From positions 25,507 to 89,506 of the forward strand of contig WOVA01000016.1 of the NCBI GenBank assembly GCA_009773155.1: DNA of 64,000 nt, written 5' to 3'. The notes beneath the pieces are model-generated. The model had not been told where the DNA came from and did no database searches. It saw nothing but the letters and a program-made list of their open reading frames with translations. Position 1 is the stretch's first letter, and each line of letters begins with the position of its first letter. This document shows, in pieces, positions 1-64,000 of this stretch. Both the position numbers and the translations under genes were made by a program. Origin of the DNA: Elusimicrobiota bacterium. Its GTDB lineage: Bacteria > Elusimicrobiota > Elusimicrobia > Elusimicrobiales > UBA9959.

Positions 1-1
1 C

Positions 2-2098
<2,097 letters not shown>

Positions 2099-2104
2099 AC
2101 CGAC

Positions 2105-3586
2105 ATGGAAAAAATCGCGTATATAAGCGTGCACGATAAGAGCGGGATGGCCGAGTTCGCGCACGGCCTGACCGGGCTGGGCTACGAGGTGTGGTCGTCG
2201 GGTTCGACGCTCAAGCTGCTGAGGCAGGCCGAGATAGACGTGGAGGAAGTGCCGGACTCCGCGCCGCTGGCCTCCGAAGTGGTCAAGGCCCTCGCCGGCG
2301 GCCGCGCGGCCATCGAAAAGCCCTATCTTGTCGTCTGCAACCTCTACCCCATCGCCAAGATAGTCCGCCAGGACGCCTTCACGCTGGAGGAACTGCCGGA
2401 TTACCTCGACGTCTCCAATTCCGCCGTCATACGCGCGGCCGCCCGCTCTTTCCACGACACCGCCGTCGTCTGCGACCCCGCCGATTACAGCGCCGTGCTC
2501 GACGCCCTGCGCGAGTTCGGCGGGCTGCCGGAAGAGCGCCTGCGCGCGCTGGCCGCCAAGGCCTGGGGCTACTGCGCCTATTACGACGCCACCGTGGCCC
2601 AGTACCTCAGCCCGTCGGCCGCGGCCGCGCTGCCGCCCGAGCTGTCCATGGCCCTGAAGAAGGTGTGTGACCTTTCCTATGGCGAGAACCGGCATCAGAA
2701 AGCCGCTTTTTACTCGCTCAGCGGCGCGCGGCCCTGGGGGCTCAACGCGGCCACGGTGTTTCAGGGTTTCCCGCTGAACCTCAACCATTATCTCGACCTC
2801 GACTGCGCCTTCGAACTGGCCGCCGAGTTCGAGGAGCCCGCCTGCGCCGTGGTGAAGCACCGCTCGCCCTGCGCCGCGGCCTGCGCCGTCTCGCCGGCCG
2901 AAGCTTTCCGGGCCGCCTTCCGCGCGGACCCGCGCGGCGCTTTCGGCGGCACCGCGGCTTTCAACCGCCCGGTGGACGCCGAGGCCGCCCAGGCCATCTC
3001 GGGCGAGCTGGTGGAGAGCGTCATCGCGCCGGAATATTCCAAAGAAGCGCTGGAGATACTCCGGCTCAGGGAAGATCTGCGCATAACCGCCATGCCTTCG
3101 GCCCTGCTTTCCGCGGGCGAAGCCGGGGTCCACAAAATTTCGGGCGGCCTGCTGATAGAGGAGAGCGATTCGGTGACCGAGCCGCCGGCCCCCAGGATAG
3201 TGTCCAAGCGCAAGCCTTCGGCCATCGAATACACCTCGCTGTCGCTGGCCTGGCGGGCGGCCAAGCACGCGCGCACTTACGCCATCGCGCTGGCGCAGGG
3301 GCAGGCCACGGTGGCCATAGGCTCCGGCCAGCCTTCCACGCTCGACAGCTTCAGGCTGGCCGCGATGAAAGCCAAAGAGAAGCACCCGATAATAGACCCG
3401 CATGACCCCGTGGTACTGGCGGCCGACGCGCCGCTGCCGCTCAATACGCTGGCCGAGGCGCTGAACTTCGGCGTCAAGGCGGTGATGCAGCCGGGCGGCT
3501 GGGTGGAGGACGCCGCCTGCGTGGAGCTCTGCAATTCCAAAGGCGCGGCCATGGTCTTCACCGGGCTGCGCCACGTCAGGCACTGA
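2105..3586 (+). CDS. purH: Bifunctional AICAR formyltransferase / IMP cyclohydrolase
   Basis: MGS-like N-terminus (ISVHDKSG...STLKLL). The C-terminus QPGGWVEDAACVE...FTGLRHVRH matches the PurH C-terminal signature (QPGGS.RD...RHFRH). Confidence 0.94.
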   Translation: MEKIAYISVHDKSGMAEFAHGLTGLGYEVWSSGSTLKLLRQAEIDVEEVPDSAPLASEVVKALAGGRAAIEKPYLVVCNLYPIAKIVRQDAFTLEELPDYLDVSNSAVIRAAARSFHDTAVVCDPADYSAVLDALREFGGLPEERLRALAAKAWGYCAYYDATVAQYLSPSAAAALPPELSMALKKVCDLSYGENRHQKAAFYSLSGARPWGLNAATVFQGFPLNLNHYLDLDCAFELAAEFEEPACAVVKHRSPCAAACAVSPAEAFRAAFRADPRGAFGGTAAFNRPVDAEAAQAISGELVESVIAPEYSKEALEILRLREDLRITAMPSALLSAGEAGVHKISGGLLIEESDSVTEPPAPRIVSKRKPSAIEYTSLSLAWRAAKHARTYAIALAQGQATVAIGSGQPSTLDSFRLAAMKAKEKHPIIDPHDPVVLAADAPLPLNTLAEALNFGVKAVMQPGGWVEDAACVELCNSKGAAMVFTGLRHVRH

Positions 3587-3602
3587 GAGTTTACCTGGAA
3601 AT

Positions 3603-3632
3603 AAAAAGAGCCGCGGCGCCGCGGCTCTTTTT
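3603..3632. terminator. Bidirectional rho-independent terminator between convergent purH and kbl
   Basis: aaaaagagccgcgg-cg-ccgcggctcttttt: a GC-rich perfect stem flanked by an A-run and a T-run. Confidence 0.7.
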
Positions 3633-3649
3633 ATTTAAGGGGCAGGAGG

Positions 3650-4843
3650 TCAGCTTATGATCCCCAGCTCCTTGCCGCATTTGCGGAACTTTTCCACGGC
3701 GAACTCCAGGTCCTTGATCGTGTGGCCCGCCGTGACTATGGTGCGCAGGCGCTCACGCCCCTTGGGCACCGTGGGGAAGCCCAGCGGCAGGGCGAAGACG
3801 CCTTCATCGAAGAGCTTCTTTGAAAGTGCCACGGCCTTCTCCATGCTGCCTATCATCACGGGCGTTATCGGGGTCACCGACGCGCCGGTGTCGAAGCCGG
3901 CCTTCTTCATCTCTTCCTTGAAGAAGGCGGTATTGTCCCAGAGCCGCTTGAGGTACGACGGGTCATTAAGCAGTATGTCCAGCACGGCCAGGCACGAGGC
4001 CGCCACCGACGGCGGCTGCGAGCTGGAGAAAAGGAACGGCCTGGCCACGGAGCCCAGGTAATCGCGCAGGTCCCGCGTGGTGGCCGCGTAGCCGCCGACG
4101 GCCGCGAAGGCCTTGGACAGCGTGCCGATCTGTATCTCGACCTTGCCGTCGAGGCCGAAGTGGCTGACCGTGCCGCGGCCTTCCCTGCCTATGACGCCGC
4201 TGGCGTGCGCGTCGTCCACCATTACGAAGGCGCCGTAGCGGCGGCAGACGTCCACCACCTCGTCGAGGTTGGCGACGTCGCCGTCCATGGAGAAGACGCC
4301 GTCGGTCACCACCATCTTGCGCCGGGCCTTGCGGGCCTCGGGGGATTCGAGTATTTCGGTAAGGTGCTTTATGTCCTTGTGCCGGTAGATCCTGCGGGGG
4401 GACCTGGCCAGCCGCGCGCCGTCTATGATGGAGGCGTGGTTGAGCTCGTCGGAGATGAGCAGGTCCTGGTCGGTGGACATCAGCGACTGGCAGACGGCCA
4501 CGTTGGAGGTGAAGCCGCTCTGGAACAGTATCGAGGCCTCGGAGTGCTTGAACGCGGCGAATTTCTCCTCGAGTTCCTTGTGGATCGACATCGTGCCGAT
4601 TATGGTGCGCACGGCGGCCGAGCCCACGCCGTATTTCTCTATGGCCTCTATGGCGGCCTTCTTGACCTTGGGGTCGTTGGCCAGCGCGAGGTAGTTGTTG
4701 GAGGTCAGGTTGACGACTTTCTTGCCGTCGATGACCGAGACCGGCTCCTGGGCCGATTCCAGCACGCGCGGCCGCAGTAAGCGGCCTTCCTTCCGGAGCG
4801 CCTCCACTTCCTCCCCGGCGAATTTGAGAGTCTCGAAACCCAT
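3650..4843 (-). CDS. kbl: Glycine C-acetyltransferase (2-amino-3-ketobutyrate CoA ligase)
   Basis: Alpha-oxoamine synthase family with PLP-lysine motif GTLSKA. It lies directly downstream of tdh. Start chosen at ATG 4843 (MGFETL) because AAGGAGG lies a few nt upstream; the ORF track start at 4861 is less likely. Confidence 0.9.
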   Translation of the reverse strand: MGFETLKFAGEEVEALRKEGRLLRPRVLESAQEPVSVIDGKKVVNLTSNNYLALANDPKVKKAAIEAIEKYGVGSAAVRTIIGTMSIHKELEEKFAAFKHSEASILFQSGFTSNVAVCQSLMSTDQDLLISDELNHASIIDGARLARSPRRIYRHKDIKHLTEILESPEARKARRKMVVTDGVFSMDGDVANLDEVVDVCRRYGAFVMVDDAHASGVIGREGRGTVSHFGLDGKVEIQIGTLSKAFAAVGGYAATTRDLRDYLGSVARPFLFSSSQPPSVAASCLAVLDILLNDPSYLKRLWDNTAFFKEEMKKAGFDTGASVTPITPVMIGSMEKAVALSKKLFDEGVFALPLGFPTVPKGRERLRTIVTAGHTIKDLEFAVEKFRKCGKELGIIS

Positions 4844-4873
4844 CGTTCCCTCCTTAAGCATAGCGTCCTCCGG

Positions 4874-5914
4874 CTACGGTTTGAGTATGACCTTCCCGCA
4901 TTTCTTCCCGCGGGAGGTTATCAGCGTGAAAGCCTTGCGGTAATCGGCGAAAGGCAGAGTGTGCGTCACGGCGGGGCGTATGTCCACGGCGCCCGACTTG
5001 AGCAGGTTCTCCATGCGGTACCAGGTGGCGAAGATCTCGCGGCCCGAGATGCCGTAGAGGCGGGCCCCCTTGAAGGCCAGTCCGCCGGCGTAGTCCAGCG
5101 AGGGGTTGGTTTCGGGGATCCCGAAGGCGGTGAACCGCCCGCCGGGTCTGAGCGCCTTGAGGCCCAGGTCTATGGCGCGGTGCTCGCCCGACATCTCCAG
5201 TACCGCGTCCACGCCGCCGCGTCCGCCGGCCGCTTTGAGGACCTTCTCAAGGGCGCCTTTGGCGCCGGGATCAATTATCGTGTCGGCGCCCATCTTTTTC
5301 GCCAGCGTCCTGCGGTAGGCCGAGCCCTCCAGCGCTATGACGGGCTTGGCCCCGCTGGCCTTGGCTATCGCTATGGCGAAGAGGCCCTGGGGGCCGCAGC
5401 CCGTAACCAGCGCGGACCGGCCCACCACGTCCTCCACCTGCACGGCGTGCACGGCGTTGCCGAAAGGCTCCAGCAGGGCGCCCAGTTCTTTAAGGCTCTC
5501 GTCGTTATGCTTCCAGGCGCAGCGCGCGGGCAGGCGGGCGTACTCGGCCAGCCCCCCGTCCAGGTCCAGGCCGAGTATCTTCAGGTTGGAACAGACATGG
5601 CGCTGGTCGTTGCGGCACTGGTAGCACTGGCCGCAGAAAATATGGGATTCGGCGGAGACGAAGTCGCCTTTTCCGAAGCCTTTGGCGAGCTCGCCTATCT
5701 CCACCACCTCGCCGCAGAACTCGCGGCCGAGCACGCGGGGGAGCTTCATGCGGCCCTTTATCCAGCCTTTCCAGGACCAGGCCGCTAGGTCGGCCGGCGA
5801 GATGGAGGCGCTGTGCACGCGCACCAGAAGTTCGTCGGGGGCTATCCGCGGTAGCGGTACCTGCGCGAGCCTGGCGCCGGCGGAGGGGGAGGTTTTGACT
5901 ATGGCTTTCATCAT
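4874..5914 (-). CDS. tdh: L-threonine 3-dehydrogenase (Zn-dependent MDR family)
   Basis: Zn-ADH fold motifs (GREFCGEV, CGQCYQCRN, GCGPQG). Forms the classical tdh-kbl operon pair. Confidence 0.88.
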   Translation of the reverse strand: MMKAIVKTSPSAGARLAQVPLPRIAPDELLVRVHSASISPADLAAWSWKGWIKGRMKLPRVLGREFCGEVVEIGELAKGFGKGDFVSAESHIFCGQCYQCRNDQRHVCSNLKILGLDLDGGLAEYARLPARCAWKHNDESLKELGALLEPFGNAVHAVQVEDVVGRSALVTGCGPQGLFAIAIAKASGAKPVIALEGSAYRRTLAKKMGADTIIDPGAKGALEKVLKAAGGRGGVDAVLEMSGEHRAIDLGLKALRPGGRFTAFGIPETNPSLDYAGGLAFKGARLYGISGREIFATWYRMENLLKSGAVDIRPAVTHTLPFADYRKAFTLITSRGKKCGKVILKP

Positions 5915-6012
5915 CTCGGGATCTCCTTGGAAAAATCGCGGCCGCTTACCCCAATTCTACAAAATAAAAAATGTTTTCACGGGCCGGATTTTTTGGTACA
6001 TTATAAGCGGAT

Positions 6013-6417
6013 ATGGAGACCGCGGAAAGAACGAATGAAACGACTCGCTCCAGGGCCTCGGTGGACAGGCTTTTCCTGCTGCCCAAGAACCCCTCGGAGA
6101 TGTTCGCCTGCTGGCAGTGGACGGCGGCGAAGATAGAGCTTTTCTCCTCCGGTTTCTTCGCTCCCGAAGTGACGGTGGCCGTCCTGCGTCAGCCCGGAGG
6201 CGAGGCGATCGGCGAGTACCGCTGCCGCTGGGACGCGCAGCGGCTCTATGTTTCCGTACCCGCGGGCGGCGGCTCTTTTCTGGTAGAACTGCGCGCCGAC
6301 ACCGCCGAGGGCCGCCGCGAGCTGCTGCTGACCAGCGAGCCGGCTTCTTCGCCGGCCGGAACGGCGCCCTGTTCCCCGTCCTCCACCAGCGGCGAGTTCT
6401 ACAGGAAGAGCGTATGA
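6013..6417 (+). CDS. Small DUF4912-like protein preceding the GH57 gene
   Basis: The motif DRLFLLPKNPSEMFACWQW resembles the DUF4912 N-terminal signature as I recall it. Its stop overlaps the GH57 start (ATGA at 6414-6417). Confidence 0.5.
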   Translation: METAERTNETTRSRASVDRLFLLPKNPSEMFACWQWTAAKIELFSSGFFAPEVTVAVLRQPGGEAIGEYRCRWDAQRLYVSVPAGGGSFLVELRADTAEGRRELLLTSEPASSPAGTAPCSPSSTSGEFYRKSV

Positions 6418-8012
6418 GCGCCAAAGGCTCCCTCATACTGGTCCTTCACGCGCACCTGCCTTACGTGAACCATCCCTCCAGCCCCGATTTTCTGGAGGAG
6501 AGCTGGTTCTTCGAGGGCGTGGTCGAGACCTACATCCCCATTATAACGATGCTGGAGAATCTGGCAAAAGACGGGATAAAGGCCGGCCTTACCATTTCCA
6601 TTTCTCCCACGCTGGGCGCGATGCTGGAGAACGAGAGCCTCGAAGGCAAGCTCATCGCCTACGTGGATTCGCGCCTCGCCCTGCTCGAGAAGGAAGCCGA
6701 GCGGGCCGGCGACCAGGAGCCCCTGGCCAGAACCGTGCGCCTCTACCAGCGCGTCTACGAGCAGGCCGCCGAGCTGCTGCACCGCTACAGCGGCGACATC
6801 ATAACGCCGCTCAAGCAGTTCCAGGCCGCCGGGCAGATAGAGATCATCACCACTTCCGCCACGCACGCCGTGCTGCCGCTGCTGTCGCGCCCCGAGGCCC
6901 TGCGCGCGCAGATCGCCGTGGCGGCCGAGGACTACGAGGACCGCTTCAACCGCAAGTCCTCCGGCTTCTGGCTGCCGGAATGCGCCTACGACAAGAGGCT
7001 GCAGACCTATCTCAAGCTCTCCGGCTTTAATTTCGTCTTCCTGGAATCGCACGGCGTGCAGTTCGGCTCGCCGCCTGCGCCGAGCGGCGTCTATTCTCCC
7101 TACCGCACGCCCAACGGGTTATCGGTGTTAGGGCGCGACTGCGAGTCGTCGAAAGAGGTCTGGAGCGCGCGTTACGGCTACCCCGGCGACCCGGCCTACC
7201 GCGAGTTCTACCGCGACGTAGGCTACGACGGCGACGAGGAGTATCTCAGGCCCTGGCTGGCCGGCCAGCGGCGGCCCCTGGGCCTCAAGTACCACCGCAT
7301 CACCGGTTCGGTGGACCTGGCGAAGAAGGAACTTTACGACCCCGACGCCGCGCTGGAGCGCGTCGAGGCGCACGCGGCCGATTTCCTGGCCAAGAGGCTG
7401 GCGCAGGTGGAGGCCATCGCCGCGAGCGGCGTGGCCAGGCCCGTGATAACCGGCTGCTACGACGCGGAGCTTTTCGGCCACTGGTGGTTCGAGGGCCCGG
7501 CTTTCCTGGAGTCGGTGATCCGCCGCATCAGGCAGGACCGCCTGCCCGTGCAGCTGGTGACGCCCACGGAGTATCTCAATTCCTGCCAGGAGCCGCCGGA
7601 GCTGGAGCCCGAGCTCTCGTCCTGGGGAGAGAACGGCTATTTCGACCCCTGGCTGAACCAGTCCAACGATTCCATCTACGCGCCGATACTGGGCGCGACG
7701 GAGCGCATGGTGGAGATGGCCAACCGCTTCCGCAGCCACGACCTGACGCACGTGTCCAGCCGGGCGCTGAATCAGGCGGCGCGCGAGGTGCTGCTGTCCC
7801 AGTCCTCGGACTGGCCGTTCCTGCTCTACATCAATTCCCACTCCAAGTACGCGGGCGACCGCGTGCGAGGGCACTGCCGCAACGCCGAGGAGCTGCTGTC
7901 GCAGGTCCTCGAAAAGCGCGTGGACGAGCGGGCCCTCGGCGCGCTCGAACGCGACCACTCCCTCTTCCCTCGCCTCGACTTCCGCATCTTCTCCTCCGCC
8001 TCCGAGTTCTAA
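6414..8012 (+). CDS. Glycoside hydrolase family 57 1,4-alpha-glucan branching enzyme-like protein
   Basis: The N-terminus LILVLHAHLPYVNHP is typical of GH57 branching enzymes. The ORF-track extension 6117..6413 is Arg-rich junk that overlaps the previous gene. Confidence 0.85.
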   Translation: MSAKGSLILVLHAHLPYVNHPSSPDFLEESWFFEGVVETYIPIITMLENLAKDGIKAGLTISISPTLGAMLENESLEGKLIAYVDSRLALLEKEAERAGDQEPLARTVRLYQRVYEQAAELLHRYSGDIITPLKQFQAAGQIEIITTSATHAVLPLLSRPEALRAQIAVAAEDYEDRFNRKSSGFWLPECAYDKRLQTYLKLSGFNFVFLESHGVQFGSPPAPSGVYSPYRTPNGLSVLGRDCESSKEVWSARYGYPGDPAYREFYRDVGYDGDEEYLRPWLAGQRRPLGLKYHRITGSVDLAKKELYDPDAALERVEAHAADFLAKRLAQVEAIAASGVARPVITGCYDAELFGHWWFEGPAFLESVIRRIRQDRLPVQLVTPTEYLNSCQEPPELEPELSSWGENGYFDPWLNQSNDSIYAPILGATERMVEMANRFRSHDLTHVSSRALNQAAREVLLSQSSDWPFLLYINSHSKYAGDRVRGHCRNAEELLSQVLEKRVDERALGALERDHSLFPRLDFRIFSSASEF

Positions 8013-8926
8013 AGCTTGAAGGGGCGGCCGGAGACGGTCTCCCAGGCCTTGCGGAAATCGTCTGGGACGGGGCAGACTATCTTAGTCGGCCGGCCCGTGG
8101 AGGGATGGGGGAACTGGAGGCGCAGGGCGTGCAGCAGCATGCGCGCCGCCGGCGGGCCGCCGTAGATAGCGTCGCCGATGATCGGGTGCCCGGCGTGGGA
8201 GATGTGGACGCGTATCTGGTTGGTGCGGCCCGTCTCGGGGCGGATGTCCACCAGGCAGGCCTTGCCCGCGCGCTCGAGCACCTTGAAATTAGTGACCGCG
8301 TCGCGCCCGTACTCCCAGACCTTTATCTTGCGCGACCCCGTCGGCCTGCCCATCGGCGCGTCCATCGTCCAGGCGTCGGACTCCGGGTCGCCCGCGGCCG
8401 CGCCTATGTAGAGCTTGCTTATCTCCCTGTCGCGGAAGGCCCCCGAGAAATATTCGGCCGCCGCCGCGGTCCTGGCTATGAGGATCAGGCCGCTGGTCTC
8501 GCGGTCCAGCCGGTGCACCAGGCCGAACCTGGGAACCGACGCCAGCTCCGGTCTTTCCTTCGCCAGTATGGAGATGAGCGTTTCCTCCCCCAGCAGCGCG
8601 GCGCGCGGGTCGCGCTCCCAGTTTGAGTCGGTAGGGTGGACGCAGAGGCCCGCCGGCTTATCGATGGCCATTATGCCGGCGTCCTCGCTGATCAGCATGC
8701 CGGGCAGCCGGGCCGGGGTTTCCTTTCCCTCGCCAGGCATGGAAATGGTGACCTCGTCGCCGGTCTTGAGCGGCGCCGCCGGCTTGACGGCGCGGCCGTT
8801 GACCCTGACCAGCCCCTCGGAGATCAGGCGCTTCACGAATTCCCGGGAAAGATCCTGCTCCTGGGTTTTGACGAACAGGTCCAGCCTGGTTCCCGCTCCC
8901 GAATAGACGAGTTTTTTATTTTCCAT
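8009..8926 (-). CDS. rluD: RluA-family 23S rRNA pseudouridine synthase (RluD-like)
   Basis: N-terminal S4 domain (RLDLFV...VRVNG) and catalytic motif GLVHRLDRETSGLILIA. Confidence 0.82.
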   Translation of the reverse strand: MENKKLVYSGAGTRLDLFVKTQEQDLSREFVKRLISEGLVRVNGRAVKPAAPLKTGDEVTISMPGEGKETPARLPGMLISEDAGIMAIDKPAGLCVHPTDSNWERDPRAALLGEETLISILAKERPELASVPRFGLVHRLDRETSGLILIARTAAAAEYFSGAFRDREISKLYIGAAAGDPESDAWTMDAPMGRPTGSRKIKVWEYGRDAVTNFKVLERAGKACLVDIRPETGRTNQIRVHISHAGHPIIGDAIYGGPPAARMLLHALRLQFPHPSTGRPTKIVCPVPDDFRKAWETVSGRPFKL

Positions 8927-9707
8927 CTTTGTTTCTCCGCGCCGAAAATGCCAGCCAGGCCGCCGCGGCGGCTGCCGCGGCCAGCGATATCAGCTGGGCC
9001 TGAGACAGGCCGGCCAGCGGGCCGCCTCTGTCGTCGCCGCGCAGGAACTCGAGCGAGAACCTGAGCATCGAATATAGCAGAACGTAGAGCGCCGTCAAGG
9101 AGCCCGCGCGCGGCGCCGTCTTTCGCCGCCAGGCGAAATGAAGGAGCCCGAAGATAATGAAGTTGCCGAGCGACTCATAGAGCTGCACCGGGTGCAGCGG
9201 CACGCCGAGCAGCGAGGGCTCCACCAGGCACAGCGGGTCGGTGAAGGCCAGGCCGGGCGCGCCGCCGGCCGGCGCGCCGTGGCAGCAGCCGGCCATCAGG
9301 CAGCCGAGCCGGCCGAAGCCGTGCGCCAGCGCCAGGGCCGGGGCGGCGAAATCGGCCGCGGCCGCGAAAGCCGCTTTATGTCTGCGAGCCCAGTACCAGA
9401 GCGCCGCGGCGCCGCCGGCCAGGCCGCCGTAAAAGACGAAGCCGTACTGCAGGCTCTTCAGCGCGTCCAGGACGCCGTCCCGGCCGCCGCCGAAAGAGTC
9501 CCAAAAAGTGACAATGAAAAGCAGCTTGCCGCCGAGCAGGCCGCCCAGCAGCGCGAAGAAGGAGAGGTCCGATACGCTTTCTTTGGACGCGCCTATCCTG
9601 CCGCGAACGGAGAGCAGGTAGAGGTAGGCCGCCAGGTAGCCGGTCATGGCCAGCAGGCCGTAAGCGGGAAGTTTGAAGAAGCCGAGATCGAGTATATACG
9701 GGTGCAT
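8916..9707 (-). CDS. lgt: Prolipoprotein diacylglyceryl transferase
   Basis: Multi-TM protein with the Lgt signature HPVQLYESLGNF and the GRLGC motif. Confidence 0.9.
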   Translation of the reverse strand: MHPYILDLGFFKLPAYGLLAMTGYLAAYLYLLSVRGRIGASKESVSDLSFFALLGGLLGGKLLFIVTFWDSFGGGRDGVLDALKSLQYGFVFYGGLAGGAAALWYWARRHKAAFAAAADFAAPALALAHGFGRLGCLMAGCCHGAPAGGAPGLAFTDPLCLVEPSLLGVPLHPVQLYESLGNFIIFGLLHFAWRRKTAPRAGSLTALYVLLYSMLRFSLEFLRGDDRGGPLAGLSQAQLISLAAAAAAAAWLAFSARRNKDGK

Positions 9708-9724
9708 GAACTTGAATTTTCCTG

Positions 9725-10354
9725 TCAGGAATTCTTCTTTATGAAAGCCGCGGCGTCGCGCAGGTCGCGGAGGGGGGAGAACTTTATCCCCTTCGCGCGG
9801 CAGAGGCCGCGCAGCCTCCCCGCGGCGTAGACCTTGTCCGCCAGCCCGGCCGCGCGCAGGTCGCTGGGCGCGTCGCCGCAGAAGAGCACGGCGAAGCCGC
9901 GGTCACGGTAATGCTTCACCCTGTCGGCCTTGAAAGACGGAAGGGTCTTTCCGGCCAGGTCCTCGTAACGCAACTCCCAGCAGCCGCCGTTCCCGCGGGT
10001 CCTGCCGAAAGAGGAGCGCGCCTTCACTCCCCAGGCCTTGAGCAGCGGCCGCGCGTAGATATCGGCGCCGCCGCTGACTATGTCGAAAGGGACGCGCCTG
10101 TCGGCGCAGAACCGTGAGAAGGCCGTCAGGCCGCGCCGCGGCTCGATCGAGCGCCCGATGAAGAGTTCTATCTCCGCCCGCGAGGCTTTCAGCCTGGCGA
10201 AGCCGCGAGCCATCCATTTTTCCACCGACTGTCCCGGCGCGTAGGAGCGTTCGATGTCCGCCGCCGTGAAGACGCCGAACTCCATCAGTATCGCGTCCCC
10301 CACGTCGGAGAGCGTCAGCGTCCCGTCGAAATCGGAGACCACGGCCCATTTCAT
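9725..10354 (-). CDS. HAD-IB family phosphatase (MtnX-like)
   Basis: HAD motif I (VVSDFDGTLT) and a C-terminal GD.PSD motif (FCGDAPSD). Confidence 0.7.
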   Translation of the reverse strand: MKWAVVSDFDGTLTLSDVGDAILMEFGVFTAADIERSYAPGQSVEKWMARGFARLKASRAEIELFIGRSIEPRRGLTAFSRFCADRRVPFDIVSGGADIYARPLLKAWGVKARSSFGRTRGNGGCWELRYEDLAGKTLPSFKADRVKHYRDRGFAVLFCGDAPSDLRAAGLADKVYAAGRLRGLCRAKGIKFSPLRDLRDAAAFIKKNS

Positions 10355-10365
10355 TCTTAAAGCCT

Positions 10366-10998
10366 TTATAGCGCCGCCGAGAGAAAAGCGTCGCCGCCCT
10401 TGGCGGCCAGCTTGATATAGATGTTGTGCAGCTTCTGCGCCCTTATTGTGGTGGTGGAGCCGTTATAGGCGTGCCCGGGCCAGACGACCGTGTCTTCGGG
10501 CAGGGCGGCCAGTTTCAGCAGGCTCTGGCGCATCTGCTCCGGGTCGGCGCCGGGCAGGTCCACGCGGCCTATCTCTCCCACGAAAAGCGTGTCGCCGGTG
10601 AAGACGGCGCCCGGGCCCAGGAAGGAGCAGGAGCCGGGCGTATGCCCCGGCGTGTGGATCACCTTGAGCTTGAGCGCGCCCGCCTCCAGCGCTTCGCCGT
10701 CGGCCACCGGCAGCAGGCGGGACTTGTCCAGCGCCCCGGCCATATGATCGTCGGCCGGGTGCAGCGCCGCCTGCAGGCCCTCGTAACGCTCCAGGAACCA
10801 GGCCGCCGCGTTGATATGGTCGGGATGACCGTGAGTCAGAACGATGAGCGCCGGCTTGAGGCCAAGGGCGAGCAGCTCTTTCTCTATCTTCGCCCCTTCC
10901 CAGCACGGGTCTATGACGGCGCAGTCGGGCCCGTCGCCCGCCCAGGCCAGGTAGCAGAAATTATCCATCGGACCTGCGCCGATCTGCTTCACGTTCAT
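10366..10998 (-). CDS. MBL-fold metallo-hydrolase (hydroxyacylglutathione hydrolase-like)
   Basis: THGHPDH metal-binding motif. Start set at MNVKQIG (ATG 10998), which overlaps the ftsB stop as ATGA. The longer ORF-track N-terminus runs across ftsB and the palindrome repeats. Confidence 0.8.
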   Translation of the reverse strand: MNVKQIGAGPMDNFCYLAWAGDGPDCAVIDPCWEGAKIEKELLALGLKPALIVLTHGHPDHINAAAWFLERYEGLQAALHPADDHMAGALDKSRLLPVADGEALEAGALKLKVIHTPGHTPGSCSFLGPGAVFTGDTLFVGEIGRVDLPGADPEQMRQSLLKLAALPEDTVVWPGHAYNGSTTTIRAQKLHNIYIKLAAKGGDAFLSAAL

Positions 10999-11300
10999 TG
11001 GTCCCTCTCTTTCTCGGAAGGCGGCGGGAAGCGGAACTCTATCTCCCCTTCCTTGAGCATTCCCAGTTCCCTGCGCGCGTTGTACTCCACGCTCTCGGTC
11101 CTGGCGGTCTCCGCCGCGGAACTTTTCAGCTCCGCGCTTTCGGTCTTGAGCTCGGCCAGGCGCCGCTTCATCTTGAAGACCTCCAGCTTGTTGGAGACAA
11201 GGGAGCGGAAACCCGGATTGGCCAGCAGCAGGACGGCCGCGGCCAGCGCAAGCAGCGTCAGCCCCGTCCTCCTGGTGATAACGGCGTCTTTTTGTTTCAT
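10995..11300 (-). CDS. ftsB: Septum formation initiator (FtsB/DivIC family)
   Basis: About 100 aa with an N-terminal TM (LTLLALAAAVLLL) followed by a coiled coil (KLEVFKMKRRLAELKTESAELK). Lies downstream of eno, as in many bacteria. Start at MKQKD (11300). Confidence 0.65.
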   Translation of the reverse strand: MKQKDAVITRRTGLTLLALAAAVLLLANPGFRSLVSNKLEVFKMKRRLAELKTESAELKSSAAETARTESVEYNARRELGMLKEGEIEFRFPPPSEKERDQ

Positions 11301-11335
11301 CCCGGAAAATAGAGGGGGCGGCCGGAGGCGGTACC

Positions 11336-11398
11336 GGGACACCATGCCGCATGGTGTCCCCCGCTGATACACCATGCCGCATGGTGTCCCCCGCTGAT
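11336..11398. repeat. GGGACACCATGCCGCATGGTGTCCC palindrome, tandem pair (30-nt unit x2)
   Basis: The unit acaccatgccgcatggtgtcccccgctgat occurs at 11339-11368 and again at 11369-11398, in the eno-ftsB spacer. Confidence 0.9.
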
Positions 11399-11417
11399 GG
11401 CCGCCCCGTGGCGGACT

Positions 11418-12704
11418 TTACTTCTTGAAGCGGAAGGCCGCGTCCTTGGCGTACCTGGCCTTCTTGCCCAGCTCCTCCTCGATGCGGATGAGCTGGTTGT
11501 ACTTGCAGAGGCGCTCGCTGCGGCACGGCGCGCCCGTCTTGATGGCGCCGGCGTTGACGGCGACGGCGAGGTCCGCTATGAAGGCGTCCTCGGTCTCGCC
11601 CGAGCGGTGAGAGATCACGGTGGCGTAATCGGCCTCGTGCGCCATATTGATGACGCGAATGGTCTCGGTCAGCGAGCCGATCTGGTTGAGCTTGATGAGG
11701 ATGGCGTTGGCGATGTCCTCCTCGATGCCCCGCTTGAGGCGCTCGGGGTTGGTGACGAATAGGTCGTCGCCGACGATGCGGGCTTTCTTGCCCAGCTGCT
11801 TGGTGAAATGCTCCCAGCCTTCCCAGTCGTCCTCGGCCAGCGGGTCCTCGTAGGAGATGATCGGAAAATGCTTCTTCCAGTCCGCGTAGCGGGCCGTCAG
11901 CTGCTCGGCCGTCAGGTTGGCGCCCTCGAACATATAGCTGCCGTTCTTGTAGAACTCGCTGGCGGCGGAGTCGAAGGCTATCTGCACTTCCTTGAACGTG
12001 TAGCCGGCCTCCCTGATGGCCTTCGCGATGGTCTCGATCACGGCCTCGTGGGTGAAGATCTTGGGGGCGAAGCCGCCTTCGTCGCCGACCGCCGTGGTAT
12101 AGCCGCCCTTGGAGAGGATGGCCTTGAGCGTGTGGTAGACTTCCGCGCCCACGCGGATGGCGTCGGAGAACCTGGCCGCGCCCGTCGGGACGATCATGAA
12201 CTCCTGTATGTTGATGCCGCTGTCGGCGTGCTTGCCGCCGTTGACGATGTTGAGCATCGGGGCGGGCAGCAGGAAGTCCTTGTGCTTTATGCCGTAGGCC
12301 TTGCGGATATAGGCGTAGAGCGGCAGCCTGGCCGACTGCGCGGCCGCGCGGGCCAGCGCCATGGAGACGGAGAGGATGGCGTTGGCGCCCAGCTTGCTCT
12401 TGGTCTGCGTGCCGTCGAGCTCTATCATCTGGTCGTCGATCTTCTCCTGCTCGGCCTTGAGCCCGATGAGCTCGGGGGCGATGAGCCTGGTGACGTTCTC
12501 GACGGCTTTGAGCACGCCCTTGCCGCGGTAGCGCTTGCCGCCGTCGCGCAGTTCCAGCGCCTCGTGGGTGCCGGTGGAGGCGCCGCTGGGAACGGCGGCG
12601 CGGCCGAAGGAGCCGTCGGCCAGCAGCACGTCGGTCTCCACCGTGGGAAAGCCGCGGGAATCGAGTATCTCGCGGGAGACTATTTTTTTGATCTTGGCGT
12701 CCAT
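11418..12704 (-). CDS. eno: Enolase
   Basis: Full-length enolase ([13 protein letters not shown]..., [20 protein letters not shown]). Confidence 0.97.
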
Positions 12705-12741
12705 TGTGTTAATTCTCCTTGGGGCTGTGCCCCGTTGCTAT

Positions 12742-14238
12742 TTAAAACTTGCCGTCGGCTATCTTTTTGCCGGCGTCCGTCAGCTTGTTCAGTTTGTCCT
12801 GCGAAGAGGCCTCGGCGTAGATGCGCACCACCGGCTCGGTGCCGGAGGGGCGCAGGCCCAGCCAGGACCCGTCGCGCATGATGAACTTGAAGCCGTCGGT
12901 GTGGTCTATGCGCCAGACCGAGGAGCCGCCGATATTGAGAGGCGGCTTGGAATTCAGCCTGGCCGCCAGGGCCGGCATGTCCGCGTCCGGGCCCAGGCGC
13001 AGGTTTACGCGCGTATTGAGGAAAGTCCCGACGCGTTTGCGCAGGTCGGCCAGCACCTTGCCGAGCGGCTTGCGCTCGTAGGCGTAGAGCTCGGCCAGCA
13101 GCATGCAGGCCAGGATGCCGTCCTTCTCCGGCACGTGGTTCATGATCGACAGCCCGCCCGACTCCTCTCCGCCGATGAGGAACTGGCCGGTGCGCAGCAT
13201 ATTGCCGACGTACTTGAAGCCGACCGGGGTCTCGCGGACCTCCAGGCCGTGGCTCTTGGCCACGGCGTCGGCGAAATGTGAGGTCATGACCGAGCGGGCG
13301 ACCTTGCCCTTCATGCCGCGGTTGCGGACCAGATGGTCCAGCAGCAGCGCCAGCACGTCGTTGGGGGCTATCCAGGTGCCGTCGGAATCTATGACGCCGA
13401 AGCGGTCGCCGTCTCCGTCGCAGGCCAGGCCCAGGGCGAGCTTGCCCTTCAGCACTGCCTGCCTCAGCCCGGCCAGGTTCCCGGCGTCGGTGTCCGGCGG
13501 CTTGCCGCCGAACATGACGTCGCGGTTCTCGCGCAGCGGCACCACCGAGGCTCCCATCTTTTCCAGCGCCGGCCGCAGGTAGGTGCGGGCCGTGCCGTAG
13601 ATGGAGTCGGCCGCCACCTTGAGGCGGGCCTTCTTCAGCGCGCCGGCGTCGAGCAGCGAGTAGAGCTGGGTGAAGTAGGAGTGGTGGAAGTCCTCTTCCT
13701 TGACCAGCCCGGCGTTCTTGGCCTGGGTGAAGGGGATGAACTTGTCGCAGGCGGCTATGGTAAGCGACGAGGCCCTGGTCTCTATGTCGTTGGTGACCTC
13801 CGGGATGGCGGGGCCGCCCCAGTAAGGCGTCCATTTGAAGCCGTTGTAGTTGGCCGGGTTATGGCTGGCGGTTATCATGACGCCGCCGGCCGCGTTGGAG
13901 CGCATGACCGTCCAGGCCACCACGGGGGTGGGGGTCTCTTCCGGAGAGAAGAGCACGTTCACTCCCTCGGCGGCGAAGACCTCGGCCGCGTTGCGGGCGA
14001 ATTCCTCCGACATGTAGCGGGTGTCGTAGCCGACCACGGCCAGCGGCGAGTCGGGCGCCTTGACGCCCTTTTTTTCCAGGTGCAGCAGGTATTCCTCGCC
14101 CCTGTAGCCGTAATCCTTGTTGTCCCTGGCGTGCTGGGCCGCGGCGTGAGAGGCCCTTTTCAGATTGCTAAGCGTGAACTCCTCGGCTATGACGGCGCGC
14201 CAGCCGGAAGTCCCGAATTTGATGGCGGTGTTGCTCAT
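12742..14238 (-). CDS. Phosphoglucomutase/phosphomannomutase family protein
   Basis: Active-site loop ITASHNPANYNGFK and metal loop GLACDGDGDR. Start set at MSNTAIKFGTSGWR (14238). Confidence 0.86.
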   Translation of the reverse strand: MSNTAIKFGTSGWRAVIAEEFTLSNLKRASHAAAQHARDNKDYGYRGEEYLLHLEKKGVKAPDSPLAVVGYDTRYMSEEFARNAAEVFAAEGVNVLFSPEETPTPVVAWTVMRSNAAGGVMITASHNPANYNGFKWTPYWGGPAIPEVTNDIETRASSLTIAACDKFIPFTQAKNAGLVKEEDFHHSYFTQLYSLLDAGALKKARLKVAADSIYGTARTYLRPALEKMGASVVPLRENRDVMFGGKPPDTDAGNLAGLRQAVLKGKLALGLACDGDGDRFGVIDSDGTWIAPNDVLALLLDHLVRNRGMKGKVARSVMTSHFADAVAKSHGLEVRETPVGFKYVGNMLRTGQFLIGGEESGGLSIMNHVPEKDGILACMLLAELYAYERKPLGKVLADLRKRVGTFLNTRVNLRLGPDADMPALAARLNSKPPLNIGGSSVWRIDHTDGFKFIMRDGSWLGLRPSGTEPVVRIYAEASSQDKLNKLTDAGKKIADGKF

Positions 14239-14363
14239 GCCATGAAATATAGCAAAAAACCTTTTTGAAAGCAAAAAAGAGAGCATGGCCCGGAATTTTG
14301 GATATAATATGTCTGAATGCACCATAAGAACGCCTTTCTGGTCCTGGGCCGACTGGGGGAGCG

Positions 14364-14819
14364 GTGAACAAGCGTCTCTCATCCAAGGCGACGCAGTACC
14401 TGCTGGACGCCTCCAACTTCGCGCGCCGTTTTCCCGGCGGTCATGGGTTCTCGGCGGACCTGGCGGAGGCCGAGTTCCTGGGCTGGATAGAGGATTTGAC
14501 CGGCCTGCCGGCCTTCGCCTCCTCCGGCTTCAGGGTCTATTTCGACGGGCCTTTCCGGGAGCTGCGGTTACGGGGACACCATGCCGCATGGTGTCCCCGT
14601 AACCGGGACCAGGTCAGCGTGACTTTCAACGAGGGGCGCACCGCCGACGAAGCGCTGCTGGAGACCGGGGAATTCCTGCTTTCCTGCGGCGTGCGCGCGC
14701 TGCTGGTCACCTCGGACAGGGGGCTGCAGTCGGCGGCCGGGGTGCGCGGCATCGGCTGGCTGAGCTGCGAGGATTTCTACAAGTTATGCCGTGCCGAGCT
14801 GCGCCGGGAAAGCCGTTGA
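14364..14819 (+). CDS. YacP/Rae1-like NYN-domain protein carrying an in-frame palindrome insertion
   Basis: Blocks align by eye with B. subtilis YacP: YLLDASNF / LLVDGYN, VYFDG / VVFDA, VSVTFNEGRTADE / VEVIFTKENETADE, LVTSD / VATSD. GTG start. Confidence 0.6.
   Translation: MNKRLSSKATQYLLDASNFARRFPGGHGFSADLAEAEFLGWIEDLTGLPAFASSGFRVYFDGPFRELRLRGHHAAWCPRNRDQVSVTFNEGRTADEALLETGEFLLSCGVRALLVTSDRGLQSAAGVRGIGWLSCEDFYKLCRAELRRESR
14566..14604. repeat. 39-bp perfect palindrome of the GGGGACACC family, inside the NYN-domain CDS
   Basis: ggttacggggacaccatgc-c-gcatggtgtccccgtaacc. It spans 13 codons, roughly the RLRGHHAAWCPRNR stretch. Confidence 0.92.
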
Positions 14820-15041
14820 AAATGATAGAATCTGTCCTGTATCGCGTATAACCCGCGCGAATACCTTCGTAGTGAGCGCGGGTTCCTCTCAGGAGGGGTT
14901 CAGTGAATTTTCCACGTCTCTGATGGCGCGGAAAATTCACGACGATGAAATGGGGAACCTGGGTTCCCCTTGTAGAAGGGCCGAGCGGAGTATTCCTTTC
15001 GGAGCGAGGATCACCCGACCGAAGGGAGGGCCCGGAAGAGA

Positions 15042-15125
15042 GCCCGGGTGCTGTAACTGGTAGCCAGAGCTGACTTAAAATCAGCTGGAGTATCCTCCGT
15101 GCGGGTTCGAGTCCCGCCCCGGGCA
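15042..15125 (+). tRNA. tRNA-Leu (anticodon TAA)
   Basis: Hand fold: acceptor GCCCGGG/CCCGGGC, anticodon stem GCTGA/TCAGC with loop CTTAAAA, long variable arm (GGAG/CTCC), T-arm GCGGG-TTCGAGT-CCCGC, discriminator A. Confidence 0.9.
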
Positions 15126-15159
15126 TGAATTTAAGCGCTTTCGAAAGGAGAAAGTCATC

Positions 15160-15798
15160 ATGAATTTAGCCCCCGCCGGCTGGAAGATACTGATCGTGAC
15201 CATAGCGATAACGGGCCTGGGCGGCCTGGTCGCCTACTGGTGCAGGTGGTGCGGCGTGCCGCTGCTGGTACTGGGCCTGCTGCTCACGGCCTTCTCGGCC
15301 TACTTCTTCCGCGACCCCGAGCGGGACAGGACCTTCGGCCCCGACGACATAATCTGCCCCGCGGACGGCACCGTCCTCAGCGTGGGCCGCGAGGACGACC
15401 CCGGGGTCCTGGTCGTGCGCATCTTCCTCTCGGTCTTCAACGTGCACGTCCAGCGTGCCCCGCTGGCCGGGACGGTGGAGAAGATAAAGTACGAGAAAGG
15501 CGCTTTCGCCGTGGCCTATAAGCCCGAGGCCAGGGTCAACGAACGCAACCTCATAAGGATAAACGGCGGGAACGGCCGCTGGGCCGGCGTAGAGCAGATC
15601 ACCGGCGCCATCGCCAGGCGCATAGCCTGCTATGTGAAAGAGGGGCAGGCCGTGTCGGGCGGCGAGCGCATAGGCATGATCTATTTCGGTTCCCAGGTCG
15701 CGGTTTACCTGCCCAAGGGCTCGCGCGCGCTGGTGAAGGCGGGAGACAAGGTCGCCGGCGCCGAAACCATCCTCGGTATCTGGAAGGCTGAACGATGA
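15160..15798 (+). CDS. psd: Phosphatidylserine decarboxylase proenzyme (short type)
   Basis: N-terminal TMs, the FFRDPER motif, and a C-terminal self-cleavage-type motif IYFGSQV. Lies upstream of pssA and overlaps it. Confidence 0.85.
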   Translation: MNLAPAGWKILIVTIAITGLGGLVAYWCRWCGVPLLVLGLLLTAFSAYFFRDPERDRTFGPDDIICPADGTVLSVGREDDPGVLVVRIFLSVFNVHVQRAPLAGTVEKIKYEKGAFAVAYKPEARVNERNLIRINGGNGRWAGVEQITGAIARRIACYVKEGQAVSGGERIGMIYFGSQVAVYLPKGSRALVKAGDKVAGAETILGIWKAER

Positions 15799-16595
15799 CC
15801 GAAGAGAAGAAACGCATAGACATGGCCAGGCTCAAGAAGACCGGCGCGGTGGTGCTGCCGTCGCTGTTCACGATAGCCAACATGGCTTTCGGTTTCTTCT
15901 CCATACTGGCGGCCTCCGAGCGCGACTTCGTCCTGGCCGGCTGGTTCATAATCGCGTCCATCGTCATGGACATGCTGGACGGGCGCATCGCCAGGCTGGT
16001 GCACGGCGAGAGCTCCTTCGGCGTGGAGATAGATTCCCTTTCCGACTGGATCTCCTTCGGCATCGCGCCCGCCTACCTGATGTACAATTTCGTGCTCAAG
16101 GATTACGGCTACTGGGGTTACCCCGTGGCTTTCCTATACGTGCTCTGCGGCGCGCTGCGCCTGGCGCGCTACAACGTGAAGTCCCACTTCGGCGGCGACG
16201 CCGCCGGCCCCAACTTTCAGGGCCTGCCCATACCCGGCGCGGCGGGCATACTCGGTTCCATAGTGCTGGCCTACAGCATGCTCGAGACCGAGAGCGGCTT
16301 CCGCAGCATCAGCGCGGTGATGAAACAGATGCCGCACGTCTACGCGGCCATACCGTTCATCATGATCGGTCTCTCTCTGCTGATGGTCTCGACGGTGCCC
16401 TACGCCGCCTTCAAGAAGGACGGCGCGGTGCGTCCCGGTTCCATCAAGGGTATGCTACTCATCTTGGCGGTACTCTTCCTCATCATAAGGTACCCGCAGG
16501 ACGGCCTGTTCATTTTTTTCTCCGTCTACGCCCTCTCGGGCGTGGTCATCGGCCTGGTGCGGGCGCTTACGCCCGCCTGCAGGCAGCAGAATTAG
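15795..16595 (+). CDS. pssA: CDP-diacylglycerol--serine O-phosphatidyltransferase
   Basis: CDP-alcohol phosphatidyltransferase motif (DMLDGRIAR...GVEIDSLSD) in a multi-TM protein. Confidence 0.9.
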   Translation: MTEEKKRIDMARLKKTGAVVLPSLFTIANMAFGFFSILAASERDFVLAGWFIIASIVMDMLDGRIARLVHGESSFGVEIDSLSDWISFGIAPAYLMYNFVLKDYGYWGYPVAFLYVLCGALRLARYNVKSHFGGDAAGPNFQGLPIPGAAGILGSIVLAYSMLETESGFRSISAVMKQMPHVYAAIPFIMIGLSLLMVSTVPYAAFKKDGAVRPGSIKGMLLILAVLFLIIRYPQDGLFIFFSVYALSGVVIGLVRALTPACRQQN

Positions 16596-16629
16596 CCCGG
16601 CCGCCCGCCGGGCGGGTGAGCCGCCTCTC

Positions 16630-17274
16630 ATGGAAAAACCTTTCTCCAGGTTCCAGCATCAGAGCGGACTGGCCGCGCGCCTGCGCGAGCTGGGCGGAGA
16701 GGAAGCTACCAGTTTCCTGAACCAGAAAGAATCATTCATAAGCGCCCTGCGCGCGGCGGAGGAGCCGCTCGCCGCGCTGCAGCTGGAGTCCTGCCGCGAA
16801 GCCTGCGACCGGTTCCTCGTAAAGCTCGGCAAGGGGCGCGCCACGCCCGAGTTCGTAGCCGAGTTCAAGGACCCGCTGGACAAGCTGCTGTCGTCTAAGG
16901 ATTTCGCTCTGATGGAAGGAGGACTGCCTGGCGGTCCCGAGGTCGTGCGCTCGCGGCTGGCGGCGCTGCGGCCGCTGTCCATAGCCGGGGGCGAGCGCAC
17001 CGGGACGCTGCGCGACTCCGGGGCGGAGAGGCTGTTGTCCGAGGCCTACCGCAGGCTCGGTTTCGATTCGCTCGAGCGGGAACTGTCCGGCCGGTCCGGC
17101 GACCAGGCCTACGACGCCGTCCTGCTCAAGGCGCGGCGCGGCGTGGCCGATTACTGCAGGCTCTACCAGGTCGTGCCCTCGCCGGAGGATACTCTCCCGG
17201 CCTTCTCTCTCTCCAGGATAGACGCCGTCCTAGGCGCCTGCTACCGGCTGCTCTCGCGGCTGCGCGGGGTCTGA
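16630..17274 (+). CDS. Hypothetical protein
   Basis: A 214-aa ORF in an otherwise empty slot, with codon usage like its neighbours. I recognise no motif. Confidence 0.5.
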   Translation: MEKPFSRFQHQSGLAARLRELGGEEATSFLNQKESFISALRAAEEPLAALQLESCREACDRFLVKLGKGRATPEFVAEFKDPLDKLLSSKDFALMEGGLPGGPEVVRSRLAALRPLSIAGGERTGTLRDSGAERLLSEAYRRLGFDSLERELSGRSGDQAYDAVLLKARRGVADYCRLYQVVPSPEDTLPAFSLSRIDAVLGACYRLLSRLRGV

Positions 17275-17284
17275 AAAAGTTCCG

Positions 17285-18766
17285 TCAGGGCTTGCGGGGG
17301 AAAAGAGGCGCGGCCCGCTGCGGTTCCACGCCTCCCCGGGTGCCGCCCATGCCCATCTGCATCCTGGCGGAGGTATCTGGCATGAAGGGATAGATCCAGC
17401 CGGCGATCAGCCGCAGACACCAGACCATGTCCTTAAGGAAAGCTTCCAGCGCGGCCGGGTCGGTCCTGGCCAGCTCCCCCGGCTTCCGGGAGTCTATGCC
17501 GCTGTTCAGTTCTTCGACGGCGTCCCGGATCCTGTCCAGCGCCGAGGAGAACCTAAGCTCCTCGATGTCCAAAGCGATGTCCGCGTCCAGCGCGCGCAGC
17601 CGCGCGAAAGTCCTGGCGCTCTCTTCCTCGGGCTTATCAGGCAGTTTGCTGTCGAGATACCTGCCGGTCAGTTCTATCACGCGGGAGAAGAGGCCGCCGA
17701 GGCCGTCGGCCAGGTCCGAATCGTAGCGCTGCCGGAGGGCTTCGGTGGAAAAAACCCCGTCCTGGCCGAACGGGACCTCCCGGAAGAGGAAATAGCGCAG
17801 GGCGTCCGTGCCGTATTCCTTTATCGCTTCGGCCGGGCTTACCGCGGCGTCTCCCTGCCCGGCCGTCTCATCGCCCTCTATCGTCCACCGGCCGTGAGCG
17901 TAGACCTTGCCGGGCAGCGGCAGGCCCAGCGCCATCAGCATGGCCGGCCAGGCGACGGCGTGGGCGCGAAAGAATTCTTTCCCGGCCAGGTGGACGTCGG
18001 CCGGCCATAGGGAGCGGAACTCCGCCGTCTCCCTGTCCGCCTGCCAGCCGGCGCCGGTGAGATAGCCGAGCAGCGCGTCGAACCAGGCCTGCACGGTGTG
18101 CTTCAGGTCGGAGCGCACGGGGACGCCCCAGGCCGCTCCGGCGCGCGAGACCGGGATGTCCCGCAGACCCGACCTGACGAGATCGATTATTTCCGCGGCC
18201 CTGTGCTTCGGCGCCAGAAAGCCGGGGTGGGCGGCGTAATGCTCCAGCAGGGGCTTCTGGTATTTGGAGAGCCTGAAGAAATAAGTATCTTCGCTGACGG
18301 CCTCCGCCTTCTTCCTGTGCACGGGACAGAGTCCTCCTTCCGGCAGTTCCGTTTCGCCGTAGAAGTCATCGCAGGAGGCGCAGTAGTATCCCGAATAGGA
18401 GCCGGGGTAGATGTCGCCGGAGGCCAGCATCCGTTCGAAGGCGTCCTGCACCCCGCGCTCATGGTCCGGTCCGGTGGTGCGTGTGAAGCGGTCGTAATTA
18501 ACGTTGAGCAGCTTCCAGGCCCGCTCGAAGTCGGCCGAGATACCGTCGGCCCAATCCTTCGGCGCGCTGCCGCGCGCTGCGGCGGTACGCGCCACATCGG
18601 CGCCGTGCCCGCCTGTGCCGGTCTGGAAAAACACCTCGGTCCCGCGCGCCCGCAGGTGGCGGGCCAGCACGTCGGCGGCCAGCGTGGTGTAGGCGTGATC
18701 TATGTGCGGGCGGTGGTTTACGCGGTAGAGCGGGGTGGTGACGAAGAATTTTTTCGGCTCAGGCAT
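17285..18766 (-). CDS. metG: Methionine--tRNA ligase
   Basis: The N-terminus FFVTTPLYRVNHRPHIDHAYTTLAADVLARH matches the MetRS HIGH region. A Cys-rich insertion (CASC...CPVH) is present. Confidence 0.9.
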   Translation of the reverse strand: MPEPKKFFVTTPLYRVNHRPHIDHAYTTLAADVLARHLRARGTEVFFQTGTGGHGADVARTAAARGSAPKDWADGISADFERAWKLLNVNYDRFTRTTGPDHERGVQDAFERMLASGDIYPGSYSGYYCASCDDFYGETELPEGGLCPVHRKKAEAVSEDTYFFRLSKYQKPLLEHYAAHPGFLAPKHRAAEIIDLVRSGLRDIPVSRAGAAWGVPVRSDLKHTVQAWFDALLGYLTGAGWQADRETAEFRSLWPADVHLAGKEFFRAHAVAWPAMLMALGLPLPGKVYAHGRWTIEGDETAGQGDAAVSPAEAIKEYGTDALRYFLFREVPFGQDGVFSTEALRQRYDSDLADGLGGLFSRVIELTGRYLDSKLPDKPEEESARTFARLRALDADIALDIEELRFSSALDRIRDAVEELNSGIDSRKPGELARTDPAALEAFLKDMVWCLRLIAGWIYPFMPDTSARMQMGMGGTRGGVEPQRAAPLFPRKP

Positions 18767-19775
18767 CGGCCCGTTCCAGGTTGCGCAGGCTGATGCCGGC
18801 CCTGGCGCATTCCATCACGGCCGTCTCCACGGTTATGGAGGGGCTGGCGTTGCGGCCCAGGCAGCGCTTGAGCTCGAAAAGCCCGTCGAGGAGCCTGGTC
18901 ATGGAGGCCTTCTCCGGCCCTTCCGCCGTGCGCCAGCGCGCGGCCGAGCGGGTGACCAGGATATTGAGTATCAGGCGGGCGGTCTCGCGGGCCGTCGCCA
19001 GCTCGCGGCCCAGCTTGTCGGCCACGCGGAAAGGGGCCATCGGGTCCAGGTGGTTGAGGTCGGAAAGTTTCTCCAGCACCGCGCGCAGGTCCAGCGCGCG
19101 CTTGACCGAGCCGAAGGAGAGGCCGGCCAGGTTGTCGGCCTCGGCCAGCTCCAGGCCCTCGCGCCCCAGCACCTCGGCCACCTCGCGCCTGGCCAGGCCG
19201 CGGAAATTAACGGTGTGGCAGCGCGAGAGTATCGTCGGCAGCAGCGAGGCCCTGTTGGAGGCTATCAGGATGAAGGCCGTGTCCGGCGGCGGCTCCTCGA
19301 GCATCTTGAGTATGGCGTTCTGCGCCTCCACGGTCATGGAGGAGGCGTCGTTGATCACGAATATCTTCCAGGGCGAGAGTATGGGGCTGGAGTAGGCGCT
19401 GCGGGAGAGCTCGCGCACGGTGTCTATCTTTACGCTGCGCTGCTTCTCCTCGTCCTCGCCCAGCAGGTGCGCCTGCCAGGCGGCGTCCACCAGGCGGCAG
19501 TCGGGGTGGATGTTCTTGCCCAGCTGGAGGCAGGAGGGGCATTTGCCGCAGGCCCGGCCCGGCTCGCGGGGGGCGGGCTCGGCCGCGCCGAACAGTCCGC
19601 CCTCGTCGGCCGGCTCGCCGGTGCAGTTGAGCCCCGCCGCGAATTCCATGGCGGCCAGCCGCTTGCCTGTCCCCTCCTGGCCGTAGAAGATCATGGCCGG
19701 CGGCACGCGGCCGGAGGCGGCCAGCGCCCTCAGCGCGGCCCTCTCGCGTTCATGGCCCAGTATTTCCTTGAACAT
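18759..19775 (-). CDS. holB: DNA polymerase III subunit delta-prime
   Basis: AAA+ clamp-loader pattern (GHERERAAL...IFYGQEGTGKRLAA...C..C..C), SRC-like motif TILSRC, and the tmk-holB-metG context. Confidence 0.85.
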   Translation of the reverse strand: MFKEILGHERERAALRALAASGRVPPAMIFYGQEGTGKRLAAMEFAAGLNCTGEPADEGGLFGAAEPAPREPGRACGKCPSCLQLGKNIHPDCRLVDAAWQAHLLGEDEEKQRSVKIDTVRELSRSAYSSPILSPWKIFVINDASSMTVEAQNAILKMLEEPPPDTAFILIASNRASLLPTILSRCHTVNFRGLARREVAEVLGREGLELAEADNLAGLSFGSVKRALDLRAVLEKLSDLNHLDPMAPFRVADKLGRELATARETARLILNILVTRSAARWRTAEGPEKASMTRLLDGLFELKRCLGRNASPSITVETAVMECARAGISLRNLERADA

Positions 19776-20404
19776 CAGCGCGTCCTAAAACCCTTTTTGC
19801 GGAGCAGGGCGTTCACGGCGGAGCGGACCTGCCCGTGCACGGCCTCTATCGCCGCGGCCGCGTTCACGCGGACGACGCCGGGCCTGGCCGCCAGTTTCTT
19901 GTAAGCCCTGTTGACCTTCAGCCTGAAAGAGGCCGTCTGCAGTTCCATCCTGTCGCTGCCGCGGCATTCGCGCCGCTTGAAAACGCTGTCGGGCACGTCG
20001 AAGACTATGGTCAGGTCGGGCTTCAGGCCCATGGTGGCTATGCGGTTGAGCGTCTCCACCGTCTTCAGGTCCAGGCCGCGCCCGTAGCCCTGGTAGGCCG
20101 TCGTGGACATCGTATAGCGGTCGGAAACTATTATTTCGCCGGCTTTCAGCGCCGGCATTATGACTTTCAGCGTGTGCTTGGCGCGCGAGGTCTCGTAAAG
20201 GAAAAGTTCGGTGAGCGGTTCTATCTCGCTCTTGGGGTCCAGCAGTATGGCGCGTATCTTCTCGGAAAGATATGTCCCGCCGGGCTCGCGCGTCAGGCGC
20301 ACCTTGCGGCCCAGGCCGGTCAGCCAGTCCCGGAGCATGGCTGCCTGGGTGGATTTGCCGGAGCGGTCCGGGCCTTCGAGTACGATGAAAATCCCCCGTT
20401 TCAT
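19775..20404 (-). CDS. tmk: Thymidylate kinase
   Basis: P-loop FIVLEGPDRSGKST and the DRY motif (VSDRY). Start at MKRGIF (20404); the ORF-track extension crosses a palindrome repeat. Confidence 0.92.
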   Translation of the reverse strand: MKRGIFIVLEGPDRSGKSTQAAMLRDWLTGLGRKVRLTREPGGTYLSEKIRAILLDPKSEIEPLTELFLYETSRAKHTLKVIMPALKAGEIIVSDRYTMSTTAYQGYGRGLDLKTVETLNRIATMGLKPDLTIVFDVPDSVFKRRECRGSDRMELQTASFRLKVNRAYKKLAARPGVVRVNAAAAIEAVHGQVRSAVNALLRKKGFRTR

Positions 20405-20471
20405 TATTATATGATAGCAAAAAGGGAAAACCCCGGTTTTGCCGGGGTTTTCGGCGCGGCCGCGGCCGAAC

Positions 20472-20497
20472 GGGGCACCATGCCGCATGGTGTCCCC
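20472..20497. repeat. GGGGACACC-family palindrome copy (intergenic, tmk / rpoN-like divergent spacer)
   Basis: ggggcaccatgccgcatggtgtcccc. The left arm lacks one A. It is followed by ccccgatgccgg, as in the 50.5 kb copy. Confidence 0.8.
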
Positions 20498-20521
20498 CCC
20501 CCGATGCCGGCGCTGGTAAAT

Positions 20522-20530
20522 TGTTATAAT
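20522..20530 (+). promoter_or_regulatory. Possible extended -10 promoter (TGTTATAAT) for the rpoN-like gene
   Basis: An exact TGnTATAAT lies about 27 nt before ATG 20557. No good -35 was found. Confidence 0.3.
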
Positions 20531-20556
20531 TTTAGCGGGGGAAAAACCCCGACGAT

Positions 20557-21654
20557 ATGAGAAAAAAACGCTCTCTCGGGCTGGAGCTTTCGGCCAGGGG
20601 CTCCCTGGAGGCCACGCTGCGCGCGGCCAGGATGATGGCGGCCGGCGAGGACGAGTTCCTGGCGCTGGAGCGGGCGGTGGAAGAGGACCCTCTTTTTAAA
20701 AAGCTGGTACGCCCGCCGGGCGGCGCGTCGCCGGCCGTGCGGCGCCGCAGGCCGGGCGGGGTGAATTTCGCCTGGAACCGCGCCCTGGGCCAGGACATGC
20801 TCGTCGAACCGGGGGAAGTCCCCGCCGGCGGCATGCTGGAAGGGCGCGAGGCCGCCCTGGCCCTTATAAAACGCATTGGCGCCGGGAATTTCGAGAGGTA
20901 TTTTCTTTCAGACGAGCCTGTACCGGCCGGGCGCAGTGCTTCCGGCACCGACAGCGGCGAAAGCCGCCCTGATCCGTCCGCGGAGGCCGCCGCGGCCTGC
21001 GGGCTCGCCCCGGCGGAGTTCGCCGAAGTCAGGGCTTTCACCGCCTCTTTCCTGGCGGCTCATGAGCGGCTGCAGCTGAAGCCCGTCGACCGCCCTTTCG
21101 CCGCCGTGGCGGCCGTCGCCGCCGGGCCGCGCGGCCCGGAACTTTCCTATCTTTCCTCGCGCTACGCGCGCGGGACCTACGACGTGGACCTGGCCGCCCT
21201 GCGCGGGCTGGGGGCCTCGGGCCTGATCTCCTCCGACGAAAAGCGCCGCCTCCGGCCGCTGCTGGCCGCCCTGCGGTCGCTCAACAGCAAGAAGCGCGGG
21301 CTGACGCTGCTGCTGCCGGCCCTGGCCGAGCGCCAGGCCGATTTCCTGCTGGGCCGCATCCCGTCGCCCAGGCCGCTGTCGATGACGGCCCTGGCCGCCG
21401 ACCTGGGCCTGAGCGCGGGCAGCGTCTCGCGGCTCGCCGCCGGGCGCAGCCTGCTCCTTCCCTCCGGTGAGGAAATAACCATACGCTCCCTGTTCCCGGG
21501 CAAGGGCTCCCGCTCGATTGACAGGATAAGGGATATATTGATACAAAAAGGCGGGGATAAACTGACCGACGACGAGGTCGCCGCCCGGCTGCGCGGGAAA
21601 TACGGGCTCAAACTCTCCCGACGCACGGTCAACCATTACAGGGGACGTATCTGA
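20557..21654 (+). CDS. rpoN: Short, divergent RNA polymerase sigma-54-like factor
   Basis: Region-I-like N-terminus (LGLELS...LEATL...DEFLALERAVEEDPLF). C-terminal HTH (PLSMTALAADLGLSAGSVSRLAAGR) and an RpoN-box-like LSRRTVNHYRGRI. At 365 aa it is shorter than typical RpoN. Confidence 0.68.
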   Translation: MRKKRSLGLELSARGSLEATLRAARMMAAGEDEFLALERAVEEDPLFKKLVRPPGGASPAVRRRRPGGVNFAWNRALGQDMLVEPGEVPAGGMLEGREAALALIKRIGAGNFERYFLSDEPVPAGRSASGTDSGESRPDPSAEAAAACGLAPAEFAEVRAFTASFLAAHERLQLKPVDRPFAAVAAVAAGPRGPELSYLSSRYARGTYDVDLAALRGLGASGLISSDEKRRLRPLLAALRSLNSKKRGLTLLLPALAERQADFLLGRIPSPRPLSMTALAADLGLSAGSVSRLAAGRSLLLPSGEEITIRSLFPGKGSRSIDRIRDILIQKGGDKLTDDEVAARLRGKYGLKLSRRTVNHYRGRI

Positions 21655-22751
21655 AAAAACAGGAATCACAATCGCAAGCGCTGCAGCACAGCCTTTTCCG
21701 GTCGGTCTTCAACGAGTCGACCGAGAGGTTCCTGGTGCTCGACGCCGCCGGCGTCATCCGGCTGGCCAATGACAGCGCCCTGGAGCTGCTCGGCTATAAA
21801 GAAAGCGAAGTGGTCGGCCAGGGCGTCGCGAAGCTGGTGCTGGAGAAGGACGCGGCCGAGCTGGAAGGCTTCCTGAAAGCCGTATCCGAAAGCGGCGAGC
21901 TGCGCAACTATAAATTCTACTTCCTCACCTCGCGCCAGAGCATCATCCGCCTCTTCATCAGCATAAAGGCCCTGAGGGACGAGGACGGGAAGCTCGAGGG
22001 CTTCAGGCTGGCCCTCTCGCTGGTCTATCCCGACGAGTGGGCGGCCCTGCGCGACCCGCATTTTTTCCAGGGCGTCGCCAGGAAGCTCGGCCGCCTGACC
22101 TCCGTGGGCCAGCTCACGTCCATCTTCGCCCATGATATCAAGAACCCGCTGCACGTGATACTTTCCACCTCCGAACTGATGCTCTCCTCCGGCGAGCTGC
22201 CGGCGGAATCCCGCGAGAGCCTGGAACTCATCGAGCGCAACGCCCAGCGCGCCTCGCGCATAGTCAAGACCCTGCTCGATTTTTCGCGCAGCGGCATCTG
22301 CCAGCTGCGCCCCTGCTCGGTTAACGATATCGCCGAGCATTGCATCGGGCTTCTCGCCAGCTCGCTGAAGACCTCCAGGATCTCGGTCAAGAAGGAACTC
22401 GGACAGGCGCCCAAGGTGTTCCTGGACCCGCATTACCTCAACAGCGTGGTCTACAATCTGCTCAACAACGCGGCCGAGGCCCTCGGCCCCGACGGGGGCG
22501 AGATAGTCGTCGCCTCCGGCGAGAACACGCCGGGGGAAGCCTTCCTGCGCATAACGGACAATGGCCGCGGCATGGAGCCCGGCGTCCTCTCGTCGGTATT
22601 TCAGCCCTTTTTCACCACCAAGGAGAACGGCACCGGGCTGGGGCTGTACCTGGCCAGGCAGGTCATGAACGAACACAGCGGCCGCATCACGCTCGACTCC
22701 AGGCCCGGCAAAGGCACGTCGGTGACGCTCTTCTTCACCAAGCTGGCCTGA
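21651..22751 (+). CDS. PAS-domain sensor histidine kinase (start uncertain)
   Basis: PAS (LFRSVFNESTERFLVLDAAGVIRLAN), H-box SIFAHDIKNPL, and ATPase N/G boxes (NLLNNAAEA, DNGRGM, GTGLGL). PAS residues extend upstream of the first GTG (21735). The only in-frame candidates are CTG 21651 and CTG 21681. Confidence 0.85.
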   Translation: MKKQESQSQALQHSLFRSVFNESTERFLVLDAAGVIRLANDSALELLGYKESEVVGQGVAKLVLEKDAAELEGFLKAVSESGELRNYKFYFLTSRQSIIRLFISIKALRDEDGKLEGFRLALSLVYPDEWAALRDPHFFQGVARKLGRLTSVGQLTSIFAHDIKNPLHVILSTSELMLSSGELPAESRESLELIERNAQRASRIVKTLLDFSRSGICQLRPCSVNDIAEHCIGLLASSLKTSRISVKKELGQAPKVFLDPHYLNSVVYNLLNNAAEALGPDGGEIVVASGENTPGEAFLRITDNGRGMEPGVLSSVFQPFFTTKENGTGLGLYLARQVMNEHSGRITLDSRPGKGTSVTLFFTKLA

Positions 22752-22772
22752 GCCCCGCCCCCCCATACATCC

Positions 22773-24141
<1,369 letters not shown>

Positions 24142-24146
<5 letters not shown>

Positions 24147-24202
24147 ATTTTTTTCTACAAAATATTGTAGAATAAAATCTACAATGTGGAATAAAGTCTA
24201 CA
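24142..24202 (+). promoter_or_regulatory. Putative enhancer (UAS): three TGTAGA-N6-TCTACA palindromes
   Basis: TGTAGA 24142 / TCTACA 24154 / TGTAGA 24166 / TCTACA 24178 lie on a 12-bp lattice, plus TGTGGA 24185 / TCTACA 24197. The array sits about 80-140 bp upstream of the sigma-54 promoter and starts at the activator stop codon. Confidence 0.6.
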
Positions 24203-24249
24203 CTCACCCTTGTAACAAGTTTTTCACAGTCCCAACAGGAAGCGAAAAT

Positions 24250-24277
24250 ATCCCGTCCGTCAGGCGGGATTTTTTAT
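24250..24277 (+). terminator. Rho-independent terminator after the activator gene
   Basis: The hairpin tcccgtcc-gtca-ggcggga is followed by TTTTTT. Confidence 0.65.
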
Positions 24278-24278
24278 T

Positions 24279-24293
24279 TGGCAACTTTGTTGC
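24279..24293 (+). promoter_or_regulatory. Sigma-54 (-24/-12) promoter
   Basis: TGGCAACTTTGTTGC fits TGGCAC-N5-TTGC with GG and GC correctly spaced. It lies about 75 nt upstream of ATG 24369, which has a GGAGG RBS. Confidence 0.75.
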
Positions 24294-24368
24294 TACTACT
24301 TTTTTCGGGGAACATCGATTTTTCGGTCATCGCTTGACTGGTTTTAATAGTTAGTGGAGGAATAGCTT

Positions 24369-25787
24369 ATGAAACGGATCATTAATCTCCTGACGGCCGC
24401 GGCCCTCTCTTCGCTCCTGTCCCTGCCCGCCTACGCCGCCCCGCTGCTGATAAACTACCAGGGCCGGCTGATAGACACCGCCGGGAACCCGCTGATCGTA
24501 ACAAACCAGCCCATAACTTTCAGGATCTACGACGCTCTTACGGGCGGCAATCTCCAATGGACCGAGAACCAGAGCATAACTCCGGACAACGGCATCTTCA
24601 ATGTCTCGCTCGGAAGCGTCAGCTCTCTCCCCGCCCCGGTCTTTTCCTCCGACGACCGGTACCTCGAGGTCCAGATCGGCGCCGACTCCCCGCTTTCGCC
24701 GCGCACCCGGCTACTCTCCGTTCCCTACGCCGTTTACGCCGCCAATATAGGATCTCCTTCCAGTTCCATCAATGTTTCCACTCATATGGTCCTTTCCGGC
24801 GGCCAGCTCCGCTTCGGTAATTTTGCCTCCGCTCCCTCGGTCGCCGTCGGCGCCGGCGCGATGTATTATAACACCACCAATAACCAGCTCTATTACCACA
24901 ACGGCACGGCCTGGACAGCCCTGGCGGCCGGCGGCATCAGCCCGCTGACCGACAACGGTGACGGCACCGTTACCCTAAACGTGCCTGCCAACAGGGTCGG
25001 CCTTGGAAAAGCGCCCGCCGAAAAGTTGGACGTGGCCGGTAATATCAAGGCCGATTACGGCCTTATATCCGCGACCGCCGCGGTCAGCGGCGCGGTCTAT
25101 GTGGGCTCCGGCGCGAACATCAGCACGATAACGCCGACGGGATTCTTCGGCAGCGGCGCGGGGCTGCTTAACGTGCCGGTGGGCGACAATACGGTGACGT
25201 CGGCCAAGATAGTGGACGACAGCATAATGAACGCCGACATCAACGCGTCGGCCGCGATAGCCAAGAGCAAGCTGGCGGCTTTGAATATAGTGAACGCGGA
25301 CGTGGACGCGGCGGCCGCGATAGCCCCGTCGAAGATAGCGGGCACGGCGGCCATACTGGGCGCGAATACGTTTACCGGCGCGCAGACGTACGCCGCCGGT
25401 TCGTCGCTGGCGGCGGCGGCCGCACAGCCTGGCGTGGCGGTGTCGACGGCGGTCTTCATCGGCACGGGCGCGAACATCAGCACGATAACGCCGACGGGAT
25501 TCTTCGGCAATACAATACACGCTTCCAGCGCCACGCTGACGGGTGACGCGGAAGTCCGCGGCTTGATTAAGGCCGGCTCCACCCCGGCGGCCATAACCGA
25601 TGTCTCCGGCAATGTCTTGGCCTCCAAACTGATCGGGGCAATACCACAAGCTGTCACTGTGTTCGTCTCCGCTGATTGTGAGGCTTTAACCCCAGGGACT
25701 GTGGCACAGTTCTGCTATAACAGCACTTCGTTTATTCTTAATGTTTCGACTAGCACGAATCTCGGAGGCTTTGCTCCGTTGCATTAG
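24369..25787 (+). CDS. Secreted fibre/adhesin-like repeat protein (uncharacterised)
   Basis: Signal peptide MKRIINLLTAAALSSLLSLPAYA. The protein is Ala/Gly/Ser/Thr/Asn-rich with no TM. It has the motifs INYQGRL and MYYNTTNNQLYYHNGTAWTAL and the internal repeat G.GANISTITPTGFFG. Confidence 0.7.
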   Translation: MKRIINLLTAAALSSLLSLPAYAAPLLINYQGRLIDTAGNPLIVTNQPITFRIYDALTGGNLQWTENQSITPDNGIFNVSLGSVSSLPAPVFSSDDRYLEVQIGADSPLSPRTRLLSVPYAVYAANIGSPSSSINVSTHMVLSGGQLRFGNFASAPSVAVGAGAMYYNTTNNQLYYHNGTAWTALAAGGISPLTDNGDGTVTLNVPANRVGLGKAPAEKLDVAGNIKADYGLISATAAVSGAVYVGSGANISTITPTGFFGSGAGLLNVPVGDNTVTSAKIVDDSIMNADINASAAIAKSKLAALNIVNADVDAAAAIAPSKIAGTAAILGANTFTGAQTYAAGSSLAAAAAQPGVAVSTAVFIGTGANISTITPTGFFGNTIHASSATLTGDAEVRGLIKAGSTPAAITDVSGNVLASKLIGAIPQAVTVFVSADCEALTPGTVAQFCYNSTSFILNVSTSTNLGGFAPLH

Positions 25788-25819
25788 TGATAGACCTAAG
25801 CATCCCTCGCCGGCTAATT

Positions 25820-28003
25820 ATGGGCTACAAAAAAGGCGGCATGATACTATTGACTTTCCTTGTCGGCGGCTTGTTCGCCGTCCAGGGGGTTTCTTTTGCC
25901 GCTAACACCCTGGAGACGCGGGCGGTCACGGGCGGGCTGGGGATCTCGTCGGGCACGGCGAAGATACTTGAGTCGGTGATAGGCGAGCTCTCCGGGCCGG
26001 CGCCGACGGGGTCCGTGCGCAAGGTCCTCTCGGGTCACGCCCGGACCAGCCACAGCCCGGGCGCGCTCTACGACATCGCGGTGACCACGCAGCCGGTGGA
26101 CGAAGGGCAGGTGCGGATAACCTTCACCACGCCCGGCCGCGCCGGCTTCCGCGGGCAGCTTTCCTTCGTGGAAGTCAAGATAGCCACCTACGCCATCACC
26201 GCGGCTAATTACGAGGCGATAACTTCGTCGCTGACGCTGACGGCGCTGAGCACCGGCACGGCGGGTCTGACCACTTATTATCACCTGGTCCCCGGGCCGA
26301 CCTATTACGCCGCCGGGCGCGCCCGCGACGCGGCGGGCATGAAGAGCCGCCTCTCGCCGACGCCGACGTTCCTGACCTCGGCCATAGCGCCGGCCCCGGT
26401 CACCTCCATTACTATCGTCAACTCAACCTACGGCGCCGTTAATATCACCTGGAACGTGACCGGCGACGACGGTTTGATCGGCGACCTGACCACCGGCTAT
26501 TTCCGCATAGCTTATTCCAGCGTGCCGGCGGAAGCGGCCCTTTTCAGTTCCGCCAATTACACCACCCAGCTTTCCACCAGCGCGCTGGCCGGCTCCACCC
26601 AGTATCACCGGCTCTCCGGCCTGCAGGGTAATGTGACCTATTACGCCGCCGTCTTCATCGGCGACGAGGTGACCGTCTACGGCGGACTCGGGACCATCGC
26701 GCAGGTTGTCACGATGGCTTATCCGCCGATCCAGTCCGGCTTCTCAAATCTTTCCAGCGACGGGTTCACGGTCAGTTATACGGCCAACAACTACCCCGGC
26801 GCGCAGTACTATATCCAGACGTCCAGCGACCCCGCTTTCTCCTATGCCACGAATTCCGGCTGGATCACGACAAGCTCGGCGTCCTTCTCCGGGCTCAACA
26901 CCAACCAGACTTACTATGTGCGCGGCAAGGCGCGCAATTCGCAACTGGTGGAAACCCAGTATGCGGACCTCGGCAGCGTCTCGCTGACACTCAACGTTTC
27001 AAAGCCCAAGCCGCCGCCCCTGAAGGGGGAGGCCTCCGGCTCCACCATAATCCTTTCCTGGGACCAGGTGGTCTACAACATAGCCGGCGGCACTACCACC
27101 ATAGCCGCGTACGACATCTACTACAGCACCGGGGTCAACGGGGCGGAGAATTTCATCGAGGCCGTCTCCAGCTCGGTGTTCACCAGGACTTACACGCCTC
27201 CCGCGGCGCGCTGGTACTATGTGAAGGCGCGCGACCAGTACAGCCTGCGCAGCGATCCGTCCATATGGGTGAAGAGTACGCTCGACGTGGCGCGCGTGGT
27301 GGCCGCCGACCTCCGCGCCGTGGCGGATATGCCGCCGGACGCGGGCTACCAACTCGCCGCCTCCGGCCTTACGCTGCGGATATCCCACCAGAGCCAGTAC
27401 GAGACCGGGCTTGTGCAGGCCTCGTATAAGGTCTCGCTGCTCGACAATAACGGCAACGAGCGCGTGGGCCTGGACCTGCCGTCCGCGGCCGTCGTGACTA
27501 TGCCCACCACCCGGACCGGCGCCGTGACCATAACCGGCTACTCGCCGTCGATCTCCTATTCCGTCTACGATTACGCCGTCTTCTACTACAACGGCGTGGA
27601 GGACGTGAACATCGGCGGCGCGGTGGACCCGAACTCCGGCACCGTCAGCGTCTCCACAAAGAAGACGGGCGTCTTCAAGGTAAAGCAGGTTATAAGGCCT
27701 TCCTCCTTCAGGATAACCCAGACCGTGCCGCGCAAGATCTTCACGCCCAACGGCGACGGGATCTGGGACGAGTTCAACATCGTCTACGACAACCCGGAGG
27801 GGCTCTCCATCTCCGACGCCAAGGTTTATGACCTCTCCGGGGCCGAAGTGGCGTCGCTGCGCGCCGGCACCTATAATACCAGCGCCTCGCTGTCGTGGGA
27901 CGGCCGGCGGAAGGGCGGCGACAAGGCGGCGGCCGGCATCTATGTCTACCAGTTTAAGGCCGGGTCAAAGTACCATAACGGCACGATGGTGCTGGCGCGG
28001 TGA
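25820..28003 (+). CDS. Large secreted FN3/Ig-like repeat protein with T9SS-type-B-like (gliding-motility C-terminal) domain
   Basis: Signal/TM segment MILLTFLVGGLFAVQGVSFA and repeated beta-rich modules (..YY.RGKARN.., WYYVKARD). The C-terminal IFTPNGDGIWDEFNIVY...GIYVYQFKAG resembles the PNGDG.ND C-terminal sorting domain. Start ATG 25820 is preferred over GTG 25787. Confidence 0.75.
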   Translation: MGYKKGGMILLTFLVGGLFAVQGVSFAANTLETRAVTGGLGISSGTAKILESVIGELSGPAPTGSVRKVLSGHARTSHSPGALYDIAVTTQPVDEGQVRITFTTPGRAGFRGQLSFVEVKIATYAITAANYEAITSSLTLTALSTGTAGLTTYYHLVPGPTYYAAGRARDAAGMKSRLSPTPTFLTSAIAPAPVTSITIVNSTYGAVNITWNVTGDDGLIGDLTTGYFRIAYSSVPAEAALFSSANYTTQLSTSALAGSTQYHRLSGLQGNVTYYAAVFIGDEVTVYGGLGTIAQVVTMAYPPIQSGFSNLSSDGFTVSYTANNYPGAQYYIQTSSDPAFSYATNSGWITTSSASFSGLNTNQTYYVRGKARNSQLVETQYADLGSVSLTLNVSKPKPPPLKGEASGSTIILSWDQVVYNIAGGTTTIAAYDIYYSTGVNGAENFIEAVSSSVFTRTYTPPAARWYYVKARDQYSLRSDPSIWVKSTLDVARVVAADLRAVADMPPDAGYQLAASGLTLRISHQSQYETGLVQASYKVSLLDNNGNERVGLDLPSAAVVTMPTTRTGAVTITGYSPSISYSVYDYAVFYYNGVEDVNIGGAVDPNSGTVSVSTKKTGVFKVKQVIRPSSFRITQTVPRKIFTPNGDGIWDEFNIVYDNPEGLSISDAKVYDLSGAEVASLRAGTYNTSASLSWDGRRKGGDKAAAGIYVYQFKAGSKYHNGTMVLAR

Positions 28004-29109
28004 GCGGAGATATTATGGAAAGGGACGAAAATAAAGTTTCTCTCCTCGCGGCCGCGGCGGCGCTGCTCTTTCTCTCCGCCGCCTCAGCGCGCGCCTCGTT
28101 CACCGATTCGGGTTACGCGGCCCGCCAGGCCGCGATGGGCCAGGCTTTCACCGCCATCGCCGACGACTCCGGCTCGGTGCCCGCCAATCCAGCGGGGCTC
28201 GTGAATCTCTCCGGTCCCGAGCTCACCGCCGTCTACGGCAAGCTCTACCAGGGCCTCTCCGACAATTCCGACATCGGCCGCGGCTATTTCGGCTTCGCTT
28301 CTCCGGTGAAGCGCTGGCTGCCCGGCGCCGCGGCTTTCAGCTGGGACGAGACCCGCCTGACGGAAGCCTACGCCGAAACCTCCTTCTCGGTCTCCTACGC
28401 CACCCGCGCCTGGCGCGGCCTGGCGACCGGCCTGACGCTCAAATACCTGCGCAAGGGCTACGAATCCGATTCTTACACGGCGGTTGACCCGCTTTTCAGC
28501 GGCGGCTACTCCAAGGCCGCCCTGGGCGTAGACCTCGGCGCGCATTACCGGCTCTCGCCGAAATATACGTTCGGCCTGCTGCTGCGCAATATCAACCGCC
28601 CCGACCTGGGCATAGGCGGGAAGGACGCGCTGCCGGCGCAGGGCAGGCTCGGCGCGGCCTACTGGCTGCGCAACGGCGTGGTCAGCCTGGACGCCGGCTT
28701 CGGCGAGGATTTCGAGCTGGCCCTGGGCGCCGAATACGTCCTTCACCACAAGTACCCGCTGCGCCTGGGGCTCAACGTAAACGACGACGCGCGCCGCAAC
28801 GTGAGCTTCGGCCTCGGCGCCAGGATGGCCTCTTTCGGCCTCGATTATTCCTTCACCCTGCCGATAGGCGGCGTGCAGGACATCTCGGGCTCGCACCTGC
28901 TGGCTTTCTCCATGCGCTTCGGCCGGGCCGACGCCGGCTTCTACGCGGCGCAGGCCGATCCCGCCGCCGCGGCCCAGCTGCGGGACGCGCTCGCGGCCCT
29001 CAAGGCCGCCGAGCAGCGCGAGCGCGATCGCGAGCGGGAGATCCTGGACCTGGAGCGCCGGCTGCTGGAGAAGCAGCGCGCTGTCGGCGGGCCGGCGCCC
29101 TCCCGATGA
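28000..29109 (+). CDS. Outer-membrane beta-barrel protein (PorV/PorQ- or PorP/SprF-like), C-terminal coiled coil truncated by a frame change
   Basis: Signal peptide LLFLSAASARA. The motif AAMGQAFTAIADDSGSVPANPAGL resembles that family. Alternating beta-strand pattern ending ...GSHLLAFSMRF, then a coiled coil (EQRERDREREILDLERRLLEKQ), with the stop at 29107-29109. Confidence 0.7.
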   Translation: MSGDIMERDENKVSLLAAAAALLFLSAASARASFTDSGYAARQAAMGQAFTAIADDSGSVPANPAGLVNLSGPELTAVYGKLYQGLSDNSDIGRGYFGFASPVKRWLPGAAAFSWDETRLTEAYAETSFSVSYATRAWRGLATGLTLKYLRKGYESDSYTAVDPLFSGGYSKAALGVDLGAHYRLSPKYTFGLLLRNINRPDLGIGGKDALPAQGRLGAAYWLRNGVVSLDAGFGEDFELALGAEYVLHHKYPLRLGLNVNDDARRNVSFGLGARMASFGLDYSFTLPIGGVQDISGSHLLAFSMRFGRADAGFYAAQADPAAAAQLRDALAALKAAEQRERDREREILDLERRLLEKQRAVGGPAPSR

Positions 29110-29485
29110 ACCCAAAGTTATTATCCCGTCGACCGAAGTCCCCGGCGAATCCATACGCGCGCTCGAGGAGACCCTGAACGCGCTCAAGGGCGAACTGGAG
29201 AAGGCCAGGCTCGAGAGCGAATCCTTCAAGACCCGCGTCAGCGGCCTCGAGGAGCGGCTTAAGACCGCGCCCAGGCCCTCGGCGCCTGCCGTCAGGCCCG
29301 CGGCCCCGGCCCCCGCGCCGGCGGCCAGGCGTTCCTACGAGGCGCAGAAAGGCGATACGCTGCAGAGCGTCGCCGAGAAAGTCTACGGCGACGCCTCGCG
29401 CTGGCCGGAGATCTACAGGGCCAACGCCGCGTCGCTCGGCCGCGGCGGAGAAGTGAAGCCCGGCCAGGTCCTGGTCATCCCCTGA
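29108..29485 (+). CDS. Coiled-coil + LysM domain reading frame without a start codon (probable frameshifted 3-prime part of the preceding gene)
   Basis: The +1 frame is open from 28868 to TGA 29483-29485 and encodes ...IRALEETLNALKGELEKARLESESFKTRVSGLEERL...YEAQKGDTLQSVAEKVYGDASRWPEIYRANAASLGRGGEVKPGQVLVIP (LysM). No in-frame ATG, GTG or TTG occurs before the domain. Confidence 0.6.
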   Translation, partial: EPKVIIPSTEVPGESIRALEETLNALKGELEKARLESESFKTRVSGLEERLKTAPRPSAPAVRPAAPAPAPAARRSYEAQKGDTLQSVAEKVYGDASRWPEIYRANAASLGRGGEVKPGQVLVIP

Positions 29486-29619
29486 CCGGGACCGAGGCCG
29501 GCGCTTTATCAGGGATTTCCCTTTTTAGTAACATTTGCGAAACACGCCGGGTGTAAATTATAGGCGCCGGTACTCCGCCCCGCCGGCGGCAAGGACGGGG
29601 CAGGTGCGGAAGAAAGCAA

Positions 29620-29642
29620 GGACACCATGCGGAATGGTGTCC
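29620..29642. repeat. GGACACC-family palindrome copy upstream of the giant coiled-coil gene
   Basis: ggacaccat-gcgga-atggtgtcc, about 40 nt before ATG 29682. Confidence 0.75.
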
Positions 29643-29681
29643 CCACCCGGCGGAACGATGTTTTTTTTACGGACTTTAACT

Positions 29682-32600
29682 ATGAACGACAAATGGGACG
29701 AATCTTCGCTTAACGAGCAGGCGATAACCGACCTGGAGACGGCCAAGCTCGCGCTGCGCTGGGCGCTGGACAAGCTCCGCGCCAACCAGGAAGAGTCGCT
29801 CAAATCCCGCCAGACGCTGCAGGAGAAAGCCTCGCAGGTCTCCTTCCTCGAGAACCAGGTCAAGGCCAAGAACGCCGAGATGGAGCGGCAGCAGCGCGCG
29901 CAGGAGGAGGAGATCAAGTCCCGCCAGGAGAGCCTGGAGTACCAGTTCAGGTCCCGCCTGGAGCGCCTGACCGAGCGCGAGAAGGAACTCGAGGATAACG
30001 CCGCGAAGCTGGAGGGCTCCTTCAAGGCCCGCGAGCAGAAGCTCACCGACGACTTCCAGAAAAAATCCGAGGAACTGCGCGGCCGCTGGGGCCAGGTGGA
30101 GGCCGAGATCTGGCAGCTGCGCCAGGAGCAGCTGGCCAAGCAGCAGGAGTTCGAGAAGCTTTACGCCGAGCGCCTCTCGGCCGAGCAGAAGCGCGCCCGG
30201 GAAGAGTCGGAGAACTCCCGCGCGGAGATGGAGAGAAATTACGGGTCCCGCGTGCAGGAGCTGGAGAAGCGCGAGCACACGCTGGGCGAGGAGCTCAAGA
30301 AACAGGAAGCGGTGATGAAGTGGGCCCGCGACAGCTGGCAGAAGGACGCCGACGAGCGGGAGAAGAAGCTCAAGGTCCGCGAGCTGGAGATAGAGAAGAA
30401 ACTGCTCGAGAAAGAGCAGGAGATAGACGATTACAAGGTCAAACTGGGCCTGCTCAACAAACAGCTGACCGACCTGCCCGAGGCCGTGCGCAAGCGCGAC
30501 GAGGAACTGGAGCGCTACCGCGGCGCGCTGGACAGCCTGGAAGGCGTGATCAGGACCCTGGAAGGGGAGAAGAGAGCCCTCGCCCAGGATTCCGATTCCA
30601 GGCAGTCCCGCCTGGCCGAGGCGCTCGAGGCCGAGAAGGCCCGTTTCAAGGACCTCGAGAACGAGATCCCCAGGCGCCTCAAGATAGCCATAGAGCACGA
30701 GCGCGCCCGGCTGCAGGAGAAGGTCTCCGAGGTGGAGAAGAACTTCGGCCTGGACCTGCGCAAGAAGCAGGAAGAGGCGGACTACCTCGAGCGCAATCTC
30801 AAAACTTTCGAGGAGACCATAAAGACCCTGCAGGCCGAGCGCGAAGGGTTCGCGCAGAAGACCGAGCAGCTGCAGACCCAGCTCAATATCCGCTCCGAGG
30901 AGACCTCCTTCCGCGAGCGGCAGCTGCAGTCGGAGTACGAGGTCCGCCTCAGGGTGGAGCTCGAGAAGCAGAGCCGCGGCCTGCGCTCGGAGATAGAGAC
31001 CGCGCAGCGCATCTACGAGGACAATCTGCGCCTCAAGATCGAGGAGATCGCCCACCTGCGCAAGGAGATGGAGACCCTGGCCGGCGAGAAGTCCGACCTG
31101 TCCTCCTCCTCCTCCGAGCTGCGCCGCCAGGTGGAGGCCCAGAAGGATAAGTACGAGCGCGACCTGGCCTCGACCAGGGCCGCCCTCAAGGAGAGCCACG
31201 ACGCCGAGCTGGGCCGCCGCATGGAGGAGGAAACGGCGAAGCACGAGCAGGCCCGCGCGGCGCTGCAGAAGGATTTTTCCGCCCAGCTGGAGGGCCTCAA
31301 CCTTATAGTCGCCGAGCGCGAGGCGGAGCTCAACCGGTTCAAGAACGAGGTCCAGCGGATGTCCGCCGAAAAGGCCGAGGCTATTGCGCGGGAGAAGGAC
31401 AAGGCGCGCCAGGACCTGGAGCTGCAGGCGAAGGCGTTCGCCGAGACCGAGAAGATATACCAGGAGAAGCTGCAGCAGTCCGCGCGCAATATCGAGGCCG
31501 TCCGCGTCGAGAAGGAAGAGACCATACTGCGCGAGAAGGACCGCCTCGAGCGTATCTACGCCGAGCGCGAGAAGGATTACGAGGATCAGCTGGCCCGCAG
31601 GGACCAGGAGGTCGTGCGGCTGCGCGAGGACCTGCTAAAGTCGGCCCATGAGCGGGAGACGGTTCTTCGCGAGGTTTCGGCGGAGCGCGACGCGCTGCGC
31701 CAGAAGCTCAGGGAAGCGCATGACGCCGCCGCCCGTGCGGAAGCGCTCAAAGAACTGGAACTGGAGCGCGCCCGCCAGGCCGAGAAGGACAAGTCGGCCG
31801 ACATCCTCGACAAGCGCGACAAGGAGCTGGCCGCGCTGGCAAGGACCAAGGACGAGCAGGACGCCGCCTACCGCCGCTCGCTGGAGGATTTCCGGGCCAG
31901 GCTCTCCGAAGCCGTGGGCAAGATGGAAGAGCTTAAGGCCGTGGCCGAGGAACGCCAGACCCGCGTCTCCGCGCTGCAGGTGGAGATCTCCGAGGCCAGG
32001 CGCCAGCATAACGACGAGCATATGGCGGTGTCCGGCCGGCTGGCCGACAGGGAAAAGCAGCTCAAGTCCCTGCGGATGGACTATGATTCGCTCAAGGCCA
32101 ATTCGGCGGCCGTCACCCAGGAGTCGCAGAAGCAGATTGGCGAGGCGCTGATGCGTCTCAAGGCCGCCGAAGAGCACCGCGGCGCTTCCGAGAAGGCTCT
32201 TTCCGAAAGCCGGCGCGAGATAGATATGCGCAGGGTAGAGCTTTCCAAGAAAGAGGACGAACTGCTAAAGCTGCACTCCGACCTGGAGAGCTCGCGCAAC
32301 TCCGCAGCCCGGACAGTGGAGGAATCGCGCGGCCGCGAAACTTCCCTCAAGAGCCGGCTGGAGGTGCTCGAGTCCGAGCTGGCCGGCCGCTCTTCGCTGG
32401 CGTCGGACCTTACCGCCGAGCTGAAAGCGCGCAACGCCGAGCTTTCAAAGGCGGGGGAAGAGAAGTCCCGCCTGGAGCAGGAGCTCAACGTCAGGCTCTC
32501 GGAATTCAAGCAGCAGCTTGAGTCGGAGCGCAAGGAGTTCCGCCTGTCCTACGAGCGGCTCAACCGCGAATTCGCCGACCGGGAAAAGGCCCTGATCGGG

Positions 32601-33413
32601 GAGGTCAACGCCCTCAGAGGCCAGTTGACTTCCGGCGAGTCACTGGCCCAGGACCTGAAGTCCCGGCTCGAGAGCGCGGAGGCGGCCGGGCCCGGGATGA
32701 AGGCGCGCATAGACGAACTGCAGAAGAAGATCAGGAACATGGAAGAGGCGTCCTCGGGCCTCGCCGAGAGCCTGCTGGCGGCCAAAGAGAGCGCCTCCGC
32801 CGCCGCGGCCCGGATAGAGAAGCTCTCCGCCCAACTGGAGGACGAGAAGAAGCGCCGCTCCTCGCTCGAAGCCGCCAACGAGACGCTCTCCTCGGAACTG
32901 CGCAGGAAACTCGAGGAGTTTTCGGCGGCCTCCTCGTCCGTCAAGGACCTTTCCGGCCGCCTGGCCCGGGCGCAGGAACTATGTGAGACGGAAAAGCGAA
33001 AGCGGGAGGAGACGGAAGTCTATTCCCAGACCTCCGCTTCCGCCCTCCAGGAGAAGGAAGTGGAACTGTCCGACCTGAAGTTCTCCATGAAGGAGCTGTC
33101 TTCCAGGGTCAATAAACTCCAGTCCCTCTACGAGGCCGAGAAGCTCAAGCGCGAGGAGACCGAGGTTTATTCCCAGACCTCGGCCAGCGCCCTGCGCGAG
33201 AAGGAAGACGAGCTCAAGGGCCTCGGGAAGCGCTGCGCGCGGCTGGAATCCGAACTCAACGCCTCCAGGAAAGAGGCGGGTTCCGCGTCGGTCGAGGCGG
33301 CCAGGCTGGCCGGCGAGATCGAGGAGCTCCGGCGCGTCAAGGAAGAGTACGAAAAGAGCCGCAGGCTGGCGGAAAAGCTCAAAGATAAGCTCAAGCTATG
33401 GAAGAAGGAATGA
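29682..33413 (+). CDS. Giant coiled-coil-rich protein (about 1240 aa), no enzymatic domain recognised
   Basis: Almost entirely E/K/R/Q/L/A heptad-like sequence with no TM or signal peptide. Start set at MNDKWDES (29682; ATG 29658 is also possible). The ORF-track TTG 29535 start would read through a palindrome repeat. A C-terminal duplicated block EK.KREETEVYSQTSASAL.EKE.EL is present. Confidence 0.8.
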   Translation: MNDKWDESSLNEQAITDLETAKLALRWALDKLRANQEESLKSRQTLQEKASQVSFLENQVKAKNAEMERQQRAQEEEIKSRQESLEYQFRSRLERLTEREKELEDNAAKLEGSFKAREQKLTDDFQKKSEELRGRWGQVEAEIWQLRQEQLAKQQEFEKLYAERLSAEQKRAREESENSRAEMERNYGSRVQELEKREHTLGEELKKQEAVMKWARDSWQKDADEREKKLKVRELEIEKKLLEKEQEIDDYKVKLGLLNKQLTDLPEAVRKRDEELERYRGALDSLEGVIRTLEGEKRALAQDSDSRQSRLAEALEAEKARFKDLENEIPRRLKIAIEHERARLQEKVSEVEKNFGLDLRKKQEEADYLERNLKTFEETIKTLQAEREGFAQKTEQLQTQLNIRSEETSFRERQLQSEYEVRLRVELEKQSRGLRSEIETAQRIYEDNLRLKIEEIAHLRKEMETLAGEKSDLSSSSSELRRQVEAQKDKYERDLASTRAALKESHDAELGRRMEEETAKHEQARAALQKDFSAQLEGLNLIVAEREAELNRFKNEVQRMSAEKAEAIAREKDKARQDLELQAKAFAETEKIYQEKLQQSARNIEAVRVEKEETILREKDRLERIYAEREKDYEDQLARRDQEVVRLREDLLKSAHERETVLREVSAERDALRQKLREAHDAAARAEALKELELERARQAEKDKSADILDKRDKELAALARTKDEQDAAYRRSLEDFRARLSEAVGKMEELKAVAEERQTRVSALQVEISEARRQHNDEHMAVSGRLADREKQLKSLRMDYDSLKANSAAVTQESQKQIGEALMRLKAAEEHRGASEKALSESRREIDMRRVELSKKEDELLKLHSDLESSRNSAARTVEESRGRETSLKSRLEVLESELAGRSSLASDLTAELKARNAELSKAGEEKSRLEQELNVRLSEFKQQLESERKEFRLSYERLNREFADREKALIGEVNALRGQLTSGESLAQDLKSRLESAEAAGPGMKARIDELQKKIRNMEEASSGLAESLLAAKESASAAAARIEKLSAQLEDEKKRRSSLEAANETLSSELRRKLEEFSAASSSVKDLSGRLARAQELCETEKRKREETEVYSQTSASALQEKEVELSDLKFSMKELSSRVNKLQSLYEAEKLKREETEVYSQTSASALREKEDELKGLGKRCARLESELNASRKEAGSASVEAARLAGEIEELRRVKEEYEKSRRLAEKLKDKLKLWKKE

Positions 33414-36049
33414 CCTCCTCCTCCGGACTGGAAGGCCTGGACGCCGAAATAGACCGCCTCCTGGAGGAAGTGCAATCCAAGGAGAAAGTTTATTCCGCGC
33501 GCGTAGCGCTGCTTGAAGGCGAGCTCAAGCGCCGCGACGGGGAGGTGCACACCCTCTCGGCCAGGCTGGCCGAGTCCGAGAAGACGTGGTTCGCGCGGGA
33601 GCGCGAGCTCAAGGAGAAAGGCCGCTCGCTGAAGGAGGTCCTTGCCGAGCGCGACGCGGCCGCCGCCGACCTTACCCTCAAGGCGGAGGAACTGACGAAG
33701 AAGATCGCCTCCCTCGAAAAGAGCCTGGAGAAGGAACTCACCGCCAACAGGGAGAAGGAAGTCTACATACAGAGCGCCAAGTCGGCGGTAAAGGGGCGCG
33801 ACGCCGAGGTGGAGAAGACCTGGCGTATGCTGGAGGAGGCCCGCTCCGAGATAGCCTCCTGGAAGGCGCAGACCTCCGAGCGCGACTCGCGCCTGGAGGC
33901 CGCCGCCGCCGGGAACCAGGCCCTCGCGCTGGAGATACAGAAGCTCAACAATTCGCTGCAGCAGGCGGCGCAGGGGTTCCGGCACAAGCTGGACATGGTA
34001 AGGAAGGAAGCCGAGTCCGCCGTGCTGGAGAAGTCCTCCGCGCTGGTCCGCGTCAGCGCGGCCGAGGAGGCCATGAATGAGCGGGCCGCCTCCATGGAGA
34101 AGCTGGCCGTCAGGGCCAGGCAGCTGGAAGAGACCCTCGCCGTGCGCGAATCCCGGCTGGCCGAGCTGGAGGACAGGCTTAAATTTTTCGAAACGGTCCC
34201 GCAGTCGGCGGAGAAGGCTTCCGCCGAGACCGCGGCGCTGCGCCGCAAGGAGCGTCTGGTCTCCGAACTGACGTCACGGGTGGCCTCGCTGGAGAAGGAC
34301 CTGACTTCCGTGGAGGAGGACCGGGCGCGGCTGGCCGAGCGCATGCACGTCTCCGAGGCGGAACTGCGCGCCGCCCGCGAGGAGCTGGCCGGCTCGACCG
34401 CCAGGTTAAGGGCGCTGGAGTCGGAGCGCGACTCGTTCAAGAAACTTTCGGCGGAGGCCCAGGAGATGGCCGCCGCCATCTCGGAGAAGTCCGGGCGCGA
34501 GGATACCGAGAAACTCTCTAAAATAGGCGAGAGCCTGCGCCAGGAGCACGTCCGCTACAGTCAGGCGCTCTCGCGGGCCGAGGAACTCGCCACCCGCTAC
34601 GCCGCGCTCGAGGCCGATCACGAGGCGCTGAAAAAACGCCACGACGATTCCGTGGCGGAGAAGGCGGTGGAGATAGAGAAGCTGCGCTCCGACCTGGCCC
34701 AGGCCGAAGCGGAAGGCGCCAGGCGCCTGTCCGAACTGGCCGAGACCGACCGCCGCCGCTACCACGAGCTCGCGGGCGAGATGCAGCAGCTCAGCTCCCG
34801 CCTCGCGGAGAAGGAGATGGAGCTGGAGGCCGCCCGCTCCGGCCACGAGGCCATAAAGGCCGAATGCGCCCGCCTGCGCGAGCACGAGCGCGAACTGCAT
34901 AAGAATTACGAGCGCCAGCTCAAGGACGACAACCGCCAGCTGGAGGAGGCCCGCGCGGCCGCCGCCAGGCTGGAGGGGGAAATGCACGCCATCCATTCCC
35001 GGGAGTCCGCCCTGAAGGCGGAGGCCGCGGCGCTGAAAGCCGAGATAGAGGTCTCCAAAAAAGAGAAGAACACGGCCGCTTCTTCCGGCAAAAAGCTCAG
35101 GGAGCTGGAGTCACGGCTGGAGGAAAAGAACGACGAACTGTCCGAGGCGCGCAAGAGCCTCTCCAAGATCTCGACGGAGAAGGCGCGCTGGCACGAGCGG
35201 GAGCGCAAGCTGGCGGAGGACGGCCGCGGCGGCAAGGCCAAAGCCGAACTGGCCGACGCCGAGCGCCGCCTGGCCGCCAAGGAGCAGGAACTGTCCGGGG
35301 TCTCCGACAGGCTGGAGGCCGCCGCCGCCGAGATCTCCGGCCTGCGCGCCGCGAGGGAGAGCTTCAGGAGCAGGCCCGCCCCGGGCGCCTCGACGGACCT
35401 GCAGGAGCTGGTCGCCGGCATCGCGCACCAGATCTCCAATTCCGTCAGCATAATACGCAGCCACGCCGAGTACTGCCTGGAGGCGCCTAAAGAGTCAGAT
35501 CTCAAAGAGCCGCTGGGCGCGATAGTGCGCAGCATAGTCACCCTGCAGAAGCGCATCGAGGAAATAGCCGACTTCTCCAGGCCCGTTCTGCTGCAGCGCA
35601 AGACCGTCGGGCTCGGCGACATAGCCAGGGAGGCCCTGGCCTTCGCCGCCAACGCGCAGGGGCAGGTCCCTTTCCAGTCCAGGGTCTCCGCCCCTAAAGA
35701 CCTTCCTCCGCTGCGCGTGGACCAGGTCCGCCTGCAGGAGGCCCTGGAGCATGTCCTGACCAACGCCGCCGAGTCGCTCGGCAAGGACGGGCGGATAGTG
35801 GTGGACATACGCCGTTCGTCGGGCGGCCAGGTCATAAAAGTGTCCGACACGGGACAGGGAGTAGAACCCAAGAACCTGCCGGCGGTCTTCGAACCTTTCT
35901 TTTCCACCAGGCCAGGCAAGCTGGGTCTGGGGCTGGCGATAGCCAAGAATATCATCAAGTCGCACGGCGGAGAGATCAAGCTCTCCAGCGAGTTCGGCCG
36001 CGGAACGCAGGCCGAGATCTTCCTCCCGGACGCTCCGGAAGAGGACTAA
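33398..36049 (+). CDS. Histidine kinase with about 620-aa N-terminal coiled coil
   Basis: Overlaps the previous gene (ATGA at 33410-33413). Long coiled coil, then H-box LVAGIAHQISNSVSII and an HATPase (LTNAAESL, SDTGQGV, GKLGLGLAIAKNII.HGG). No TM segment seen. Confidence 0.85.
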   Translation: MEEGMTSSSGLEGLDAEIDRLLEEVQSKEKVYSARVALLEGELKRRDGEVHTLSARLAESEKTWFARERELKEKGRSLKEVLAERDAAAADLTLKAEELTKKIASLEKSLEKELTANREKEVYIQSAKSAVKGRDAEVEKTWRMLEEARSEIASWKAQTSERDSRLEAAAAGNQALALEIQKLNNSLQQAAQGFRHKLDMVRKEAESAVLEKSSALVRVSAAEEAMNERAASMEKLAVRARQLEETLAVRESRLAELEDRLKFFETVPQSAEKASAETAALRRKERLVSELTSRVASLEKDLTSVEEDRARLAERMHVSEAELRAAREELAGSTARLRALESERDSFKKLSAEAQEMAAAISEKSGREDTEKLSKIGESLRQEHVRYSQALSRAEELATRYAALEADHEALKKRHDDSVAEKAVEIEKLRSDLAQAEAEGARRLSELAETDRRRYHELAGEMQQLSSRLAEKEMELEAARSGHEAIKAECARLREHERELHKNYERQLKDDNRQLEEARAAAARLEGEMHAIHSRESALKAEAAALKAEIEVSKKEKNTAASSGKKLRELESRLEEKNDELSEARKSLSKISTEKARWHERERKLAEDGRGGKAKAELADAERRLAAKEQELSGVSDRLEAAAAEISGLRAARESFRSRPAPGASTDLQELVAGIAHQISNSVSIIRSHAEYCLEAPKESDLKEPLGAIVRSIVTLQKRIEEIADFSRPVLLQRKTVGLGDIAREALAFAANAQGQVPFQSRVSAPKDLPPLRVDQVRLQEALEHVLTNAAESLGKDGRIVVDIRRSSGGQVIKVSDTGQGVEPKNLPAVFEPFFSTRPGKLGLGLAIAKNIIKSHGGEIKLSSEFGRGTQAEIFLPDAPEED

Positions 36050-36063
36050 GTCCCGAGGAAAAC

Positions 36064-37236
36064 ATGGCCAAGATACTGATCGTCGACGACGAACCAGACA
36101 TGAGGCTGGCGATAAAGAACGTCCTGCGCCTGAGGGGGCACGAAGTCTCCGAGGCCCAGGACGGTCCGTCCGCGCTGGCCGCGCTGGAGGGCGAGAAGCC
36201 CGACCTGGTCCTGCTCGACATCAGGCTGCCCGGCATGGACGGCATAGAGCTGCTGGAGCGCATACGCAAGATGAGCCGCTCCCTGCCGGTGGTGATGATA
36301 ACCGGGTACGGCCACATACAGTCGGCCGTCGACGTGATGAAGCTCGGAGCCAACGAGTACCTGCAGAAACCTTTCGAGAACTCGCAGCTGGTGGATACTG
36401 TGAAGCGCTTCACTTCCGGGCGCAAGCCCGCGCCGGCGGCCGCCGCAGGGGACATCCCGCCTCATGATGGCGGGGACGCCATGCCGCAGGGCGTCGCCAA
36501 ACCTCTCTTTACCCCGGCCAGGCTGCTGGCCCTGGCCGCCGCCGCCGCCGCCCTGCTTCTTTTTTTCCGCTGGTCCGACGGCCGGCGCAATTACGCCGCG
36601 GCTTACGAGTCGGCCGGGGCCAACGTGTCATCCCTGGTCTGGCGCGGCGGGGACCTCTGGGTCTCCGACTGGCTGGAGCAGAGCCTCTACCGCTACGCGC
36701 CGCGCGGCGGCAAGCTCGCCCTTGCCGAGAAAGTCGCGCTGCCGGGCACCCATATCACCGGCTTCGCCTTCGGCGACGACGCCCTCTACATCTGCGATTC
36801 CTGGGCCGGCGTGGTGCAGGAACGTACGCTGGAGAAGGGGTTCCCGGTGGCCAGGAACCACGACCTGCCGGGCAAGATAACCTCGCTTTTCTTTGACGGC
36901 AAATATCTCTGGACCTGCGATTCGGAGGGCGTGGTCTCGCGCCGGAGGACCGGGGAAGACCTGCCGGTGGAGGCGGAGTTCCGGCTGGCGCATAAGCCCG
37001 ACCAGATCTATAAGGACTCCGGCGCCTTCTGGTCGGTGGTCTCCTCGAGCGGCAGGCTCTACCGCCACCGGCTCGACGACAAACTTTCGGTGGAGGCGGT
37101 CTTTACGGCCGGCGACCCCGGCGCCGACAGGCCCCTGTCGGCCTTTACCTGGAGCAAGGGCAGGCTCTGGCTGGCCAGGGAGGGCGGCAAGAGCATAGGG
37201 GAGTACGGCCCCGGGATATTGAAAGAAACCGACTGA
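36064..37236 (+). CDS. Response-regulator receiver fused to a TM helix and a C-terminal beta-propeller-like repeat domain
   Basis: REC (KILIVDDEPDMR...DLVLLDIRLPGMDG...KLGANEYLQKPF), TM LLALAAAAAALLLFF, then five repeats of the type [LF].W..G.LW..D (SLVWRGGDLWVSDW, ALYICDSW, YLWTCDSEG, AFWSVVSSSG, RLWLAREGG). Confidence 0.85.
   Translation: MAKILIVDDEPDMRLAIKNVLRLRGHEVSEAQDGPSALAALEGEKPDLVLLDIRLPGMDGIELLERIRKMSRSLPVVMITGYGHIQSAVDVMKLGANEYLQKPFENSQLVDTVKRFTSGRKPAPAAAAGDIPPHDGGDAMPQGVAKPLFTPARLLALAAAAAALLLFFRWSDGRRNYAAAYESAGANVSSLVWRGGDLWVSDWLEQSLYRYAPRGGKLALAEKVALPGTHITGFAFGDDALYICDSWAGVVQERTLEKGFPVARNHDLPGKITSLFFDGKYLWTCDSEGVVSRRRTGEDLPVEAEFRLAHKPDQIYKDSGAFWSVVSSSGRLYRHRLDDKLSVEAVFTAGDPGADRPLSAFTWSKGRLWLAREGGKSIGEYGPGILKETD
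36472..36498. repeat. Degenerate GGGGAC-family palindrome inside the response-regulator linker
   Basis: ggggacgccatgccgcagggcgtcgcc (arms gacgcc/ggcgtc) encodes GDAMPQGVA between the REC domain and the TM. Confidence 0.5.
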
Positions 37237-37255
37237 ACCGAAAGGCAGGAAAAAT

Positions 37256-37293
37256 AAAACCCCACCCCCGCCATATGGCGGGGATGGGTTTTT
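37256..37293. terminator. Bidirectional rho-independent terminator ending the locus (convergent with the pilin-like gene)
   Basis: aaaaccccacccccgcc-atat-ggcggggatgggttttt. Confidence 0.78.
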
Positions 37294-37308
37294 GTCTCGC
37301 GACAGCGC

Positions 37309-37734
37309 TTAGTTTATCAGGTCTCTGCCGCAATTCGCGGGGCAGGTCGGAGTCGCGCTCGCGTAGGGGTAGGTGATCACATAGTTGCCGTAAGTCGCGG
37401 GAGCGGCCCCTACCCTGGTGGCGGTCGCTCCCGTGGCGGTAAGAGCTAAACTGTATATTTTCTGGACGCATGCGCTTGTGCCCGTGCATTCCGCTCCGCC
37501 GGCGGTCTTGAAGGTAACGTCCAGCTCGTCCCAGTTGGTACTGAAGACCGACTTCCTTGCGTAATACCGCTCCTGCGCGGCTTTGATAGCGGCGAAAGCG
37601 GACAGCGCTTCGGATACCCTGGCGCGCTCCACCACCTTGAAGTACTGCGGTATGGCCATGGAGGCCAGGATACCGATGATCAGCACGACGACGAGAAGCT
37701 CGATAAGAGTGAAGCCCTTGCGTATTTTTTGCAT
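37309..37734 (-). CDS. Type IV pilin-like / pseudopilin protein (prepilin N-terminal cleavage-methylation domain)
   Basis: MQKIRKGFTLIELLVVVLIIGILASMAIPQY is a class-III signal peptide with G/F cleavage and Glu+5. Confidence 0.88.
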   Translation of the reverse strand: MQKIRKGFTLIELLVVVLIIGILASMAIPQYFKVVERARVSEALSAFAAIKAAQERYYARKSVFSTNWDELDVTFKTAGGAECTGTSACVQKIYSLALTATGATATRVGAAPATYGNYVITYPYASATPTCPANCGRDLIN

Positions 37735-37841
37735 TTCTTCCGTTTCTCCTTTTGCTTATGCGGACTGCCGTACGGTTCAAAGCGTTCCCCCGGAGTTGCG
37801 CGCGCCCCTCTAAAGCGGAACCGCGGTGACGGCTTAACTGA

Positions 37842-37870
37842 ATCTTAATAAAAAGGCGCCGGAAAATCAA
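37842..37870 (-). promoter_or_regulatory. Possible sigma-70 promoter for the pilin-like gene
   Basis: Minus strand reads TTGATT, a 17-nt spacer, then TAAGAT. Confidence 0.35.
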
Positions 37871-37898
37871 GGGGGGGGACTCCGGCCCCTGAAATCTT

Positions 37899-37970
37899 TG
37901 CGCCCGGCGCGATTCGAACGCGCGGCCACCCGCTTAAAAGGCGGATGCTCTACCACTGAGCTACGGGCGC
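37899..37970 (-). tRNA. tRNA-Lys (anticodon TTT)
   Basis: Hand fold of the reverse complement: GCGCCCG-TA-GCTC-AGTGGTA-GAGC-A-TCCGC-CTTTTAA-GCGGG-TGGCC-GCGCG-TTCGAAT-CGCGC-CGGGCGC-A. Confidence 0.92.
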
Positions 37971-37975
37971 ATATT

Positions 37976-38066
37976 GGGGACGTTGTTTAGTTGTTTAGTT
38001 TTCCGTCCGGGTGGACGGATACGGGTTTCCTGCCTCCCGAAAACTAAACAACTAAACAACGTCCCC
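37976..38066. repeat. Long-hairpin palindromic element, copy 2 (28-bp arms, about 35-nt loop)
   Basis: ggggacgttgtttagttgtttagttttc ... gaaaactaaacaactaaacaacgtcccc. It differs from copy 1 by a C-to-G change in the left arm and the complementary G-to-C change in the right arm. The loop is unrelated to the copy 1 loop. Confidence 0.85.
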
Positions 38067-38089
38067 ACTGATTATACAAAAATTGTAGA

Positions 38090-38899
38090 ATGTCGCATAA
38101 CATGACGACGAACAGGCGGTACAGGGTCAAGGTCCGGTTCAAGGTGCGCAAGCGCGGCCTCGGCCTGGCCGGCGCCGTAGCGCTGGCGGTATTCCTGTCC
38201 GTCTCCGCCGTCTACGGCGTCAGGATAGCGTGGGACTGGGTCTCGCCCCGTTTCAGCCGGGGCCTGGTCAAGTTCAAACTGGAGCGCGCGGTGGTGGAGG
38301 TGCCGGCCAAAAGCGTGGAGACCTGGATAGCGTCCCACCTGTCGTCCCGGCGGGGGGAAGAGTGGACCTCCGCCGACCGCGACCGCTTTCTGGAGAGAGT
38401 GGAGAAGCGCTACCCCTACCTCAGCGAGCCGAAGCTCTCCCGCAACTTTCTGACCGGCTCGCTGCGCTTCCGCGCCGGCGTGGAGACCGTCGTCGCCCCC
38501 GTGACGCGCGCCGGAGCCTCCTGCTATCTGGGCGAGAGCGGCCGCCTCTTCCCGGAGATATACCCCGAGGCCGTCCCCGGCGGCATCAGCGCCGCGCTGC
38601 CGGCCTCGCCCGACGCCTTCCCGGACGCCGCGCGCTTCCTGTCCCGCCTCAACGCCCTTTCGGGCCTTTTCGACAGCCGCCCCGTTTCCCTGTCCTGCCC
38701 CTCGGCGGAGGGCCCCTGCAAACTGGCCCTCTCCGACGGCAGCGAGGTGCTCTGGGGCGGGTTTGAATTCACGCGCGCAAAAATATTAAGATTGAACGAG
38801 ATTTTGGAGAGATCGGCTGCCAGGCTCAAGGGTCCCTATAAGGTGGACCTGCGTTATTTCGAAGACGGCAGGGCCGTGGTTTCGGCGTCAGCCCGATAA
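38090..38899 (+). CDS. ftsQ: Cell division protein FtsQ-like
   Basis: Basic N-terminus, a single TM (LGLAGAVALAVFLSVSAVYGV), and a periplasmic POTRA-like region. Lies immediately upstream of ftsA-ftsZ. Confidence 0.7.
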   Translation: MSHNMTTNRRYRVKVRFKVRKRGLGLAGAVALAVFLSVSAVYGVRIAWDWVSPRFSRGLVKFKLERAVVEVPAKSVETWIASHLSSRRGEEWTSADRDRFLERVEKRYPYLSEPKLSRNFLTGSLRFRAGVETVVAPVTRAGASCYLGESGRLFPEIYPEAVPGGISAALPASPDAFPDAARFLSRLNALSGLFDSRPVSLSCPSAEGPCKLALSDGSEVLWGGFEFTRAKILRLNEILERSAARLKGPYKVDLRYFEDGRAVVSASAR

Positions 38900-38922
38900 A
38901 CCTGTTCTATCCGGAGACTTCT

Positions 38923-40155
38923 ATGGCTAAACCCGAAATCATCGCCGGCCTCGACATGGGCAGCGGCAAAGTTACCTGCGTCCTGGCCTCCCACGACCCC
39001 GCCGCCGGCAAGGTGCGGATAATCTCCGGCGCCAGCGTGCCCTGCAAGGGCCTCAAGGGCGGCGTAGTGGTCAGCATCCCCGAGACCACCAAGGCCGTCG
39101 CCCTGGCCATGGAAGAGGCGGAGGAGAAGGGCGGCGAGGTCATCCGCGAGGTCCTGATGGGCGTGCGCGGCACCCATATCACCACCTACAACAACCGCGG
39201 CGCCTACAATATCGCCCGTACCGACCGGGAGATCACCGCCGACGACGTGGCCAGCGTGATAGAGAGCGCCAAGGCCATCCCGATGTCCAGCGACAGGGAG
39301 ATCCTGCACGTGGTGCCGCAGGGTTTCTCTCTCGACAGGCAGAAGGGCGTGCCGAATCCCGTCGGCATGGAAGGGTCCCTGCTCGAGGTGGGCGTGCACA
39401 TCGTAACCGCTTCCAGCTCGCACATCAATAATCTCATGCGCGCGGTCTCGCAGGCCGGCTTCCGCGTGGTGGACACCGTCTACAGCCTGCTCGCGCTGGG
39501 CGAGGTGGTGGTCTCCCCCGAGGAGAAGGACCTGGGCTGCCTGCTCATCGACGTCGGGGACCAGTCGGTCTCCGTCGGCAGTTACTACGAGGGCAGCCTG
39601 CGCTTCAGCCGCGAGCTGGGCATAGGCGGCTACCACGTGACCCGCGACATCGCCTACGCGCTGCACACCTCCATGAGCGCCGCGCAGGCCATAAAGGAGA
39701 AGCACGGCGCCGTGCTCTCCTCGCTGGTGGACGACGAGGGGGCCATCAGCGTGGTCGGCCTCGACGGCCGCAACAAGCGCGAGATAAAGCCGCGCGAGCT
39801 GCTGGACTACATCCAGCCGCGCGTGGAGGAGATCTACGGCAAGGTGAACTCCGCGCTGCAGAACTGCAACTACGCCTTCCCCGGCGGCGCCGTGCTGACC
39901 GGCGGCGGCTCGCTGCTGCGCGGCATGCCCGAGGCGGCCGAGCAGATGCTGGAGCTGCAGCAGTCGCGCCTGGGCCTGCCCCGTCCCGATTTCATCGACG
40001 GCCCGCCGGAGTACATGACCCACGAGTACACCACCGCGGCCGCGCTGGTCTGCTACCCGTTCATCAGGTCCTGGCCGGGCGACGAGGGCCGCGCGGGCGC
40101 CACCTCGGGCGGCGTCTTCAGGCGGGTCAAGCGCCTGCTGCAGAACATGATCTGA
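38923..40155 (+). CDS. ftsA: Cell division protein FtsA
   Basis: Actin-fold phosphate motifs (IIAGLDMGSGKV, LLIDVGDQSVSV, AVLTGGGSLL). Confidence 0.93.
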   Translation: MAKPEIIAGLDMGSGKVTCVLASHDPAAGKVRIISGASVPCKGLKGGVVVSIPETTKAVALAMEEAEEKGGEVIREVLMGVRGTHITTYNNRGAYNIARTDREITADDVASVIESAKAIPMSSDREILHVVPQGFSLDRQKGVPNPVGMEGSLLEVGVHIVTASSSHINNLMRAVSQAGFRVVDTVYSLLALGEVVVSPEEKDLGCLLIDVGDQSVSVGSYYEGSLRFSRELGIGGYHVTRDIAYALHTSMSAAQAIKEKHGAVLSSLVDDEGAISVVGLDGRNKREIKPRELLDYIQPRVEEIYGKVNSALQNCNYAFPGGAVLTGGGSLLRGMPEAAEQMLELQQSRLGLPRPDFIDGPPEYMTHEYTTAAALVCYPFIRSWPGDEGRAGATSGGVFRRVKRLLQNMI

Positions 40156-41303
40156 TGCCCAGGATTAACTGCATAGAGGAAAGCCGGGAGCACGAAGCCG
40201 TCATAAAAGTGATAGGCGTCGGCGGCGGCGGCGGCAACGCCGTCAACCGCATGGTGCAGTCCGGCATACGCGGCGTGGATTTCATCGCCCTCAACACCGA
40301 CGCCCAGGCGCTGCGCATGAACTCCGCCCCGGTGCGCATACAGATAGGGGAGAAAGTGACCGAGGGCCTCGGCGTGGGCGGCGACCCGGCCGTAGGCCAG
40401 CAGGCCGCCATGGAGTCCGAGGAGCAGATAAAGGACATCGTCCGCGACGCGGACCTCATTTTCGTCACCGCCGGCATGGGCGGCGGCACCGGCACCGGCG
40501 GCGCGCCCGTGGTGGCGCGCGTGGCCAAGGAGACCACCAACGCTCTCGTCGTGGGCGTGGTCACCAGGCCCTTCGGTTTCGAGGGCAAGAAGCGCCAGGA
40601 CCAGGCCGAGGCCGGCATCCGCGAACTGCGCGCCCACGTGGACTCGCTGCTGATCATCCCCAACGAACGGCTGATGGAGATCGTGAGCCGCGACACCACC
40701 ACCCCCGAGGCCTACCGCCTGGCCGACGACGTGCTGCGCCAGGCCATACAGGGCATCTCCGACGTGGTGACCCGAGCCGGGACGATAAACGTGGATTTCG
40801 CCGACGTGCGCAAGATCATGACCAAGTCCGGCGAGGCGCTGATAGGCATAGGCAAGGCCGAAGGGCCGGACCGCCACATGGAGGCCGCCAGCCTGGCCAT
40901 ACACTCGCCCCTGCTCGAGAACGTCGTGATGGAGGGCGCGCGCGGCATACTGGTCTACTTCACCTCTTCCAAGGACCTGCGCCTCTTCGAGATAAACGAG
41001 GCGATGGATTACATCAAGAAGTCGGCCAGCTCGGACGCGATGATAAAGTACGGCCAGGCCTACGACGATACGCTGGGCGACAGCATCGTCATCACGGTGG
41101 TCGCGACCGGCTTCCCGTCCAACCACAGGCGCGTGCGCGAGCTGGGGCCGGGCCGACACCAGGGCGCCCGCCGGCCGCCGGCGCCCGGCGTGGAGTACGA
41201 GGCGGACCCTTCGCTGCTGCAGCCGCCGCCTTTCCTCTCCGAAGACGAGGATATAGACAAGCCCGCTTTCATCCGCGCCGGCGGCAAGAGGATCCTCAAG
41301 TAA
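40155..41303 (+). CDS. ftsZ: Cell division GTPase FtsZ
   Basis: GVGGGGGNAVNRM and the tubulin signature GMGGGTGTGGAPVVA. The start overlaps the ftsA stop (TGATG). Confidence 0.97.
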   Translation: MPRINCIEESREHEAVIKVIGVGGGGGNAVNRMVQSGIRGVDFIALNTDAQALRMNSAPVRIQIGEKVTEGLGVGGDPAVGQQAAMESEEQIKDIVRDADLIFVTAGMGGGTGTGGAPVVARVAKETTNALVVGVVTRPFGFEGKKRQDQAEAGIRELRAHVDSLLIIPNERLMEIVSRDTTTPEAYRLADDVLRQAIQGISDVVTRAGTINVDFADVRKIMTKSGEALIGIGKAEGPDRHMEAASLAIHSPLLENVVMEGARGILVYFTSSKDLRLFEINEAMDYIKKSASSDAMIKYGQAYDDTLGDSIVITVVATGFPSNHRRVRELGPGRHQGARRPPAPGVEYEADPSLLQPPPFLSEDEDIDKPAFIRAGGKRILK

Positions 41304-41313
41304 GGAGCCAAGT

Positions 41314-42402
41314 ATGGCCATAGACCTGAAACTGCTGCTGAAAGTGATGGTCCAGAACAAGGCGTCGGACACGCATATCCGCGCCGACTCCCCGGTCTTC
41401 CTGCGCATCAACGGCGTGATGACGCCCGTGAACGGCTCCAGTATGACGGCCGCGGAAGTGGAGGCTATGATAAAGCCCCTCTTCAACGACCGCCATAAGC
41501 GTATCTTCGAGCAGATGAACGAGGTGGACTTCTCCCAGGACGGCGGCGACCTCGGCCGCTTCCGCTTCAACGCTTTCATGCAGAAGGGCAGGATGTGCGT
41601 GGCCATACGCCATATCCCGCGCGCCATCCCCACGTTCGAGGAACTCAAGATGCCCGTGGAGTCCATCAGGAAGCTGCTGCAGAACGAGCGCGGCCTCATT
41701 CTGGTGACCGGCATCACCGGCTCGGGCAAGACCTCCACGCTGGCCGCGATGATAGAGCATCTCAACAGCGAGTGGGAAGGGCATATCCTGACCATCGAGG
41801 ACCCGGTGGAGTTCGTCTTCACCGAGAAGAAGTGCATCATCAGCCAGCGCGAGATAGGCGCCGACACCACCGATTTCGTGCAGGCGCTGCGGGCCGCGAT
41901 GCGCCAGGACCCGGACATCATCCTGGTCGGCGAAATGCGCGACCTGGAGACGACGCAGGCGGCCATCACCGCGGCCGAGACCGGCCACCTGGTCCTCGCC
42001 ACGCTGCATACGGTCAACGCCGTGCAGACCCTCTCACGCATAATCGATCTGTTCCCGCCGCATCAGCAGGCCCAGGTGCGCATGCAGCTTTCCGAGACGC
42101 TCAAGGGTATAGTCTCGCAGCGTCTGATCTCCAGCACCAAAGGCGGCCGCATCCCGGCCGCCGAGGTCATGGTGGTCACGCCGCACGTCAAGAAGATGAT
42201 CGCCGACAACAACCTGGACCAGATCAACCAGGCCATAGCCAAGGGCGGCTTCTACGGCATGCAGAGCTTCAACCAGTCGCTGGTCAGGATGCACAAGGAG
42301 GGGCTGGCCAGGCTGGAGGATATAGTCCAGGCCGCCACCAATCCCGACGACGTGCTGCTGGCCGTCAAGGGCATCGAGCAGGATATAGACGGCAAGAAGT
42401 AA
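41314..42402 (+). CDS. pilT: Type IV pilus retraction ATPase PilT
   Basis: ASDTHI motif, Walker A GITGSGKTST, Asp/His boxes, and PilT-type AIRAAMRQDPDIILVGEMRD. Confidence 0.93.
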   Translation: MAIDLKLLLKVMVQNKASDTHIRADSPVFLRINGVMTPVNGSSMTAAEVEAMIKPLFNDRHKRIFEQMNEVDFSQDGGDLGRFRFNAFMQKGRMCVAIRHIPRAIPTFEELKMPVESIRKLLQNERGLILVTGITGSGKTSTLAAMIEHLNSEWEGHILTIEDPVEFVFTEKKCIISQREIGADTTDFVQALRAAMRQDPDIILVGEMRDLETTQAAITAAETGHLVLATLHTVNAVQTLSRIIDLFPPHQQAQVRMQLSETLKGIVSQRLISSTKGGRIPAAEVMVVTPHVKKMIADNNLDQINQAIAKGGFYGMQSFNQSLVRMHKEGLARLEDIVQAATNPDDVLLAVKGIEQDIDGKK

Positions 42403-42423
42403 AACGGTACAAAGGGGTGTGAC

Positions 42424-43143
42424 ATGTTCGCTGAAGGCTATATCGGCATCGCGGGTATCATAGGCGTGGGCAAGTCCACGCTGACCATGGAGCTGGCCAA
42501 AGCGCTCAACTTCGAGCCGGTGCTGGAGGAGGTGGGCGGCAATCCCTACCTGGAGCGCTTCTACGGCGACATGAAGCAGTACGGCACGATCATGCAGATC
42601 TGGCTGCTCAATCACCGCTTCCGCCAGCACCGCGAGTTCGTCAGCCGCATCAGCCTGGGCAAGATCCGCGGCGTGGTGCAGGACCGCACGATCTGGGAGG
42701 ACACCATCTTCGCGCGCATGCTCAACCGCCACCCGGACAAGATCATCTCGGACATGGATTACAACACCTACCTCGACCTCTTCGACAATATGGTCCTGCG
42801 CGAGATGGTGTTCCCGCAGCTGATGATCTTCCTCGACTGCCGCGTCGAGACCGCGCTCAAGCGCATCAGCGAGCGCGGCCGCAACATGGAGAAGGCCATC
42901 GACCCGGCCTACCTCCGGAGCCTGCAGGAGAACTACTACGAGTTCATTTCGGAGATGGAGGACGCCGGCGTCCGCATCCTCCGCCTCAACTGGGAGAATT
43001 TCCACTCGATAAGCGAGGTGGCCCGCCTGGTCCACGAGTACTCGCTCAAGCCGTCCTCGTTCACCAAGTGGGTGCGCCCGCTGCGCAAGCTGGGCATCGA
43101 TAACGAGGCCAACATCCCCAAGAAGGTGCCGGTGGCGCAGTGA
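42424..43143 (+). CDS. Deoxynucleoside kinase
   Basis: P-loop IGIAGIIGVGKSTL, plus ERF and DR(T) motifs of the dNK family. Confidence 0.83.
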   Translation: MFAEGYIGIAGIIGVGKSTLTMELAKALNFEPVLEEVGGNPYLERFYGDMKQYGTIMQIWLLNHRFRQHREFVSRISLGKIRGVVQDRTIWEDTIFARMLNRHPDKIISDMDYNTYLDLFDNMVLREMVFPQLMIFLDCRVETALKRISERGRNMEKAIDPAYLRSLQENYYEFISEMEDAGVRILRLNWENFHSISEVARLVHEYSLKPSSFTKWVRPLRKLGIDNEANIPKKVPVAQ

Positions 43144-43832
43144 GCCGGCCCAGGGGAATAATCATAGCGATAGACGGTCCCGCCGGGGTGGGGAAATCCA
43201 CCATCGGCAGGCTGGCCGCGTCCCGGCTGGGCTATGAGTTCTTCAGCACCGGCCGCATGTACCGCGCCCTGGCGCTCAAGGCGCTGGAGGCCGGGCTGGC
43301 CGTCGGCGACGGTCCCGCCCTGGCCGCGCTGGCCGGCCGCCTGCGCTGGGAGTTCCGCGACTCGGCGGGGCCGGAGCACGACATGTACGTCGACGGCGCG
43401 CTGATGGGCGACCGGCTTTCCGAAGAAAAAGTGAGCCGGGCCTCCAGCGCGGTGGCCAGGCTCAGGGAAGTGCGCGACTTCATGCGCGACCGCCAGCGCG
43501 AGGCCGGCCGGGACGGCGGCGTCATCATGGAAGGCCGCGATATAGGCACCAACGTCTTCCCCGACGCCGAGCTCAAGATCTACCTGGACGCCTCGCCCGA
43601 GGCGCGCGCCGCGCGCCGCGTCGGCCAGCTGCGCGAGCTGGGCCAGCCCGCCGACTACGGCGAGATACTCGATTTCATAAAGAAGCGCGACGCGCAGGAT
43701 TCCGGCCGCGAGCACAGCCCGCTGAAAAAGGCGGACGACGGCCATTACCTCGACTCCACCACGCTCACCCGGGACCAGGTGGTCGAAGAGATAGTTCGCC
43801 TCCACGCGGCCGCGGCGGGCGGCGGCCGCTGA
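43140..43832 (+). CDS. cmk: Cytidylate kinase
   Basis: IIAIDGPAGVGKST...STGRMYRA...MEGRDIGT. Confidence 0.93.
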   Translation: MSRPRGIIIAIDGPAGVGKSTIGRLAASRLGYEFFSTGRMYRALALKALEAGLAVGDGPALAALAGRLRWEFRDSAGPEHDMYVDGALMGDRLSEEKVSRASSAVARLREVRDFMRDRQREAGRDGGVIMEGRDIGTNVFPDAELKIYLDASPEARAARRVGQLRELGQPADYGEILDFIKKRDAQDSGREHSPLKKADDGHYLDSTTLTRDQVVEEIVRLHAAAAGGGR

Positions 43833-44425
43833 TGTTCGCCGGTCCCTTCCTGGCCTTCGTCCGCCTGCTGATGCGGCTGCTCTACCGGATCGAGGTGAGC
43901 GGCCTGGAGAAGGTCCCCGCCTCCGGCGCCGTAATACTGGCCTGCAACCACCTCTCCAATATCGACCCGCCCGCGCTGATGTCCTTCGTCAAGAAGGCCC
44001 GCCCCGACGCCTGCATAATAGCCAAGAAGGAGCTGTTCGCCGTGCCGGTGTTGGGTTCCGTCATACGGGCCCTGGGCGCCTTCCCGGTGGACAGGCGGCG
44101 CGAGGGCGGCGACCTGGGGGCGATGCGCGCGGCGCTGGGCGTGCTCAGGGCCGGCCGCCTGCTGGCCATCTTTCCCGAGGGGACCCGGGCGAAGGGAAAG
44201 AAACTGGAGCCCAAGGCCGGGGTGGCCATGCTGGCCCACCGCGCCGGCGCCCCCGTCCTGACCGCCCGGGTGTTCAACAGCGAAAACGCCGCCAAATTAG
44301 GTAAAATAAAGGTTAAGTTCGGCAGCCTGATGACTTTCGAGCCGTCCGGAGAGGACCCCAAAAAAGACTACCTGGAGTTTTCCAGGACCGTCATGGACGG
44401 CATATTCGCGATAACGGAGGACTGA
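43832..44425 (+). CDS. plsC: 1-acyl-sn-glycerol-3-phosphate acyltransferase
   Basis: NHLSNIDP (H..D box) and the FPEGTR box. Confidence 0.85.
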   Translation: MFAGPFLAFVRLLMRLLYRIEVSGLEKVPASGAVILACNHLSNIDPPALMSFVKKARPDACIIAKKELFAVPVLGSVIRALGAFPVDRRREGGDLGAMRAALGVLRAGRLLAIFPEGTRAKGKKLEPKAGVAMLAHRAGAPVLTARVFNSENAAKLGKIKVKFGSLMTFEPSGEDPKKDYLEFSRTVMDGIFAITED

Positions 44426-44432
44426 GATCGCC

Positions 44433-45620
44433 ATGGAAGAGAACAAAGATACGCAGCATGAACCGGAGACCGCCGCGCCGGCCGCGGAGGAGGAAATGTC
44501 CATGGCGGACCTGCTCAAGGAGGGGGAAGCCGTCTCTTCCAAACTCTACGGGCGGGATATAGTCGAGGTTACGGTGGTGCAGGTCACCGCCGACGCCGTG
44601 CTCGTCAATATAGGAGAAAAGAAAGAGGGCATAATACCGCTCTCCGATTTCCAGGACAAGAAGCCGCCGGAGCCCGGCGCCGTCATACAGGCCGTCCTGG
44701 AGAAGAAGGGCGGCGAGGGCCGGCCCACGATACTTTCCCATAAGCGCGCCCACGAGCGCGTGGCCTGGCAGGAATGCGCCAGGGCCTTTACGGCCAAGGC
44801 CCGGCTGAAAGGCCGCGTCGCCGCCAAGGTGAAGGGCGGCTACGTGGTGGACGTGGACGGCCTGCGCGGTTTCATGCCGCTCTCGCTCTCCGAGATAGGC
44901 GGCGCGCACAGGCATTACCTGCCCGACAACGCCAAGGTGAAGTTCTACATAACCGATTTCTCCGCCGCTGAGCACAAGCTCATCGTCTCGCGCCGGCAGG
45001 TGCTGGAGGAGGACGAGAACGCGCGCAGGGGCGAGGTGCTCGCCGAGATCAAGACCGGCGAGATAATACGCGCCGTGGTCTCCAAGGTCGTCGCCGACGG
45101 CGCCTTCCTGCGCTTCCAGGGCATAGAGGGCTTCGTGCGCCTCTCCGACGTCTCCTGGCGCAAGCCGGAGGAGGACCTTAAGACGCTCAAGCGCGGCCAG
45201 CGCGTCAAGGCCAAGATCCTCTCCATAGACCGCGAGACCGAGAAAATCTCCTTCGGCCTCAAGCACCTGATGCCCAACCCCGTCGACACGCTCAAGCAGC
45301 GCTTCGCCTACAGGTCCATAGTCACCGCCAAGGTCGTCTCCGTTTCGCCCGACGGGGCCAAGGTTACCGTCGGCGAGCGCGTCGAAGGCTTCCTCCCCGC
45401 CGCCGAGTACGGCCACGAGGCCGTCCCGGCCGAAGGCGGGCAGGTGAAGGCGGCCGTCATAGGCGTAAACGCCCAGGATTACACGCTGACGCTTTCCGTC
45501 AGGAGCGTGGAGGCCATAGAGGACCGCAAGCGCATGGCGCAGTACCTCAAGGGCGCGCCTACGCTGACCCTCGGGCAGATCCTGCTCGAGAGCTCGGAGG
45601 ACGAGGGTGAGAACGGCTGA
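44433..45620 (+). CDS. rpsA: 30S ribosomal protein S1 (four-S1-domain form)
   Basis: Repeated S1 OB-fold modules (G.V..V...GA.V...G..GF.P.S). The cmk-rpsA neighbourhood is conserved in many bacteria. Confidence 0.9.
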   Translation: MEENKDTQHEPETAAPAAEEEMSMADLLKEGEAVSSKLYGRDIVEVTVVQVTADAVLVNIGEKKEGIIPLSDFQDKKPPEPGAVIQAVLEKKGGEGRPTILSHKRAHERVAWQECARAFTAKARLKGRVAAKVKGGYVVDVDGLRGFMPLSLSEIGGAHRHYLPDNAKVKFYITDFSAAEHKLIVSRRQVLEEDENARRGEVLAEIKTGEIIRAVVSKVVADGAFLRFQGIEGFVRLSDVSWRKPEEDLKTLKRGQRVKAKILSIDRETEKISFGLKHLMPNPVDTLKQRFAYRSIVTAKVVSVSPDGAKVTVGERVEGFLPAAEYGHEAVPAEGGQVKAAVIGVNAQDYTLTLSVRSVEAIEDRKRMAQYLKGAPTLTLGQILLESSEDEGENG

Positions 45621-46485
45621 GGCCGCGCCCTCCGCGTCCCGGGCCCTCGTTTCCCGCAACCGGGTAACTTCGGCCCTCGCCGCGGCGCTCGCCGCGGCGG
45701 GTATCTACGCCGCATTCTCCGGCCACACCGCCGACGACGAAGCGTTTGAAAAACGTCTGGCCCGCGCCGAGGCCAGGATAGCCAGCGACCCTTCCGACAT
45801 AAAGGCCCTCTACGAATCCGGCCAGCTGAAGTTCCTCAAGGGGCCTTCCGCCTACGCGGCCGCCGCCGCGGACTTCGAGCGGGCGCGCGAAGGCGGTCTG
45901 TCCGAACCGAAACTTTTCTATTACCTGGGCGCCGTCTACCAGGGCCTGGGCCTCTACGATTTCGCCGGGGACGAGTACCGGCGCTACCTCAATAACAGCC
46001 CCGGCGACCTTGATACGCGCCTGTCGCTGGCCAAGATCGCCTATCTGAAGGGCGATTACGCCGCCGCGGAGTCCATGTACGCGGAGCTGGCCTCAGCCCG
46101 GCCCCGGGACCCTGTGGTGCTGGAGAACCAGGCCCTGGCCGCCTGGAAGAACGAGAGCGCCTGGGCCGAACCCCTGGCCGCGCTGCGCGCCCTGGGGGAG
46201 ACCCCCGCGGGCCGCGCCGATTTCGTAGAGGGCATCATAATCCACGGCTCGGGCGACCACGCCCGCGCCGCGGAGTTGCTGGCCCGCGCCGCCGCCTCGC
46301 CGGACGCCGGCGCCGACCTGCCCGATATCTGGCGCCGGCTTGCCGATTCCCGCCGCCGCCTCAAGGACGACGAGGGGACCATGGCCGCGCTGCGCTCGCT
46401 GCTGCTCCTCGAGCCCGGCGACCGCGAGGCTTCGGCGCTGCTCTCGCGCCTGGAGAAAGCCGCGGCCAGGAAGAAGAAAAAGTAA
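45607..46485 (+). CDS. TPR-repeat membrane-anchored protein
   Basis: N-terminal TM (ALAAALAAAGIYAAF) followed by TPR-like A..Y..G.Y..A repeats. Confidence 0.7.
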   Translation: MRTAEAAPSASRALVSRNRVTSALAAALAAAGIYAAFSGHTADDEAFEKRLARAEARIASDPSDIKALYESGQLKFLKGPSAYAAAAADFERAREGGLSEPKLFYYLGAVYQGLGLYDFAGDEYRRYLNNSPGDLDTRLSLAKIAYLKGDYAAAESMYAELASARPRDPVVLENQALAAWKNESAWAEPLAALRALGETPAGRADFVEGIIIHGSGDHARAAELLARAAASPDAGADLPDIWRRLADSRRRLKDDEGTMAALRSLLLLEPGDREASALLSRLEKAAARKKKK

Positions 46486-46502
46486 CCGTTCCCGGGGGAC
46501 CC

Positions 46503-49313
46503 CTGTCACACAGCCGCAAGCTATTTTATGCCCTGACGCTGGCGCTCCTCTGCCCGGCCGCGGCCCTGGCCGACAATAAGGTCATAATCAGGGACTTCGA
46601 CTGGAAGGTCTATTCCACCGACCATTTCGACGTCCATTATTACGCCGAGTCCGAGGGTTGGCACCGCTTCGCCGCCGCCGTGCTGGAGGACGCCTACCGG
46701 ACCACCGGGCTCTCGCTCAACCCCAAACTGGACAAGCGCATTCCCTTCTTCCTCTACGCCTCCATAAACGACATGCAGCAGTCCAATATCGCCGATACCG
46801 GCGACGGCGTGGGCGGCGTGACCGAGGCCTTCAAGGACCGCTTCATGGTCTGGTCGGACGGCTCGCGCGAATGGCTGGAGGACGTCATCCGCCACGAATT
46901 CGCCCACGAGGTGCAGTTCAGCCTGCTTATCGACGGTTTCTGGAAGTCCGCACGCATACTCAAGCTCTACATCTACCCGCTCTGGATGATGGAGGGCATC
47001 GCGGAGTACGCGACCGGCGACCGCGACCTGGCCGTGGAGGAGATGTATATACGCGACGCGGCCGCCGACGGGCGCCTGACCGAGCTGTGGAGGCTCAACC
47101 AGTTCTCCCACCTCAAGCCCCACCAGGTGACCTACGCCTACAAGCTCGGCGGCCAGGCGGTGCGTTTCCTCGCTGAGCAGTACGGCGAAGACCGCGTGGG
47201 CAGGATGCTGGAGCTCTATCGCACCCGCTACGACGCCTCGTCGGTGCTGCTGCCGCTGGTCGGGGCCGACATCTTCGGGTTCGACAGCAGGTTCCGCGAG
47301 CGCACCACCCAGAAGTTCCTGGCCCAGGCGGAGCGCGAGGGGTTGCGCGGGCCGGAGGCCTGGGCCCCGCCGCGCACCGCCAACAAATATCCGGGTATAC
47401 CGGAGTTCAACCTCAGCCCCGCCCGCGCGGCGGGGACGCTGGCCTGGCTCTCTACGGAAGAAGGCCATCCGCCCGTGGTGAAGGCGCTCCGGCCCGGCGA
47501 TAAAAAAGCGCGGGTCCTGCGCGGCCTCTCCGCCGGCGCGGAGAACATCCCCTACGGCCGCTTCACCAAGCCGCTGCGTTCGCTCTCGCTCTCTCCGGAC
47601 GGGCGCTGGGCCGTTTTTTCCGGCCAGCGCAACCACCGCGAGGGTATTTACGCCTGGGACCTGGAGACCGGCCGCTCGGCGCGCCTGGGCCCCGAAGGCC
47701 TGGAGGAAACCCGCCAGCCGCATTTTTCCCCCGACGGGAAGCGGCTGGTCTTCGTCGGCATGAAAGGCGGCTTCAACGACCTCTACGAGATGGATTTCCA
47801 CGGCCTGGAAAAAGTGCGGGCCGCGCGCCGGCTGACCGAAGACCGGGACGACGAGTCCTCGCCCACCTTCGCGCCGGACGGTGCGATATACTTCTCCTGC
47901 GAATTGCCGGTCTCGTCGGCGCCCGTCCGGGGTCTCTGCTCGCTGGCGCCGGGGGGAGAGAAGAAAGTCGAGCTGACGCTGGACGGCAGCGTCTACGATC
48001 CTGCGGTCTCGCCCGACGGCTCCAGGGTTATCTTCACCTGCGACAGGGAGAATATCTTCGACCTCTACGAGTACGAGCCGGCCTCGGGCGCGGTGACCCG
48101 GCTGACGCGCTCGCTGGGCGGCTCCTTCACCCCTTCCTACGGCGAAGGGGGGGAGATAGTCTTCGCGGCCTTCCGCGGCGGCGAGATGAACGTCCATTCC
48201 GGCCCCCGTGAAAATTTCCTCTCCGAGGTCGTAGTGCCGCCGGCAGACGGTACGGGGACACCATGCGCCATGGTGTCCCTTCCTGATGCCTTCGGCGTAT
48301 ACCGGCCCTACCGCTTCAGAGCCTCCACGGACCTGTTCTTCCCGGCCTTCCTGTTCTCCTCGCCCGGCGGGCTTTTCTGGATGAACTACTGGCAGGCCTC
48401 CGACATGCTGGGCGACCACAAGGCCGGGCTCTTCCTCACCTATAATTCCGGCGCTCCCTACCTCAGTTACCAGTTCGACTACACCTACGGCCCGCACAGG
48501 ACGCGGTTCTATTTCTCGGCTGCGGGCCTGTCCTCCGAAGGGAACAAGGACGCGCTGTCGCTGGAATACGACAAGCGCTGGTCGAGGCAGATAGCGGGCG
48601 CCTCGTATCCTTTCGACCGCTATAACGGCGCCCTGCTCTATCTGATACGCAAGAATGAGAAGACCGAATACACCGACGTAGACTATGCCTACAGGAACGA
48701 CGTGCGCGCGGCGCAGCTGGCTTACTTCCGCGACACCGCCAACGGCGTCTACCTGCTGGCCAACCGCGGCTCGCGCCTGCAGCTGAGCTGGATAAAAGCC
48801 GTCGAAAAGTTCGGCGGCAACAGGCGCTACGACGCCTATGTCGGCGAGCTGACCAAATTCTTCCCGCTGAGCAAGCAGGCCACGCTGGTCAACCGCCTTT
48901 TCGCGGCCGAGAGCTTCGGCCGGGACCGCGACGCTTTCGACTACGGCGGCCTGTCCGGCGTGCGCGGCTACGCCCGCCGCAACGGGGCCAACGAGGCCGG
49001 GCGGGTGCTGGTCAACAACCTGGAGTGGCGCTTCCCTCTCTTCGAGGACCTCAACTATTATATGTGGTATATGTTCCCCGATTTTTATTTCAAGACCATC
49101 TTCGCCAAGGTTTTCGTCGACTCGGCCGTCCCGCTTCAGCCCCAGGGGTCCTGGCGGTTCAGCGCGGACGACGCGATAACTTCCGTGGGTTTCGGCGTGA
49201 ACGTGCACACCTTCATCCTGCAGGCTTTCCCGCTGGTGCTGAGCCTGGATTACGCGCGCCGGCTGGACGACGGAGGGTACATAGTGTATTTCTACCTGGG
49301 CCCGCTTTTCTGA
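46503..49313 (+). CDS. Composite outer-membrane protein: HExxH peptidase-like module + PD40/TolB-like propeller repeats + Omp85/BamA-like C-terminal barrel (start uncertain, possibly CTG)
   Basis: VIRHEFAHEVQF (HExxH), PD40 repeats (SPDGRWAVFSG, FSPDGKRLVF, FAPDGAIYF, VSPDGSRVIF), and the barrel end ...IVYFYLGPLF. The signal-peptide-like SHSRKLFYALTLALLCPAAALA is encoded in-frame upstream of the first ATG (46680). The only in-frame candidate start there is CTG 46503. Confidence 0.8.
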   Translation: MSHSRKLFYALTLALLCPAAALADNKVIIRDFDWKVYSTDHFDVHYYAESEGWHRFAAAVLEDAYRTTGLSLNPKLDKRIPFFLYASINDMQQSNIADTGDGVGGVTEAFKDRFMVWSDGSREWLEDVIRHEFAHEVQFSLLIDGFWKSARILKLYIYPLWMMEGIAEYATGDRDLAVEEMYIRDAAADGRLTELWRLNQFSHLKPHQVTYAYKLGGQAVRFLAEQYGEDRVGRMLELYRTRYDASSVLLPLVGADIFGFDSRFRERTTQKFLAQAEREGLRGPEAWAPPRTANKYPGIPEFNLSPARAAGTLAWLSTEEGHPPVVKALRPGDKKARVLRGLSAGAENIPYGRFTKPLRSLSLSPDGRWAVFSGQRNHREGIYAWDLETGRSARLGPEGLEETRQPHFSPDGKRLVFVGMKGGFNDLYEMDFHGLEKVRAARRLTEDRDDESSPTFAPDGAIYFSCELPVSSAPVRGLCSLAPGGEKKVELTLDGSVYDPAVSPDGSRVIFTCDRENIFDLYEYEPASGAVTRLTRSLGGSFTPSYGEGGEIVFAAFRGGEMNVHSGPRENFLSEVVVPPADGTGTPCAMVSLPDAFGVYRPYRFRASTDLFFPAFLFSSPGGLFWMNYWQASDMLGDHKAGLFLTYNSGAPYLSYQFDYTYGPHRTRFYFSAAGLSSEGNKDALSLEYDKRWSRQIAGASYPFDRYNGALLYLIRKNEKTEYTDVDYAYRNDVRAAQLAYFRDTANGVYLLANRGSRLQLSWIKAVEKFGGNRRYDAYVGELTKFFPLSKQATLVNRLFAAESFGRDRDAFDYGGLSGVRGYARRNGANEAGRVLVNNLEWRFPLFEDLNYYMWYMFPDFYFKTIFAKVFVDSAVPLQPQGSWRFSADDAITSVGFGVNVHTFILQAFPLVLSLDYARRLDDGGYIVYFYLGPLF
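48255..48279. repeat. GGGACACC-family palindrome copy inside the Omp85-like CDS
   Basis: gggacaccatg-cgc-catggtgtccc. The extended 46-nt unit 48245..48290 encodes DGTGTPCAMVSLPDA between the propeller and barrel parts. Confidence 0.88.
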
Positions 49314-49340
49314 CCTATGTTTTATGATAAAATCCTAACT

Positions 49341-50420
49341 ATGAAACACATACTGACTTTTATTTCCCCACTGCTCCTGGCGGGCGCTCTCTTTGTCCCG
49401 GCCGCGGCCCAGACCGCGCCGGCAAAAAAAGCCGCCTCGCCGGCCCCCAAAGCCGCCGCGCCGGCCCCAAAAGCCGCCCCCGCGGCCAAGAAGGCGGCCG
49501 CCGCCGCGCCTAAAGCGGCGCCCGCGGTAGCGGCGTCCACCCCTACCCCGAAAACGCCTTTCGAGGAAGCCACGGACAACCTGAAAGCGGCCGACGCCGC
49601 CACCCGCCGCCAGGGCGCCGACGCGCTGGGCCGCCTGCGCGACGGCAAGGCCGAGCCGCTGCTCCTGAAAGCGCTCTCCGACGAGAGCGCGCCGGTCCGC
49701 GCGGCCGCGGCCGACTCTCTGGGCATGCTCAGGTCGCGCGGAGCCGTGCCGGTACTGGCGAAGATGCTGACGGACGACAAGGACCCTTCCGCCAGACAGG
49801 CGGCGGCCATCTCCCTTTCCTATATCGGCGATCCCGCGGCCGGCGACGCGCTGGTGAAAGCGCTCAAGGACGAGGCTCCCGGCGTGCGCTACGCCGCCGC
49901 GCGCACCCTCGGCGTCATCCGCTACGCCAAGGCGGAGGACGCGCTGATAGTTTTCCTCGACGGGAAGGACCTTAATATGCGCCGCGGCGCCGCCGCCACG
50001 CTGGGCCAGCTGCGCTCCGTCAAGGCGCTGGACGGCCTCTACGTCGCGGTCCGCGACGAAGACAGGTTCCTGCGGCTGGAGTCGGTCAAGGCCATAGGAG
50101 AGATAGGCGACAAGGCCGCCGTTCCCGCCCTGTCCAAGGCCCTCGCCGACAAAGACCAGAGCGTGAGCATAGAAGCCGCGCTCGCGCTGGCTAAACTGGG
50201 CAGCGACGAGGGGCTCAAGGCCGCCTACGAACTGATAAAGTCTCCCGAGATGCCCGTAAAGCAGCAGGCGGCTAATGTCATAGCCCTGATGGGCAATGAG
50301 AAGAGCGTTAAGGTCCTCGACGAGGTCTACGCCGCGGAGAAGGACGAGAATTCGAAGATGCTCATAGATTACGCCAGGCAGAGGCTCGCCGCCCGCCTGC
50401 GGCTGCAGAAACAGCAGTAG
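49341..50420 (+). CDS. Secreted HEAT-repeat (PBS-lyase-type) protein with Ala/Pro/Lys-rich N-terminal region
   Basis: Signal peptide MKHILTFISPLLLAGALFVPAAA, an AKKAA/APKAA low-complexity tract, then repeated ..VR..AA.ALG....A.P.L...L.D units. Confidence 0.8.
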   Translation: MKHILTFISPLLLAGALFVPAAAQTAPAKKAASPAPKAAAPAPKAAPAAKKAAAAAPKAAPAVAASTPTPKTPFEEATDNLKAADAATRRQGADALGRLRDGKAEPLLLKALSDESAPVRAAAADSLGMLRSRGAVPVLAKMLTDDKDPSARQAAAISLSYIGDPAAGDALVKALKDEAPGVRYAAARTLGVIRYAKAEDALIVFLDGKDLNMRRGAAATLGQLRSVKALDGLYVAVRDEDRFLRLESVKAIGEIGDKAAVPALSKALADKDQSVSIEAALALAKLGSDEGLKAAYELIKSPEMPVKQQAANVIALMGNEKSVKVLDEVYAAEKDENSKMLIDYARQRLAARLRLQKQQ

Positions 50421-50446
50421 GCCCGTCCGGGCCTCCCCACAGCGAT

Positions 50447-50815
50447 ATGGCAAAGAAGTCCCGCAAGCGCGCCAAGGCCGCCCAGGAGAAGGGCGCCGCC
50501 GCGCGCGGCGCGTATTTAACCGGCACGCCCTTAGACGGTACGGGGACGCCATGCGGCAGGGTGTCCCCCGCCGATGCCGGGGGGGAGATAAGCGGCGCGG
50601 GCTGGCTGATAGTGGCCGTTTCGGTCATCACCGCCGTCGTCGGCTACTTCCTGCTCTCCAAAGCCGCTCCCGAAGGCCGCGACCTCTACTCCAATCTCTC
50701 TCCTTTCGTGATCCTGGCCGGCTATATAGGCGTAGCCGTGGGAATAATGTGGCCGGGACGGCGGGGGGAGGGGGAGGAATACCCTGCTTCCGCCGGCGAA
50801 AAGTTCCCGGCCTGA
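50447..50815 (+). CDS. Small hypothetical membrane protein (two TM helices) containing a palindrome-derived segment
   Basis: Basic N-terminus, then two TMs (GWLIVAVSVITAVVGYFLL, FVILAGYIGVAVGIMW). Residues DGTGTPCGRVSPADA are encoded by the repeat. Confidence 0.5.
   Translation: MAKKSRKRAKAAQEKGAAARGAYLTGTPLDGTGTPCGRVSPADAGGEISGAGWLIVAVSVITAVVGYFLLSKAAPEGRDLYSNLSPFVILAGYIGVAVGIMWPGRRGEGEEYPASAGEKFPA
50542..50568. repeat. Degenerate GGGGAC-family palindrome copy inside the small membrane-protein ORF
   Basis: ggggacgccatgcggcagggtgtcccc. By hand alignment, the extended unit 50533..50578 matches 48245..48290 at 39 of 46 positions. Confidence 0.65.
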
Positions 50816-50917
50816 TTTCACCCCTTTTTTTGCTTCTTTTCCCCTCTTTTTCATTAAAATTGCCGTAGCCGGTCTTTTCCGGATACCCTGAAAAGCGCCT
50901 TCCGGCTTTGCTCACAT

Positions 50918-51328
50918 ACCATGAAACCCCCGTGCCCGGGTCCGCCGGGCTTTCCGGGGCCTTTCATGGTATTTTTTTTCTCCTCCTAAATTCCGCCGTC
51001 CCGCCCCTGCCCCTGGTCTGGCCGCCTGTATTGCCTCCAGGGCCTTTCATGGTGTTTTCGATCGCGGTCTTTTTCGCCTCCCCCCGGCCCTCCCTTTGCC
51101 TGTTCGGCTTTCATGGTATTTTTAAACTTCCGGTTTTTCAGGCTGCTTCCGGGCTCTTTCCAGGGTCCTGGGCGGGCAGCTCTTTCATGGTATTTTCAGC
51201 CTGGCGGGGGGAGAGGGCCTATTCGGGCGTATAGGCCCCCCGGCCTTTCCAGGGTTTCCGGAAAGTTGGCAAGTTTTTGGCTTCTTTGGATCCGCGGCCC
51301 ATGAAAGCCGGGGGAGGTCTTTCATGGT
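50918..51328. repeat. Iteron-like array: 7 copies of CTTTCATGG(T) plus 2 CTTTCCAGGGT variants at irregular spacing
   Basis: Forward copies at 50961, 51044, 51108, 51182 and 51319. Reverse copies at 50918 and 51299. Variants at 51156 and 51245. The flanks favour GGCCTTTCATGGTATTTT. Confidence 0.8.
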
Positions 51329-51583
51329 TTTTTTGAAGTCGCGATTTTGAGCCTCCTGGCCGGATCTCTTGGTTTCAAGTTTTCAAAAAGTTGGCAACTT
51401 TTTTGGAAATTCCGCGGCCGGTCACCAGTAACCAGCTGGCAGGGCATATATAAGGAGACTGCTATTAATAAAAAACTATATTTTGTATTAGGGTTTCTCA
51501 AAAAAGCATTATAAAACAATGCTTTTCGTAAAAACATTAAAACCAATTATAACTTCACCCCAACCCCGCAAAGGGGATGTTCT

Positions 51584-51611
51584 AGTTAACATAATATATC
51601 TTATCGTAAGT
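51584..51611 (-). other. dif-like XerC/XerD recombination site candidate
   Basis: The minus strand reads ACTTACGATAA-GATATA-TTATGTTAACT. By hand alignment from memory, the XerD arm matches E. coli dif at 10/11 (TTATGTTAAAT), and the whole site matches B. subtilis dif (ACTTCCTAGAATATATATTATGTAAACT) at 23/28. It is embedded in an AT-rich tract. Confidence 0.6.
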
Positions 51612-51927
51612 TGGGGATAGGGGACGCTGATTACTAAATGACTAACCGGTATGTGGATCCGGAGCCTTGCGGATCGGCCTGTTCCCGGCTGTTTTGTTGG
51701 CTGGATGCGTCGGAGCCGCCGGAGCCCTTTCGGTCAGGCCGGGCGCAGTGCTCCCGGCACCGACTGCGGGCATTGCCGCCCTGTTCCGGGCTCGCGGCGG
51801 CTTGGTGGTATTTGGTTGCTGGCTTTTCCCCGGATCTCCGGGGCTTCTGGCGGGCTGTTTTTGGGCTTTCCGGGGTTCTTCCGGGGTCGTTCTGGTTGGC
51901 CCCGGGCCTGCTCTTTTTGGCCGATTC

Positions 51928-52431
51928 TCAGCCCTCGCTGTCGGCTATTTTCTTGAGCTTCATGGCCGCGCCCCAGGCCTTCTCCATGCCTCGCTGGGTT
52001 ATGGCGTAGGTCCGGCCGCGCTTGCTGCCGCTGGCCGTTATCAGGCCTTCTTTGATGTACCGGGCTATCAGCCTGTCCAGCCTGTCCGGGGCATAGCCGG
52101 AGGCTTTTATGGCCCTGGACAGGGTTATGGCTCCGGTCTCCTGCCTGCCTTCCAGCAGCCTGTAGGCGGCCGACAGGGCCAGGAAAGCCTCTTCCGGGGC
52201 TATCTCCGGGCTCTTGTTGCGCAGCTGCAGCAGGCCTGCCTTGGTCACGGTTATGGCCTGCCAGAGCCCCGGCTCCTGGCCGGGCTCCGCGGGCCTGGAC
52301 GCTGTCGTCCGGCCGGGGCCGGAAATCTCTTCAATAAAACCGCGCTTCTCGTTTATTATGAAATCCAGCGGGCCCTCGGCCTCGAATTCGGCGCCGGAAG
52401 GGTGTTTAATCCTGAGCTTATAGTTTTCCAT
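51928..52431 (-). CDS. Hypothetical protein with C-terminal winged-helix-like DNA-binding region
   Basis: 167 aa. The C-terminal RLDRLIARYIKEGLITASGSKRGRTYAITQRGMEKA resembles MarR/PadR-type wHTH recognition-helix-plus-wing patterns. It is the only credible ORF in the 50.8-52.7 kb island. Confidence 0.6.
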   Translation of the reverse strand: MENYKLRIKHPSGAEFEAEGPLDFIINEKRGFIEEISGPGRTTASRPAEPGQEPGLWQAITVTKAGLLQLRNKSPEIAPEEAFLALSAAYRLLEGRQETGAITLSRAIKASGYAPDRLDRLIARYIKEGLITASGSKRGRTYAITQRGMEKAWGAAMKLKKIADSEG

Positions 52432-52479
52432 AGTATTTCCCTGCCAGTTCTTAGCTTCTTAACAGTCACCTATGTCATT

Positions 52480-52508
52480 ATTCTATCTTATGCGTTGTTA
52501 TATGTCAA
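52480..52508 (-). promoter_or_regulatory. Sigma-70-type promoter for the wHTH gene
   Basis: The minus strand reads TTGACA, a 17-nt spacer, then TAGAAT. A second TTGACATAT box and the inverted repeat CATATGGC-N12-GCCATAT lie just upstream (52509-52545). Confidence 0.55.
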
Positions 52509-52720
52509 TATATGGCAGACACATGACGGCCATATGTCAACAGGTTGTGGATAGCTTTGGGGATATCCCGGGTCACGGGGCGGTTCTCATTGGGAAAAAG
52601 TGGGTATCCGGGGGGCGTCGGAGGCGTCTCCGGGTGCCTGATATGCACAGGAATCGGGCTGTATTTTGGGCTCCCGGGGGCGGGAGGCCTGTGTGACCTG
52701 GGTTACAGGGGCCGGAAGGG

Positions 52721-54028
52721 CTAGAAACGGGCCTGTACGTAGGCTGAGATAAGCTTTGACTTGTCGTCGGTGGGGTAGAGGCCGCCGGGGGTGAAGACGG
52801 CGTAAACGCCCTTTAGAACGAGGTCCTTGTCTATCGGCCAGGCCACGGCCAGGTCCAGCTCGGTGCCCAGCTGCCGGTTGCCGCTGTTTATGTTCTTGGA
52901 GGCCCGGTACTTGAAATAGTCCACCGAGAGCACCAGCCGCTTATACGGCATATCGGCGCCGAGATTGATCACATTGAGACCCGAAACCCCCTCGGGCATG
53001 CCGTTGACCGTGCCGGAGGTCTTGATAGTGTCGTAGAGGCTGGCGCCCATTATGGCGCCGTAGCCGCCCCGCTCCAGGCCGCCGTCGCTTTTCGAGCCGA
53101 AGGAGGGGAAAAAAGCCTTGTCCTTCCCCCCCGCGGCGTGGGGATTGCCGCTGGACCGGCCATAGGCCAGGCGGAAGCGGGAGGAGCCGAAGAAGCCGAG
53201 CGGCTGGTTCCACGACCCCTTCATCATAAAGGCCGCGCCCTCGTACTCCACTTTGGTGCCGTCGGTCTTCTTGCCCGAGCCGCCCTGCATGACGAACTCG
53301 CCGTCGAACTCCAGCTGGCTGCGGCTCATGAAATAGCGTACGCCGGTATAACTGCGGTTCCTGGACGAGGCGGTATAATCCAGCGCCGTTACATTGGAGG
53401 CGGTATTCTCCCGGAAGTAGTAGAACTGCCAGACGCCTTCGTCGGAGGGATGGTACAGGCTGGCGCCAAAAACGGTGTAGGCCGCCGTGGACTTGTAGGG
53501 CCGGAAGGCGAAGAGGCCGGTCTTGAGGCCGAAGAGGCTGTCGGCTTCCAGCCGCGCGCCGGGGAAGCCCTGGTCGTTCGACGAGAGGGTAATGCCCTGG
53601 CCCAGCCTGAAGTCCTGCCGGCCCAGCGTGGCCGTCAGGCCGCGGCGGCCGAAATTGTAGATCTTCACATACGCGTTGCGGACGAAAGGCGAGCCGTTTA
53701 TACTGCTGTACCTGGCTGCGCCGTCCTGGAACTGCGGCGCGCCGATGGTGCTGGAGGCACCGCCGGTGCCCATGCTCTGGAATACTACGCCCAGGTCCAT
53801 GGTGGAGATGGGCCGGCGCGGCAGGGTTATGCCCTTGACCACGAAGCCCAGCGAGGTGTGCTCGGTATAGATGGTCTCGCTGTTGCGGGCGTTTATATAG
53901 AGGAGGTCCTCGTAGGACGAGGCCTTCACGCGTATGTCGGAGACTATGTCCAGCTTGACGGCATTGGCATTGCCGGAAAGGGCGAAAAGGGATGCCAGTG
54001 CCGAGGAGATAACGATATGCCGCTTCAT
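52721..54028 (-). CDS. Outer-membrane beta-barrel protein (alginate-export/porin-like)
   Basis: Signal peptide MKRHIVISSALASLFALSGNANA, an aromatic-rich alternating strand pattern, and a C-terminal ...YVQARF. Confidence 0.75.
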   Translation of the reverse strand: MKRHIVISSALASLFALSGNANAVKLDIVSDIRVKASSYEDLLYINARNSETIYTEHTSLGFVVKGITLPRRPISTMDLGVVFQSMGTGGASSTIGAPQFQDGAARYSSINGSPFVRNAYVKIYNFGRRGLTATLGRQDFRLGQGITLSSNDQGFPGARLEADSLFGLKTGLFAFRPYKSTAAYTVFGASLYHPSDEGVWQFYYFRENTASNVTALDYTASSRNRSYTGVRYFMSRSQLEFDGEFVMQGGSGKKTDGTKVEYEGAAFMMKGSWNQPLGFFGSSRFRLAYGRSSGNPHAAGGKDKAFFPSFGSKSDGGLERGGYGAIMGASLYDTIKTSGTVNGMPEGVSGLNVINLGADMPYKRLVLSVDYFKYRASKNINSGNRQLGTELDLAVAWPIDKDLVLKGVYAVFTPGGLYPTDDKSKLISAYVQARF

Positions 54029-54161
54029 CGGGATTTATTATAACAAAATAGCCGGGGAGTTTCCGGTGAAACTCCCCCCGCGCATAGCGCGGGCACTCCG
54101 TGCGGCATACATCCTCTCGTCCTGTCGCGCATAGCGCTCCGGACTCGACCCGCTGCGCGGG

Positions 54162-54193
54162 TAACTTTAAGTCCCGCAGGGGACTTAAAGTTA
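54162..54193. repeat. Perfect 14-bp-arm hairpin
   Basis: taactttaagtccc-gcag-gggacttaaagtta, preceded by a second small palindrome acccgc-tgc-gcgggt (54148-54162). Confidence 0.7.
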
Positions 54194-54195
54194 GG

Positions 54196-54232
54196 AATAA
54201 AAACCCCGGGGTTTTGAGGCCCCGGGGCTTTT
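54196..54232 (-). terminator. Probable terminator region downstream of porin gene 54254..55612
   Basis: The minus strand reads aaaagccccggggcctcaaaaccccggggtttttatt: GC palindromes followed by a T-run. Confidence 0.5.
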
Positions 54233-54253
54233 ACTCTTAGAACCTTGCGGTTA

Positions 54254-55612
54254 TCAGAACTTGACGTTGAACGCCGCGCCCAGCACGGAGGTCGCATCAT
54301 CTCTCGCGATGGTGGAGTTCCTCGTCGCGAAGTCATCATCGGGCATGAACGTGGCGTAGTACGCTTTCACGCCGACATCCTCGCTGTGCTGCCAGTTGGC
54401 GCACAGATTGAACTCGGAGCCGTAGGCATCATAGGCCTTCGCGGTGCCGAGGAGCTTCTTGGTAGGCGAGAAGCTGAAGAGCTTGGCCTTGAGGGTCAGC
54501 TTCTCCATCGCTTCGGGGTTCCATTTAGCGCCGATATTCCAGGTCTTCAGGTTGGCGATGCCTTCCCCGCCGACGGGGAGGTGGCCGCCGCCCCAGATGA
54601 TGCCGGGGCGATAGTCGCCGTTGATGCTCTGGAACGACTTGACCTCATTGTCGGTGGTGATGGTGTCGCCGGTGCCGCGGGCGAATTCGCCATTGAAAGC
54701 CAGCTTGCCTATGACGTCCATCTCATAGCCGGCGTTGAACTTCATCCCCCTGCCGGTAAAGTCGCCCTTGGTGGCGATGCCGGTCATAAGGCCCGCATCG
54801 GAGACGTTCTCGTTATAGGTGCCCACGTTTTTGGCGAGTTCAACCCCGTAGGTGAAGCCGTAGAACTTAGCGTTGACCTTGGCACCGATAACGCCGAGCG
54901 TGGTGTCGGGCCCGGCGGCAACGCCGGACTGCCTGTCCTGGCGGTAGTGGTAGCCGCCCAGCTTTATGTCGTCAGCCAGGTCATAGCCGGCGACGACGCC
55001 CCAGATATGCGTATCAGTGTCAGCCGCGGCCTGCCCTTGAGCGGCCCTAAACATCAGGGCGTGCAGGTTCAGCTTGTCGGCCTTATACCAGCCGGTCCAG
55101 CCGTCCGTGGCGGCAACGCTGAGCTGGTTGGTCTGCGCGATGTGGTCCACTTTGTAGGGCCAGCTCTGAGGGCCGTAATAGACGACCAGGTCGCCCTCAT
55201 TGCCGTAGTACTGGCGGCCGAGCTTGTGGTCCATGCCGAACACTCCCTTGAGGTTCATATAGGCCTGCTCAACCACGAGCTGACCAAGAATACCGGTCGA
55301 GCCCGCGGTCGGGGGGACCGGATTGGATTCTATATTGCCAATCCTTTCATTCCCGGCACCGTACTGGCGGTTATTTTTGACCAGGGACACGACTGCGTCC
55401 ACATCGTCATTGAGGTCGAAGCCCATGTTCACCTGAACGCGGACGTCCGTGTCGTTCCGCTTGTCATTGACGGTCTTGTTGAAGTCGGTGTTGCGCTTCT
55501 GCCAGCTATTGACCTCCACCTTACCGTCGTACTTGAAGTTCTTGAGCAGCTCGGCGCCGGCGATGTTGCCAGTAAGCGCGATCAGCGCAAGTATCGCTAT
55601 CAGTTTTTTCAT
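54254..55612 (-). CDS. Outer-membrane porin-like beta-barrel protein
   Basis: Signal peptide MKKLIAILALIALTGNIAGA, Gly/Tyr/Asp-rich strand pattern, and a C-terminal ...AAFNVKF. Confidence 0.8.
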   Translation of the reverse strand: MKKLIAILALIALTGNIAGAELLKNFKYDGKVEVNSWQKRNTDFNKTVNDKRNDTDVRVQVNMGFDLNDDVDAVVSLVKNNRQYGAGNERIGNIESNPVPPTAGSTGILGQLVVEQAYMNLKGVFGMDHKLGRQYYGNEGDLVVYYGPQSWPYKVDHIAQTNQLSVAATDGWTGWYKADKLNLHALMFRAAQGQAAADTDTHIWGVVAGYDLADDIKLGGYHYRQDRQSGVAAGPDTTLGVIGAKVNAKFYGFTYGVELAKNVGTYNENVSDAGLMTGIATKGDFTGRGMKFNAGYEMDVIGKLAFNGEFARGTGDTITTDNEVKSFQSINGDYRPGIIWGGGHLPVGGEGIANLKTWNIGAKWNPEAMEKLTLKAKLFSFSPTKKLLGTAKAYDAYGSEFNLCANWQHSEDVGVKAYYATFMPDDDFATRNSTIARDDATSVLGAAFNVKF

Positions 55613-55968
55613 TTACTCTCCTCCTGTCTTGTCGTAAGCCCCCGTTTCCGGGGCCTTCTCAATGCCTGTGCCCCTTTTGGGGGCCTACGGCCTTGTGAGT
55701 TCGGTCAGAAGCCTGCTTTCGGGCTGCAATCGCGGCTTTCGGCCTGCGGCTTCGTCGCTCGTCGCTTACATACCCTTGCGGTGTATGCTCGCTCCTCGCT
55801 TCTCGCCTCGGCTCGAAATCCACGATTTCGCTTCCGAGTGCGGCTTCCGACAGAACTCCTAGGAGAAGCGCCTTAAATCTGGCGCTCCGCTCCCCCCCAA
55901 TTACTCCCCGGGGCTGGCGGACCCTCCTGTACTGCGAGTGGAAGGCCTCCTTTACAGAGCATGGTAAT

Positions 55969-55995
55969 ACTATAAAAAACCCAAAACCCTGTCAA
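55969..55995 (-). promoter_or_regulatory. Possible sigma-70 promoter about 350 nt upstream of the porin start
   Basis: The minus strand reads TTGACA, a 15-nt spacer, then TATAGT. The spacer is short, so confidence is low. Confidence 0.3.
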
Positions 55996-56076
55996 GTATA
56001 TGTTCAGTACTTTCAGTACATATGACTTATATGTCCCATTATGCCAAAGAGTGGCGAGCCGCCCGGAGCCGGCGGC

Positions 56077-56108
56077 AATAAAAAAGCCCGGCCGGGGGCC
56101 GGGCTTTT
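56077..56108. terminator. Rho-independent terminator after the TPR/YfgM-like gene (bidirectional shape)
   Basis: aataaaaaa-gcccggcc-ggg-ggccgggc-tttt. Confidence 0.75.
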
Positions 56109-56127
56109 CGGAGGCGCGGGGGCCTTG

Positions 56128-56796
56128 TTACCTGGGCTGGGCGGGAGCGGCCTGGCCGGTCTTCTGCTTGGCGGCCTCGGACCAGGAGGTCTCGGGGTAG
56201 AGTATGGCGATCTTTTCGTAGGTGGACCTGGCTCCTTCCCTATCGCCCAGCTTTTCCTGCACCGCGGCCAGCGAGAAGTGGACTTCGGGCGCCAGCATGT
56301 GGTCGGAATATTTGGCCAGGAAGTCGCGGTAGTCGGCGGCGGCCTCGGCGGTTAGCGCCAGGGCCTCGCGGCTCTTGCCGGCGTTGTAGATGGCGAAGGG
56401 GCGCATGTAGGCGGGGCCGTTGACGAGCTTCTTGTACTCCTCCAGCGCCTCCTTGTACTTCTCCTGGCGGAAGAGGATGTCGCCCTTGCTCATCACGGCG
56501 TAAGGCGCGGCGTCGGAGCGGGCGAAGCCGGCGGCGACTTCGTCGAGCTTCTTTTCGGACTCGGCGTAGGCGCCGGAAAAGCCCGTCTGCTGCGCGATGA
56601 AGAGCTGCTTCCAGGCGGTGTCGTTGATCTGGCTGTAGTGCAGGTAGAACCAGGCGCCCAGTATCGCGGCGGCGATCAGCACCACCGAGCCCGCGACGAC
56701 GGCCTCGCGCTTTTCCTTTACGAAGGTCACGACCTGGTCGGTCCTGCTGACTCTTATCTGGGGCTCGCCGCTGGAGATCCAAGTGGATGAAGGCAT
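56128..56796 (-). CDS. Membrane-anchored TPR-like protein (YfgM/UPF0070-like)
   Basis: N-terminal TM (VVAGSVVLIAAAILGAWFYL) followed by TPR-like helices. Confidence 0.6.
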   Translation of the reverse strand: MPSSTWISSGEPQIRVSRTDQVVTFVKEKREAVVAGSVVLIAAAILGAWFYLHYSQINDTAWKQLFIAQQTGFSGAYAESEKKLDEVAAGFARSDAAPYAVMSKGDILFRQEKYKEALEEYKKLVNGPAYMRPFAIYNAGKSREALALTAEAAADYRDFLAKYSDHMLAPEVHFSLAAVQEKLGDREGARSTYEKIAILYPETSWSEAAKQKTGQAAPAQPR

Positions 56797-56822
56797 AATT
56801 CTCCGTTTTACCGGTTGAAAAC

Positions 56823-56897
56823 TGGTGCCCCCGAGAGGAATCGAACCTCTATTTGGAGTTTAGGAAACTCTCGTCCTATCCGTTGAACGACGGGGGC
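56823..56897 (-). tRNA. tRNA-Arg (anticodon CCT), CCA encoded
   Basis: Hand fold: GCCCCCG...AGAGT-TTCCTAA-ACTCC...AGAGG-TTCGATT-CCTCT-CGGGGGC-ACCA, with one A-C mismatch at the top of the anticodon stem. Confidence 0.88.
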
Positions 56898-56907
56898 GGC
56901 TAACGCG

Positions 56908-57444
56908 CTAATATTTTATCAAAGATTCGACGGGGTAGCCAGAGAGCTTGCCGCGGCCGTTGAGGAAGCCCAGTTCTATGAGCATGGCCACCGCCTCCAC
57001 TTTGCCGCCGAGCTTCTCCACCAGGCCGCAGACTCCCCTGGCCGTGCCGCCGGTGGCCAGCACGTCGTCGACGACTAGTATCCGCTCGCCCGGGTTTATC
57101 GCGTCCTCGTGGATCTGCAGCGTGTCCTGGCCGTATTCCAGGTCGTAGGTCACCGAGACGGTCTTATAGGGCAGCTTGCCCTTCTTGCGCACGGGCGTGA
57201 ACCCCGCGCCCAGCGCCAGCGCCACGGGCGCCGCGAAGATGAAGCCGCGGGCCTCCATGCCGATGACCTTGGTTATCCCTTTCCCTTTATACGGCTCGGC
57301 CAGCAGCTTGATGGCCCGGGCGAAGAGCGCCGGGTCGTTGAGCAGCGGGGTGATGTCCTTGAACATGATGCCGGGCTTGGGGAAGTCCGGCACGTCGCGG
57401 ATGGCGGCTTTTATCGACTCGATCGCTTCCGTCGTCGCGTTCAT
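56908..57444 (-). CDS. apt: Adenine phosphoribosyltransferase
   Basis: DFPKPGIMFKDITPLL and the PRPP motif ILVVDDVLATGGTA. Only the last 178 codons of ORF 56908..58029 belong to this gene. Confidence 0.95.
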   Translation of the reverse strand: MNATTEAIESIKAAIRDVPDFPKPGIMFKDITPLLNDPALFARAIKLLAEPYKGKGITKVIGMEARGFIFAAPVALALGAGFTPVRKKGKLPYKTVSVTYDLEYGQDTLQIHEDAINPGERILVVDDVLATGGTARGVCGLVEKLGGKVEAVAMLIELGFLNGRGKLSGYPVESLIKY

Positions 57445-58544
57445 TATTTCTTCCCCTTTTCCTGCTTGCGCGGCACATAGGGCTTGGTGGGTATGGCGTC
57501 GCCCAGCAGGTCGGTCTTCTGCTTGGGCTGGTTCCAGCCGGGCTGTATGTTGGTGGGCCCGCCCTTGTTGGACATCTCGATGAGGCCCATGCGGGCCGCC
57601 ACGCGGCGCAGGCGCAGCAGCGCGCGCTCCTCTATCTGGCGCACGCGCTCGCGCGAGAGGCTCAGCTTCTGGCCTATCTCGTTGAGCGTCATCGCGGTCT
57701 GGCCGGTGAGGCCGTAGCGCAGTTCCACTATCATGCGCTCGCGCTCGCCTATCTCCACCAGCGCGTCTTTGAGCTCGTCGTGGAGGCGCAGTATGGAGAT
57801 GAGGTTGTCGGGCGTGCCGGCGTTGTGGTCCTGCAGCGTGTCGCCGACCGTGTCGGAGCCGTCGTCGTGGCCCAGCGGGGTCTCGATGGACGAGAGGCCG
57901 GTCATGACCTCGGAGGCGTTGAGGGCGGTGCGCACCTGGTTGGCGGTCCAGTGCATCTGCTTGGCCATCTCGGCCAGTGTCGGATCGCGGCCCAGCTTGC
58001 CGTGCATGCAGTCCCACTGCTTGAGCCACTTGCGCAGCGCGGTCCAGGCGTGCGGCGGGACGCGTATGGTGCGCGAGGTCTCCTCGACGGAGCGGCGGAC
58101 GTACTGCTCCACCCAGTACGAGGCGTAGGTGGAGAAGCGGTAGCCTTTGCGGATATCGAACTTGTCGATGGCGTGGAGCAGGCCGAGGTTGCCCTCTTCG
58201 ACCAGGTCCATCAGGTCGGCGCCGGGGTAAAGGAAGCGCTTGGCTATGGGGATGACCAGCTTGAGGTTGAGCTCCAGCAGGCGCTGCTTGGCGCGGCGGT
58301 CGCCGCGCTTGACGCGCTTCCAGAGGTCGTGCGTCTCTTCGCGCGAGATCTTGTGGTCGATGGTGCTGATCTTGCGGATGTACTGGTTGGTGGAATCTAT
58401 GTTGATGGCGCTGAGCTTTTCCTTGGGGATGCCCTTCTTCTCTTCGCCCTCGGGCGCGCCGGGTTCCTTCTCTTCGGAGGCGGTCTCTTCTTTCTCCTCT
58501 CTTTCCTCTTCTTTCTCTTCCTGCTTGTCGTCTTTAACGTGCAT
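57444..58544 (-). CDS. RNA polymerase sigma factor, sigma-70 family (RpoD/RpoS-like)
   Basis: Region 2 (DLVEEGNLGLLHAIDKFD...GYRFSTYASYWVEQ), region 3, and region 4.2 (LTLNEIGQKLSLSRERVRQIEERAL). The N-terminus is acidic. Confidence 0.9.
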   Translation of the reverse strand: MHVKDDKQEEKEEEREEKEETASEEKEPGAPEGEEKKGIPKEKLSAINIDSTNQYIRKISTIDHKISREETHDLWKRVKRGDRRAKQRLLELNLKLVIPIAKRFLYPGADLMDLVEEGNLGLLHAIDKFDIRKGYRFSTYASYWVEQYVRRSVEETSRTIRVPPHAWTALRKWLKQWDCMHGKLGRDPTLAEMAKQMHWTANQVRTALNASEVMTGLSSIETPLGHDDGSDTVGDTLQDHNAGTPDNLISILRLHDELKDALVEIGERERMIVELRYGLTGQTAMTLNEIGQKLSLSRERVRQIEERALLRLRRVAARMGLIEMSNKGGPTNIQPGWNQPKQKTDLLGDAIPTKPYVPRKQEKGKK

Positions 58545-58559
58545 GTTGCGTGGACCTCT

Positions 58560-58829
58560 TTACTTGATCTCGAAATTGTCGCCGCCCGTCCGCGTCTCCG
58601 GCACTTCGTGCTGGGCGAGCCCCGTGACCCTGGCCCAGTCGTGGCCGCCCTTTATCTCCGCCAGCAGCCGCTCCAGCTTGTCGGCGGGGCCCTGCGCCTC
58701 GCCCTCCACGTCGCCGCCGGGCAGATTGCGCACCCAGCCCGAGAGCTTCAATTCCAGCGCCGAGTCGCGCACGAACCACCGGAAGCCGACTCCCTGCACC
58801 CTGCCGCTGGCTTTGAAATATACGCGCAT
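58560..58829 (-). CDS. acyP: Acylphosphatase
   Basis: MRVYFKASGRVQGVGFRWFV...GWVRN signature. Start at 58829. Confidence 0.85.
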   Translation of the reverse strand: MRVYFKASGRVQGVGFRWFVRDSALELKLSGWVRNLPGGDVEGEAQGPADKLERLLAEIKGGHDWARVTGLAQHEVPETRTGGDNFEIK

Positions 58830-58908
58830 CTTTACCGGGGAAATAATACTAAAAACAGCCCTTGCGGGCAAGGGCTATTGACAAGGCAATGGGGGAGGAA
58901 ATCAGCGA

Positions 58909-58982
58909 TCGGGGCGGTGAGATTTGAACTCACGATCTCTCGCACCCGAAGCGAGCGCTCTAGCCAGCTGAGCCACGCCCCG
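58909..58982 (-). tRNA. tRNA-Pro (anticodon CGG)
   Basis: Hand fold: CGGGGCG-TG-GCTC-AGCTGGCTA-GAGC-G-CTCGC-TTCGGGT-GCGAG-AGATC-GTGAG-TTCAAAT-CTCAC-CGCCCCG-A. Confidence 0.9.
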
Positions 58983-58996
58983 ATCGTGGAATTATT

Positions 58997-60145
58997 TTAG
59001 CATGTTTTCCGGCCCTTTTCCAAAGAGGGCCGGTAGAGCTCTTCCAGTACGCGGGCGGCTATATCGCGCGCGGCGCGGGGGCGGGAGTGGGCGGTCATCG
59101 CTTTCTTCATGGGGTCGAGCATGGCCGGGTCGCCGGCGGCTTTTTTTACCAGCTGCGCCAGGCCGGCGGCGGTGTCGGCTTTGAGCGCCAGCTGGCGGCG
59201 GGCCAGGAAGTCGGCGTTGCGCTCCTCCTGGCCGGGCAGCGGGGCGAAGATGAACAGCGGCTTTATCAGCGCCAGCGACTCGGCGGCCGTTACGCCGCCG
59301 GGTTTTCCCGCCACTATGTCGGCGGCGGCCAGGTGAGGCGAGGTGTCGCGGCAGTAATTGAAGACGCGCGCGTGCCGCTTCCCCCCCAGGAATTTTTCCA
59401 GCCGCGCGGCGAGGCGGCGGTTCTCGCCGCAGAGCACCAGCAGCTGTATCCTGCCCAGCAGCGGCCTGAGCGCGGCGGCCGCCTCTTCCAGCTCGCCCAG
59501 GCCCTTGCTGCCGCCGGCCAGCAGGACGGTGAAGAGGCGCGGGTCCAGGCCCAGCGAGAGGCGCTCGGCCTCGCGGCTGCGCGGCGCGGCGAAGCCCCTG
59601 CGCACGGGTATGCCGCAGGGGAAGATCTTTTCCGCGGGGGCGCCGTTCTTTTTGAGGTCGTCGGCGCCGGCGCGGTCGTGGGTGAACCAGGCCTTCACCC
59701 CTTTGCCGGGCCAGTAGGAGTGGGCGCGGAAATCGGTGATGACGGCGAAGACCGGGCCGTTGAGCGTGAGGCCGCCGTCGCCGGAGAGCATCTGGCAGGC
59801 CAGGGCGTGGGTAGAGATGACGGCTTTGACGCCCTTGCGGTGCAGGTACGACGAGAGCCGGCGAGTGTAATAAGGAAGCACCGCGCCGCGTATGCTTTTG
59901 GCCGCCATCGAGAGCAGGCTGTTGTCGTAGGCGCAGGACCAGAGGGCCGGCGTTTTCCTGAGCATCTGCAGGTAGGCGCGCGCGACGAAAGGTCCGAAGG
60001 ACGGGAACACCGCAGAGAGATTTACATGGACGGGCTCTACCAGCTCGGGCGGCAGCTCCTCGGCTATGGCCTGCGCGGCCGAGGAATGGCCTGACGGCTC
60101 ATAGCCGTAGATGAGGGCCGCTTTGAGCGGGCGGTGGCGGGGCAT
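58997..60145 (-). CDS. MGDG-synthase/GT28-like glycosyltransferase (diacylglycerol glycosyltransferase-like)
   Basis: The N-terminal GYEPSGHSSAAQAI resembles the MGDG_synth domain start. The C-terminal GT-B half has GKPGGVTAAESLA. Confidence 0.75.
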   Translation of the reverse strand: MPRHRPLKAALIYGYEPSGHSSAAQAIAEELPPELVEPVHVNLSAVFPSFGPFVARAYLQMLRKTPALWSCAYDNSLLSMAAKSIRGAVLPYYTRRLSSYLHRKGVKAVISTHALACQMLSGDGGLTLNGPVFAVITDFRAHSYWPGKGVKAWFTHDRAGADDLKKNGAPAEKIFPCGIPVRRGFAAPRSREAERLSLGLDPRLFTVLLAGGSKGLGELEEAAAALRPLLGRIQLLVLCGENRRLAARLEKFLGGKRHARVFNYCRDTSPHLAAADIVAGKPGGVTAAESLALIKPLFIFAPLPGQEERNADFLARRQLALKADTAAGLAQLVKKAAGDPAMLDPMKKAMTAHSRPRAARDIAARVLEELYRPSLEKGRKTC

Positions 60146-60160
60146 GGGCTAATTTATACA

Positions 60161-60198
60161 AAATAAAAGCGCCGGCGGGCATCATTTCCCGCCGGCGC
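60161..60198 (-). terminator. Rho-independent terminator after ahpC
   Basis: The minus strand reads gcgccggcggg-aaatgatg-cccgccggcgc followed by TTTTAT. Confidence 0.75.
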
Positions 60199-60213
60199 AG
60201 GGGAGGAATCGGC

Positions 60214-60825
60214 TTATTTCAGTTCTTCGTGCACCTTGCCCACCAGCTTCTCGGAGGGCTTGAGCGTCCGCTCGCCGGGCTTCCACTTGGCGGGGCAGAC
60301 CTCCTGCGGATTCTTATAGACATGGGCGAAGGCCTTCATCTTTCTGACCAGCTCGTCCATATCGCGGCCGACATTGCTGAAGTTGACCTCGGAGCCCACC
60401 AGGACGCCCTCGGGGTTTATGATGAAGGTGCCGCGGTAGGCCAGGCCGCTCTTGTAGTCGTATGTGCCAAGCGCCTTCGCCAGCGTGCCTTTCACGTCGG
60501 AGCCCATGGGGTACTTCACGTCCTTGAGCAGGCGCTCCTGTCCCTGCCAGCCCATGTGGGTGAACTTGGTGTCGATGCTGACCGAGACCACCTCGGCGCC
60601 CAGGCCGGCGAGCTCCCGGTGCTTGCAGGCCAGGTCGGCCAGCTCCGTAGGGCAGACGAAGGTGAAGTCGGCGGGGTAGAAGACCAGCACGGTCCAGCGC
60701 TTGTCCTTGACCGCGTCGGCCAGGCGGAAATGGCCGAACTTCACGGCCGCCGGATCGAAGGTCTCAAGCTCGAAGTCGGGGACCCTGTCGCCTACGGTTA
60801 ACGCTTTTTCTTTTTCTTCGCACAT
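60214..60825 (-). CDS. ahpC: 2-Cys peroxiredoxin (AhpC/Prx1 family)
   Basis: FYPADFTFVCPTEL peroxidatic Cys motif and a C-terminal resolving Cys (EVCPAKW). Confidence 0.92.
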   Translation of the reverse strand: MCEEKEKALTVGDRVPDFELETFDPAAVKFGHFRLADAVKDKRWTVLVFYPADFTFVCPTELADLACKHRELAGLGAEVVSVSIDTKFTHMGWQGQERLLKDVKYPMGSDVKGTLAKALGTYDYKSGLAYRGTFIINPEGVLVGSEVNFSNVGRDMDELVRKMKAFAHVYKNPQEVCPAKWKPGERTLKPSEKLVGKVHEELK

Positions 60826-61280
60826 GGTTTTGTCCTCCTTCCGGACGCTTTGGACGTTTGGGATTTTTTGGCCGCGCAGCGGCGGCAGCAGCCGCGGAAA
60901 ACGGTTTCGGAGTGGACGGTGCGGAAGCCGCCGCAGCTCCGCGGCTCCGGCGGGCGCGGCGCGGGACGTTTGATGTCGGCCACTTCGCCGCAGGACAGAC
61001 AGAACAGGTGGGCGTGGACGCCCAGGTCGGGATCGAAGCGCAGCCTCTCCGGGTCGAACCGCAGCTCCGCCAGGCGGCCCAGCGCCACCAGCTTCTGGAG
61101 GTTGTTGTAGACCGTGGCCAGCGAGAGGCCGGGGAAGCGGCGCCTGAGCGCGGCGTGGAGGCGCTCGGCCGACGGGTGCGAGCGGTTCCCCTCCAGCAGG
61201 GCCTCCAGCGCGTCGCGCTGCGGCGTGCGGCGCGCGGCGTGGGCTTTGGCGGGTATCGCTGGTTTTGGACGGCTCTTCAT
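60798..61280 (-). CDS. perR: Fur-family regulator (PerR-like by context)
   Basis: Winged helix (HPSAERLHAALRRRFPGLSLATVYNNLQKL), CxxC pairs (CLSCG, CCRRC), and a position immediately upstream of ahpC. Confidence 0.8.
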   Translation of the reverse strand: MKSRPKPAIPAKAHAARRTPQRDALEALLEGNRSHPSAERLHAALRRRFPGLSLATVYNNLQKLVALGRLAELRFDPERLRFDPDLGVHAHLFCLSCGEVADIKRPAPRPPEPRSCGGFRTVHSETVFRGCCRRCAAKKSQTSKASGRRTKPCAKKKKKR

Positions 61281-61281
61281 G

Positions 61282-61352
61282 TTGACTTTTCCCGTAAGGT
61301 AAATTAGAATAATTATTGTTTAGTAAATGTTACTAAATTAGAATCATTATTT
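61282..61352 (+). promoter_or_regulatory. Tandem duplicated promoter/operator modules in the perR-copZ divergent spacer
   Basis: P1 is TTGACT-17-TAGAAT (61282-61310) and P2 is TTGTTT-17-TAGAAT (61316-61344). Each -10 is overlapped by a Fur/PerR-box-like 7-1-7 element: TTAGAATAATTATTG at 61304-61318 and TTAGAATCATTATTT at 61338-61352. Confidence 0.55.
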
Positions 61353-61366
61353 CAAGGATTCAAAAC

Positions 61367-61570
61367 ATGAAGACCGTGATCAAAATAAGCGGGATGACGT
61401 GCGGGGGCTGCGCCGCGGGCGCTAAAAAGGCGGCGGAGTCGGTGCCCGGCGTGAATTCGGCGGAGGTCAGTCTGGAGCGGGCGGAGGCGGAGCTGCGATA
61501 CGACGGCAAAGCGGAGACGCTGGAAGACGTGAAAAAGGCCCTGGGCCGCGCCGGCTTTACAGCCGGCTGA
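61367..61570 (+). CDS. copZ: Heavy-metal-associated (CopZ-like) metallochaperone
   Basis: GMTCGGC metal-binding motif in a 67-aa ferredoxin-like protein. Confidence 0.85.
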   Translation: MKTVIKISGMTCGGCAAGAKKAAESVPGVNSAEVSLERAEAELRYDGKAETLEDVKKALGRAGFTAG

Positions 61571-61602
61571 CCCAGGGCCTCGTCGGGCCCGTATCACGAA
61601 TT

Positions 61603-62844
61603 TCAGGCGGCGGGATTCTCCACGCGGCCGATGAACAGCACCAGGCCGGTCTTGTTCTCCAGTATCAGGAACAGGAAGGGCCGGTCGGCGCGGAATAATT
61701 CGAAATCCATCTGTATCGACTTCAGGCCCATGGCCACGCCGGTGGCGGCGGCGGCCTCGGTGCCCTCTTCGTTGACCTCCACGAAAGCCTGGTGGAAGGC
61801 CTTCTGTATGTAAAGGTCCTGGGTGCCGTCCATGCCGGAGAAATCCGCGGCGTCGGTGAAGGCGAGCTTCAGCCCCATGGCGGGCAGGCGCTCGGCCAGG
61901 CTGTACTTGGCGCTGAACTTGAACCTGGGCAGGAACGCTTTCACGTCGCGCAGGTCCATCGCCTCGCGCCAGTCGGCGAGCTTCTTCGCCGAGAGCACTT
62001 CTTCCACCTCGGCCAGGCTCTTTCCCTCGCGCGGCAGTACCGCCATCATCGACAGTGAGCCGCCGGCGTAAGGCAGGTCCACCACGGAGGCCAGGTCGTC
62101 GGCGGTGTAGAGGCGCTTCTTCTGGCCCGGGTGGGCCATCATCTTAACCTTCACCGGCTCCCCCGCCTTGACGAAGAAGTCGGCGTCGGAGGTCATGCCA
62201 GCCTCGAAAGGATGCTGCCAGGTGCCCTTGAAATAGACGGCGCTGGCCAGGACCAGGCGGGTCAGCGCGGTAAGCGACTTAGGCGGGAAGAGGTCCTTTA
62301 TCTTGCCTTCGGTCTTCTTCCCGGTCCAGTCGTTTATCTCCTTGCGGGCGGCCTCGGCGTCCTTGCTGAAGTCGACGACGGAGGACTGCGCGCCGTAGGA
62401 TTTCTTCAACTTGGAGAGATATTCAGCCTTGAACTTATAGCCGCGCTGCGGCCAGATGCTGTTGGCCAGCGTCAGTTTGGCCGTGCCCTTGCCGGCCTCC
62501 AGCGCCCCGGCCGCGGCCTCGAAGCTTTCCGCCAGGCCCTTGGCCGGGGCCGGGAAGCCGAAGACCTGCGTGAACTCGTCCGCGGTGGGGCCCTTGGCGC
62601 CCTCGCGGGTCATGGCGAAGGCGGAGGTGATGCTGTAGGGCGAGAAGAAGATATTGCCGTTCTCGGGCGCCAGCGAGCGGTAGAGCTTTATGGCGAAGTC
62701 GTTGTTATAGGGGGCCAGGGCCGGTACGGCCGGCGCGGCGGCCGCGGCGCCTGCCTTCTTATCCTCAGCCACCTTGCCCGCGCAGGCAAAAGCCGCAAAA
62801 ACCGTCAAAAAAACCACCGCCATCACTATCTTATTGCTGATCAT
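61603..62844 (-). CDS. Serpin-family protease inhibitor, secreted or lipoprotein
   Basis: FFSPYSITSAFAM start of the serpin core and the reactive-centre hinge EEGTEAAAATGV. Signal peptide MISNKIVMAVVFLTVFAAFACAG; start at 62844 is preferred. Confidence 0.9.
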   Translation of the reverse strand: MISNKIVMAVVFLTVFAAFACAGKVAEDKKAGAAAAAPAVPALAPYNNDFAIKLYRSLAPENGNIFFSPYSITSAFAMTREGAKGPTADEFTQVFGFPAPAKGLAESFEAAAGALEAGKGTAKLTLANSIWPQRGYKFKAEYLSKLKKSYGAQSSVVDFSKDAEAARKEINDWTGKKTEGKIKDLFPPKSLTALTRLVLASAVYFKGTWQHPFEAGMTSDADFFVKAGEPVKVKMMAHPGQKKRLYTADDLASVVDLPYAGGSLSMMAVLPREGKSLAEVEEVLSAKKLADWREAMDLRDVKAFLPRFKFSAKYSLAERLPAMGLKLAFTDAADFSGMDGTQDLYIQKAFHQAFVEVNEEGTEAAAATGVAMGLKSIQMDFELFRADRPFLFLILENKTGLVLFIGRVENPAA

Positions 62845-62862
62845 ATTAGTCCTTTCCTTTTC

Positions 62863-62953
62863 AATTGGGGACACAATACCTATTTCCCCGCTATTTTTTT
62901 ATGCCTATGCTGTAAGCGTTTTTATGCCTGAAATAGGTATTGTGTCCCCAATT
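62863..62953. repeat. Long inverted repeat (24-bp perfect arms, 43-nt loop) with GGGGAC...GTCCCC core
   Basis: aattggggacacaatacctatttc ... gaaataggtattgtgtccccaatt. The loop carries aggcataaaaa twice. It lies between tRNA-Pro(GGG) and the serpin start. Confidence 0.85.
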
Positions 62954-63003
62954 GGCTCCCAATTGCTCCCCTGTCACTATACAAAAAAGTTCGACCTTCC
63001 TCA

Positions 63004-63075
63004 TCGGGGCGCCGGGGATTGAACCCGGAGTCTCTCGCACCCCAAGCGAGCGCTCTACCATTGAGCCACGCCCCG
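63004..63075 (-). tRNA. tRNA-Pro (anticodon GGG)
   Basis: Hand fold: CGGGGCG-TG-GCTC-AATGGTA-GAGC-G-CTCGC-TTGGGGT-GCGAG-AGACT-CCGGG-TTCAATC-CCCGG-CGCCCCG-A. Confidence 0.9.
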
Positions 63076-63157
63076 GTGAGGAAGGTCGAAAACGTCGAGG
63101 CGTTATTCTATCAAAAACGGGACCCGTCTCAAAATCGCGCGCGCCGCCCGCGCGCCG

Positions 63158-63508
63158 TCAGAGGTCCTTCATTATCTGGCGCAGCTCTTTCTTTATCTCG
63201 TCGAGCAGTTCCGCCGTTTTAACGTCGGAGGCCGGCGGGACGAACGACTGCTTCTTCTCGGGTTTGGCCTTGCCGCGGGTGTAGAGCACCTTCCTGGCGC
63301 CGCGCAGCGAGTAGCCCTTGAGCAGGACCAGGTCCTTGATCTCGTTGACGGTCTCCAGGTCCTTCTGCGTGTAGCGGCGGTGGCCGCTGGCCAGGCGCAG
63401 CGGGCGCAACAGCCTGAACCGGGACTCCCAGTACCTGATGGTGTGCGGGGCGATGCCGGTCTTGCCGGCTATCTCGTTTATCGTGAGGTAATTCTTTTCC
63501 GTACCTAT
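63158..63508 (-). CDS. MerR-family transcriptional regulator (start codon unresolved)
   Basis: The HTH NYLTINEIAGKTGIAPHTIRYWESRFRLLRPLRLASGHRRYT is encoded upstream of the first TTG (63409). There is no in-frame ATG, GTG, TTG or CTG. The 5-prime end abuts the hup stop. Confidence 0.72.
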   Translation of the reverse strand: MGTEKNYLTINEIAGKTGIAPHTIRYWESRFRLLRPLRLASGHRRYTQKDLETVNEIKDLVLLKGYSLRGARKVLYTRGKAKPEKKQSFVPPASDVKTAELLDEIKKELRQIMKDL

Positions 63509-63771
63509 ATCCCTATCAGGATCTTTCTGGACGGCTTGAAGCGGATGCTCTTGCGCGGGCCCACCATGACCTTCTGATTGGTCTTGGGGTTGCGCATCTG
63601 GCGCGGCTGGCGCTCCTTCACGCGGAACGTGCCGAAATTGGAGATGACCACCTTCTCGTTGGAGCGCAGGGCGGCGGCCATCATCTCGAAGATGCGGTGC
63701 ACGGCCATCTTGGCGTCCTTCTCGGTGGTAAGGTGGCGGCCGATCTCTTTTATGATGTCATGCCTGTTCAT
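63505..63771 (-). CDS. hup: HU/IHF-family DNA-binding protein
   Basis: 88 aa with GTFRVKERQPRQMRNPKTNQKVMVGPRKSIRFKPS, a beta-arm with the conserved RNP.T motif. Confidence 0.9.
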   Translation of the reverse strand: MNRHDIIKEIGRHLTTEKDAKMAVHRIFEMMAAALRSNEKVVISNFGTFRVKERQPRQMRNPKTNQKVMVGPRKSIRFKPSRKILIGI

Positions 63772-64000
63772 CGTCCTGCTCCTCTTCTTCTCCGCGTCTG
63801 TCGTCGCGCGCGCCCTTGCCGGGGCCGCCGGGCGGGCCCGGCTCTTTAAGCAGCTGCGAGATTATGTCGTTGGGCTTGAGGCTCTTGAGGTCCTCGCGGA
63901 ACTTGACCACCTCGTCCTCGGTGATCGGCTTGGAAAGCACCTGCGTTTTCGCGAAGACGGCCTCGGAGACCAGGATGGGGCAGCCGAAGCGCACGGCCAT
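63758..64000 (-). CDS. Bifunctional-nuclease (DUF151)-like protein, 5-prime partial (continues right of window)
   Basis: AVRFGCPILVSEAVFAKT resembles the C-terminal part of the BFN domain. It has an acidic tail. The ATG at the window edge is probably internal. Confidence 0.55.
   Translation of the reverse strand: MAVRFGCPILVSEAVFAKTQVLSKPITEDEVVKFREDLKSLKPNDIISQLLKEPGPPGGPGKGARDDRRGEEEEQDDEQA

Follow-up and report, generated by a model that had tools for sequence, protein, structure and literature searches.

A REP-like family of perfect palindromes in Elusimicrobia, with copies in spacers and in frame within genes

The stretch of DNA analysed here (64 kb, referred to below as the window) carries a short palindrome next to or within the genes for enolase and FtsB (eno, ftsB), an NYN/YacP-like protein, thymidylate kinase (tmk), a sigma-54-like protein, a giant coiled-coil protein, a response regulator, a protein of 877 residues (p877) and a small membrane protein (p122). 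Its core is a hairpin, GGGGACACCATGC-S-GCATGGTGTCCCC, with perfect 12-bp arms and C or G at the centre (Table 1). Eight sites match the pattern GGGACRCCATGCNNCAKGGYGTCCC with up to three mismatches, and after the gene starts nearby had been corrected by homology four of them are intergenic (11336, 11366, 20472 and 29619) and four genic, all of them in frame (14573, 36473, 48255 and 50543), which bears out the mixed intergenic and coding placement given in the first-pass annotation. The dispersed family proposed there is over-represented, with eight copies against none expected (0.00 matches in dinucleotide shuffles of the window). A search with the 27-mer, allowing up to nine mismatches, returned the same eight copies with 0-4 mismatches each; copies with 5-8 mismatches were absent from the window and chance matches begin at nine. 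A further degenerate copy suspected at about 54088-54112 needs more than nine mismatches and had to be dropped. With up to one mismatch, either 11-nt half of the palindrome was found only within the eight full copies. A ninth copy is present on the same contig, shortly upstream of the window.

Table 1. Copies of the palindromic element in the window and the terminator that encloses one of them
Feature	Position	Strand	Details
Head-to-tail dimer, eno-ftsB spacer	11330..11400	+	GGTACC, core 11336-11360, second 30-bp unit with core 11366-11390, then CCGCTGATGG
Enolase intrinsic terminator	11305..11407	-	Outer stem GGGGCGGCC (11399-11407) pairs with GGCCGCCCC (11315-11323), then CUCUAUUUUC; the dimer lies within the loop
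41-bp perfect palindrome CGGTTACG-core-CGTAACCG in NYN/YacP-like gene 14364-14819 (+)	14565..14605		Arms 14565-14584 and 14586-14605, 100% complementary
GGGGCACC...GTCCC plus CCCCCCGATGCC, divergent spacer between tmk and sigma-54-like ORF	20472..20508	+	Pattern match and flanks
Copy with 2-3 mismatches and without typical flanks, near giant coiled-coil gene	29619..29643		Pattern match
Degenerate copy (4 mismatches) in linker of response-regulator gene 36064-37236 (+)	36473..36497		Encodes GDAMPQGVA
GGTACG-core-TTCCTGATGCC in 877-aa ORF (p877) 46680-49313 (+)	48249..48290	+	Encodes GTGTPCAMVSLPDA, between conserved VVPPA and AFGVYRPY
36-nt insertion (GGTACG, core 50543-50567, CCGCC) in small membrane-protein gene (p122) 50447-50815 (+)	50537..50572	+	Encodes GTGTPCGRVSPA

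The tandem pair recognised earlier at 11336-11398 indeed consists of two 30-bp units. The outer stem of the enolase terminator encloses this dimer (RNA fold of -72.7 kcal/mol, z = -5.7) and is distinct from the stem of the element; at the same position more than 25 element-free relatives have a plain terminator of GC-stem and T-run. Orthologous eno-ftsB spacers in three related loci (L056, L041 and L095) carry a monomer, and L026 has the eno-type dimer at a site unrelated to this spacer. The palindrome in the NYN gene, given before as 39 bp, actually extends over 41 bp and represents a net 30-bp in-frame insertion encoding HHAAWCPRNR. The gene assignment itself holds: orthologues match PF05991 over residues 13-136, the window protein over residues 82-142 only, and the domain score goes from 24-27 bits in the orthologues to 15.7 bits in the window. 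Homology places the true start of tmk at about 20404 on the minus strand and the sigma-54-like ORF at 20557 on the plus strand, and copy 20472 is 67 nt upstream of tmk; copy 29619 precedes the start of the giant coiled-coil gene, set at 29682 by homology, by 38 nt. At copy 36473 the response-regulator linker does not align with the orthologue in L016, and this copy has two diagnostic substitutions (ACGCC and GCAGGG) in common with copy 50543. The host of copy 48255 had been called Omp85-like, a label that we could not verify, as the only Pfam domains found in it were Peptidase_MA_2 and PD40. One relative (L064) has one additional 30-bp unit at this p877 site, while in two others (L182 and L183) the element occupies that host position in reversed orientation.

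The unit measures 25-45 bp. In the window's lineage GGTACY stands to its left and CCGCYGATGC to its right, both common to unrelated sites, in agreement with the related flanks noticed before. In the window's clade GTAC followed by Y forms an unpaired, conserved motif at one end, preceded by GACG in just about 4 of 14 copies. Calculated as DNA, the hairpins have energies of -12 to -32 kcal/mol. Not a single stop codon occurs in any of the six frames of the core. Copies are singletons or head-to-tail (partial) dimers with a period of 28-30 bp; an identical 81-bp dimer was found at two unrelated loci, and identical element DNA recurs at unrelated loci in both orientations.

The 25-nt core was also found in at least 93 stretches from at least 11 other MAG species, with at least 24-27 stretches of 8 kb bearing the exact core in single other genomes. 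These species fall into two deeply divergent clades, whose flanks differ; the only homologues that the clades share are at most 34% identical, yet the core is identical. More than 25 syntenic relatives have zero copies across up to 21 kb. In the window's clade about 40% of the copies are genic, 13 of 31 being deep inside ORFs (4 of 8 in the window); the genic copies mostly occupy interdomain linkers, for example in HypF, CysS and an amidase, where, as in other hosts, Pfam domains were recognised on both sides of the copy. All three reading frames of the element DNA are in use. In the second, low-GC clade, the taxonomy of which follows the depositors' labels, 81 of 96 copies are intergenic (p = 5e-40). 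They are situated mostly between co-directional genes, with 36 of 56 such copies nearer to the upstream 3' end; the median distance from the upstream stop codon is 41 nt, and only seven copies are in divergent spacers. The outer arms are here A/T-rich, symmetric, covarying and without tag, and they come in 45 variants, nearly all perfectly mirrored. Across the 96 copies the changes in the arms are compensated; practically every outer-arm change is a complete Watson-Crick swap, G.U intermediates being very rare. In a few variants of the element G.U pairing arises on just one of the strands. Compensated arm changes were seen also at one orthologous genic copy. A phage origin was rejected, since the viral contig collection yielded no exact match to the element.

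Comparison of occupied and vacant sites bears on the history of individual copies. The NYN protein has 11 syntenic orthologues with an exact 10-aa gap at the palindrome, the p122 element is absent from 12 orthologues (the DNA was aligned with four empty sites, and L064 was compared as well), and a 33-nt (11-aa) segment of HemW is absent from 10; overall, orthologues at 40-83% identity lack the genic segments precisely. The ftsA-ftsZ spacer is occupied in L016 and vacant in the window, and the eno and p877 sites differ among relatives in monomer versus dimer state. The oldest copies are common to genomes about 83-92% identical, at orthologous positions, and those in p122 and HemW are confined to the window's genome. 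At p122, the best-resolved filled/empty site, GAC precedes and GAY follows the 36-nt insert, whose borders are ambiguous by 1 nt at most; a target-site duplication of 2 nt or longer was not found. The GATGCC that follows the insert (50573-50578) is host sequence, so that part of the seemingly conserved right flank belongs to the host at this site. The motif GATGC/GCATC is thus host-derived at p122 and partly so at the p877 site of L183 (n = 2), but it is not cleanly seen at the HemW and NYN empty sites, and we claim no target consensus. At the level of sequence, these comparisons show that copies were gained by the genome repeatedly, at different times and as discrete units of 30-36 bp, and support the earlier suggestion of insertion into ORFs, the copies in NYN, p122 and HemW being lineage-specific insertions and not conserved parts of the proteins.

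The window, about 0.74 Mb of loci bearing the motif and a further 1.05 Mb of later loci, together a small part of each genome, revealed neither RAYT/Y1 nor any other transposase. With E. coli RayT as a query, phmmer gave a best E of 1 in the 0.74 Mb and of 0.08 in the 1.05 Mb. Clustering of all predicted proteins of 93 loci revealed no gene family recurrently adjoining the copies. The neighbours are housekeeping genes and the candidates considered are housekeeping enzymes, and a transposase beside the copies of these loci was rejected. Small ORFs of the window encode Fur, TPR, pilin and similar proteins.

The element probably constitutes a family of small non-autonomous palindromic repeats of the REP kind with lineage-specific flanks. 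Its spread would be catalysed in trans by an enzyme recognising the conserved foot of the hairpin (GGGGACAC), for which the likeliest candidate may be a single-strand-DNA transposase of the HUH/Y1 type, RAYT- or IS200/IS605-like, favoured because the inserts show no target-site duplication. Genic copies would persist as additions of 10-12 residues, mostly in interdomain linkers, because the core is stop-free in six frames and only inserts of a multiple of three survive. After insertion the hairpin would be kept intact either because its structure, as DNA or as RNA, is under selection or because one arm is corrected from the other, since the arms show compensated changes and there is no tail of decayed copies. 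The lack of decay, the identity across clades and the compensated arms suggest a constraint beyond selfish spread, and the opposite orientations at one host site (p877) are not explained by a simple one-off insertion.

The last observations could also be read in another way, namely that propagation and upkeep depend not on RAYT but on a hairpin-templated mechanism that has so far escaped recognition, such as copying by fold-back, or correction between the arms, in single-stranded DNA. This would keep both arms identical, as in the mirrored outer-arm variants with very few G.U pairs; would re-use or flip sites, giving opposite orientations at the same host position in two species; would recognise the invariant 27-nt core in two very distant clades; and would leave fixed peptides of 10-12 residues in housekeeping proteins as a by-product. 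We regard it as unlikely.

Rather unlikely, too, is that the palindrome is a site kept for its usefulness to the host, either bound by a protein (nucleoid organiser, regulator or gyrase-type target) or acting as a DNA-uptake signal. The invariance of the 25-nt core between clades so distant in their proteins, the retention of copies at orthologous positions, the missing decayed tail and the compensated arms would all fit a host function, and a type IV pilin of the window has a weak, sub-threshold match to ComP_DUS (25.6 bits against a cutoff of 27.3). On the other hand, single lineages carry discrete 30-36 bp insertions in their housekeeping genes, unrelated sites have flanks and entire dimers in common, close syntenic relatives have zero copies, and the copies have no common relation to promoters; the absence of isolated half-sites, unlike in uptake sequences, led us to reject the reading as an uptake signal. 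This explanation is only partly a rival, as a useful site may still spread by transposition, like domesticated REPs.

It is still less probable that the palindromes act in RNA as regulatory hairpins, whether as terminators, stabilisers of mRNA or sites for RNase, each gene having evolved or recruited its own. One copy does lie within the enolase terminator and lengthens its hairpin, and both the position of most low-GC copies shortly downstream of co-directional genes and the few variants G.U-paired on one strand only could be taken in the same sense. However, the identical sequence stands at unrelated loci in both orientations, and copies are found between divergent promoters as well as far within ORFs. 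A run of four T stands after 6 of the 97 low-GC copies and 1 of the 31 high-GC copies, equal to the background of 5%, and the element as a terminator was rejected. The full Watson-Crick swaps that make up almost all changes in the outer arms, with very few G.U pairs, indicate the DNA level. A known RNA family was excluded as well, Rfam returning only tRNAs at gathering score and weak sub-threshold microRNA-type hairpins near a copy; a hammerhead-like reading of the CUGAUG flank was dropped too, as the GAAA and stem arrangement is absent and Rfam gave nothing.

The view that the genic copies reflect a peptide motif conserved in their host families, with the DNA likeness secondary, is refuted despite the recurrent peptides GDTM(R/P)HGVP, GTPCGMVSP and GHHAAWCP, since the same DNA is read in three frames, occurs in non-coding spacers too and is precisely missing from orthologues of NYN, p122 and HemW. 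An assembly or sequencing artefact, to which the related contig L095 ending directly before a palindrome might point (a typical repeat-induced break), is equally refuted, because the sequence is identical in independent assemblies, one NCBI MAG (contig WPII01000013.1, Elusimicrobia) and two ENA megahit assemblies, and copies are found in frame and at orthologous positions in MAGs of several projects and assemblers.

To our knowledge, REPs have not been reported from the phylum Elusimicrobia. If the family is of the REP kind, such hairpin repeats reach this phylum, which is known mainly through MAGs. The two clades offer a natural contrast, in which one core exists in a largely intergenic, A/T-armed form and in a stop-free form colonising coding regions; A/T-rich arms can hold stop codons, and the contrast bears on the limits that confine such elements to intergenic space. 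Both the invariance of the core and the mirrored variation of the arms hint at a putative conserved machinery of recognition and maintenance. In practice, the repeats break assemblies, indels of 10-12 aa weaken domain detection, as the NYN scores illustrate, and the copies may serve as strain-level markers for uncultured Elusimicrobia.

We found no published mention of the motif in the searchable literature, which agrees with the first impression of an unrecognised sequence family. The likeness to REP/BIME and Rickettsia palindromic elements (RPE) suggested at that time is supported in general features, with the exceptions given below. The element fits the general description of REPs as stem-loops of 20-40 bp in many dispersed copies. 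As in REPs, the loop is minimal and the 12-bp stem resembles that of the long-stem GTAG-24 type (PMC3733652); copies are numerous and dispersed as singletons, dimers and clusters, and low-GC copies lie mostly between co-directional and convergent genes. REPs are known to have subfamilies with complementary stem changes, dimers and copies within genes (PMC3733652), and all of these are seen here, the genic copies being occasional to frequent, as in Opitutus terrae and Rickettsia conorii. The predominantly extragenic position near 3' ends is true of the low-GC clade and not of the window's clade, with its large genic share. The GTAG and CGTC superfamilies bear an unpaired GTAG (G-Y/T-R/M-G) or CGTC at one end of the stem-loop (PMC3733652), a tag absent from copies of both clades: GTAC takes this place in the window's clade and the low-GC clade is untagged. 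Unlike REPs, the palindrome is perfect, head-to-tail dimers have a truncated second unit, a type rare in REPs, and RAYT was not found in the sampled loci.

In REPINs two REPs form an inverted doublet, and such repeats lie on both sides of a single-copy RAYT gene (PMC3116915, PMC5581495). The REPIN-RAYT systems of Bertels and Rainey resemble ours in being a long-lived, vertically retained population of hairpin repeats with some copies cross-species and others lineage-specific, but here single perfect palindromes or head-to-tail units replace the inverted doublets forming a larger hairpin, and RAYT was undetected in the sampled DNA. The palindrome-associated IS200/IS605 elements ("peel and paste") share hairpin-centred ends, insertion without target-site duplication and possibly a preference for a short motif beside the insertion (putatively GATGC/GCATC, n = 2); they differ by their TnpA/TnpB gene, not found in the loci sampled here, and by a two-ended form with distinct left and right hairpins. 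The target-site duplication that goes with the terminal inverted repeats of MITEs was not seen at p122. DNA uptake sequences (Neisseria DUS, Pasteurellaceae USS) are likewise abundant, also genic and sometimes paired as terminator hairpins, but are mostly single non-palindromic 9-12-mers. In the case of RPE, the likeness lies in in-frame insertion into housekeeping genes, read through as an extra peptide and variably present among orthologues; the difference lies in RPE-1 being about 100-150 bp long, found in Rickettsia and apparently unrelated in sequence, compared with 10-12 residues and units of 30-45 bp here, with no match in Rfam or the literature search. Our verdict is a new REP-like palindromic family that combines the hairpin organisation of REPs with an RPE-like tolerance of coding regions.

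When the degenerate pattern of the first-pass annotation, which had proposed a dispersed palindrome family in both intergenic and coding positions, was run with up to three mismatches, it matched the window at eight positions and gave no match in 100 dinucleotide shuffles, and the family is thus over-represented. The 27-mer GGGGACACCATGCCGCATGGTGTCCCC, searched with up to nine mismatches allowed, recovered the same eight copies, each with 0-4 mismatches. Nothing was found at 5-8 mismatches and chance matches began at nine, therefore the tentative copy previously placed at 54088, lying outside the 0-4-mismatch set, is not real. All matches of either 11-nt half-site also fall within the eight palindromes. 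A 27-mer with nine mismatches to the core (window 36448-36474) directly adjoins the degenerate response-regulator linker copy on its upstream side and could be a decayed second unit; 1.2 such matches per window are expected by chance. A ninth copy is located just upstream of the window, inside a HemW-like gene. Two independent ENA assemblies are 99.97-100% identical to the window in the stretches compared and carry all the copies, which excludes an assembly artefact as the origin of the palindromes.

Gene calls and starts in the window were based on codon-position GC, a home-made codon model and homology, and they divide the copies into four intergenic and four genic ones. The palindrome of the NYN gene has arms of 20 nt each and a total of 41 bp, not the 39 bp reported at first, and the tandem pair in the eno-ftsB spacer consists of two 30-bp units. 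The flanks are related as had been claimed; the left one reads GGTACY and the right one CCGCYGATGC. Two window copies have two diagnostic substitutions in common, and the core, as read directly from its sequence, is free of stop codons in all six frames.

Copies of the palindrome in the window and their gene context
Copy start	Location	Class	Remarks
11336/11366	eno-ftsB spacer	intergenic	dimer; true ftsB start 11300
14573	NYN/YacP-like gene	genic	frame kept
20472	divergent spacer, 67 nt upstream of tmk	intergenic	
29619	38 nt upstream of giant coiled-coil gene	intergenic	true gene start 29682
36473	response-regulator linker	genic	frame kept
48255	877-aa Peptidase_MA_2/PD40 protein	genic	frame kept
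50543	122-aa membrane protein (p122)	genic	frame kept

Several neighbouring features were recorded. The tmk and giant coiled-coil genes are adjacent divergent neighbours in two relatives (loci L122 and L143); in the window they are separated by 9.2 kb with six genes (20404-29682), including a sigma-54-like protein, a PAS histidine kinase and a sigma-54 activator, and copies 20472 and 29619 lie at the bounds of this segment, which may have arisen by rearrangement or by an insertion that has repeats at its junctions. A 38-bp perfect palindrome unrelated to the family (AAATAAAAAGAGCCGCGGC/GCCGCGGCTCTTTTTATTT, 3599-3636) is placed between convergent genes and looks like a bidirectional intrinsic terminator, with similar hairpins at 37256-37293 and 24142-24183. 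Adjoining tRNA-Lys, a type IV pilin-like protein with an N_methyl motif (37312-37734, minus strand) matches ComP_DUS, the DNA-uptake-sequence receptor, at 25.6 bits, below the cutoff of 27.3. Downstream of p122, about 1.1 kb (50815-51930) is devoid of a confident gene call and is followed by a 167-aa ORF (51931-52431) with only faint HTH and excisionase-like matches; GC is lower here (0.60-0.62), and three tRNA genes are found at 56.8, 58.9 and 63.0 kb.

Alignment with NYN, p122 and HemW orthologs devoid of the element identified these genic copies as insertions. In 11 of 11 syntenic orthologs of the NYN protein (39-46% identical) a gap of 10 residues coincides exactly with the palindrome, and the Pfam NYN_YacP match, covering residues 13-136 in the orthologs, begins in the window protein only after the insert. 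The contig of the closest metagenomic relative (L095, position 1 = window 14556) stops about 10 nt before this palindrome, as would be expected if the repeat interrupts short-read assemblies. The element is absent from 12 p122 orthologs (61-80% identical), and comparison with the closest of them gives PLD|DAGG -> PLD[GTGTPCGRVSPA]DAGG. The 36 inserted nucleotides (GGTACG + core + CCGCC) separate GAC from GAY, and the GATGCC that comes next is host sequence; no duplication of 2 nt or more was detected between filled and empty site. Ten HemW orthologs (48-83% identical), the close relative JAVVFK among them, lack 11 residues. The element of the 877-aa protein is common to the window and the CAZVWK genome (L064, 83% nucleotide identity), where a second 30-bp unit follows in frame. 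JAVHLJ has a copy in the opposite orientation at this host position, which is flanked by VVPPA and AFGVYRPY (L182/L183 3796-3848 vs window 48249-48290); the JAVHLJ copy has the compensated arm variant ACGCC/GGCGT, and site re-use, a flip or independent insertions could account for the reversal. The response-regulator linker does not align with its ortholog. About 500 bp downstream of the JAVHLJ p122 ortholog there is an rve (DDE integrase-core) transposase fragment (L183 6838-7281), probably of an unrelated IS element.

The motif was absent in more than 25 syntenic Elusimicrobia relatives, examined over up to 21 kb, with enolase C-termini 72-92% identical and DNA 64-80% identical over window 2.3-20.4 kb. 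Most of these motif-free relatives have an ordinary GC-stem and T-run terminator after enolase; the window, L095, L056 and L041 retain an outer stem equivalent to it, GGGGCGGCC/GGCCGCCCC followed by CUCUAUUUU, with the element in its loop, as a dimer in the window and a monomer in the other three. In CAZJUL (L016 200-300) a copy with its own flank CAATGCTTG occupies the ftsA-ftsZ spacer; in the window these two genes are 2 bp apart (40152-40155).

The exact 25-mer was found in at least 93 stretches from at least 11 other MAG species forming two groups, between which shared homologues in the sampled sequence are at most 34% identical. Clade A (GC 0.61-0.65; the window, JAVVFK, DNQL, CAZVWK, CAYPYG, CAZJUL and JAGVVD, all labelled Elusimicrobia) has the asymmetric GGTACY/CCGCYGATGC flanks in most genomes. 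Thirteen of its 31 copies lie deep within ORFs, although coding sequence still holds fewer copies than the coding fraction of 0.89 would predict. Pfam domains were detected in 8 of 10 scanned host ORFs, and at least four (HypF, amidase, CysS, AT-ACP) have domains on both sides and the copy in the interdomain linker. Clade B (GC 0.54-0.58) consists of JACRIR, which carries the label Candidatus Poribacteria, and of CAYVDS, CAYVQZ, CAZEBC and CBFDAY, its taxonomy being that of the labels only. Here A/T-rich outer arms lengthen the palindrome by a median of 9 bp per side. Of 96 copies, 81 lie between genes (p = 5e-40); most copies have co-directional neighbours and are closer to the upstream stop codon, and some genomes contain longer composite forms of ~90-100 bp around the palindrome. 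In both clades, right arm and flank are repeated in tandem after many of the copies, with a period of 28-30 bp. At L049 1513-1590, L082 5502-5590 and L079 2294-2355 a full palindrome precedes one or two right-arm plus outer-arm repeats (period 28-29 bp), and since these hold no left arm, one left arm can pair with several right arms. Near copies at CAYVQZ loci L009, L037, L044, L084 and L085 other GGGGAC...GTCCCC hairpin repeats recur, e.g. GGGGACTGTCCCCGAAGCG and GGGACAGATTCACTGTCCC, which suggests a wider superfamily with a common stem foot.

The three frames of the window core encode GHHAAWCP, GD(T/A)M(R/P)(H/Q)GV and GTPCGMVSP. Among 14 independent genic copies GDTM(R/P)HGVP was used nine times, GTPCGMVSP three times and GHHAAWCP twice; for nine of the first 13 copies the preference gives p ~0.03 after correction. 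Frame use is genome-specific, GDTM(R/P)HGVP in 6/6 JAVVFK copies and GTPCGMVSP in 3/5 of the window's genome. The bias could come from selection against Cys- or Trp-containing inserts, or from a target preference interacting with codon structure.

The 24-pair palindrome is 90% paired across the 96 clade B copies, with a covariation score of 0.316 vs 0.097 in shuffles and at most 0.091 in slid controls. Up to 49 of the 96 copies have both bases of an outer-arm pair changed, with few G.U intermediates; there are 45 different left 8-mers, and mirroring is exact in 68 of 98 copies. That wobble pairs are so few points to a process acting on DNA, either correction of one arm by the other or selection for a hairpin in the DNA. 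The choice of C or G at the centre is independent of flank orientation (13 to 6) and varies between orthologous copies.

These results agree with a family of small palindromic repeats that are non-autonomous: discrete units have turned up in single lineages at new sites, the same flanks and even entire dimers are seen at loci unrelated to each other, two window copies share their diagnostic substitutions and close relatives have none. The family has been active for a long time, as the enolase terminator loop and the 877-aa gene hold copies older than species splits, and those in p122 and HemW were found in the window's genome alone. The hairpin may also serve the host, as a domesticated REP, since its invariant core, the missing decayed copies and the compensated arm changes, one of them at an orthologous genic copy, suggest constraint. 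A DDE-type MITE is disfavoured because target-site duplication is absent; single-strand HUH/Y1 transposition would be compatible with this. The RAYT-like gene for which a search had been advised was not encountered, nor was any other transposase, in 0.74 Mb + 1.05 Mb of sequence, and viral contigs searched for the motif gave no result. Three further identities were rejected for the element: terminator, uptake sequence and known Rfam family.

Literature searches for the motif and for REPs in Elusimicrobia returned nothing relevant. The main interest of the family lies in the contrast of its two forms, the core invariant across distant clades and the mirrored arm evolution, the last not unprecedented because REP subfamilies with complementary stem changes were described by Di Nocera et al. 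(PMC3733652). REPs in the broad sense (PMC3733652) are the closest class, sharing the short stem-loop, dispersion, subfamilies, dimers and occasional intragenic copies, but the element has GTAC or no tag instead of GTAG or CGTC. Like REPIN-RAYT systems it forms a long-lived population of hairpin repeats, yet without inverted doublets and without a RAYT gene in the sequence searched. With the Rickettsia RPE it shares in-frame tolerance within genes, while differing in size and sequence. The initial REP- and RPE-like reading was thus essentially right, and the palindromes are a new REP-like family with RPE-like coding tolerance.

Follow-up and report, generated by a model that had tools for sequence, protein, structure and literature searches.

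The best-known case of palindromic repeats colonising genes in frame is that of Rickettsia, where the behaviour has been tied to intracellular, reductive genomes. Known REPs carry a conserved GTAG or GTGG tetranucleotide beside the foot of their hairpin. Among the abundant short motifs, the USS of the Pasteurellaceae and the DUS of Neisseria have coding copies that are tolerated in particular frames, and inverted pairs of USS/DUS serve as terminators. A review (PMC10969869, section 4.2) notes that the Rickettsia palindromic elements (RPEs) often integrate in frame into genes that are unrelated to one another.

The locus considered here lies in a stretch of 64,000 nucleotides from an Elusimicrobiota bacterium, hereafter the window, in which a YacP/Rae1-type gene with an NYN domain carries a long palindrome in its reading frame. 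We think it probable that this palindrome is a copy of a short, multi-copy, selfish hairpin repeat, REP-like in size and RPE-like in behaviour, that was acquired within the coding sequence of the NYN gene. The features of the window are collected in Table 1.

Table 1. Coordinates of the host gene, the palindrome and the other copies of the repeat in the 64-kb window.
Feature	Positions	Strand	Basis or context
Intergenic copy of about 1.7 tandem units, 30-nt period, cores 11335-11361 and 11365-11391	11330..11398		Downstream of enolase (11418-12704, minus strand)
Host gene, predicted YacP/Rae1-like NYN-domain protein, 151 aa, GTG start	14364..14819	+	Profile, fold and alignment
39-bp perfect palindrome	14566..14604		Locus-specific extended copy of the repeat
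27-bp core GGGGACACCATGCCGCATGGTGTCCCC	14572..14598		Part common to all other copies
Intergenic copy flanked by thymidylate kinase (minus) and a sigma-54-like gene (plus)	20471..20497		Corresponding site lacks it in L001, L003 and L107
Diverged copy, 4 mismatches, in the 29110-29700 intergenic region	29618..29644		Core scan
Degenerate core, 4 mismatches, in frame as GGDAMPQGV, linker after the receiver domain of ORF 36064-37236	36472..36498		Core scan
Full unit GGTAC-core-TCCTGATGCC, in frame as DGTGTPCAMVSLPDA, within the 877-aa ORF 46680-49313	48249..48290		Core scan
Intergenic full unit downstream of the HEAT-repeat gene 49317-50420	50537..50578		Core scan

The 39-mer, ggttacggggacaccatgc-c-gcatggtgtccccgtaacc, is a 19+1+19 palindrome whose 19-nt arms are 100% complementary around C14585; when the flanking c14565 and g14605 are counted, the arms reach 20 nt (20+1+20; 41 bp, 14565-14605). 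Such a palindrome appeared in none of 100 dinucleotide-preserving shuffles of the window, and the perfect palindrome reported in the initial annotation is real. A single, very stable hairpin is predicted for the sequence as RNA (-38.6 kcal/mol, z = -6.7), and a hairpin is likewise predicted for it as DNA (-24.9 kcal/mol, z = -7.3). In the host ORF, the 39-mer is read as R68-LRGHHAAWCPRN-R81 (R68-L-R-G-H-H-A-A-W-C-P-R-N-R81), in frame and between the conserved blocks VYFDG and VSVTFNEGRTADE, as had been described. The accompanying statement that it spans exactly 13 codons is wrong: the palindrome has the length of 13 codons but begins at the second base of codon 68 and, thus, touches 14. Since a palindrome gives the same peptide on the opposite strand, it also produces a spurious minus-strand ORF, 14537-14752. 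The GTAACC extension of this copy closes one frame per strand, and the NYN gene uses neither of the closed frames.

The host gene appears, by profile and by modelled fold, to encode a divergent YacP/Rae1-like NYN ribonuclease. On its own, the window protein scores under the Pfam cutoff for NYN_YacP (PF05991; E = 0.015, 15.7 bits, cutoff 24.6). A profile built from nine close orthologues gathers 44 cluster representatives among 1.84 billion proteins, and 31 of 41 aligned family members match PF05991 (best E = 1.6e-20). The AlphaFold2 (AF2) model of the window protein (mean pLDDT 90.5, pTM 0.85) has as its top matches among solved structures the Rae1/YacP of Bacillus subtilis, 5mq9 and 5mq8 (E = 8e-7, TM 0.68); FEN/PIN-like nucleases come next. 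When the PDB was searched by sequence with the family profile, no significant match was returned. The family assignment made in the initial annotation holds because of the matches of its relatives and of the Rae1 fold, that is, on transitive and structural evidence. The acidic residues expected of PIN/NYN proteins are kept, namely D15 in YLxDxxN, D61 in FDG, D95 in ADE and D118 in TSD.

The sub-threshold Pfam score of the window protein could be taken to mean that the ORF is a decaying pseudogene, with the possibility that the palindrome is an assembly artefact. Against this, the ORF is intact, its four conserved aspartates are in place and its model is confident. Setting the loop aside, dN/dS is 0.12-0.26 for all allele pairs (0.157 between the window and the likewise element-carrying L006, and 0.123 for the recent pair of one filled and one empty allele). 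Exactly this 151-aa protein is encoded by 6 independent contigs, GCA_009773265.1 WPII01000013.1 among them, which argues against a one-off assembly artefact, and related filled alleles occur in independent metagenomes. The probability of a pseudogene or artefact is negligible, and this explanation is refuted as far as sequence data show. The NYN gene is intact, is under purifying selection and, to judge from its sequence, works; the earlier expectation that the host gene probably remains functional is to that extent borne out.

The surroundings of the gene differ among relatives. Two additional genes lie between phosphoglucomutase and the NYN gene in L001 (8978-10004), L107 (8993-10028) and L109 (3-759); one encodes about 155-161 aa and the other a weakly AhpC-TSA-like protein of about 188-189 aa, with the NYN start overlapping the second. 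Both are missing from the window (14239-14363) and from GCA_009773265.1, where the NYN gene follows a 125-nt spacer. Downstream, the 220-nt spacer between the NYN gene and the tRNA at 15042-15125 holds an inverted repeat, GTGAATTTTCC...GGAAAATTCAC, at 14903-14939, which had no Rfam match at the gathering threshold.

Alleles with and without the element can be compared among the nine close orthologues (74-87% identity, from Elusimicrobia MAGs and metagenomes). Seven of them are element-free and read ...FDGPFREL-GFPV(R/K)xP-VSVTFNEGR (RELGFPVREPVSV); five of these have 142 aa, and P0009 has 150 aa because of a longer N-terminus. The other two carry the core only, at a gain of 5 aa: P0001 (TamC13-45) reads REL-RGHHSAWCPQDP-VSV and P0003 reads REL-RGHHAEWCPRCP-VSV. 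The window allele, REL-RLRGHHAAWCPRNRDQ-VSV, is 9 aa longer than the element-free orthologues, and the loop is shorter at the insert position in all 38 element-free members of the family. Orthologues without the palindrome encoding the same residues had been named as evidence against an insertion; none do, the empty alleles reading GFPV.. instead. Since this native sequence is common to the empty alleles and conserved, they are taken to be ancestral.

At the DNA level, the empty alleles read GA(A/G)CTG-GG(G/C/T)TTCCCGGTC(A/C)(A/G)G...-CCGGT. In P0001 and P0003, 34 nt (AC, the core and 5 nt) replace 19 nt, a net gain of 15 nt. In the window, CGGTTAC, the core and GTAAC (39 nt) replace about 11 nt, and the allele is 27 nt (9 codons) longer on balance; there is an additional 1-nt difference nearby. 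Thus, the frame is kept because about 11-19 nt of native loop-coding sequence (GFPV..) were replaced. The clean insertion of a 13-codon 39-mer that had been proposed is not supported, and the gap of 13 residues anticipated in an alignment of orthologues is found to be one of 5 or 9.

A filled allele (L004, encoding P0003) and an empty one (L107, encoding P0009) have 94.6% DNA identity and a dS of 0.146, and the window is as far from a filled allele (L006, dS 0.37) as from an empty one (L109, dS 0.38). Therefore, the filled alleles do not form one clade in the NYN gene comparison. P0001 and P0003 have the same left junction, GAACT followed by AC-GGGGAC. It is possible either that the NYN site was hit more than once or that a short filled patch moved between lineages by recombination; where distant NYN lineages are filled at one and the same codon, a small piece of the allele could have been transferred laterally, instead of the element inserting repeatedly. 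The native NYN site, CTGGGGTTCCCGGTCC, resembles the outer bases of the element (GGGG...CCCCGGTACC), and we infer that such a likeness would favour microhomology-guided acquisition. A metagenome scan for further NYN alleles produced one more filled allele of the P0003 type, P0009 again, and one contig that ends just before the site.

In the AF2 model, the insert occupies residues ~66-83, in the loop that joins strand 2 (55-61) to strand 3 (84-89), so the suggestion that a structural model be consulted for a surface loop has a positive answer. In the model of the empty P0002 (pLDDT 89.7, pTM 0.85), strands and helices follow one another as they do in the window protein, and the sole difference between the two is the loop after the D61 strand, which covers residues 62-74 (13 residues) in the empty protein and 62-83 (22 residues) in the window protein. 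The insert is modelled as coil, with a mean pLDDT of 87 for residues 61-70 and 76 for residues 71-80. As modelled, the insert lengthens a surface loop and leaves the predicted fold unchanged.

The full 39-mer occurs once in the window, and its inner 27 bases recur. The recurring unit is thus not the 39-mer but a 27-bp core, GGGGACACCATGC-S-GCATGGTGTCCCC, and the GGTTAC/GTAACC extension is found at the NYN locus only. The window holds 8 copies of the core, about one per 8 kb, starting at 11335, 11365, 14572, 20471, 29618, 36472 (degenerate), 48254 and 50542. The half-site GGGGACACCATGC, with two or fewer mismatches, gives 16 matches in the window against 1.72 expected. The copy downstream of enolase lies inside the loop of a terminator-like hairpin, GGGGCGGCC...GGCCGCCCC. 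The degenerate core after the receiver domain may be a decayed coding copy, and the linker of the orthologue of its ORF is 7 aa shorter. The unit in the 877-aa ORF is in a variable linker between a PD40 beta-propeller and an Omp85-like barrel; tblastn found no orthologue of this ORF among the fetched loci, and its database homologues are only ~50% identical, so the copy there may be either an insertion or a replacement.

These distributions bear on the notion that the hairpin regulates the NYN gene in cis and is particular to it, as a translational pause site or an autoregulatory target of the encoded ribonuclease, selected there for that role. A hairpin as stable as the one predicted would be fitting in such a role, as would the facts that the NYN copy alone has been perfected to arms of 19-20 bp and that the core stands at the same codon in three lineages. 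We nevertheless regard a dedicated regulatory role as very unlikely: the window has the same core at no fewer than seven unrelated positions, numerous unrelated genes outside the window contain it too, and all distant homologues of the NYN gene, like most of the close ones, do without the element.

An Rfam scan returned no family for the hairpin, five tRNAs being the sole matches in the window. The window has other hairpins as well. A terminator-like symmetric one, AAAACCCCGGTTTTGCCGGGGTTTT at ~20420-20455, adjoins the 20471 copy in the gap between thymidylate kinase and the sigma-54-like gene. Three hairpins of ~93 nt (2006-2098, 37975-38067 and 62862-62954) have perfect arms of 25-29 nt that start with GGGGAC; two of them have the arms GGGGACGTTGTTTAGTT(C/G)TTTAGTTTTC in common around unrelated 35-nt centres, and the third has the arms CAATTGGGGACACAATACCTATTTC. 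They appear to lie in 5′ leaders, with RNA minimum free energies of -45 to -63 kcal/mol: one is between a TATAAT-like box and the tRNA at 37899-37970 (minus strand), one is between a TATAGT box and the RBS/ATG near 62846 (minus strand), and one abuts the ATG at 2105. Given their GGGGACAC start, they may be related to the 27-bp core.

Beyond the window, the core is multi-copy in at least 8 Elusimicrobia MAGs, those among the matches listed including TamC13-45, UBA11179, GWB2_63_22, Ess09-09 and binchicken co20_337, co37_74 and co356_8. The scan covered one genome per species and gave at least 100 loci with the core. In 25 of 39 Elusimicrobia copies, the core is part of an asymmetric unit of ~45 nt, (G)GGTAC-N-GGGACACCATGCSGCATGGTGTCCCC-CGCYGATGC(SGC), and the CAZJUL lineage has another flank, AATGCTTGATAC. 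The left flank of the NYN copy is near this consensus (GCGGTTAC versus GGCGGTAC), while its right flank is the inverted left flank, GTAACC, and not CGCYGATGC. None of the other Elusimicrobia copies examined has a symmetric extension of this kind. Most simply read, one flank was copied onto the other and the hairpin thereby lengthened.

The site downstream of enolase provides a second pair of filled and empty alleles. In L107 and L108 it is empty and consists of the terminator-like hairpin GGGGCGGCC-CTCCCCGCGGAA-GGCCGCCCC. In L001, 45 nt of element (a single unit) replace the 12-nt loop, and the window has the same insert in its tandem form, with ACACCATGCCGCATGGTGTCCCCCGCTGAT twice. TamC13-45 has one unit at this site (L093) and the same dimer form at an unrelated locus (L045 5182-5238). 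The alternation of monomer and dimer at one site suggests that copies exchange sequence. A direct target-site duplication is found at neither of the two filled/empty pairs (the NYN gene and the enolase terminator), and no transposition event with clean ends was seen; both comparisons are messy replacements, which leaves the boundaries of the element uncertain. Of two otherwise near-identical contigs, L003 (7377-10815) has a ribonucleotide reductase large subunit of at least 1250 aa that includes an intein with a LAGLIDADG endonuclease, and L001 (16991-19483) has an intein-free gene encoding 830 aa.

About 21 of the 39 Elusimicrobia copies fall within likely genes (long ORFs with high GC3). These calls are heuristic, with GC3 and the length of the ORF as criteria; some may be wrong, and that for the window copy at 29618 is doubtful. 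Six copies have Pfam domains on either side: they are in HypF, three PKS/PUFA-synthase-like proteins, a TPR-Ser/Thr kinase and an AmiC-like amidase. In HypF, the order is acylphosphatase, copy, zinc fingers, which places the copy in an inter-domain linker, and it amounts to a clean gain of 10 aa relative to ten homologues. Together with the window copy at 48254, these cases uphold the view, first put forward for the NYN gene, that the element colonises coding DNA. None of the six frames of the core contains a stop codon, and in the full unit five of the six are open. Coding copies strongly favour one orientation and frame, (A)SAGDTMRHGVPV (~15 of 21), and are mostly read as ASAGDTMRHGVPV in linkers between domains; the frame RGHHAxWCP is used in four coding copies, including that of the NYN gene, and GTPCAMVS in one.

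The recurrence of ASAGDTMRHGVPV in the linkers of unrelated proteins might suggest that the encoded peptide is itself a selected functional module spread by recombination, the DNA palindrome being secondary. This is extremely unlikely, for the same DNA is read in three frames in different genes, giving RGHHAAWCP, GDTMRHGVP or GTPCAMVS, and roughly half of the copies are intergenic. For annotation, repeated peptides such as ASAGDTMRHGVPV and RGHHAAWCP in these MAGs are to be treated as repeat-derived and not as domains.

The core is not confined to Elusimicrobia. It is multi-copy in at least four other MAGs, JACRIR01 (labelled Candidatus Poribacteria) and CAYVDS, CAYVQZ and CAZEBC (labelled 'uncultured bacterium'), all with 54-57% GC. 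In their loci (L008-L103), it is nested in symmetric palindromes of 45-55 bp, whose outer stems vary from copy to copy and stay complementary, as in ggccttaattcg[core]cgaattaaggcc, gcgcttattcg[core]cgaataagcgc and gggttattgg[core]ccaataaccc. A short G-CTTTTC-like run often follows the palindrome in these MAGs, where the copies appear to be mostly intergenic. For the nested palindromes, it could be that the core inserted into hairpins that were already there, that hairpin repair keeps subfamilies palindromic, or that they function as terminators. A TTAA-type palindromic target duplication was considered for the symmetric flanks and rejected, as the variants cttattcg/cgaataag do not fit it; Tn3-like GGGG inverted-repeat ends were rejected as well, there being no 5-bp duplication and no related ends. 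Single matches in other phyla have other loops and are at the chance level for 20 fixed bases in 596 Gb, and a scan of viral contigs gave one copy in one contig. A literature search found no description of the core sequence (unrelated primers only) or of such repeats in Elusimicrobia.

How might such a repeat spread? Close relatives differ in whether they have the repeat at a given orthologous site, and we propose that its spread would act on single-stranded hairpin DNA. The driver could be an HUH/Y1 (RAYT-like) enzyme using the GTAC beside the hairpin foot, or it could be microhomology-mediated template switching or gene conversion from other copies. Replacement without target-site duplication in both filled/empty comparisons is consistent with either option. 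It is tempting to see in the GTAC, one base from the hairpin foot, and in the lack of a duplication something that recalls the single-stranded DNA transposition of REP/RAYT and IS200/IS605; equally speculatively, the replacement junctions and the likeness between the site and the element ends would fit template switching or gene conversion just as well. Coding copies would survive only in loops and linkers, with an open frame and a length change divisible by three, and the GGTTAC/GTAACC arms of the NYN copy would have arisen when a flank was copied across the hairpin by a template switch or by hairpin-templated repair.

Searches for a mobilising enzyme covered 0.88 Mb (the window and the loci, part of the genomes). 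No RAYT-like gene was found there with an approximate probe, and an HUH/Y motif scan of the same DNA gave no match. In loci with two or more copies, only ordinary genes, and no transposase, lie between the paired copies, and no transposase was seen among the window genes scanned.

The 27-bp core is near-identical across MAG lineages despite very different flanks, which is unusual for REP families and could point instead to a conserved binding site. One has to consider whether the core is a genome-wide recognition sequence, the site of a conserved DNA- or RNA-binding protein or something like an uptake signal, that is kept by selection or molecular drive and accumulates by recombination rather than by transposition, with coding copies tolerated in particular frames. 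An almost invariant core combined with lineage-specific flanks speaks for this, as do the strong preference in genes for the frame and orientation giving ASAGDTMRHGVPV, the lack of a transposase in the DNA scanned, and the alternation of monomer and dimer at one orthologous site. Nevertheless, between relatives of 95% identity the gains are insertions or replacements of blocks of 15-45 nt, with no gradual drift towards the motif. Moreover, 27 bp far exceeds the known uptake signals, and we know of no candidate binding protein for the core. On this evidence, accumulation of a recognition sequence by recombination seems unlikely.

The selfish hairpin repeat, which we favour, leaves room for a more specific proposal. 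It is possible, if on balance doubtful, that the core serves as the hairpin recognised by a mobilisation system, that this system has passed horizontally among at least three lineages (Elusimicrobia and two lineages of 54-57% GC labelled 'Poribacteria' or 'uncultured bacterium'), and that it inserts, without target-site duplication, into the loops of hairpins and the linkers of proteins. In Elusimicrobia the system would then act as a generator of linker peptides like the Rickettsia RPEs, with a unit three times smaller and in bacteria that are not intracellular. A core common to lineages with differing flanks is a lead to the enzyme or factor that recognises it. The filled and empty alleles of 95%-identical relatives amount to natural before/after pairs, with which one can address the route by which such elements get into genes, the protein positions at which they are tolerated and the way in which hairpins become perfect.

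Comparison with described repeats places the element between several classes. Like the RPEs, it is palindromic and is found both in intergenic regions and in frame in unrelated functional genes, with the peptide in loops or surface regions (PMC10969869). The RPEs, however, are ~100-150 bp long, AT-rich and found in obligate intracellular alpha-proteobacteria, whereas the Elusimicrobia element has a 27-bp core in a unit of 27-47 nt, is GC-rich and comes from MAGs; no relationship in sequence is expected, and the likeness is one of behaviour and not of family membership. The colonisation of genes seen here is thus RPE-like, by a much shorter GC-rich hairpin and in environmental Elusimicrobia. 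The bacterial MITEs (ERIC, BOX, QMITE1 and Correia) are also non-autonomous inverted-repeat elements, some copies of which are fused in frame (PMC10969869), but they have terminal inverted repeats, a direct target-site duplication and a parent IS, and the element shows no duplication at its two filled/empty pairs.

With the REPs and REPINs (RAYT, IS200/IS605-like Y1), the element has in common a short hairpin of the 20-40 nt class that is known there in hundreds of copies; neither makes a target-site duplication, and both occur at gene 3′ ends and in terminator regions. The GGTAC-N that precedes the core in 25 of 39 copies is in a position analogous to the REP tetranucleotide and differs from it in sequence. 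REPs are, in contrast, extragenic by definition, and about 21 of 39 copies of the element are in likely ORFs, six of them confirmed by Pfam domains on both sides; in addition, the inverted doublets of REPINs are not seen, only the direct 1.7-unit tandem. The USS and DUS resemble the element in being abundant short motifs, many of them genic, with preferred frames and in less constrained protein regions, but they are 9-12 bp long and arise from point mutation and biased uptake, while the element appears and disappears in blocks of 15-45 nt. Finally, IS1397 and ISKpn1 insert into the loops of palindromic units, which recalls the intergenic copy placed precisely within the loop of a terminator-like hairpin that was there before it and, in other lineages, the nesting of the core in copy-specific complementary stems; these are full insertion sequences with a transposase, though, whereas the element is a hairpin only and its loop targeting is seen in a single pair. 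The element therefore fails one defining feature of each class, namely the size and family of the RPEs, the extragenic location of the REPs and the target duplication of the MITEs. In behaviour it is closest to the Rickettsia palindromic elements, and in size and shape to the REPs.

Follow-up and report, generated by a model that had tools for sequence, protein, structure and literature searches.

The 64,000-nucleotide stretch analysed here (the window), which comes from an Elusimicrobia MAG, carries a real and previously undescribed Elusimicrobia gene cluster of nine genes, P1 to P9, co-directional on the plus strand between 20557 and 37236. All full-length homologues likewise belong to Elusimicrobiota, and literature searches gave no description of the cluster, in agreement with a preliminary description that had recognised no described system in this block. 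Our leading reading, held tentatively and with somewhat less than even confidence, is an Elusimicrobiota-specific trans-envelope adhesin-display module under inside-out control by phosphorylation; we infer its mechanism, and define its core by conservation. The combination of a surface protein, a peptidoglycan-tethered anchor and a regulator with periplasmic output would suggest a new form of inside-based control of the bacterial surface. The features are as follows.

20557-21654, plus strand: P1, compact divergent sigma-54, 365 aa (Sigma54_DBD, PF04552, 43.3 bits, cut-off 22.8)
21735-22751, plus strand: P2, cytoplasmic PAS histidine kinase (PAS, HisKA, HATPase_c)
22773-24146, plus strand: P3, NtrC-type sigma-54 activator (Response_reg, Sigma54_activat E 8e-68, HTH_8)
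24142-24202, unstranded: three 18-bp enhancer palindromes TGTRGA-N6-TCYACA (3 matches vs 0.11 expected by chance)
24250-24270, plus strand: hairpin with an eight-pair stem, then a T-run, TTTTTATTT
24279-24294, plus strand: sigma-54 promoter TGGCAACTTTGTTGCT (-24 GG, -12 GC), core TGGCAACTTTGTTGC at 24279-24293
24369-25787, plus strand: P4, variable secreted fibre (signal peptide, fibre-like repeats, Bdellovibrio MAT-like N-terminal domain)
25787-28003, plus strand: P5, FN3-repeat protein whose C-terminal domain is T9SS type-B-like (CHU_C, FlgD_ig, weak fn3)
28000-29486, plus strand: P6, PorV/PorP-like outer-membrane barrel (14 strands, plus two long helices and LysM), frameshifted here
29620-29642, unstranded: REP-like palindrome in a 196-nt spacer (seven related sites in the window vs none expected by chance)
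29682-33413, plus strand: P7, cytoplasmic coiled-coil protein, 1243 aa (heptad periodicity significant)
33398-36049, plus strand: P8, soluble histidine kinase (HisKA, HATPase_c; N-terminal coiled coil, about 650 aa)
36064-37236, plus strand: P9, bitopic response regulator (REC, TM helix, periplasmic five-bladed beta-propeller)
37261-37288, unstranded: bidirectional intrinsic terminator closing the block (twelve-pair stem, T-runs on both strands)
37309-37734, minus strand: convergent gene for a type IV pilin (N_methyl, weak ComP_DUS)

Every domain call of the preliminary description was upheld from P1 to P9, and the co-directional block that it delineated is borne out; its eleven reading frames, however, resolve into nine genes, with gene 6 (P6) split by a frameshift in this assembly. 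The frameshift lies near 29085-29109 within a linker rich in Pro and Ala; in a relative with 99% identity (P0019) the protein is intact and 492 aa long, and P6 relatives are intact at 430-500 aa. Genes overlap or are separated by gaps of 5-50 nt. The GTGA overlap of P5 and P6 at 28000 is real, as is that of P7 and P8, which measures 16 nt (or ATGA) at 33398/33410 and is conserved in relatives. No plus-strand terminator was found between 24300 and 37260, and the strong terminator said to end the block proved to be genuine and bidirectional. Transcription would yield a single transcript from P4 through P9, and the hairpin at 24250-24270 is likely the terminator of the P1-P3 unit.

In many related genomes the components are found together and in one and the same order, and none of them proved to belong to a well-characterised family whose role is unrelated. 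The order P5-P6-P7-P8-P9 is found again in about 22 Elusimicrobiales species genomes, with P1-P3 upstream wherever contigs extend far enough, and the same arrangement is present on about 25 metagenome contigs. The earlier proposal of one 11-gene unit holds for the conserved linkage but not for a single unit, as the cluster is layered. A four-gene core, consisting of P5, P6, a soluble histidine kinase and P9, extends across the phylum, and to it Elusimicrobiales adds the sigma-54 head (P1-P3), the fibre gene P4 and the separate giant coiled-coil protein P7. The core is kept in the distant loci L036, L069 (Endomicrobiales), L071, L072 and L074 despite unrelated flanking genes; in L070 it is rearranged, with a LysM protein and a barrel placed after P9, and in L073 a separate P6 gene is apparently absent. 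P1-P3 are missing beside the core in distant lineages, and P7 is absent from several lineages that keep it.

Within the regulatory head, P1 is, on the strength of its sequence, a cryptic compact sigma-54. It possesses a C-terminal DNA-binding domain with an HTH and an RpoN box (SRRxVNxYR at the C-terminus, invariant in the alignment), and a profile built from six orthologues matches A. aeolicus sigma-54 (5UI5) with E 8e-23 over the ELH-HTH-RpoN region. A motif resembling Region I is visible at the N-terminus in the alignment only; Pfam search detected neither PF00309 nor PF04963, and the score against the RpoN equivalog TIGR02395 (51.5 bits) is below the cut-off of 277. The family, about 350 aa long, occurs in Elusimicrobia only and is annotated "hypothetical"; the type species of the phylum has been reported to lack sigma-54 (PMC3162934). 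P2, in which no TM segment was found, probably starts at a CTG at about 21649 that overlaps the P1 stop; its relatives are 369-370 aa long and begin with an ATGA overlap on the P1 stop. P3, about 62% identical across the order, carries the REC domain, AAA+ domain with GAFTGA and Fis-type HTH of an NtrC-type enhancer-binding protein. The enhancer array and sigma-54 promoter that had been described upstream of P4 are both borne out. The palindromic motif occurs nowhere else in the window, and 27 of the 28 matching loci have it immediately after P3 and ahead of the fibre gene; the exception is L072, where it stands at 5899 between P5-like and FlgD_ig genes. An identical TGGCAAAGTCGTTGCTA, followed by a conserved GGAGG ribosome-binding site, is found at the same position in nine related loci. 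The promoter, the three enhancers and the ribosome-binding site are kept almost base for base, whereas identity between the encoded proteins is only about 50%. Together, P2-P3, the three upstream palindromes and the -24/-12 promoter form the textbook arrangement of NtrB-NtrC/sigma-54 transcription, except for the sigma factor, whose family (roughly 350 aa) does not pass the RpoN equivalog model. In this Elusimicrobiales layer, the PAS kinase P2 would activate P3, which would in turn bind the three palindromes and drive the sigma-54 promoter read by P1.

P9 links a receiver to a beta-propeller across the inner membrane, and its complete architecture is confined to Elusimicrobiota. The AlphaFold2 model (pLDDT 90.4) comprises REC (1-117), a disordered linker (120-146), a TM helix (151-175) and a beta domain (178-389), with the propeller starting three residues past the TM helix. 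The receiver scores 118 bits against Response_reg and has all the catalytic residues of a response regulator, from the acidic pocket and the phospho-accepting Asp to Thr and Lys, with D8, D9, D52 and K102 invariant or nearly so across 42 homologues. The best solved fold for the beta domain is bacterial glutaminyl cyclase (3MBR, 3NOL and 3NOK; TM-score 0.71-0.73, 13-15% identity), a likeness at fold level alone; the glutaminyl cyclase family PF05096 gave no Pfam match. In the module that we favour, P5 would be exported via Sec and its type-B-like C-terminal beta-sandwich would dock on the P6 barrel, whose own coiled coil and LysM, both periplasmic, would fasten it to peptidoglycan, and the soluble kinase P8 would phosphorylate the P9 receiver. 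Because the sole other folded domain of P9 is the propeller on the periplasmic face, the signal most likely passes from inside to outside, toward the P5-P6 complex, a direction read from domain order alone. Alternatively or additionally, P9 may physically couple the P5-P6 complex to a cytoplasmic coiled-coil scaffold of P7 and P8. We propose a likeness to LapD-LapG-LapA, in which a bitopic receptor carries a cytoplasmic signal across the inner membrane and a periplasmic output domain governs an outer-membrane-anchored adhesin (PMC3032545, PMC3032553). LapD, however, senses c-di-GMP via a degenerate EAL and HAMP, whereas P9 relies on a receiver that accepts phosphate and on a beta-propeller; the two share no sequence or domain kinship, and the cluster encodes no LapG-type protease. 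Assignment of P9 as a LapD-type receptor was rejected, with HAMP, GGDEF-EAL, LapD_MoxY_N and LapG all absent from P9 and its neighbours.

The same domains could also be read in the opposite direction. The P9 propeller would then monitor the condition of the envelope (such as an unanchored P5 CTD, P6 or peptidoglycan) and tune phosphate uptake by the receiver from P8. P9 would serve as a regulated phosphate sink or, through cross-talk with P3, modulate how the operon is transcribed by sigma-54. This accords with the P9 receiver, which is of the NtrC/NtrX family, with the AtoS/ZraS-like catalytic cores of P8 and P2, and with a precedent for a CTD as the periplasmic ligand of a two-component system, in that the PorA CTD of P. 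gingivalis signals to PorXY-SigP (PMC12152298). However, receivers normally take in signals rather than send them, the core encodes no cytoplasmic output domain, and it occurs in distant lineages without P1-P3. We regard outside-in signalling as unlikely.

The surface pair P5-P6 has a clear known relative in the T9SS, where type-B CTD cargo goes together with a PorP/PorV-like anchor. P5, 49-62% identical across the order, scores 32.8 bits against CHU_C (PF13585) and 29.2 bits against FlgD_ig (cut-off 27 for both), and 19.2 bits against the type-B CTD model TIGR04131 (cut-off 35); CHU_C is also found in the distant loci L071, L072 and L074. The AlphaFold2 model of P6 has 14 strands and matches FadL and PorV (8GL6_F, 6H3I_F) in Foldseek; the protein scores 86.6 bits against NCBIfam PorV_fam (cut-off 90), its LysM is detected, and some relatives match PF11751 or PF19572 weakly, PorP_SprF being among the matches. 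As in PorP-PorE-PG1035 and SprF-SprB, where SprB is anchored by the PorP-like SprF (PMC9143113), a type-B-like CTD surface protein is encoded beside a 14-strand PorP/PorV-like barrel, and the set includes a peptidoglycan-tied barrel and a periplasmic beta-propeller. Unlike in PorP-PorE, where peptidoglycan is bound by the OmpA_C of a separate PorE, this role falls here to a LysM fused to the barrel, and the propeller is joined to a receiver through a TM helix. That a CTD protein is genetically linked to a two-component pair and to a seemingly dedicated sigma factor recalls PorXY-SigP-PorA (PMC12152298, PMC7712824), in which, however, PorY has a periplasmic sensor, PorX has a cytoplasmic PglZ-type output and SigP is an ECF factor; here the kinase is soluble, the regulator output is periplasmic and sigma-54 comes with its own NtrBC-type pair. 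The CHU_C, PorV and PorP_SprF matches, together with the PorA signalling of P. gingivalis, speak for a divergent genuine T9SS, with P5 as cargo, P6 as PorP/PorV shuttle or anchor, P8-P9 as a PorY-PorX-like pair, and the translocon (SprA/Sov) and PorKLMN motor encoded elsewhere. Against this, T9SS is regarded as Bacteroidota-specific (PMC7463736), and the hosts here are Elusimicrobiota, a phylum without a described T9SS and outside both Bacteroidota and the FCB group; the window and the 20-kb loci analysed contain no gene for SprA/Sov, PorK/L/M/N or PorU, the TIGR04131 score falls short, P9 lacks a PorX-like PglZ/AP output and P8 lacks a PorY-like periplasmic sensor. We consider a genuine T9SS decidedly improbable, and the cluster does not qualify as a member of any of its closest systems, i.e., PorP-PorE-type-B-CTD anchoring, PorXY-SigP or LapD. 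No outer-membrane translocon was identified for P4 or P5.

The fibre P4 (GC content 57.5% vs 65% for the window) resembles the mosaic adhesive trimer (MAT) fibres of Bdellovibrio (PMC10769870) in its signal peptide, conserved N-terminal domain and variable phage-tail-fibre-like shaft, and in gene content that varies highly between strains. Its first 125 aa are conserved, and its variable repeat shaft matches phage tail-fibre PHROGs. All eight orthologue N-termini tested match NF053851 Bdello_MAT_N (E 6e-15 to 1.5e-9), but with 38-55 bits over profile positions 2-80 of 162, i.e., below the curated cut-off of 60 bits and within the first half of the profile. The Elusimicrobia fibres further differ in that many share a small two-cysteine C-terminal motif and that they sit behind a sigma-54 promoter, adjoining P5-P6. 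The conserved N-terminal domain of P4 may serve to dock the fibre on the conserved P5 stalk. We count in favour of the adhesin-display module that no partner anchoring the N-terminus is known so far for the MAT fibres of Bdellovibrio (PMC10769870), yet such docking is speculative, because other organisms also have the P4-type N-terminal domain, arrayed in tandem and without the core.

On the cytoplasmic side, P7 contains no TM segment and only 3 prolines. Its residues 1-480 show no indels and a mean column identity of 85% across 17 species, the C-terminal part being variable, and only about 12 representative clusters of it were found among 1.84 billion proteins. No TM segment was found in P8 either, and the kinase coiled coil ranges from 0 to about 1500 aa across lineages, which makes a single sensing mechanism hard to fit. 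SMC/Rad50 identity was rejected for P7 and P8, since only SMC coiled-coil arms matched, far below cut-off, and without an ABC ATPase head or hinge. The "cytoskeletal" character ascribed to the block is conjecture. P7-P8-P9 might instead form a cytoskeletal, cell-pole or division module beside an unrelated surface operon, linked to it by inherited gene order only, given that ftsQ-ftsA-ftsZ lies directly downstream of the block in Elusimicrobiales and that the P7 N-terminus is conserved at a level more typical of a structural protein; this is very unlikely, as L036, L069, L070, L071 and L072 have lost the ftsQAZ neighbourhood but keep the kinase-P9 pair beside P5/P6-type or LysM and barrel genes, and P7 is missing from several core-keeping lineages. 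Just as improbable is a surface-motility or focal-adhesion-like machine, modelled on Myxococcus AglZ/Agl-Glt or Flavobacterium SprB-SprF, in which a P7/P8 track would be coupled via P9 and P6 to the adhesin P5/P4. The parts span the envelope, pilin and PilT-like genes lie nearby, and SprB offers the anchoring precedent noted above, but the cluster holds no motor (MotAB/ExbBD/GldLM-type), and its coiled coils are dispensable in several lineages.

The 196-nt P6-P7 spacer had been singled out for its palindrome, which is present but is not a system-specific site. With seven such sites in the window, it is by its sequence pattern a dispersed REP-like element, and neither spacer nor palindrome is specific to the system; in most relatives the P6-P7 gap is just 10-50 nt. 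Beyond the terminator, the convergent pilin gene is a conserved neighbour whose membership of the system is uncertain: almost all Elusimicrobiales loci have it, and the distant core loci lack it. A PilT-like gene also lies near the block.

The block at 20557–37236 comprises nine plus-strand genes, as determined by ORF listing and translation, and not the eleven counted in the preliminary description. They encode a putative compact sigma-54 (P1), a PAS histidine kinase (P2), an NtrC-type activator (P3), a secreted fibre (P4), an FN3 protein with a T9SS type-B-like C-terminal domain (CTD; P5), a PorV/PorP-like barrel with a coiled coil and a LysM domain (P6), a 1,243-residue coiled-coil protein (P7), a soluble coiled-coil histidine kinase (P8) and a REC-TM-propeller response regulator (P9), and most of them are annotated as hypothetical (locus tags FD189_1003-1011 and FD154_1244-1252; Elusimicrobia MAG). 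The preliminary description, which proposed an undescribed envelope/cytoskeletal system, proved largely correct: the cluster is genuine and undescribed, and all domains named there were upheld by Pfam and NCBIfam searches, whereas the gene count was not. The domain and fold assignments of the cluster are established.

The genes are tightly coupled, and the set as a whole is conserved. P6-anchored searches of GTDB species genomes retrieved 32 full-length loci, Elusimicrobia without exception. In gene-neighbourhood analysis (tblastn and ORF maps), P5-P6-P7-P8-P9 recur in this order in 22 distinct genomes, followed 3' of P9 by a convergent pilin gene and then ftsQAZ, and preceded by P1-P2-P3 and a fibre gene in every locus whose contig reaches far enough. 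About 25 further contigs carrying P1-P3 and then the fibre gene came from scanning metagenomes with the fibre N-terminus as seed; P5-P6-P7 were also present on all five of those extending far enough. A 16-nt overlap of P7 and P8 and a gap of 5–12 nt between P8 and P9 are kept across relatives. A link to cell division through the adjacent ftsQAZ was considered and is improbable, as this adjacency is kept within the order Elusimicrobiales only.

Full-length P9 homologues are found in Elusimicrobiota only, matches elsewhere being restricted to the receiver domain. The distant members (32–41% identity) have unrelated flanking genes, yet the same neighbours recur around P9.

Gene order at P9 loci across the phylum (protein lengths in brackets).
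L036: P5 (2,094 aa), P6, kinase (284 aa), P9
L069 (Endomicrobiales): fn3 protein, P6 with LysM, kinase (460 aa), P9
L070: kinase (1,776 aa), P9, separate LysM protein, separate barrel
L071: two CHU_C proteins, P6, kinase (1,657 aa), P9
L072: fn3/CHU_C protein, FlgD_ig protein, PorP_SprF-like barrel, inserted gene, kinase (219 aa), P9
L073: 2,100-aa protein, kinase, P9, apparently without a separate barrel gene
L074: full arrangement as in the order Elusimicrobiales

Because these neighbours recur amid unrelated flanks, P9 and a soluble kinase, together with a LysM-bearing barrel and a CTD protein, make up the durable unit. Order-specific additions are the sigma-54 head, the fibre and a separate P7, and the coiled coil of the kinase ranges from none to about 1,500 residues between lineages.

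At the head of the block, the sole domain found in P1 by Pfam/NCBIfam searches is the sigma-54 DNA-binding domain. Against Aquifex sigma-54 (5UI5), a six-orthologue P1 profile aligned over the ELH-HTH-RpoN region at E 8e-23. The alignment has an invariant RpoN box and an N-terminus resembling Region I. P1 belongs to a family of ~350-aa proteins, annotated hypothetical and confined to Elusimicrobia, which is divided from canonical RpoN proteins by an E-value jump from 1e-94 to 1e-9. The profile match, the RpoN box and the separate family argue, at the level of sequence, that P1 is a cryptic, compact sigma-54. P2 is a soluble PAS kinase and P3 a standard NtrC-type activator with a GAFTGA motif. 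In relatives P2 starts at the ATG of an ATGA overlapping the P1 stop; the window (21645–21655) reads CTGA there, so P2 either starts at CTG or is shortened to a GTG at 21735.

The P3-P4 intergenic region contains three 18-bp palindromes, TGTRGA-N6-TCYACA, at 24142–24202 (three matches versus 0.11 expected by chance, with none in the rest of the window), followed 3' by a terminator-like hairpin (24250–24270) and then a -24/-12 promoter, TGGCAACTTTGTTGC, at 24279. Nine related loci have TGGCAAAGTCGTTGCTA unchanged at this position, along with the palindromes and a ribosome-binding site that is also conserved, and the flanking proteins are only about 50–60% identical. The palindrome motif occurs in 28 of the 154 fetched loci and lies between P3 and the fibre gene in all but one of them (L072). 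Enhancer-dependent sigma-54 transcription is thus predicted with strong backing from phylogenetic footprinting, and the sigma-54 regulatory logic of the cluster is well supported. No plus-strand terminator was found between the sigma-54 promoter and the strong bidirectional terminator at 37261–37288. E. minutum has neither sigma-54 nor its activators according to Francke et al. (PMC3162934); here, a cryptic sigma-54 family together with promoter and enhancer occurs in a phylum whose type species reportedly lacks sigma-54.

In one lineage (L086, L087, L089, L090, L092 and L095), ~4 kb separates P3 from the enhancer and fibre gene. At L031 (1831–5442, minus strand), a ribonucleotide reductase large-subunit gene split by an intein that includes a LAGLIDADG endonuclease domain sits where other genomes have P1-P3.

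The palindrome in the 196-nt P6-P7 spacer, which the preliminary description had pointed out, is one of seven copies of a dispersed REP-like element, GGACACCATGCGGCATGGTGTCC (11337, 11367, 14574, 20473, 29620, 48256 and 50544; none expected by chance), another copy of which lies just 5' of P1. The P6-P7 gap is only 10–50 nt in most relatives, which lack the spacer, and an internal regulatory site is accordingly ruled out.

P5 scores above the Pfam thresholds for CHU_C and FlgD_ig and, unlike the fibre, is well conserved. The AlphaFold2 model of P6 (pLDDT 64) contains 14 strands, two ~40-residue helices and a LysM domain; Foldseek places it with FadL and with PorV of the T9SS, one PorV match being the substrate-bound complex 8GL6, and its score against NCBIfam PorV_fam is 86.6 bits (cut-off 90). 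In the window P6 is broken, the barrel frame ending at 29109 and the coiled-coil/LysM tail running on in a different frame to 29486. The frameshift (29085–29109) lies inside a Pro/Ala-rich repeat linker and is present in both MAG versions. An intact 492-aa homologue, 99% identical, occurs in another assembly and more distant homologues are all intact (430–500 aa), so the break is specific to this assembly or strain; it could stem from an error in assembly, from slippage of the repeat or from recent inactivation. The P9 model, a confident one (pLDDT 90), consists of a receiver, a 27-residue disordered linker, a TM helix and a beta domain predicted to begin three residues past the membrane. Among solved structures it most resembles five-bladed bacterial glutaminyl cyclases (TM-score 0.71–0.73, ~14% identity), a modelled likeness of fold only that carries no evidence of enzyme activity.

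Neither P7 nor P8 has a TM segment, proline is nearly absent from both, and both show significant heptad periodicity not seen in control proteins. P7 residues 1–480 contain zero indels and show 85% mean column identity across 17 species; beyond residue 480, both sequence and length vary. This domain, always N-terminal, occurs in about a dozen clusters among 1.84 billion representative proteins. It has no relatives in Pfam, and a PDB profile search with the P7 N-terminus returned nothing meaningful; a 480-residue indel-free coiled-coil domain is thereby brought to attention. P7 is not a detectable duplicate of the P8 coiled coil (BLASTP E 0.005, versus 0.25 for a reversed-sequence control), nor are P7 and P8 SMC-like ATPases, their matches being confined to coiled-coil arms.

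P4 and its counterparts share a signal peptide and a common 125-residue N-terminal domain, and all eight fibre N-termini tested matched the Bdellovibrio MAT N-terminal model, in each case under its cut-off. The shafts are repeat-rich and species-variable, match phage tail-fibre families and contain scaffold gaps. Contigs L005–L018, L020, L025 and L028 stop inside the fibre gene, 2–5 kb upstream of P6, and runs of N interrupt the fibre repeats in L001, L009, L029, L031, L032 and L034; the fibre locus appears highly repetitive or variable within the population. An obligate partnership between fibre and core is unsupported, since the fibre N-terminal domain is also found in tandem arrays elsewhere, where the core is missing. 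Such arrays of two to five genes were observed at L109 (9902–20312), L154 (5830–10712), L112, L115, L132 and L152, and none has P5, P6 or P9 nearby. At L122 (1518–5466), in a lineage distant from that of the window, a barrel ORF weakly similar to P6 (E 1e-8) sits directly 5' of a fibre gene and may represent an independent pairing of fibre and barrel.

The cluster is best seen as built of known part types, in which a CTD/PorV-like anchor is joined to a two-component system and a sigma-54/NtrC circuit; its three unusual elements are a response regulator with its output domain in the periplasm, the cryptic sigma-54 and the extremely conserved coiled-coil domain. [quoted passage not shown] By analogy, P5 would dock on P6, which, in contrast to the PorP-PorE arrangement, would be tethered to the cell wall through its own LysM domain. 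The signal would pass from kinase P8 to the P9 receiver and across the membrane to the propeller. Such inside-out flow is the simplest reading, because P8 is soluble and the sole non-receiver domain of P9 is periplasmic; LapD resembles P9 in this control logic and is unrelated in sequence (PMC3032545, PMC3032553). P9 may contact the periplasmic arm of P6, which fits L070, where a separate LysM protein directly follows P9. The fibre may dock on P5, although its N-terminal domain is found without the core in other lineages. Taken as a whole, we infer, tentatively and with doubt, an inside-out phosphorelay in which a kinase on a highly conserved coiled-coil scaffold would signal through bitopic P9 to its propeller, which would control a peptidoglycan-tethered PorV-like anchor bearing an FN3 stalk together with a MAT-type fibre that can be exchanged.

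Outside-in sensing through P9 is a live alternative to this inside-out relay, with a precedent in PorY, which is bound by the CTD of PorA (PMC12152298). That the cluster is part of a true T9SS is improbable, since this system is regarded as Bacteroidota-specific (PMC7463736) and none of its core genes was seen in the 64-kb window or the 20-kb loci. Literature searches on Elusimicrobia with T9SS and on membrane-anchored response regulators returned nothing relevant. If true, the inside-out relay would provide a phosphorylation-driven counterpart to c-di-GMP/LapD signalling via periplasmic-output response regulators. It would also show CTD/PorP-PorV anchoring at work beyond Bacteroidota and where no T9SS is recognisable; such use independent of the T9SS, which might even be an evolutionary precursor, would bear on the evolution of T9SS attachment. 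The MAT fibre anchor of Bdellovibrio remains unknown (PMC10769870); the cluster supplies a candidate, open to testing, for what anchors MAT-type fibres at the cell surface, which, if true, would identify a long-sought dock.

The window (~65% GC) contains housekeeping genes upstream of the block (ligA, purH, psd, pssA, metG, holB and tmk). Downstream lie the type IV pilin gene (37309–37734), convergent to P9 and kept in position throughout the order, tRNA-Lys, ftsQ-ftsA-ftsZ, a PilT-like ATPase gene directly 3' of ftsZ (41314–42402), cmk and rpsA. Farther on, the intergenic region 50820–51420, preceding an ORF (51667–52554) that gave no Pfam match, carries the motif GGSCTTTCATGGTRTTTT at least five times and two sigma-54-promoter-like boxes at 51267 (TGGCAAGTTTTTGGC) and 51392 (TGGCAACTTTTTTGG). 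At 46680–50420, a 367-aa HEAT-repeat protein comes after an 877-aa protein in which Peptidase_MA is combined with PD40 beta-propeller repeats.
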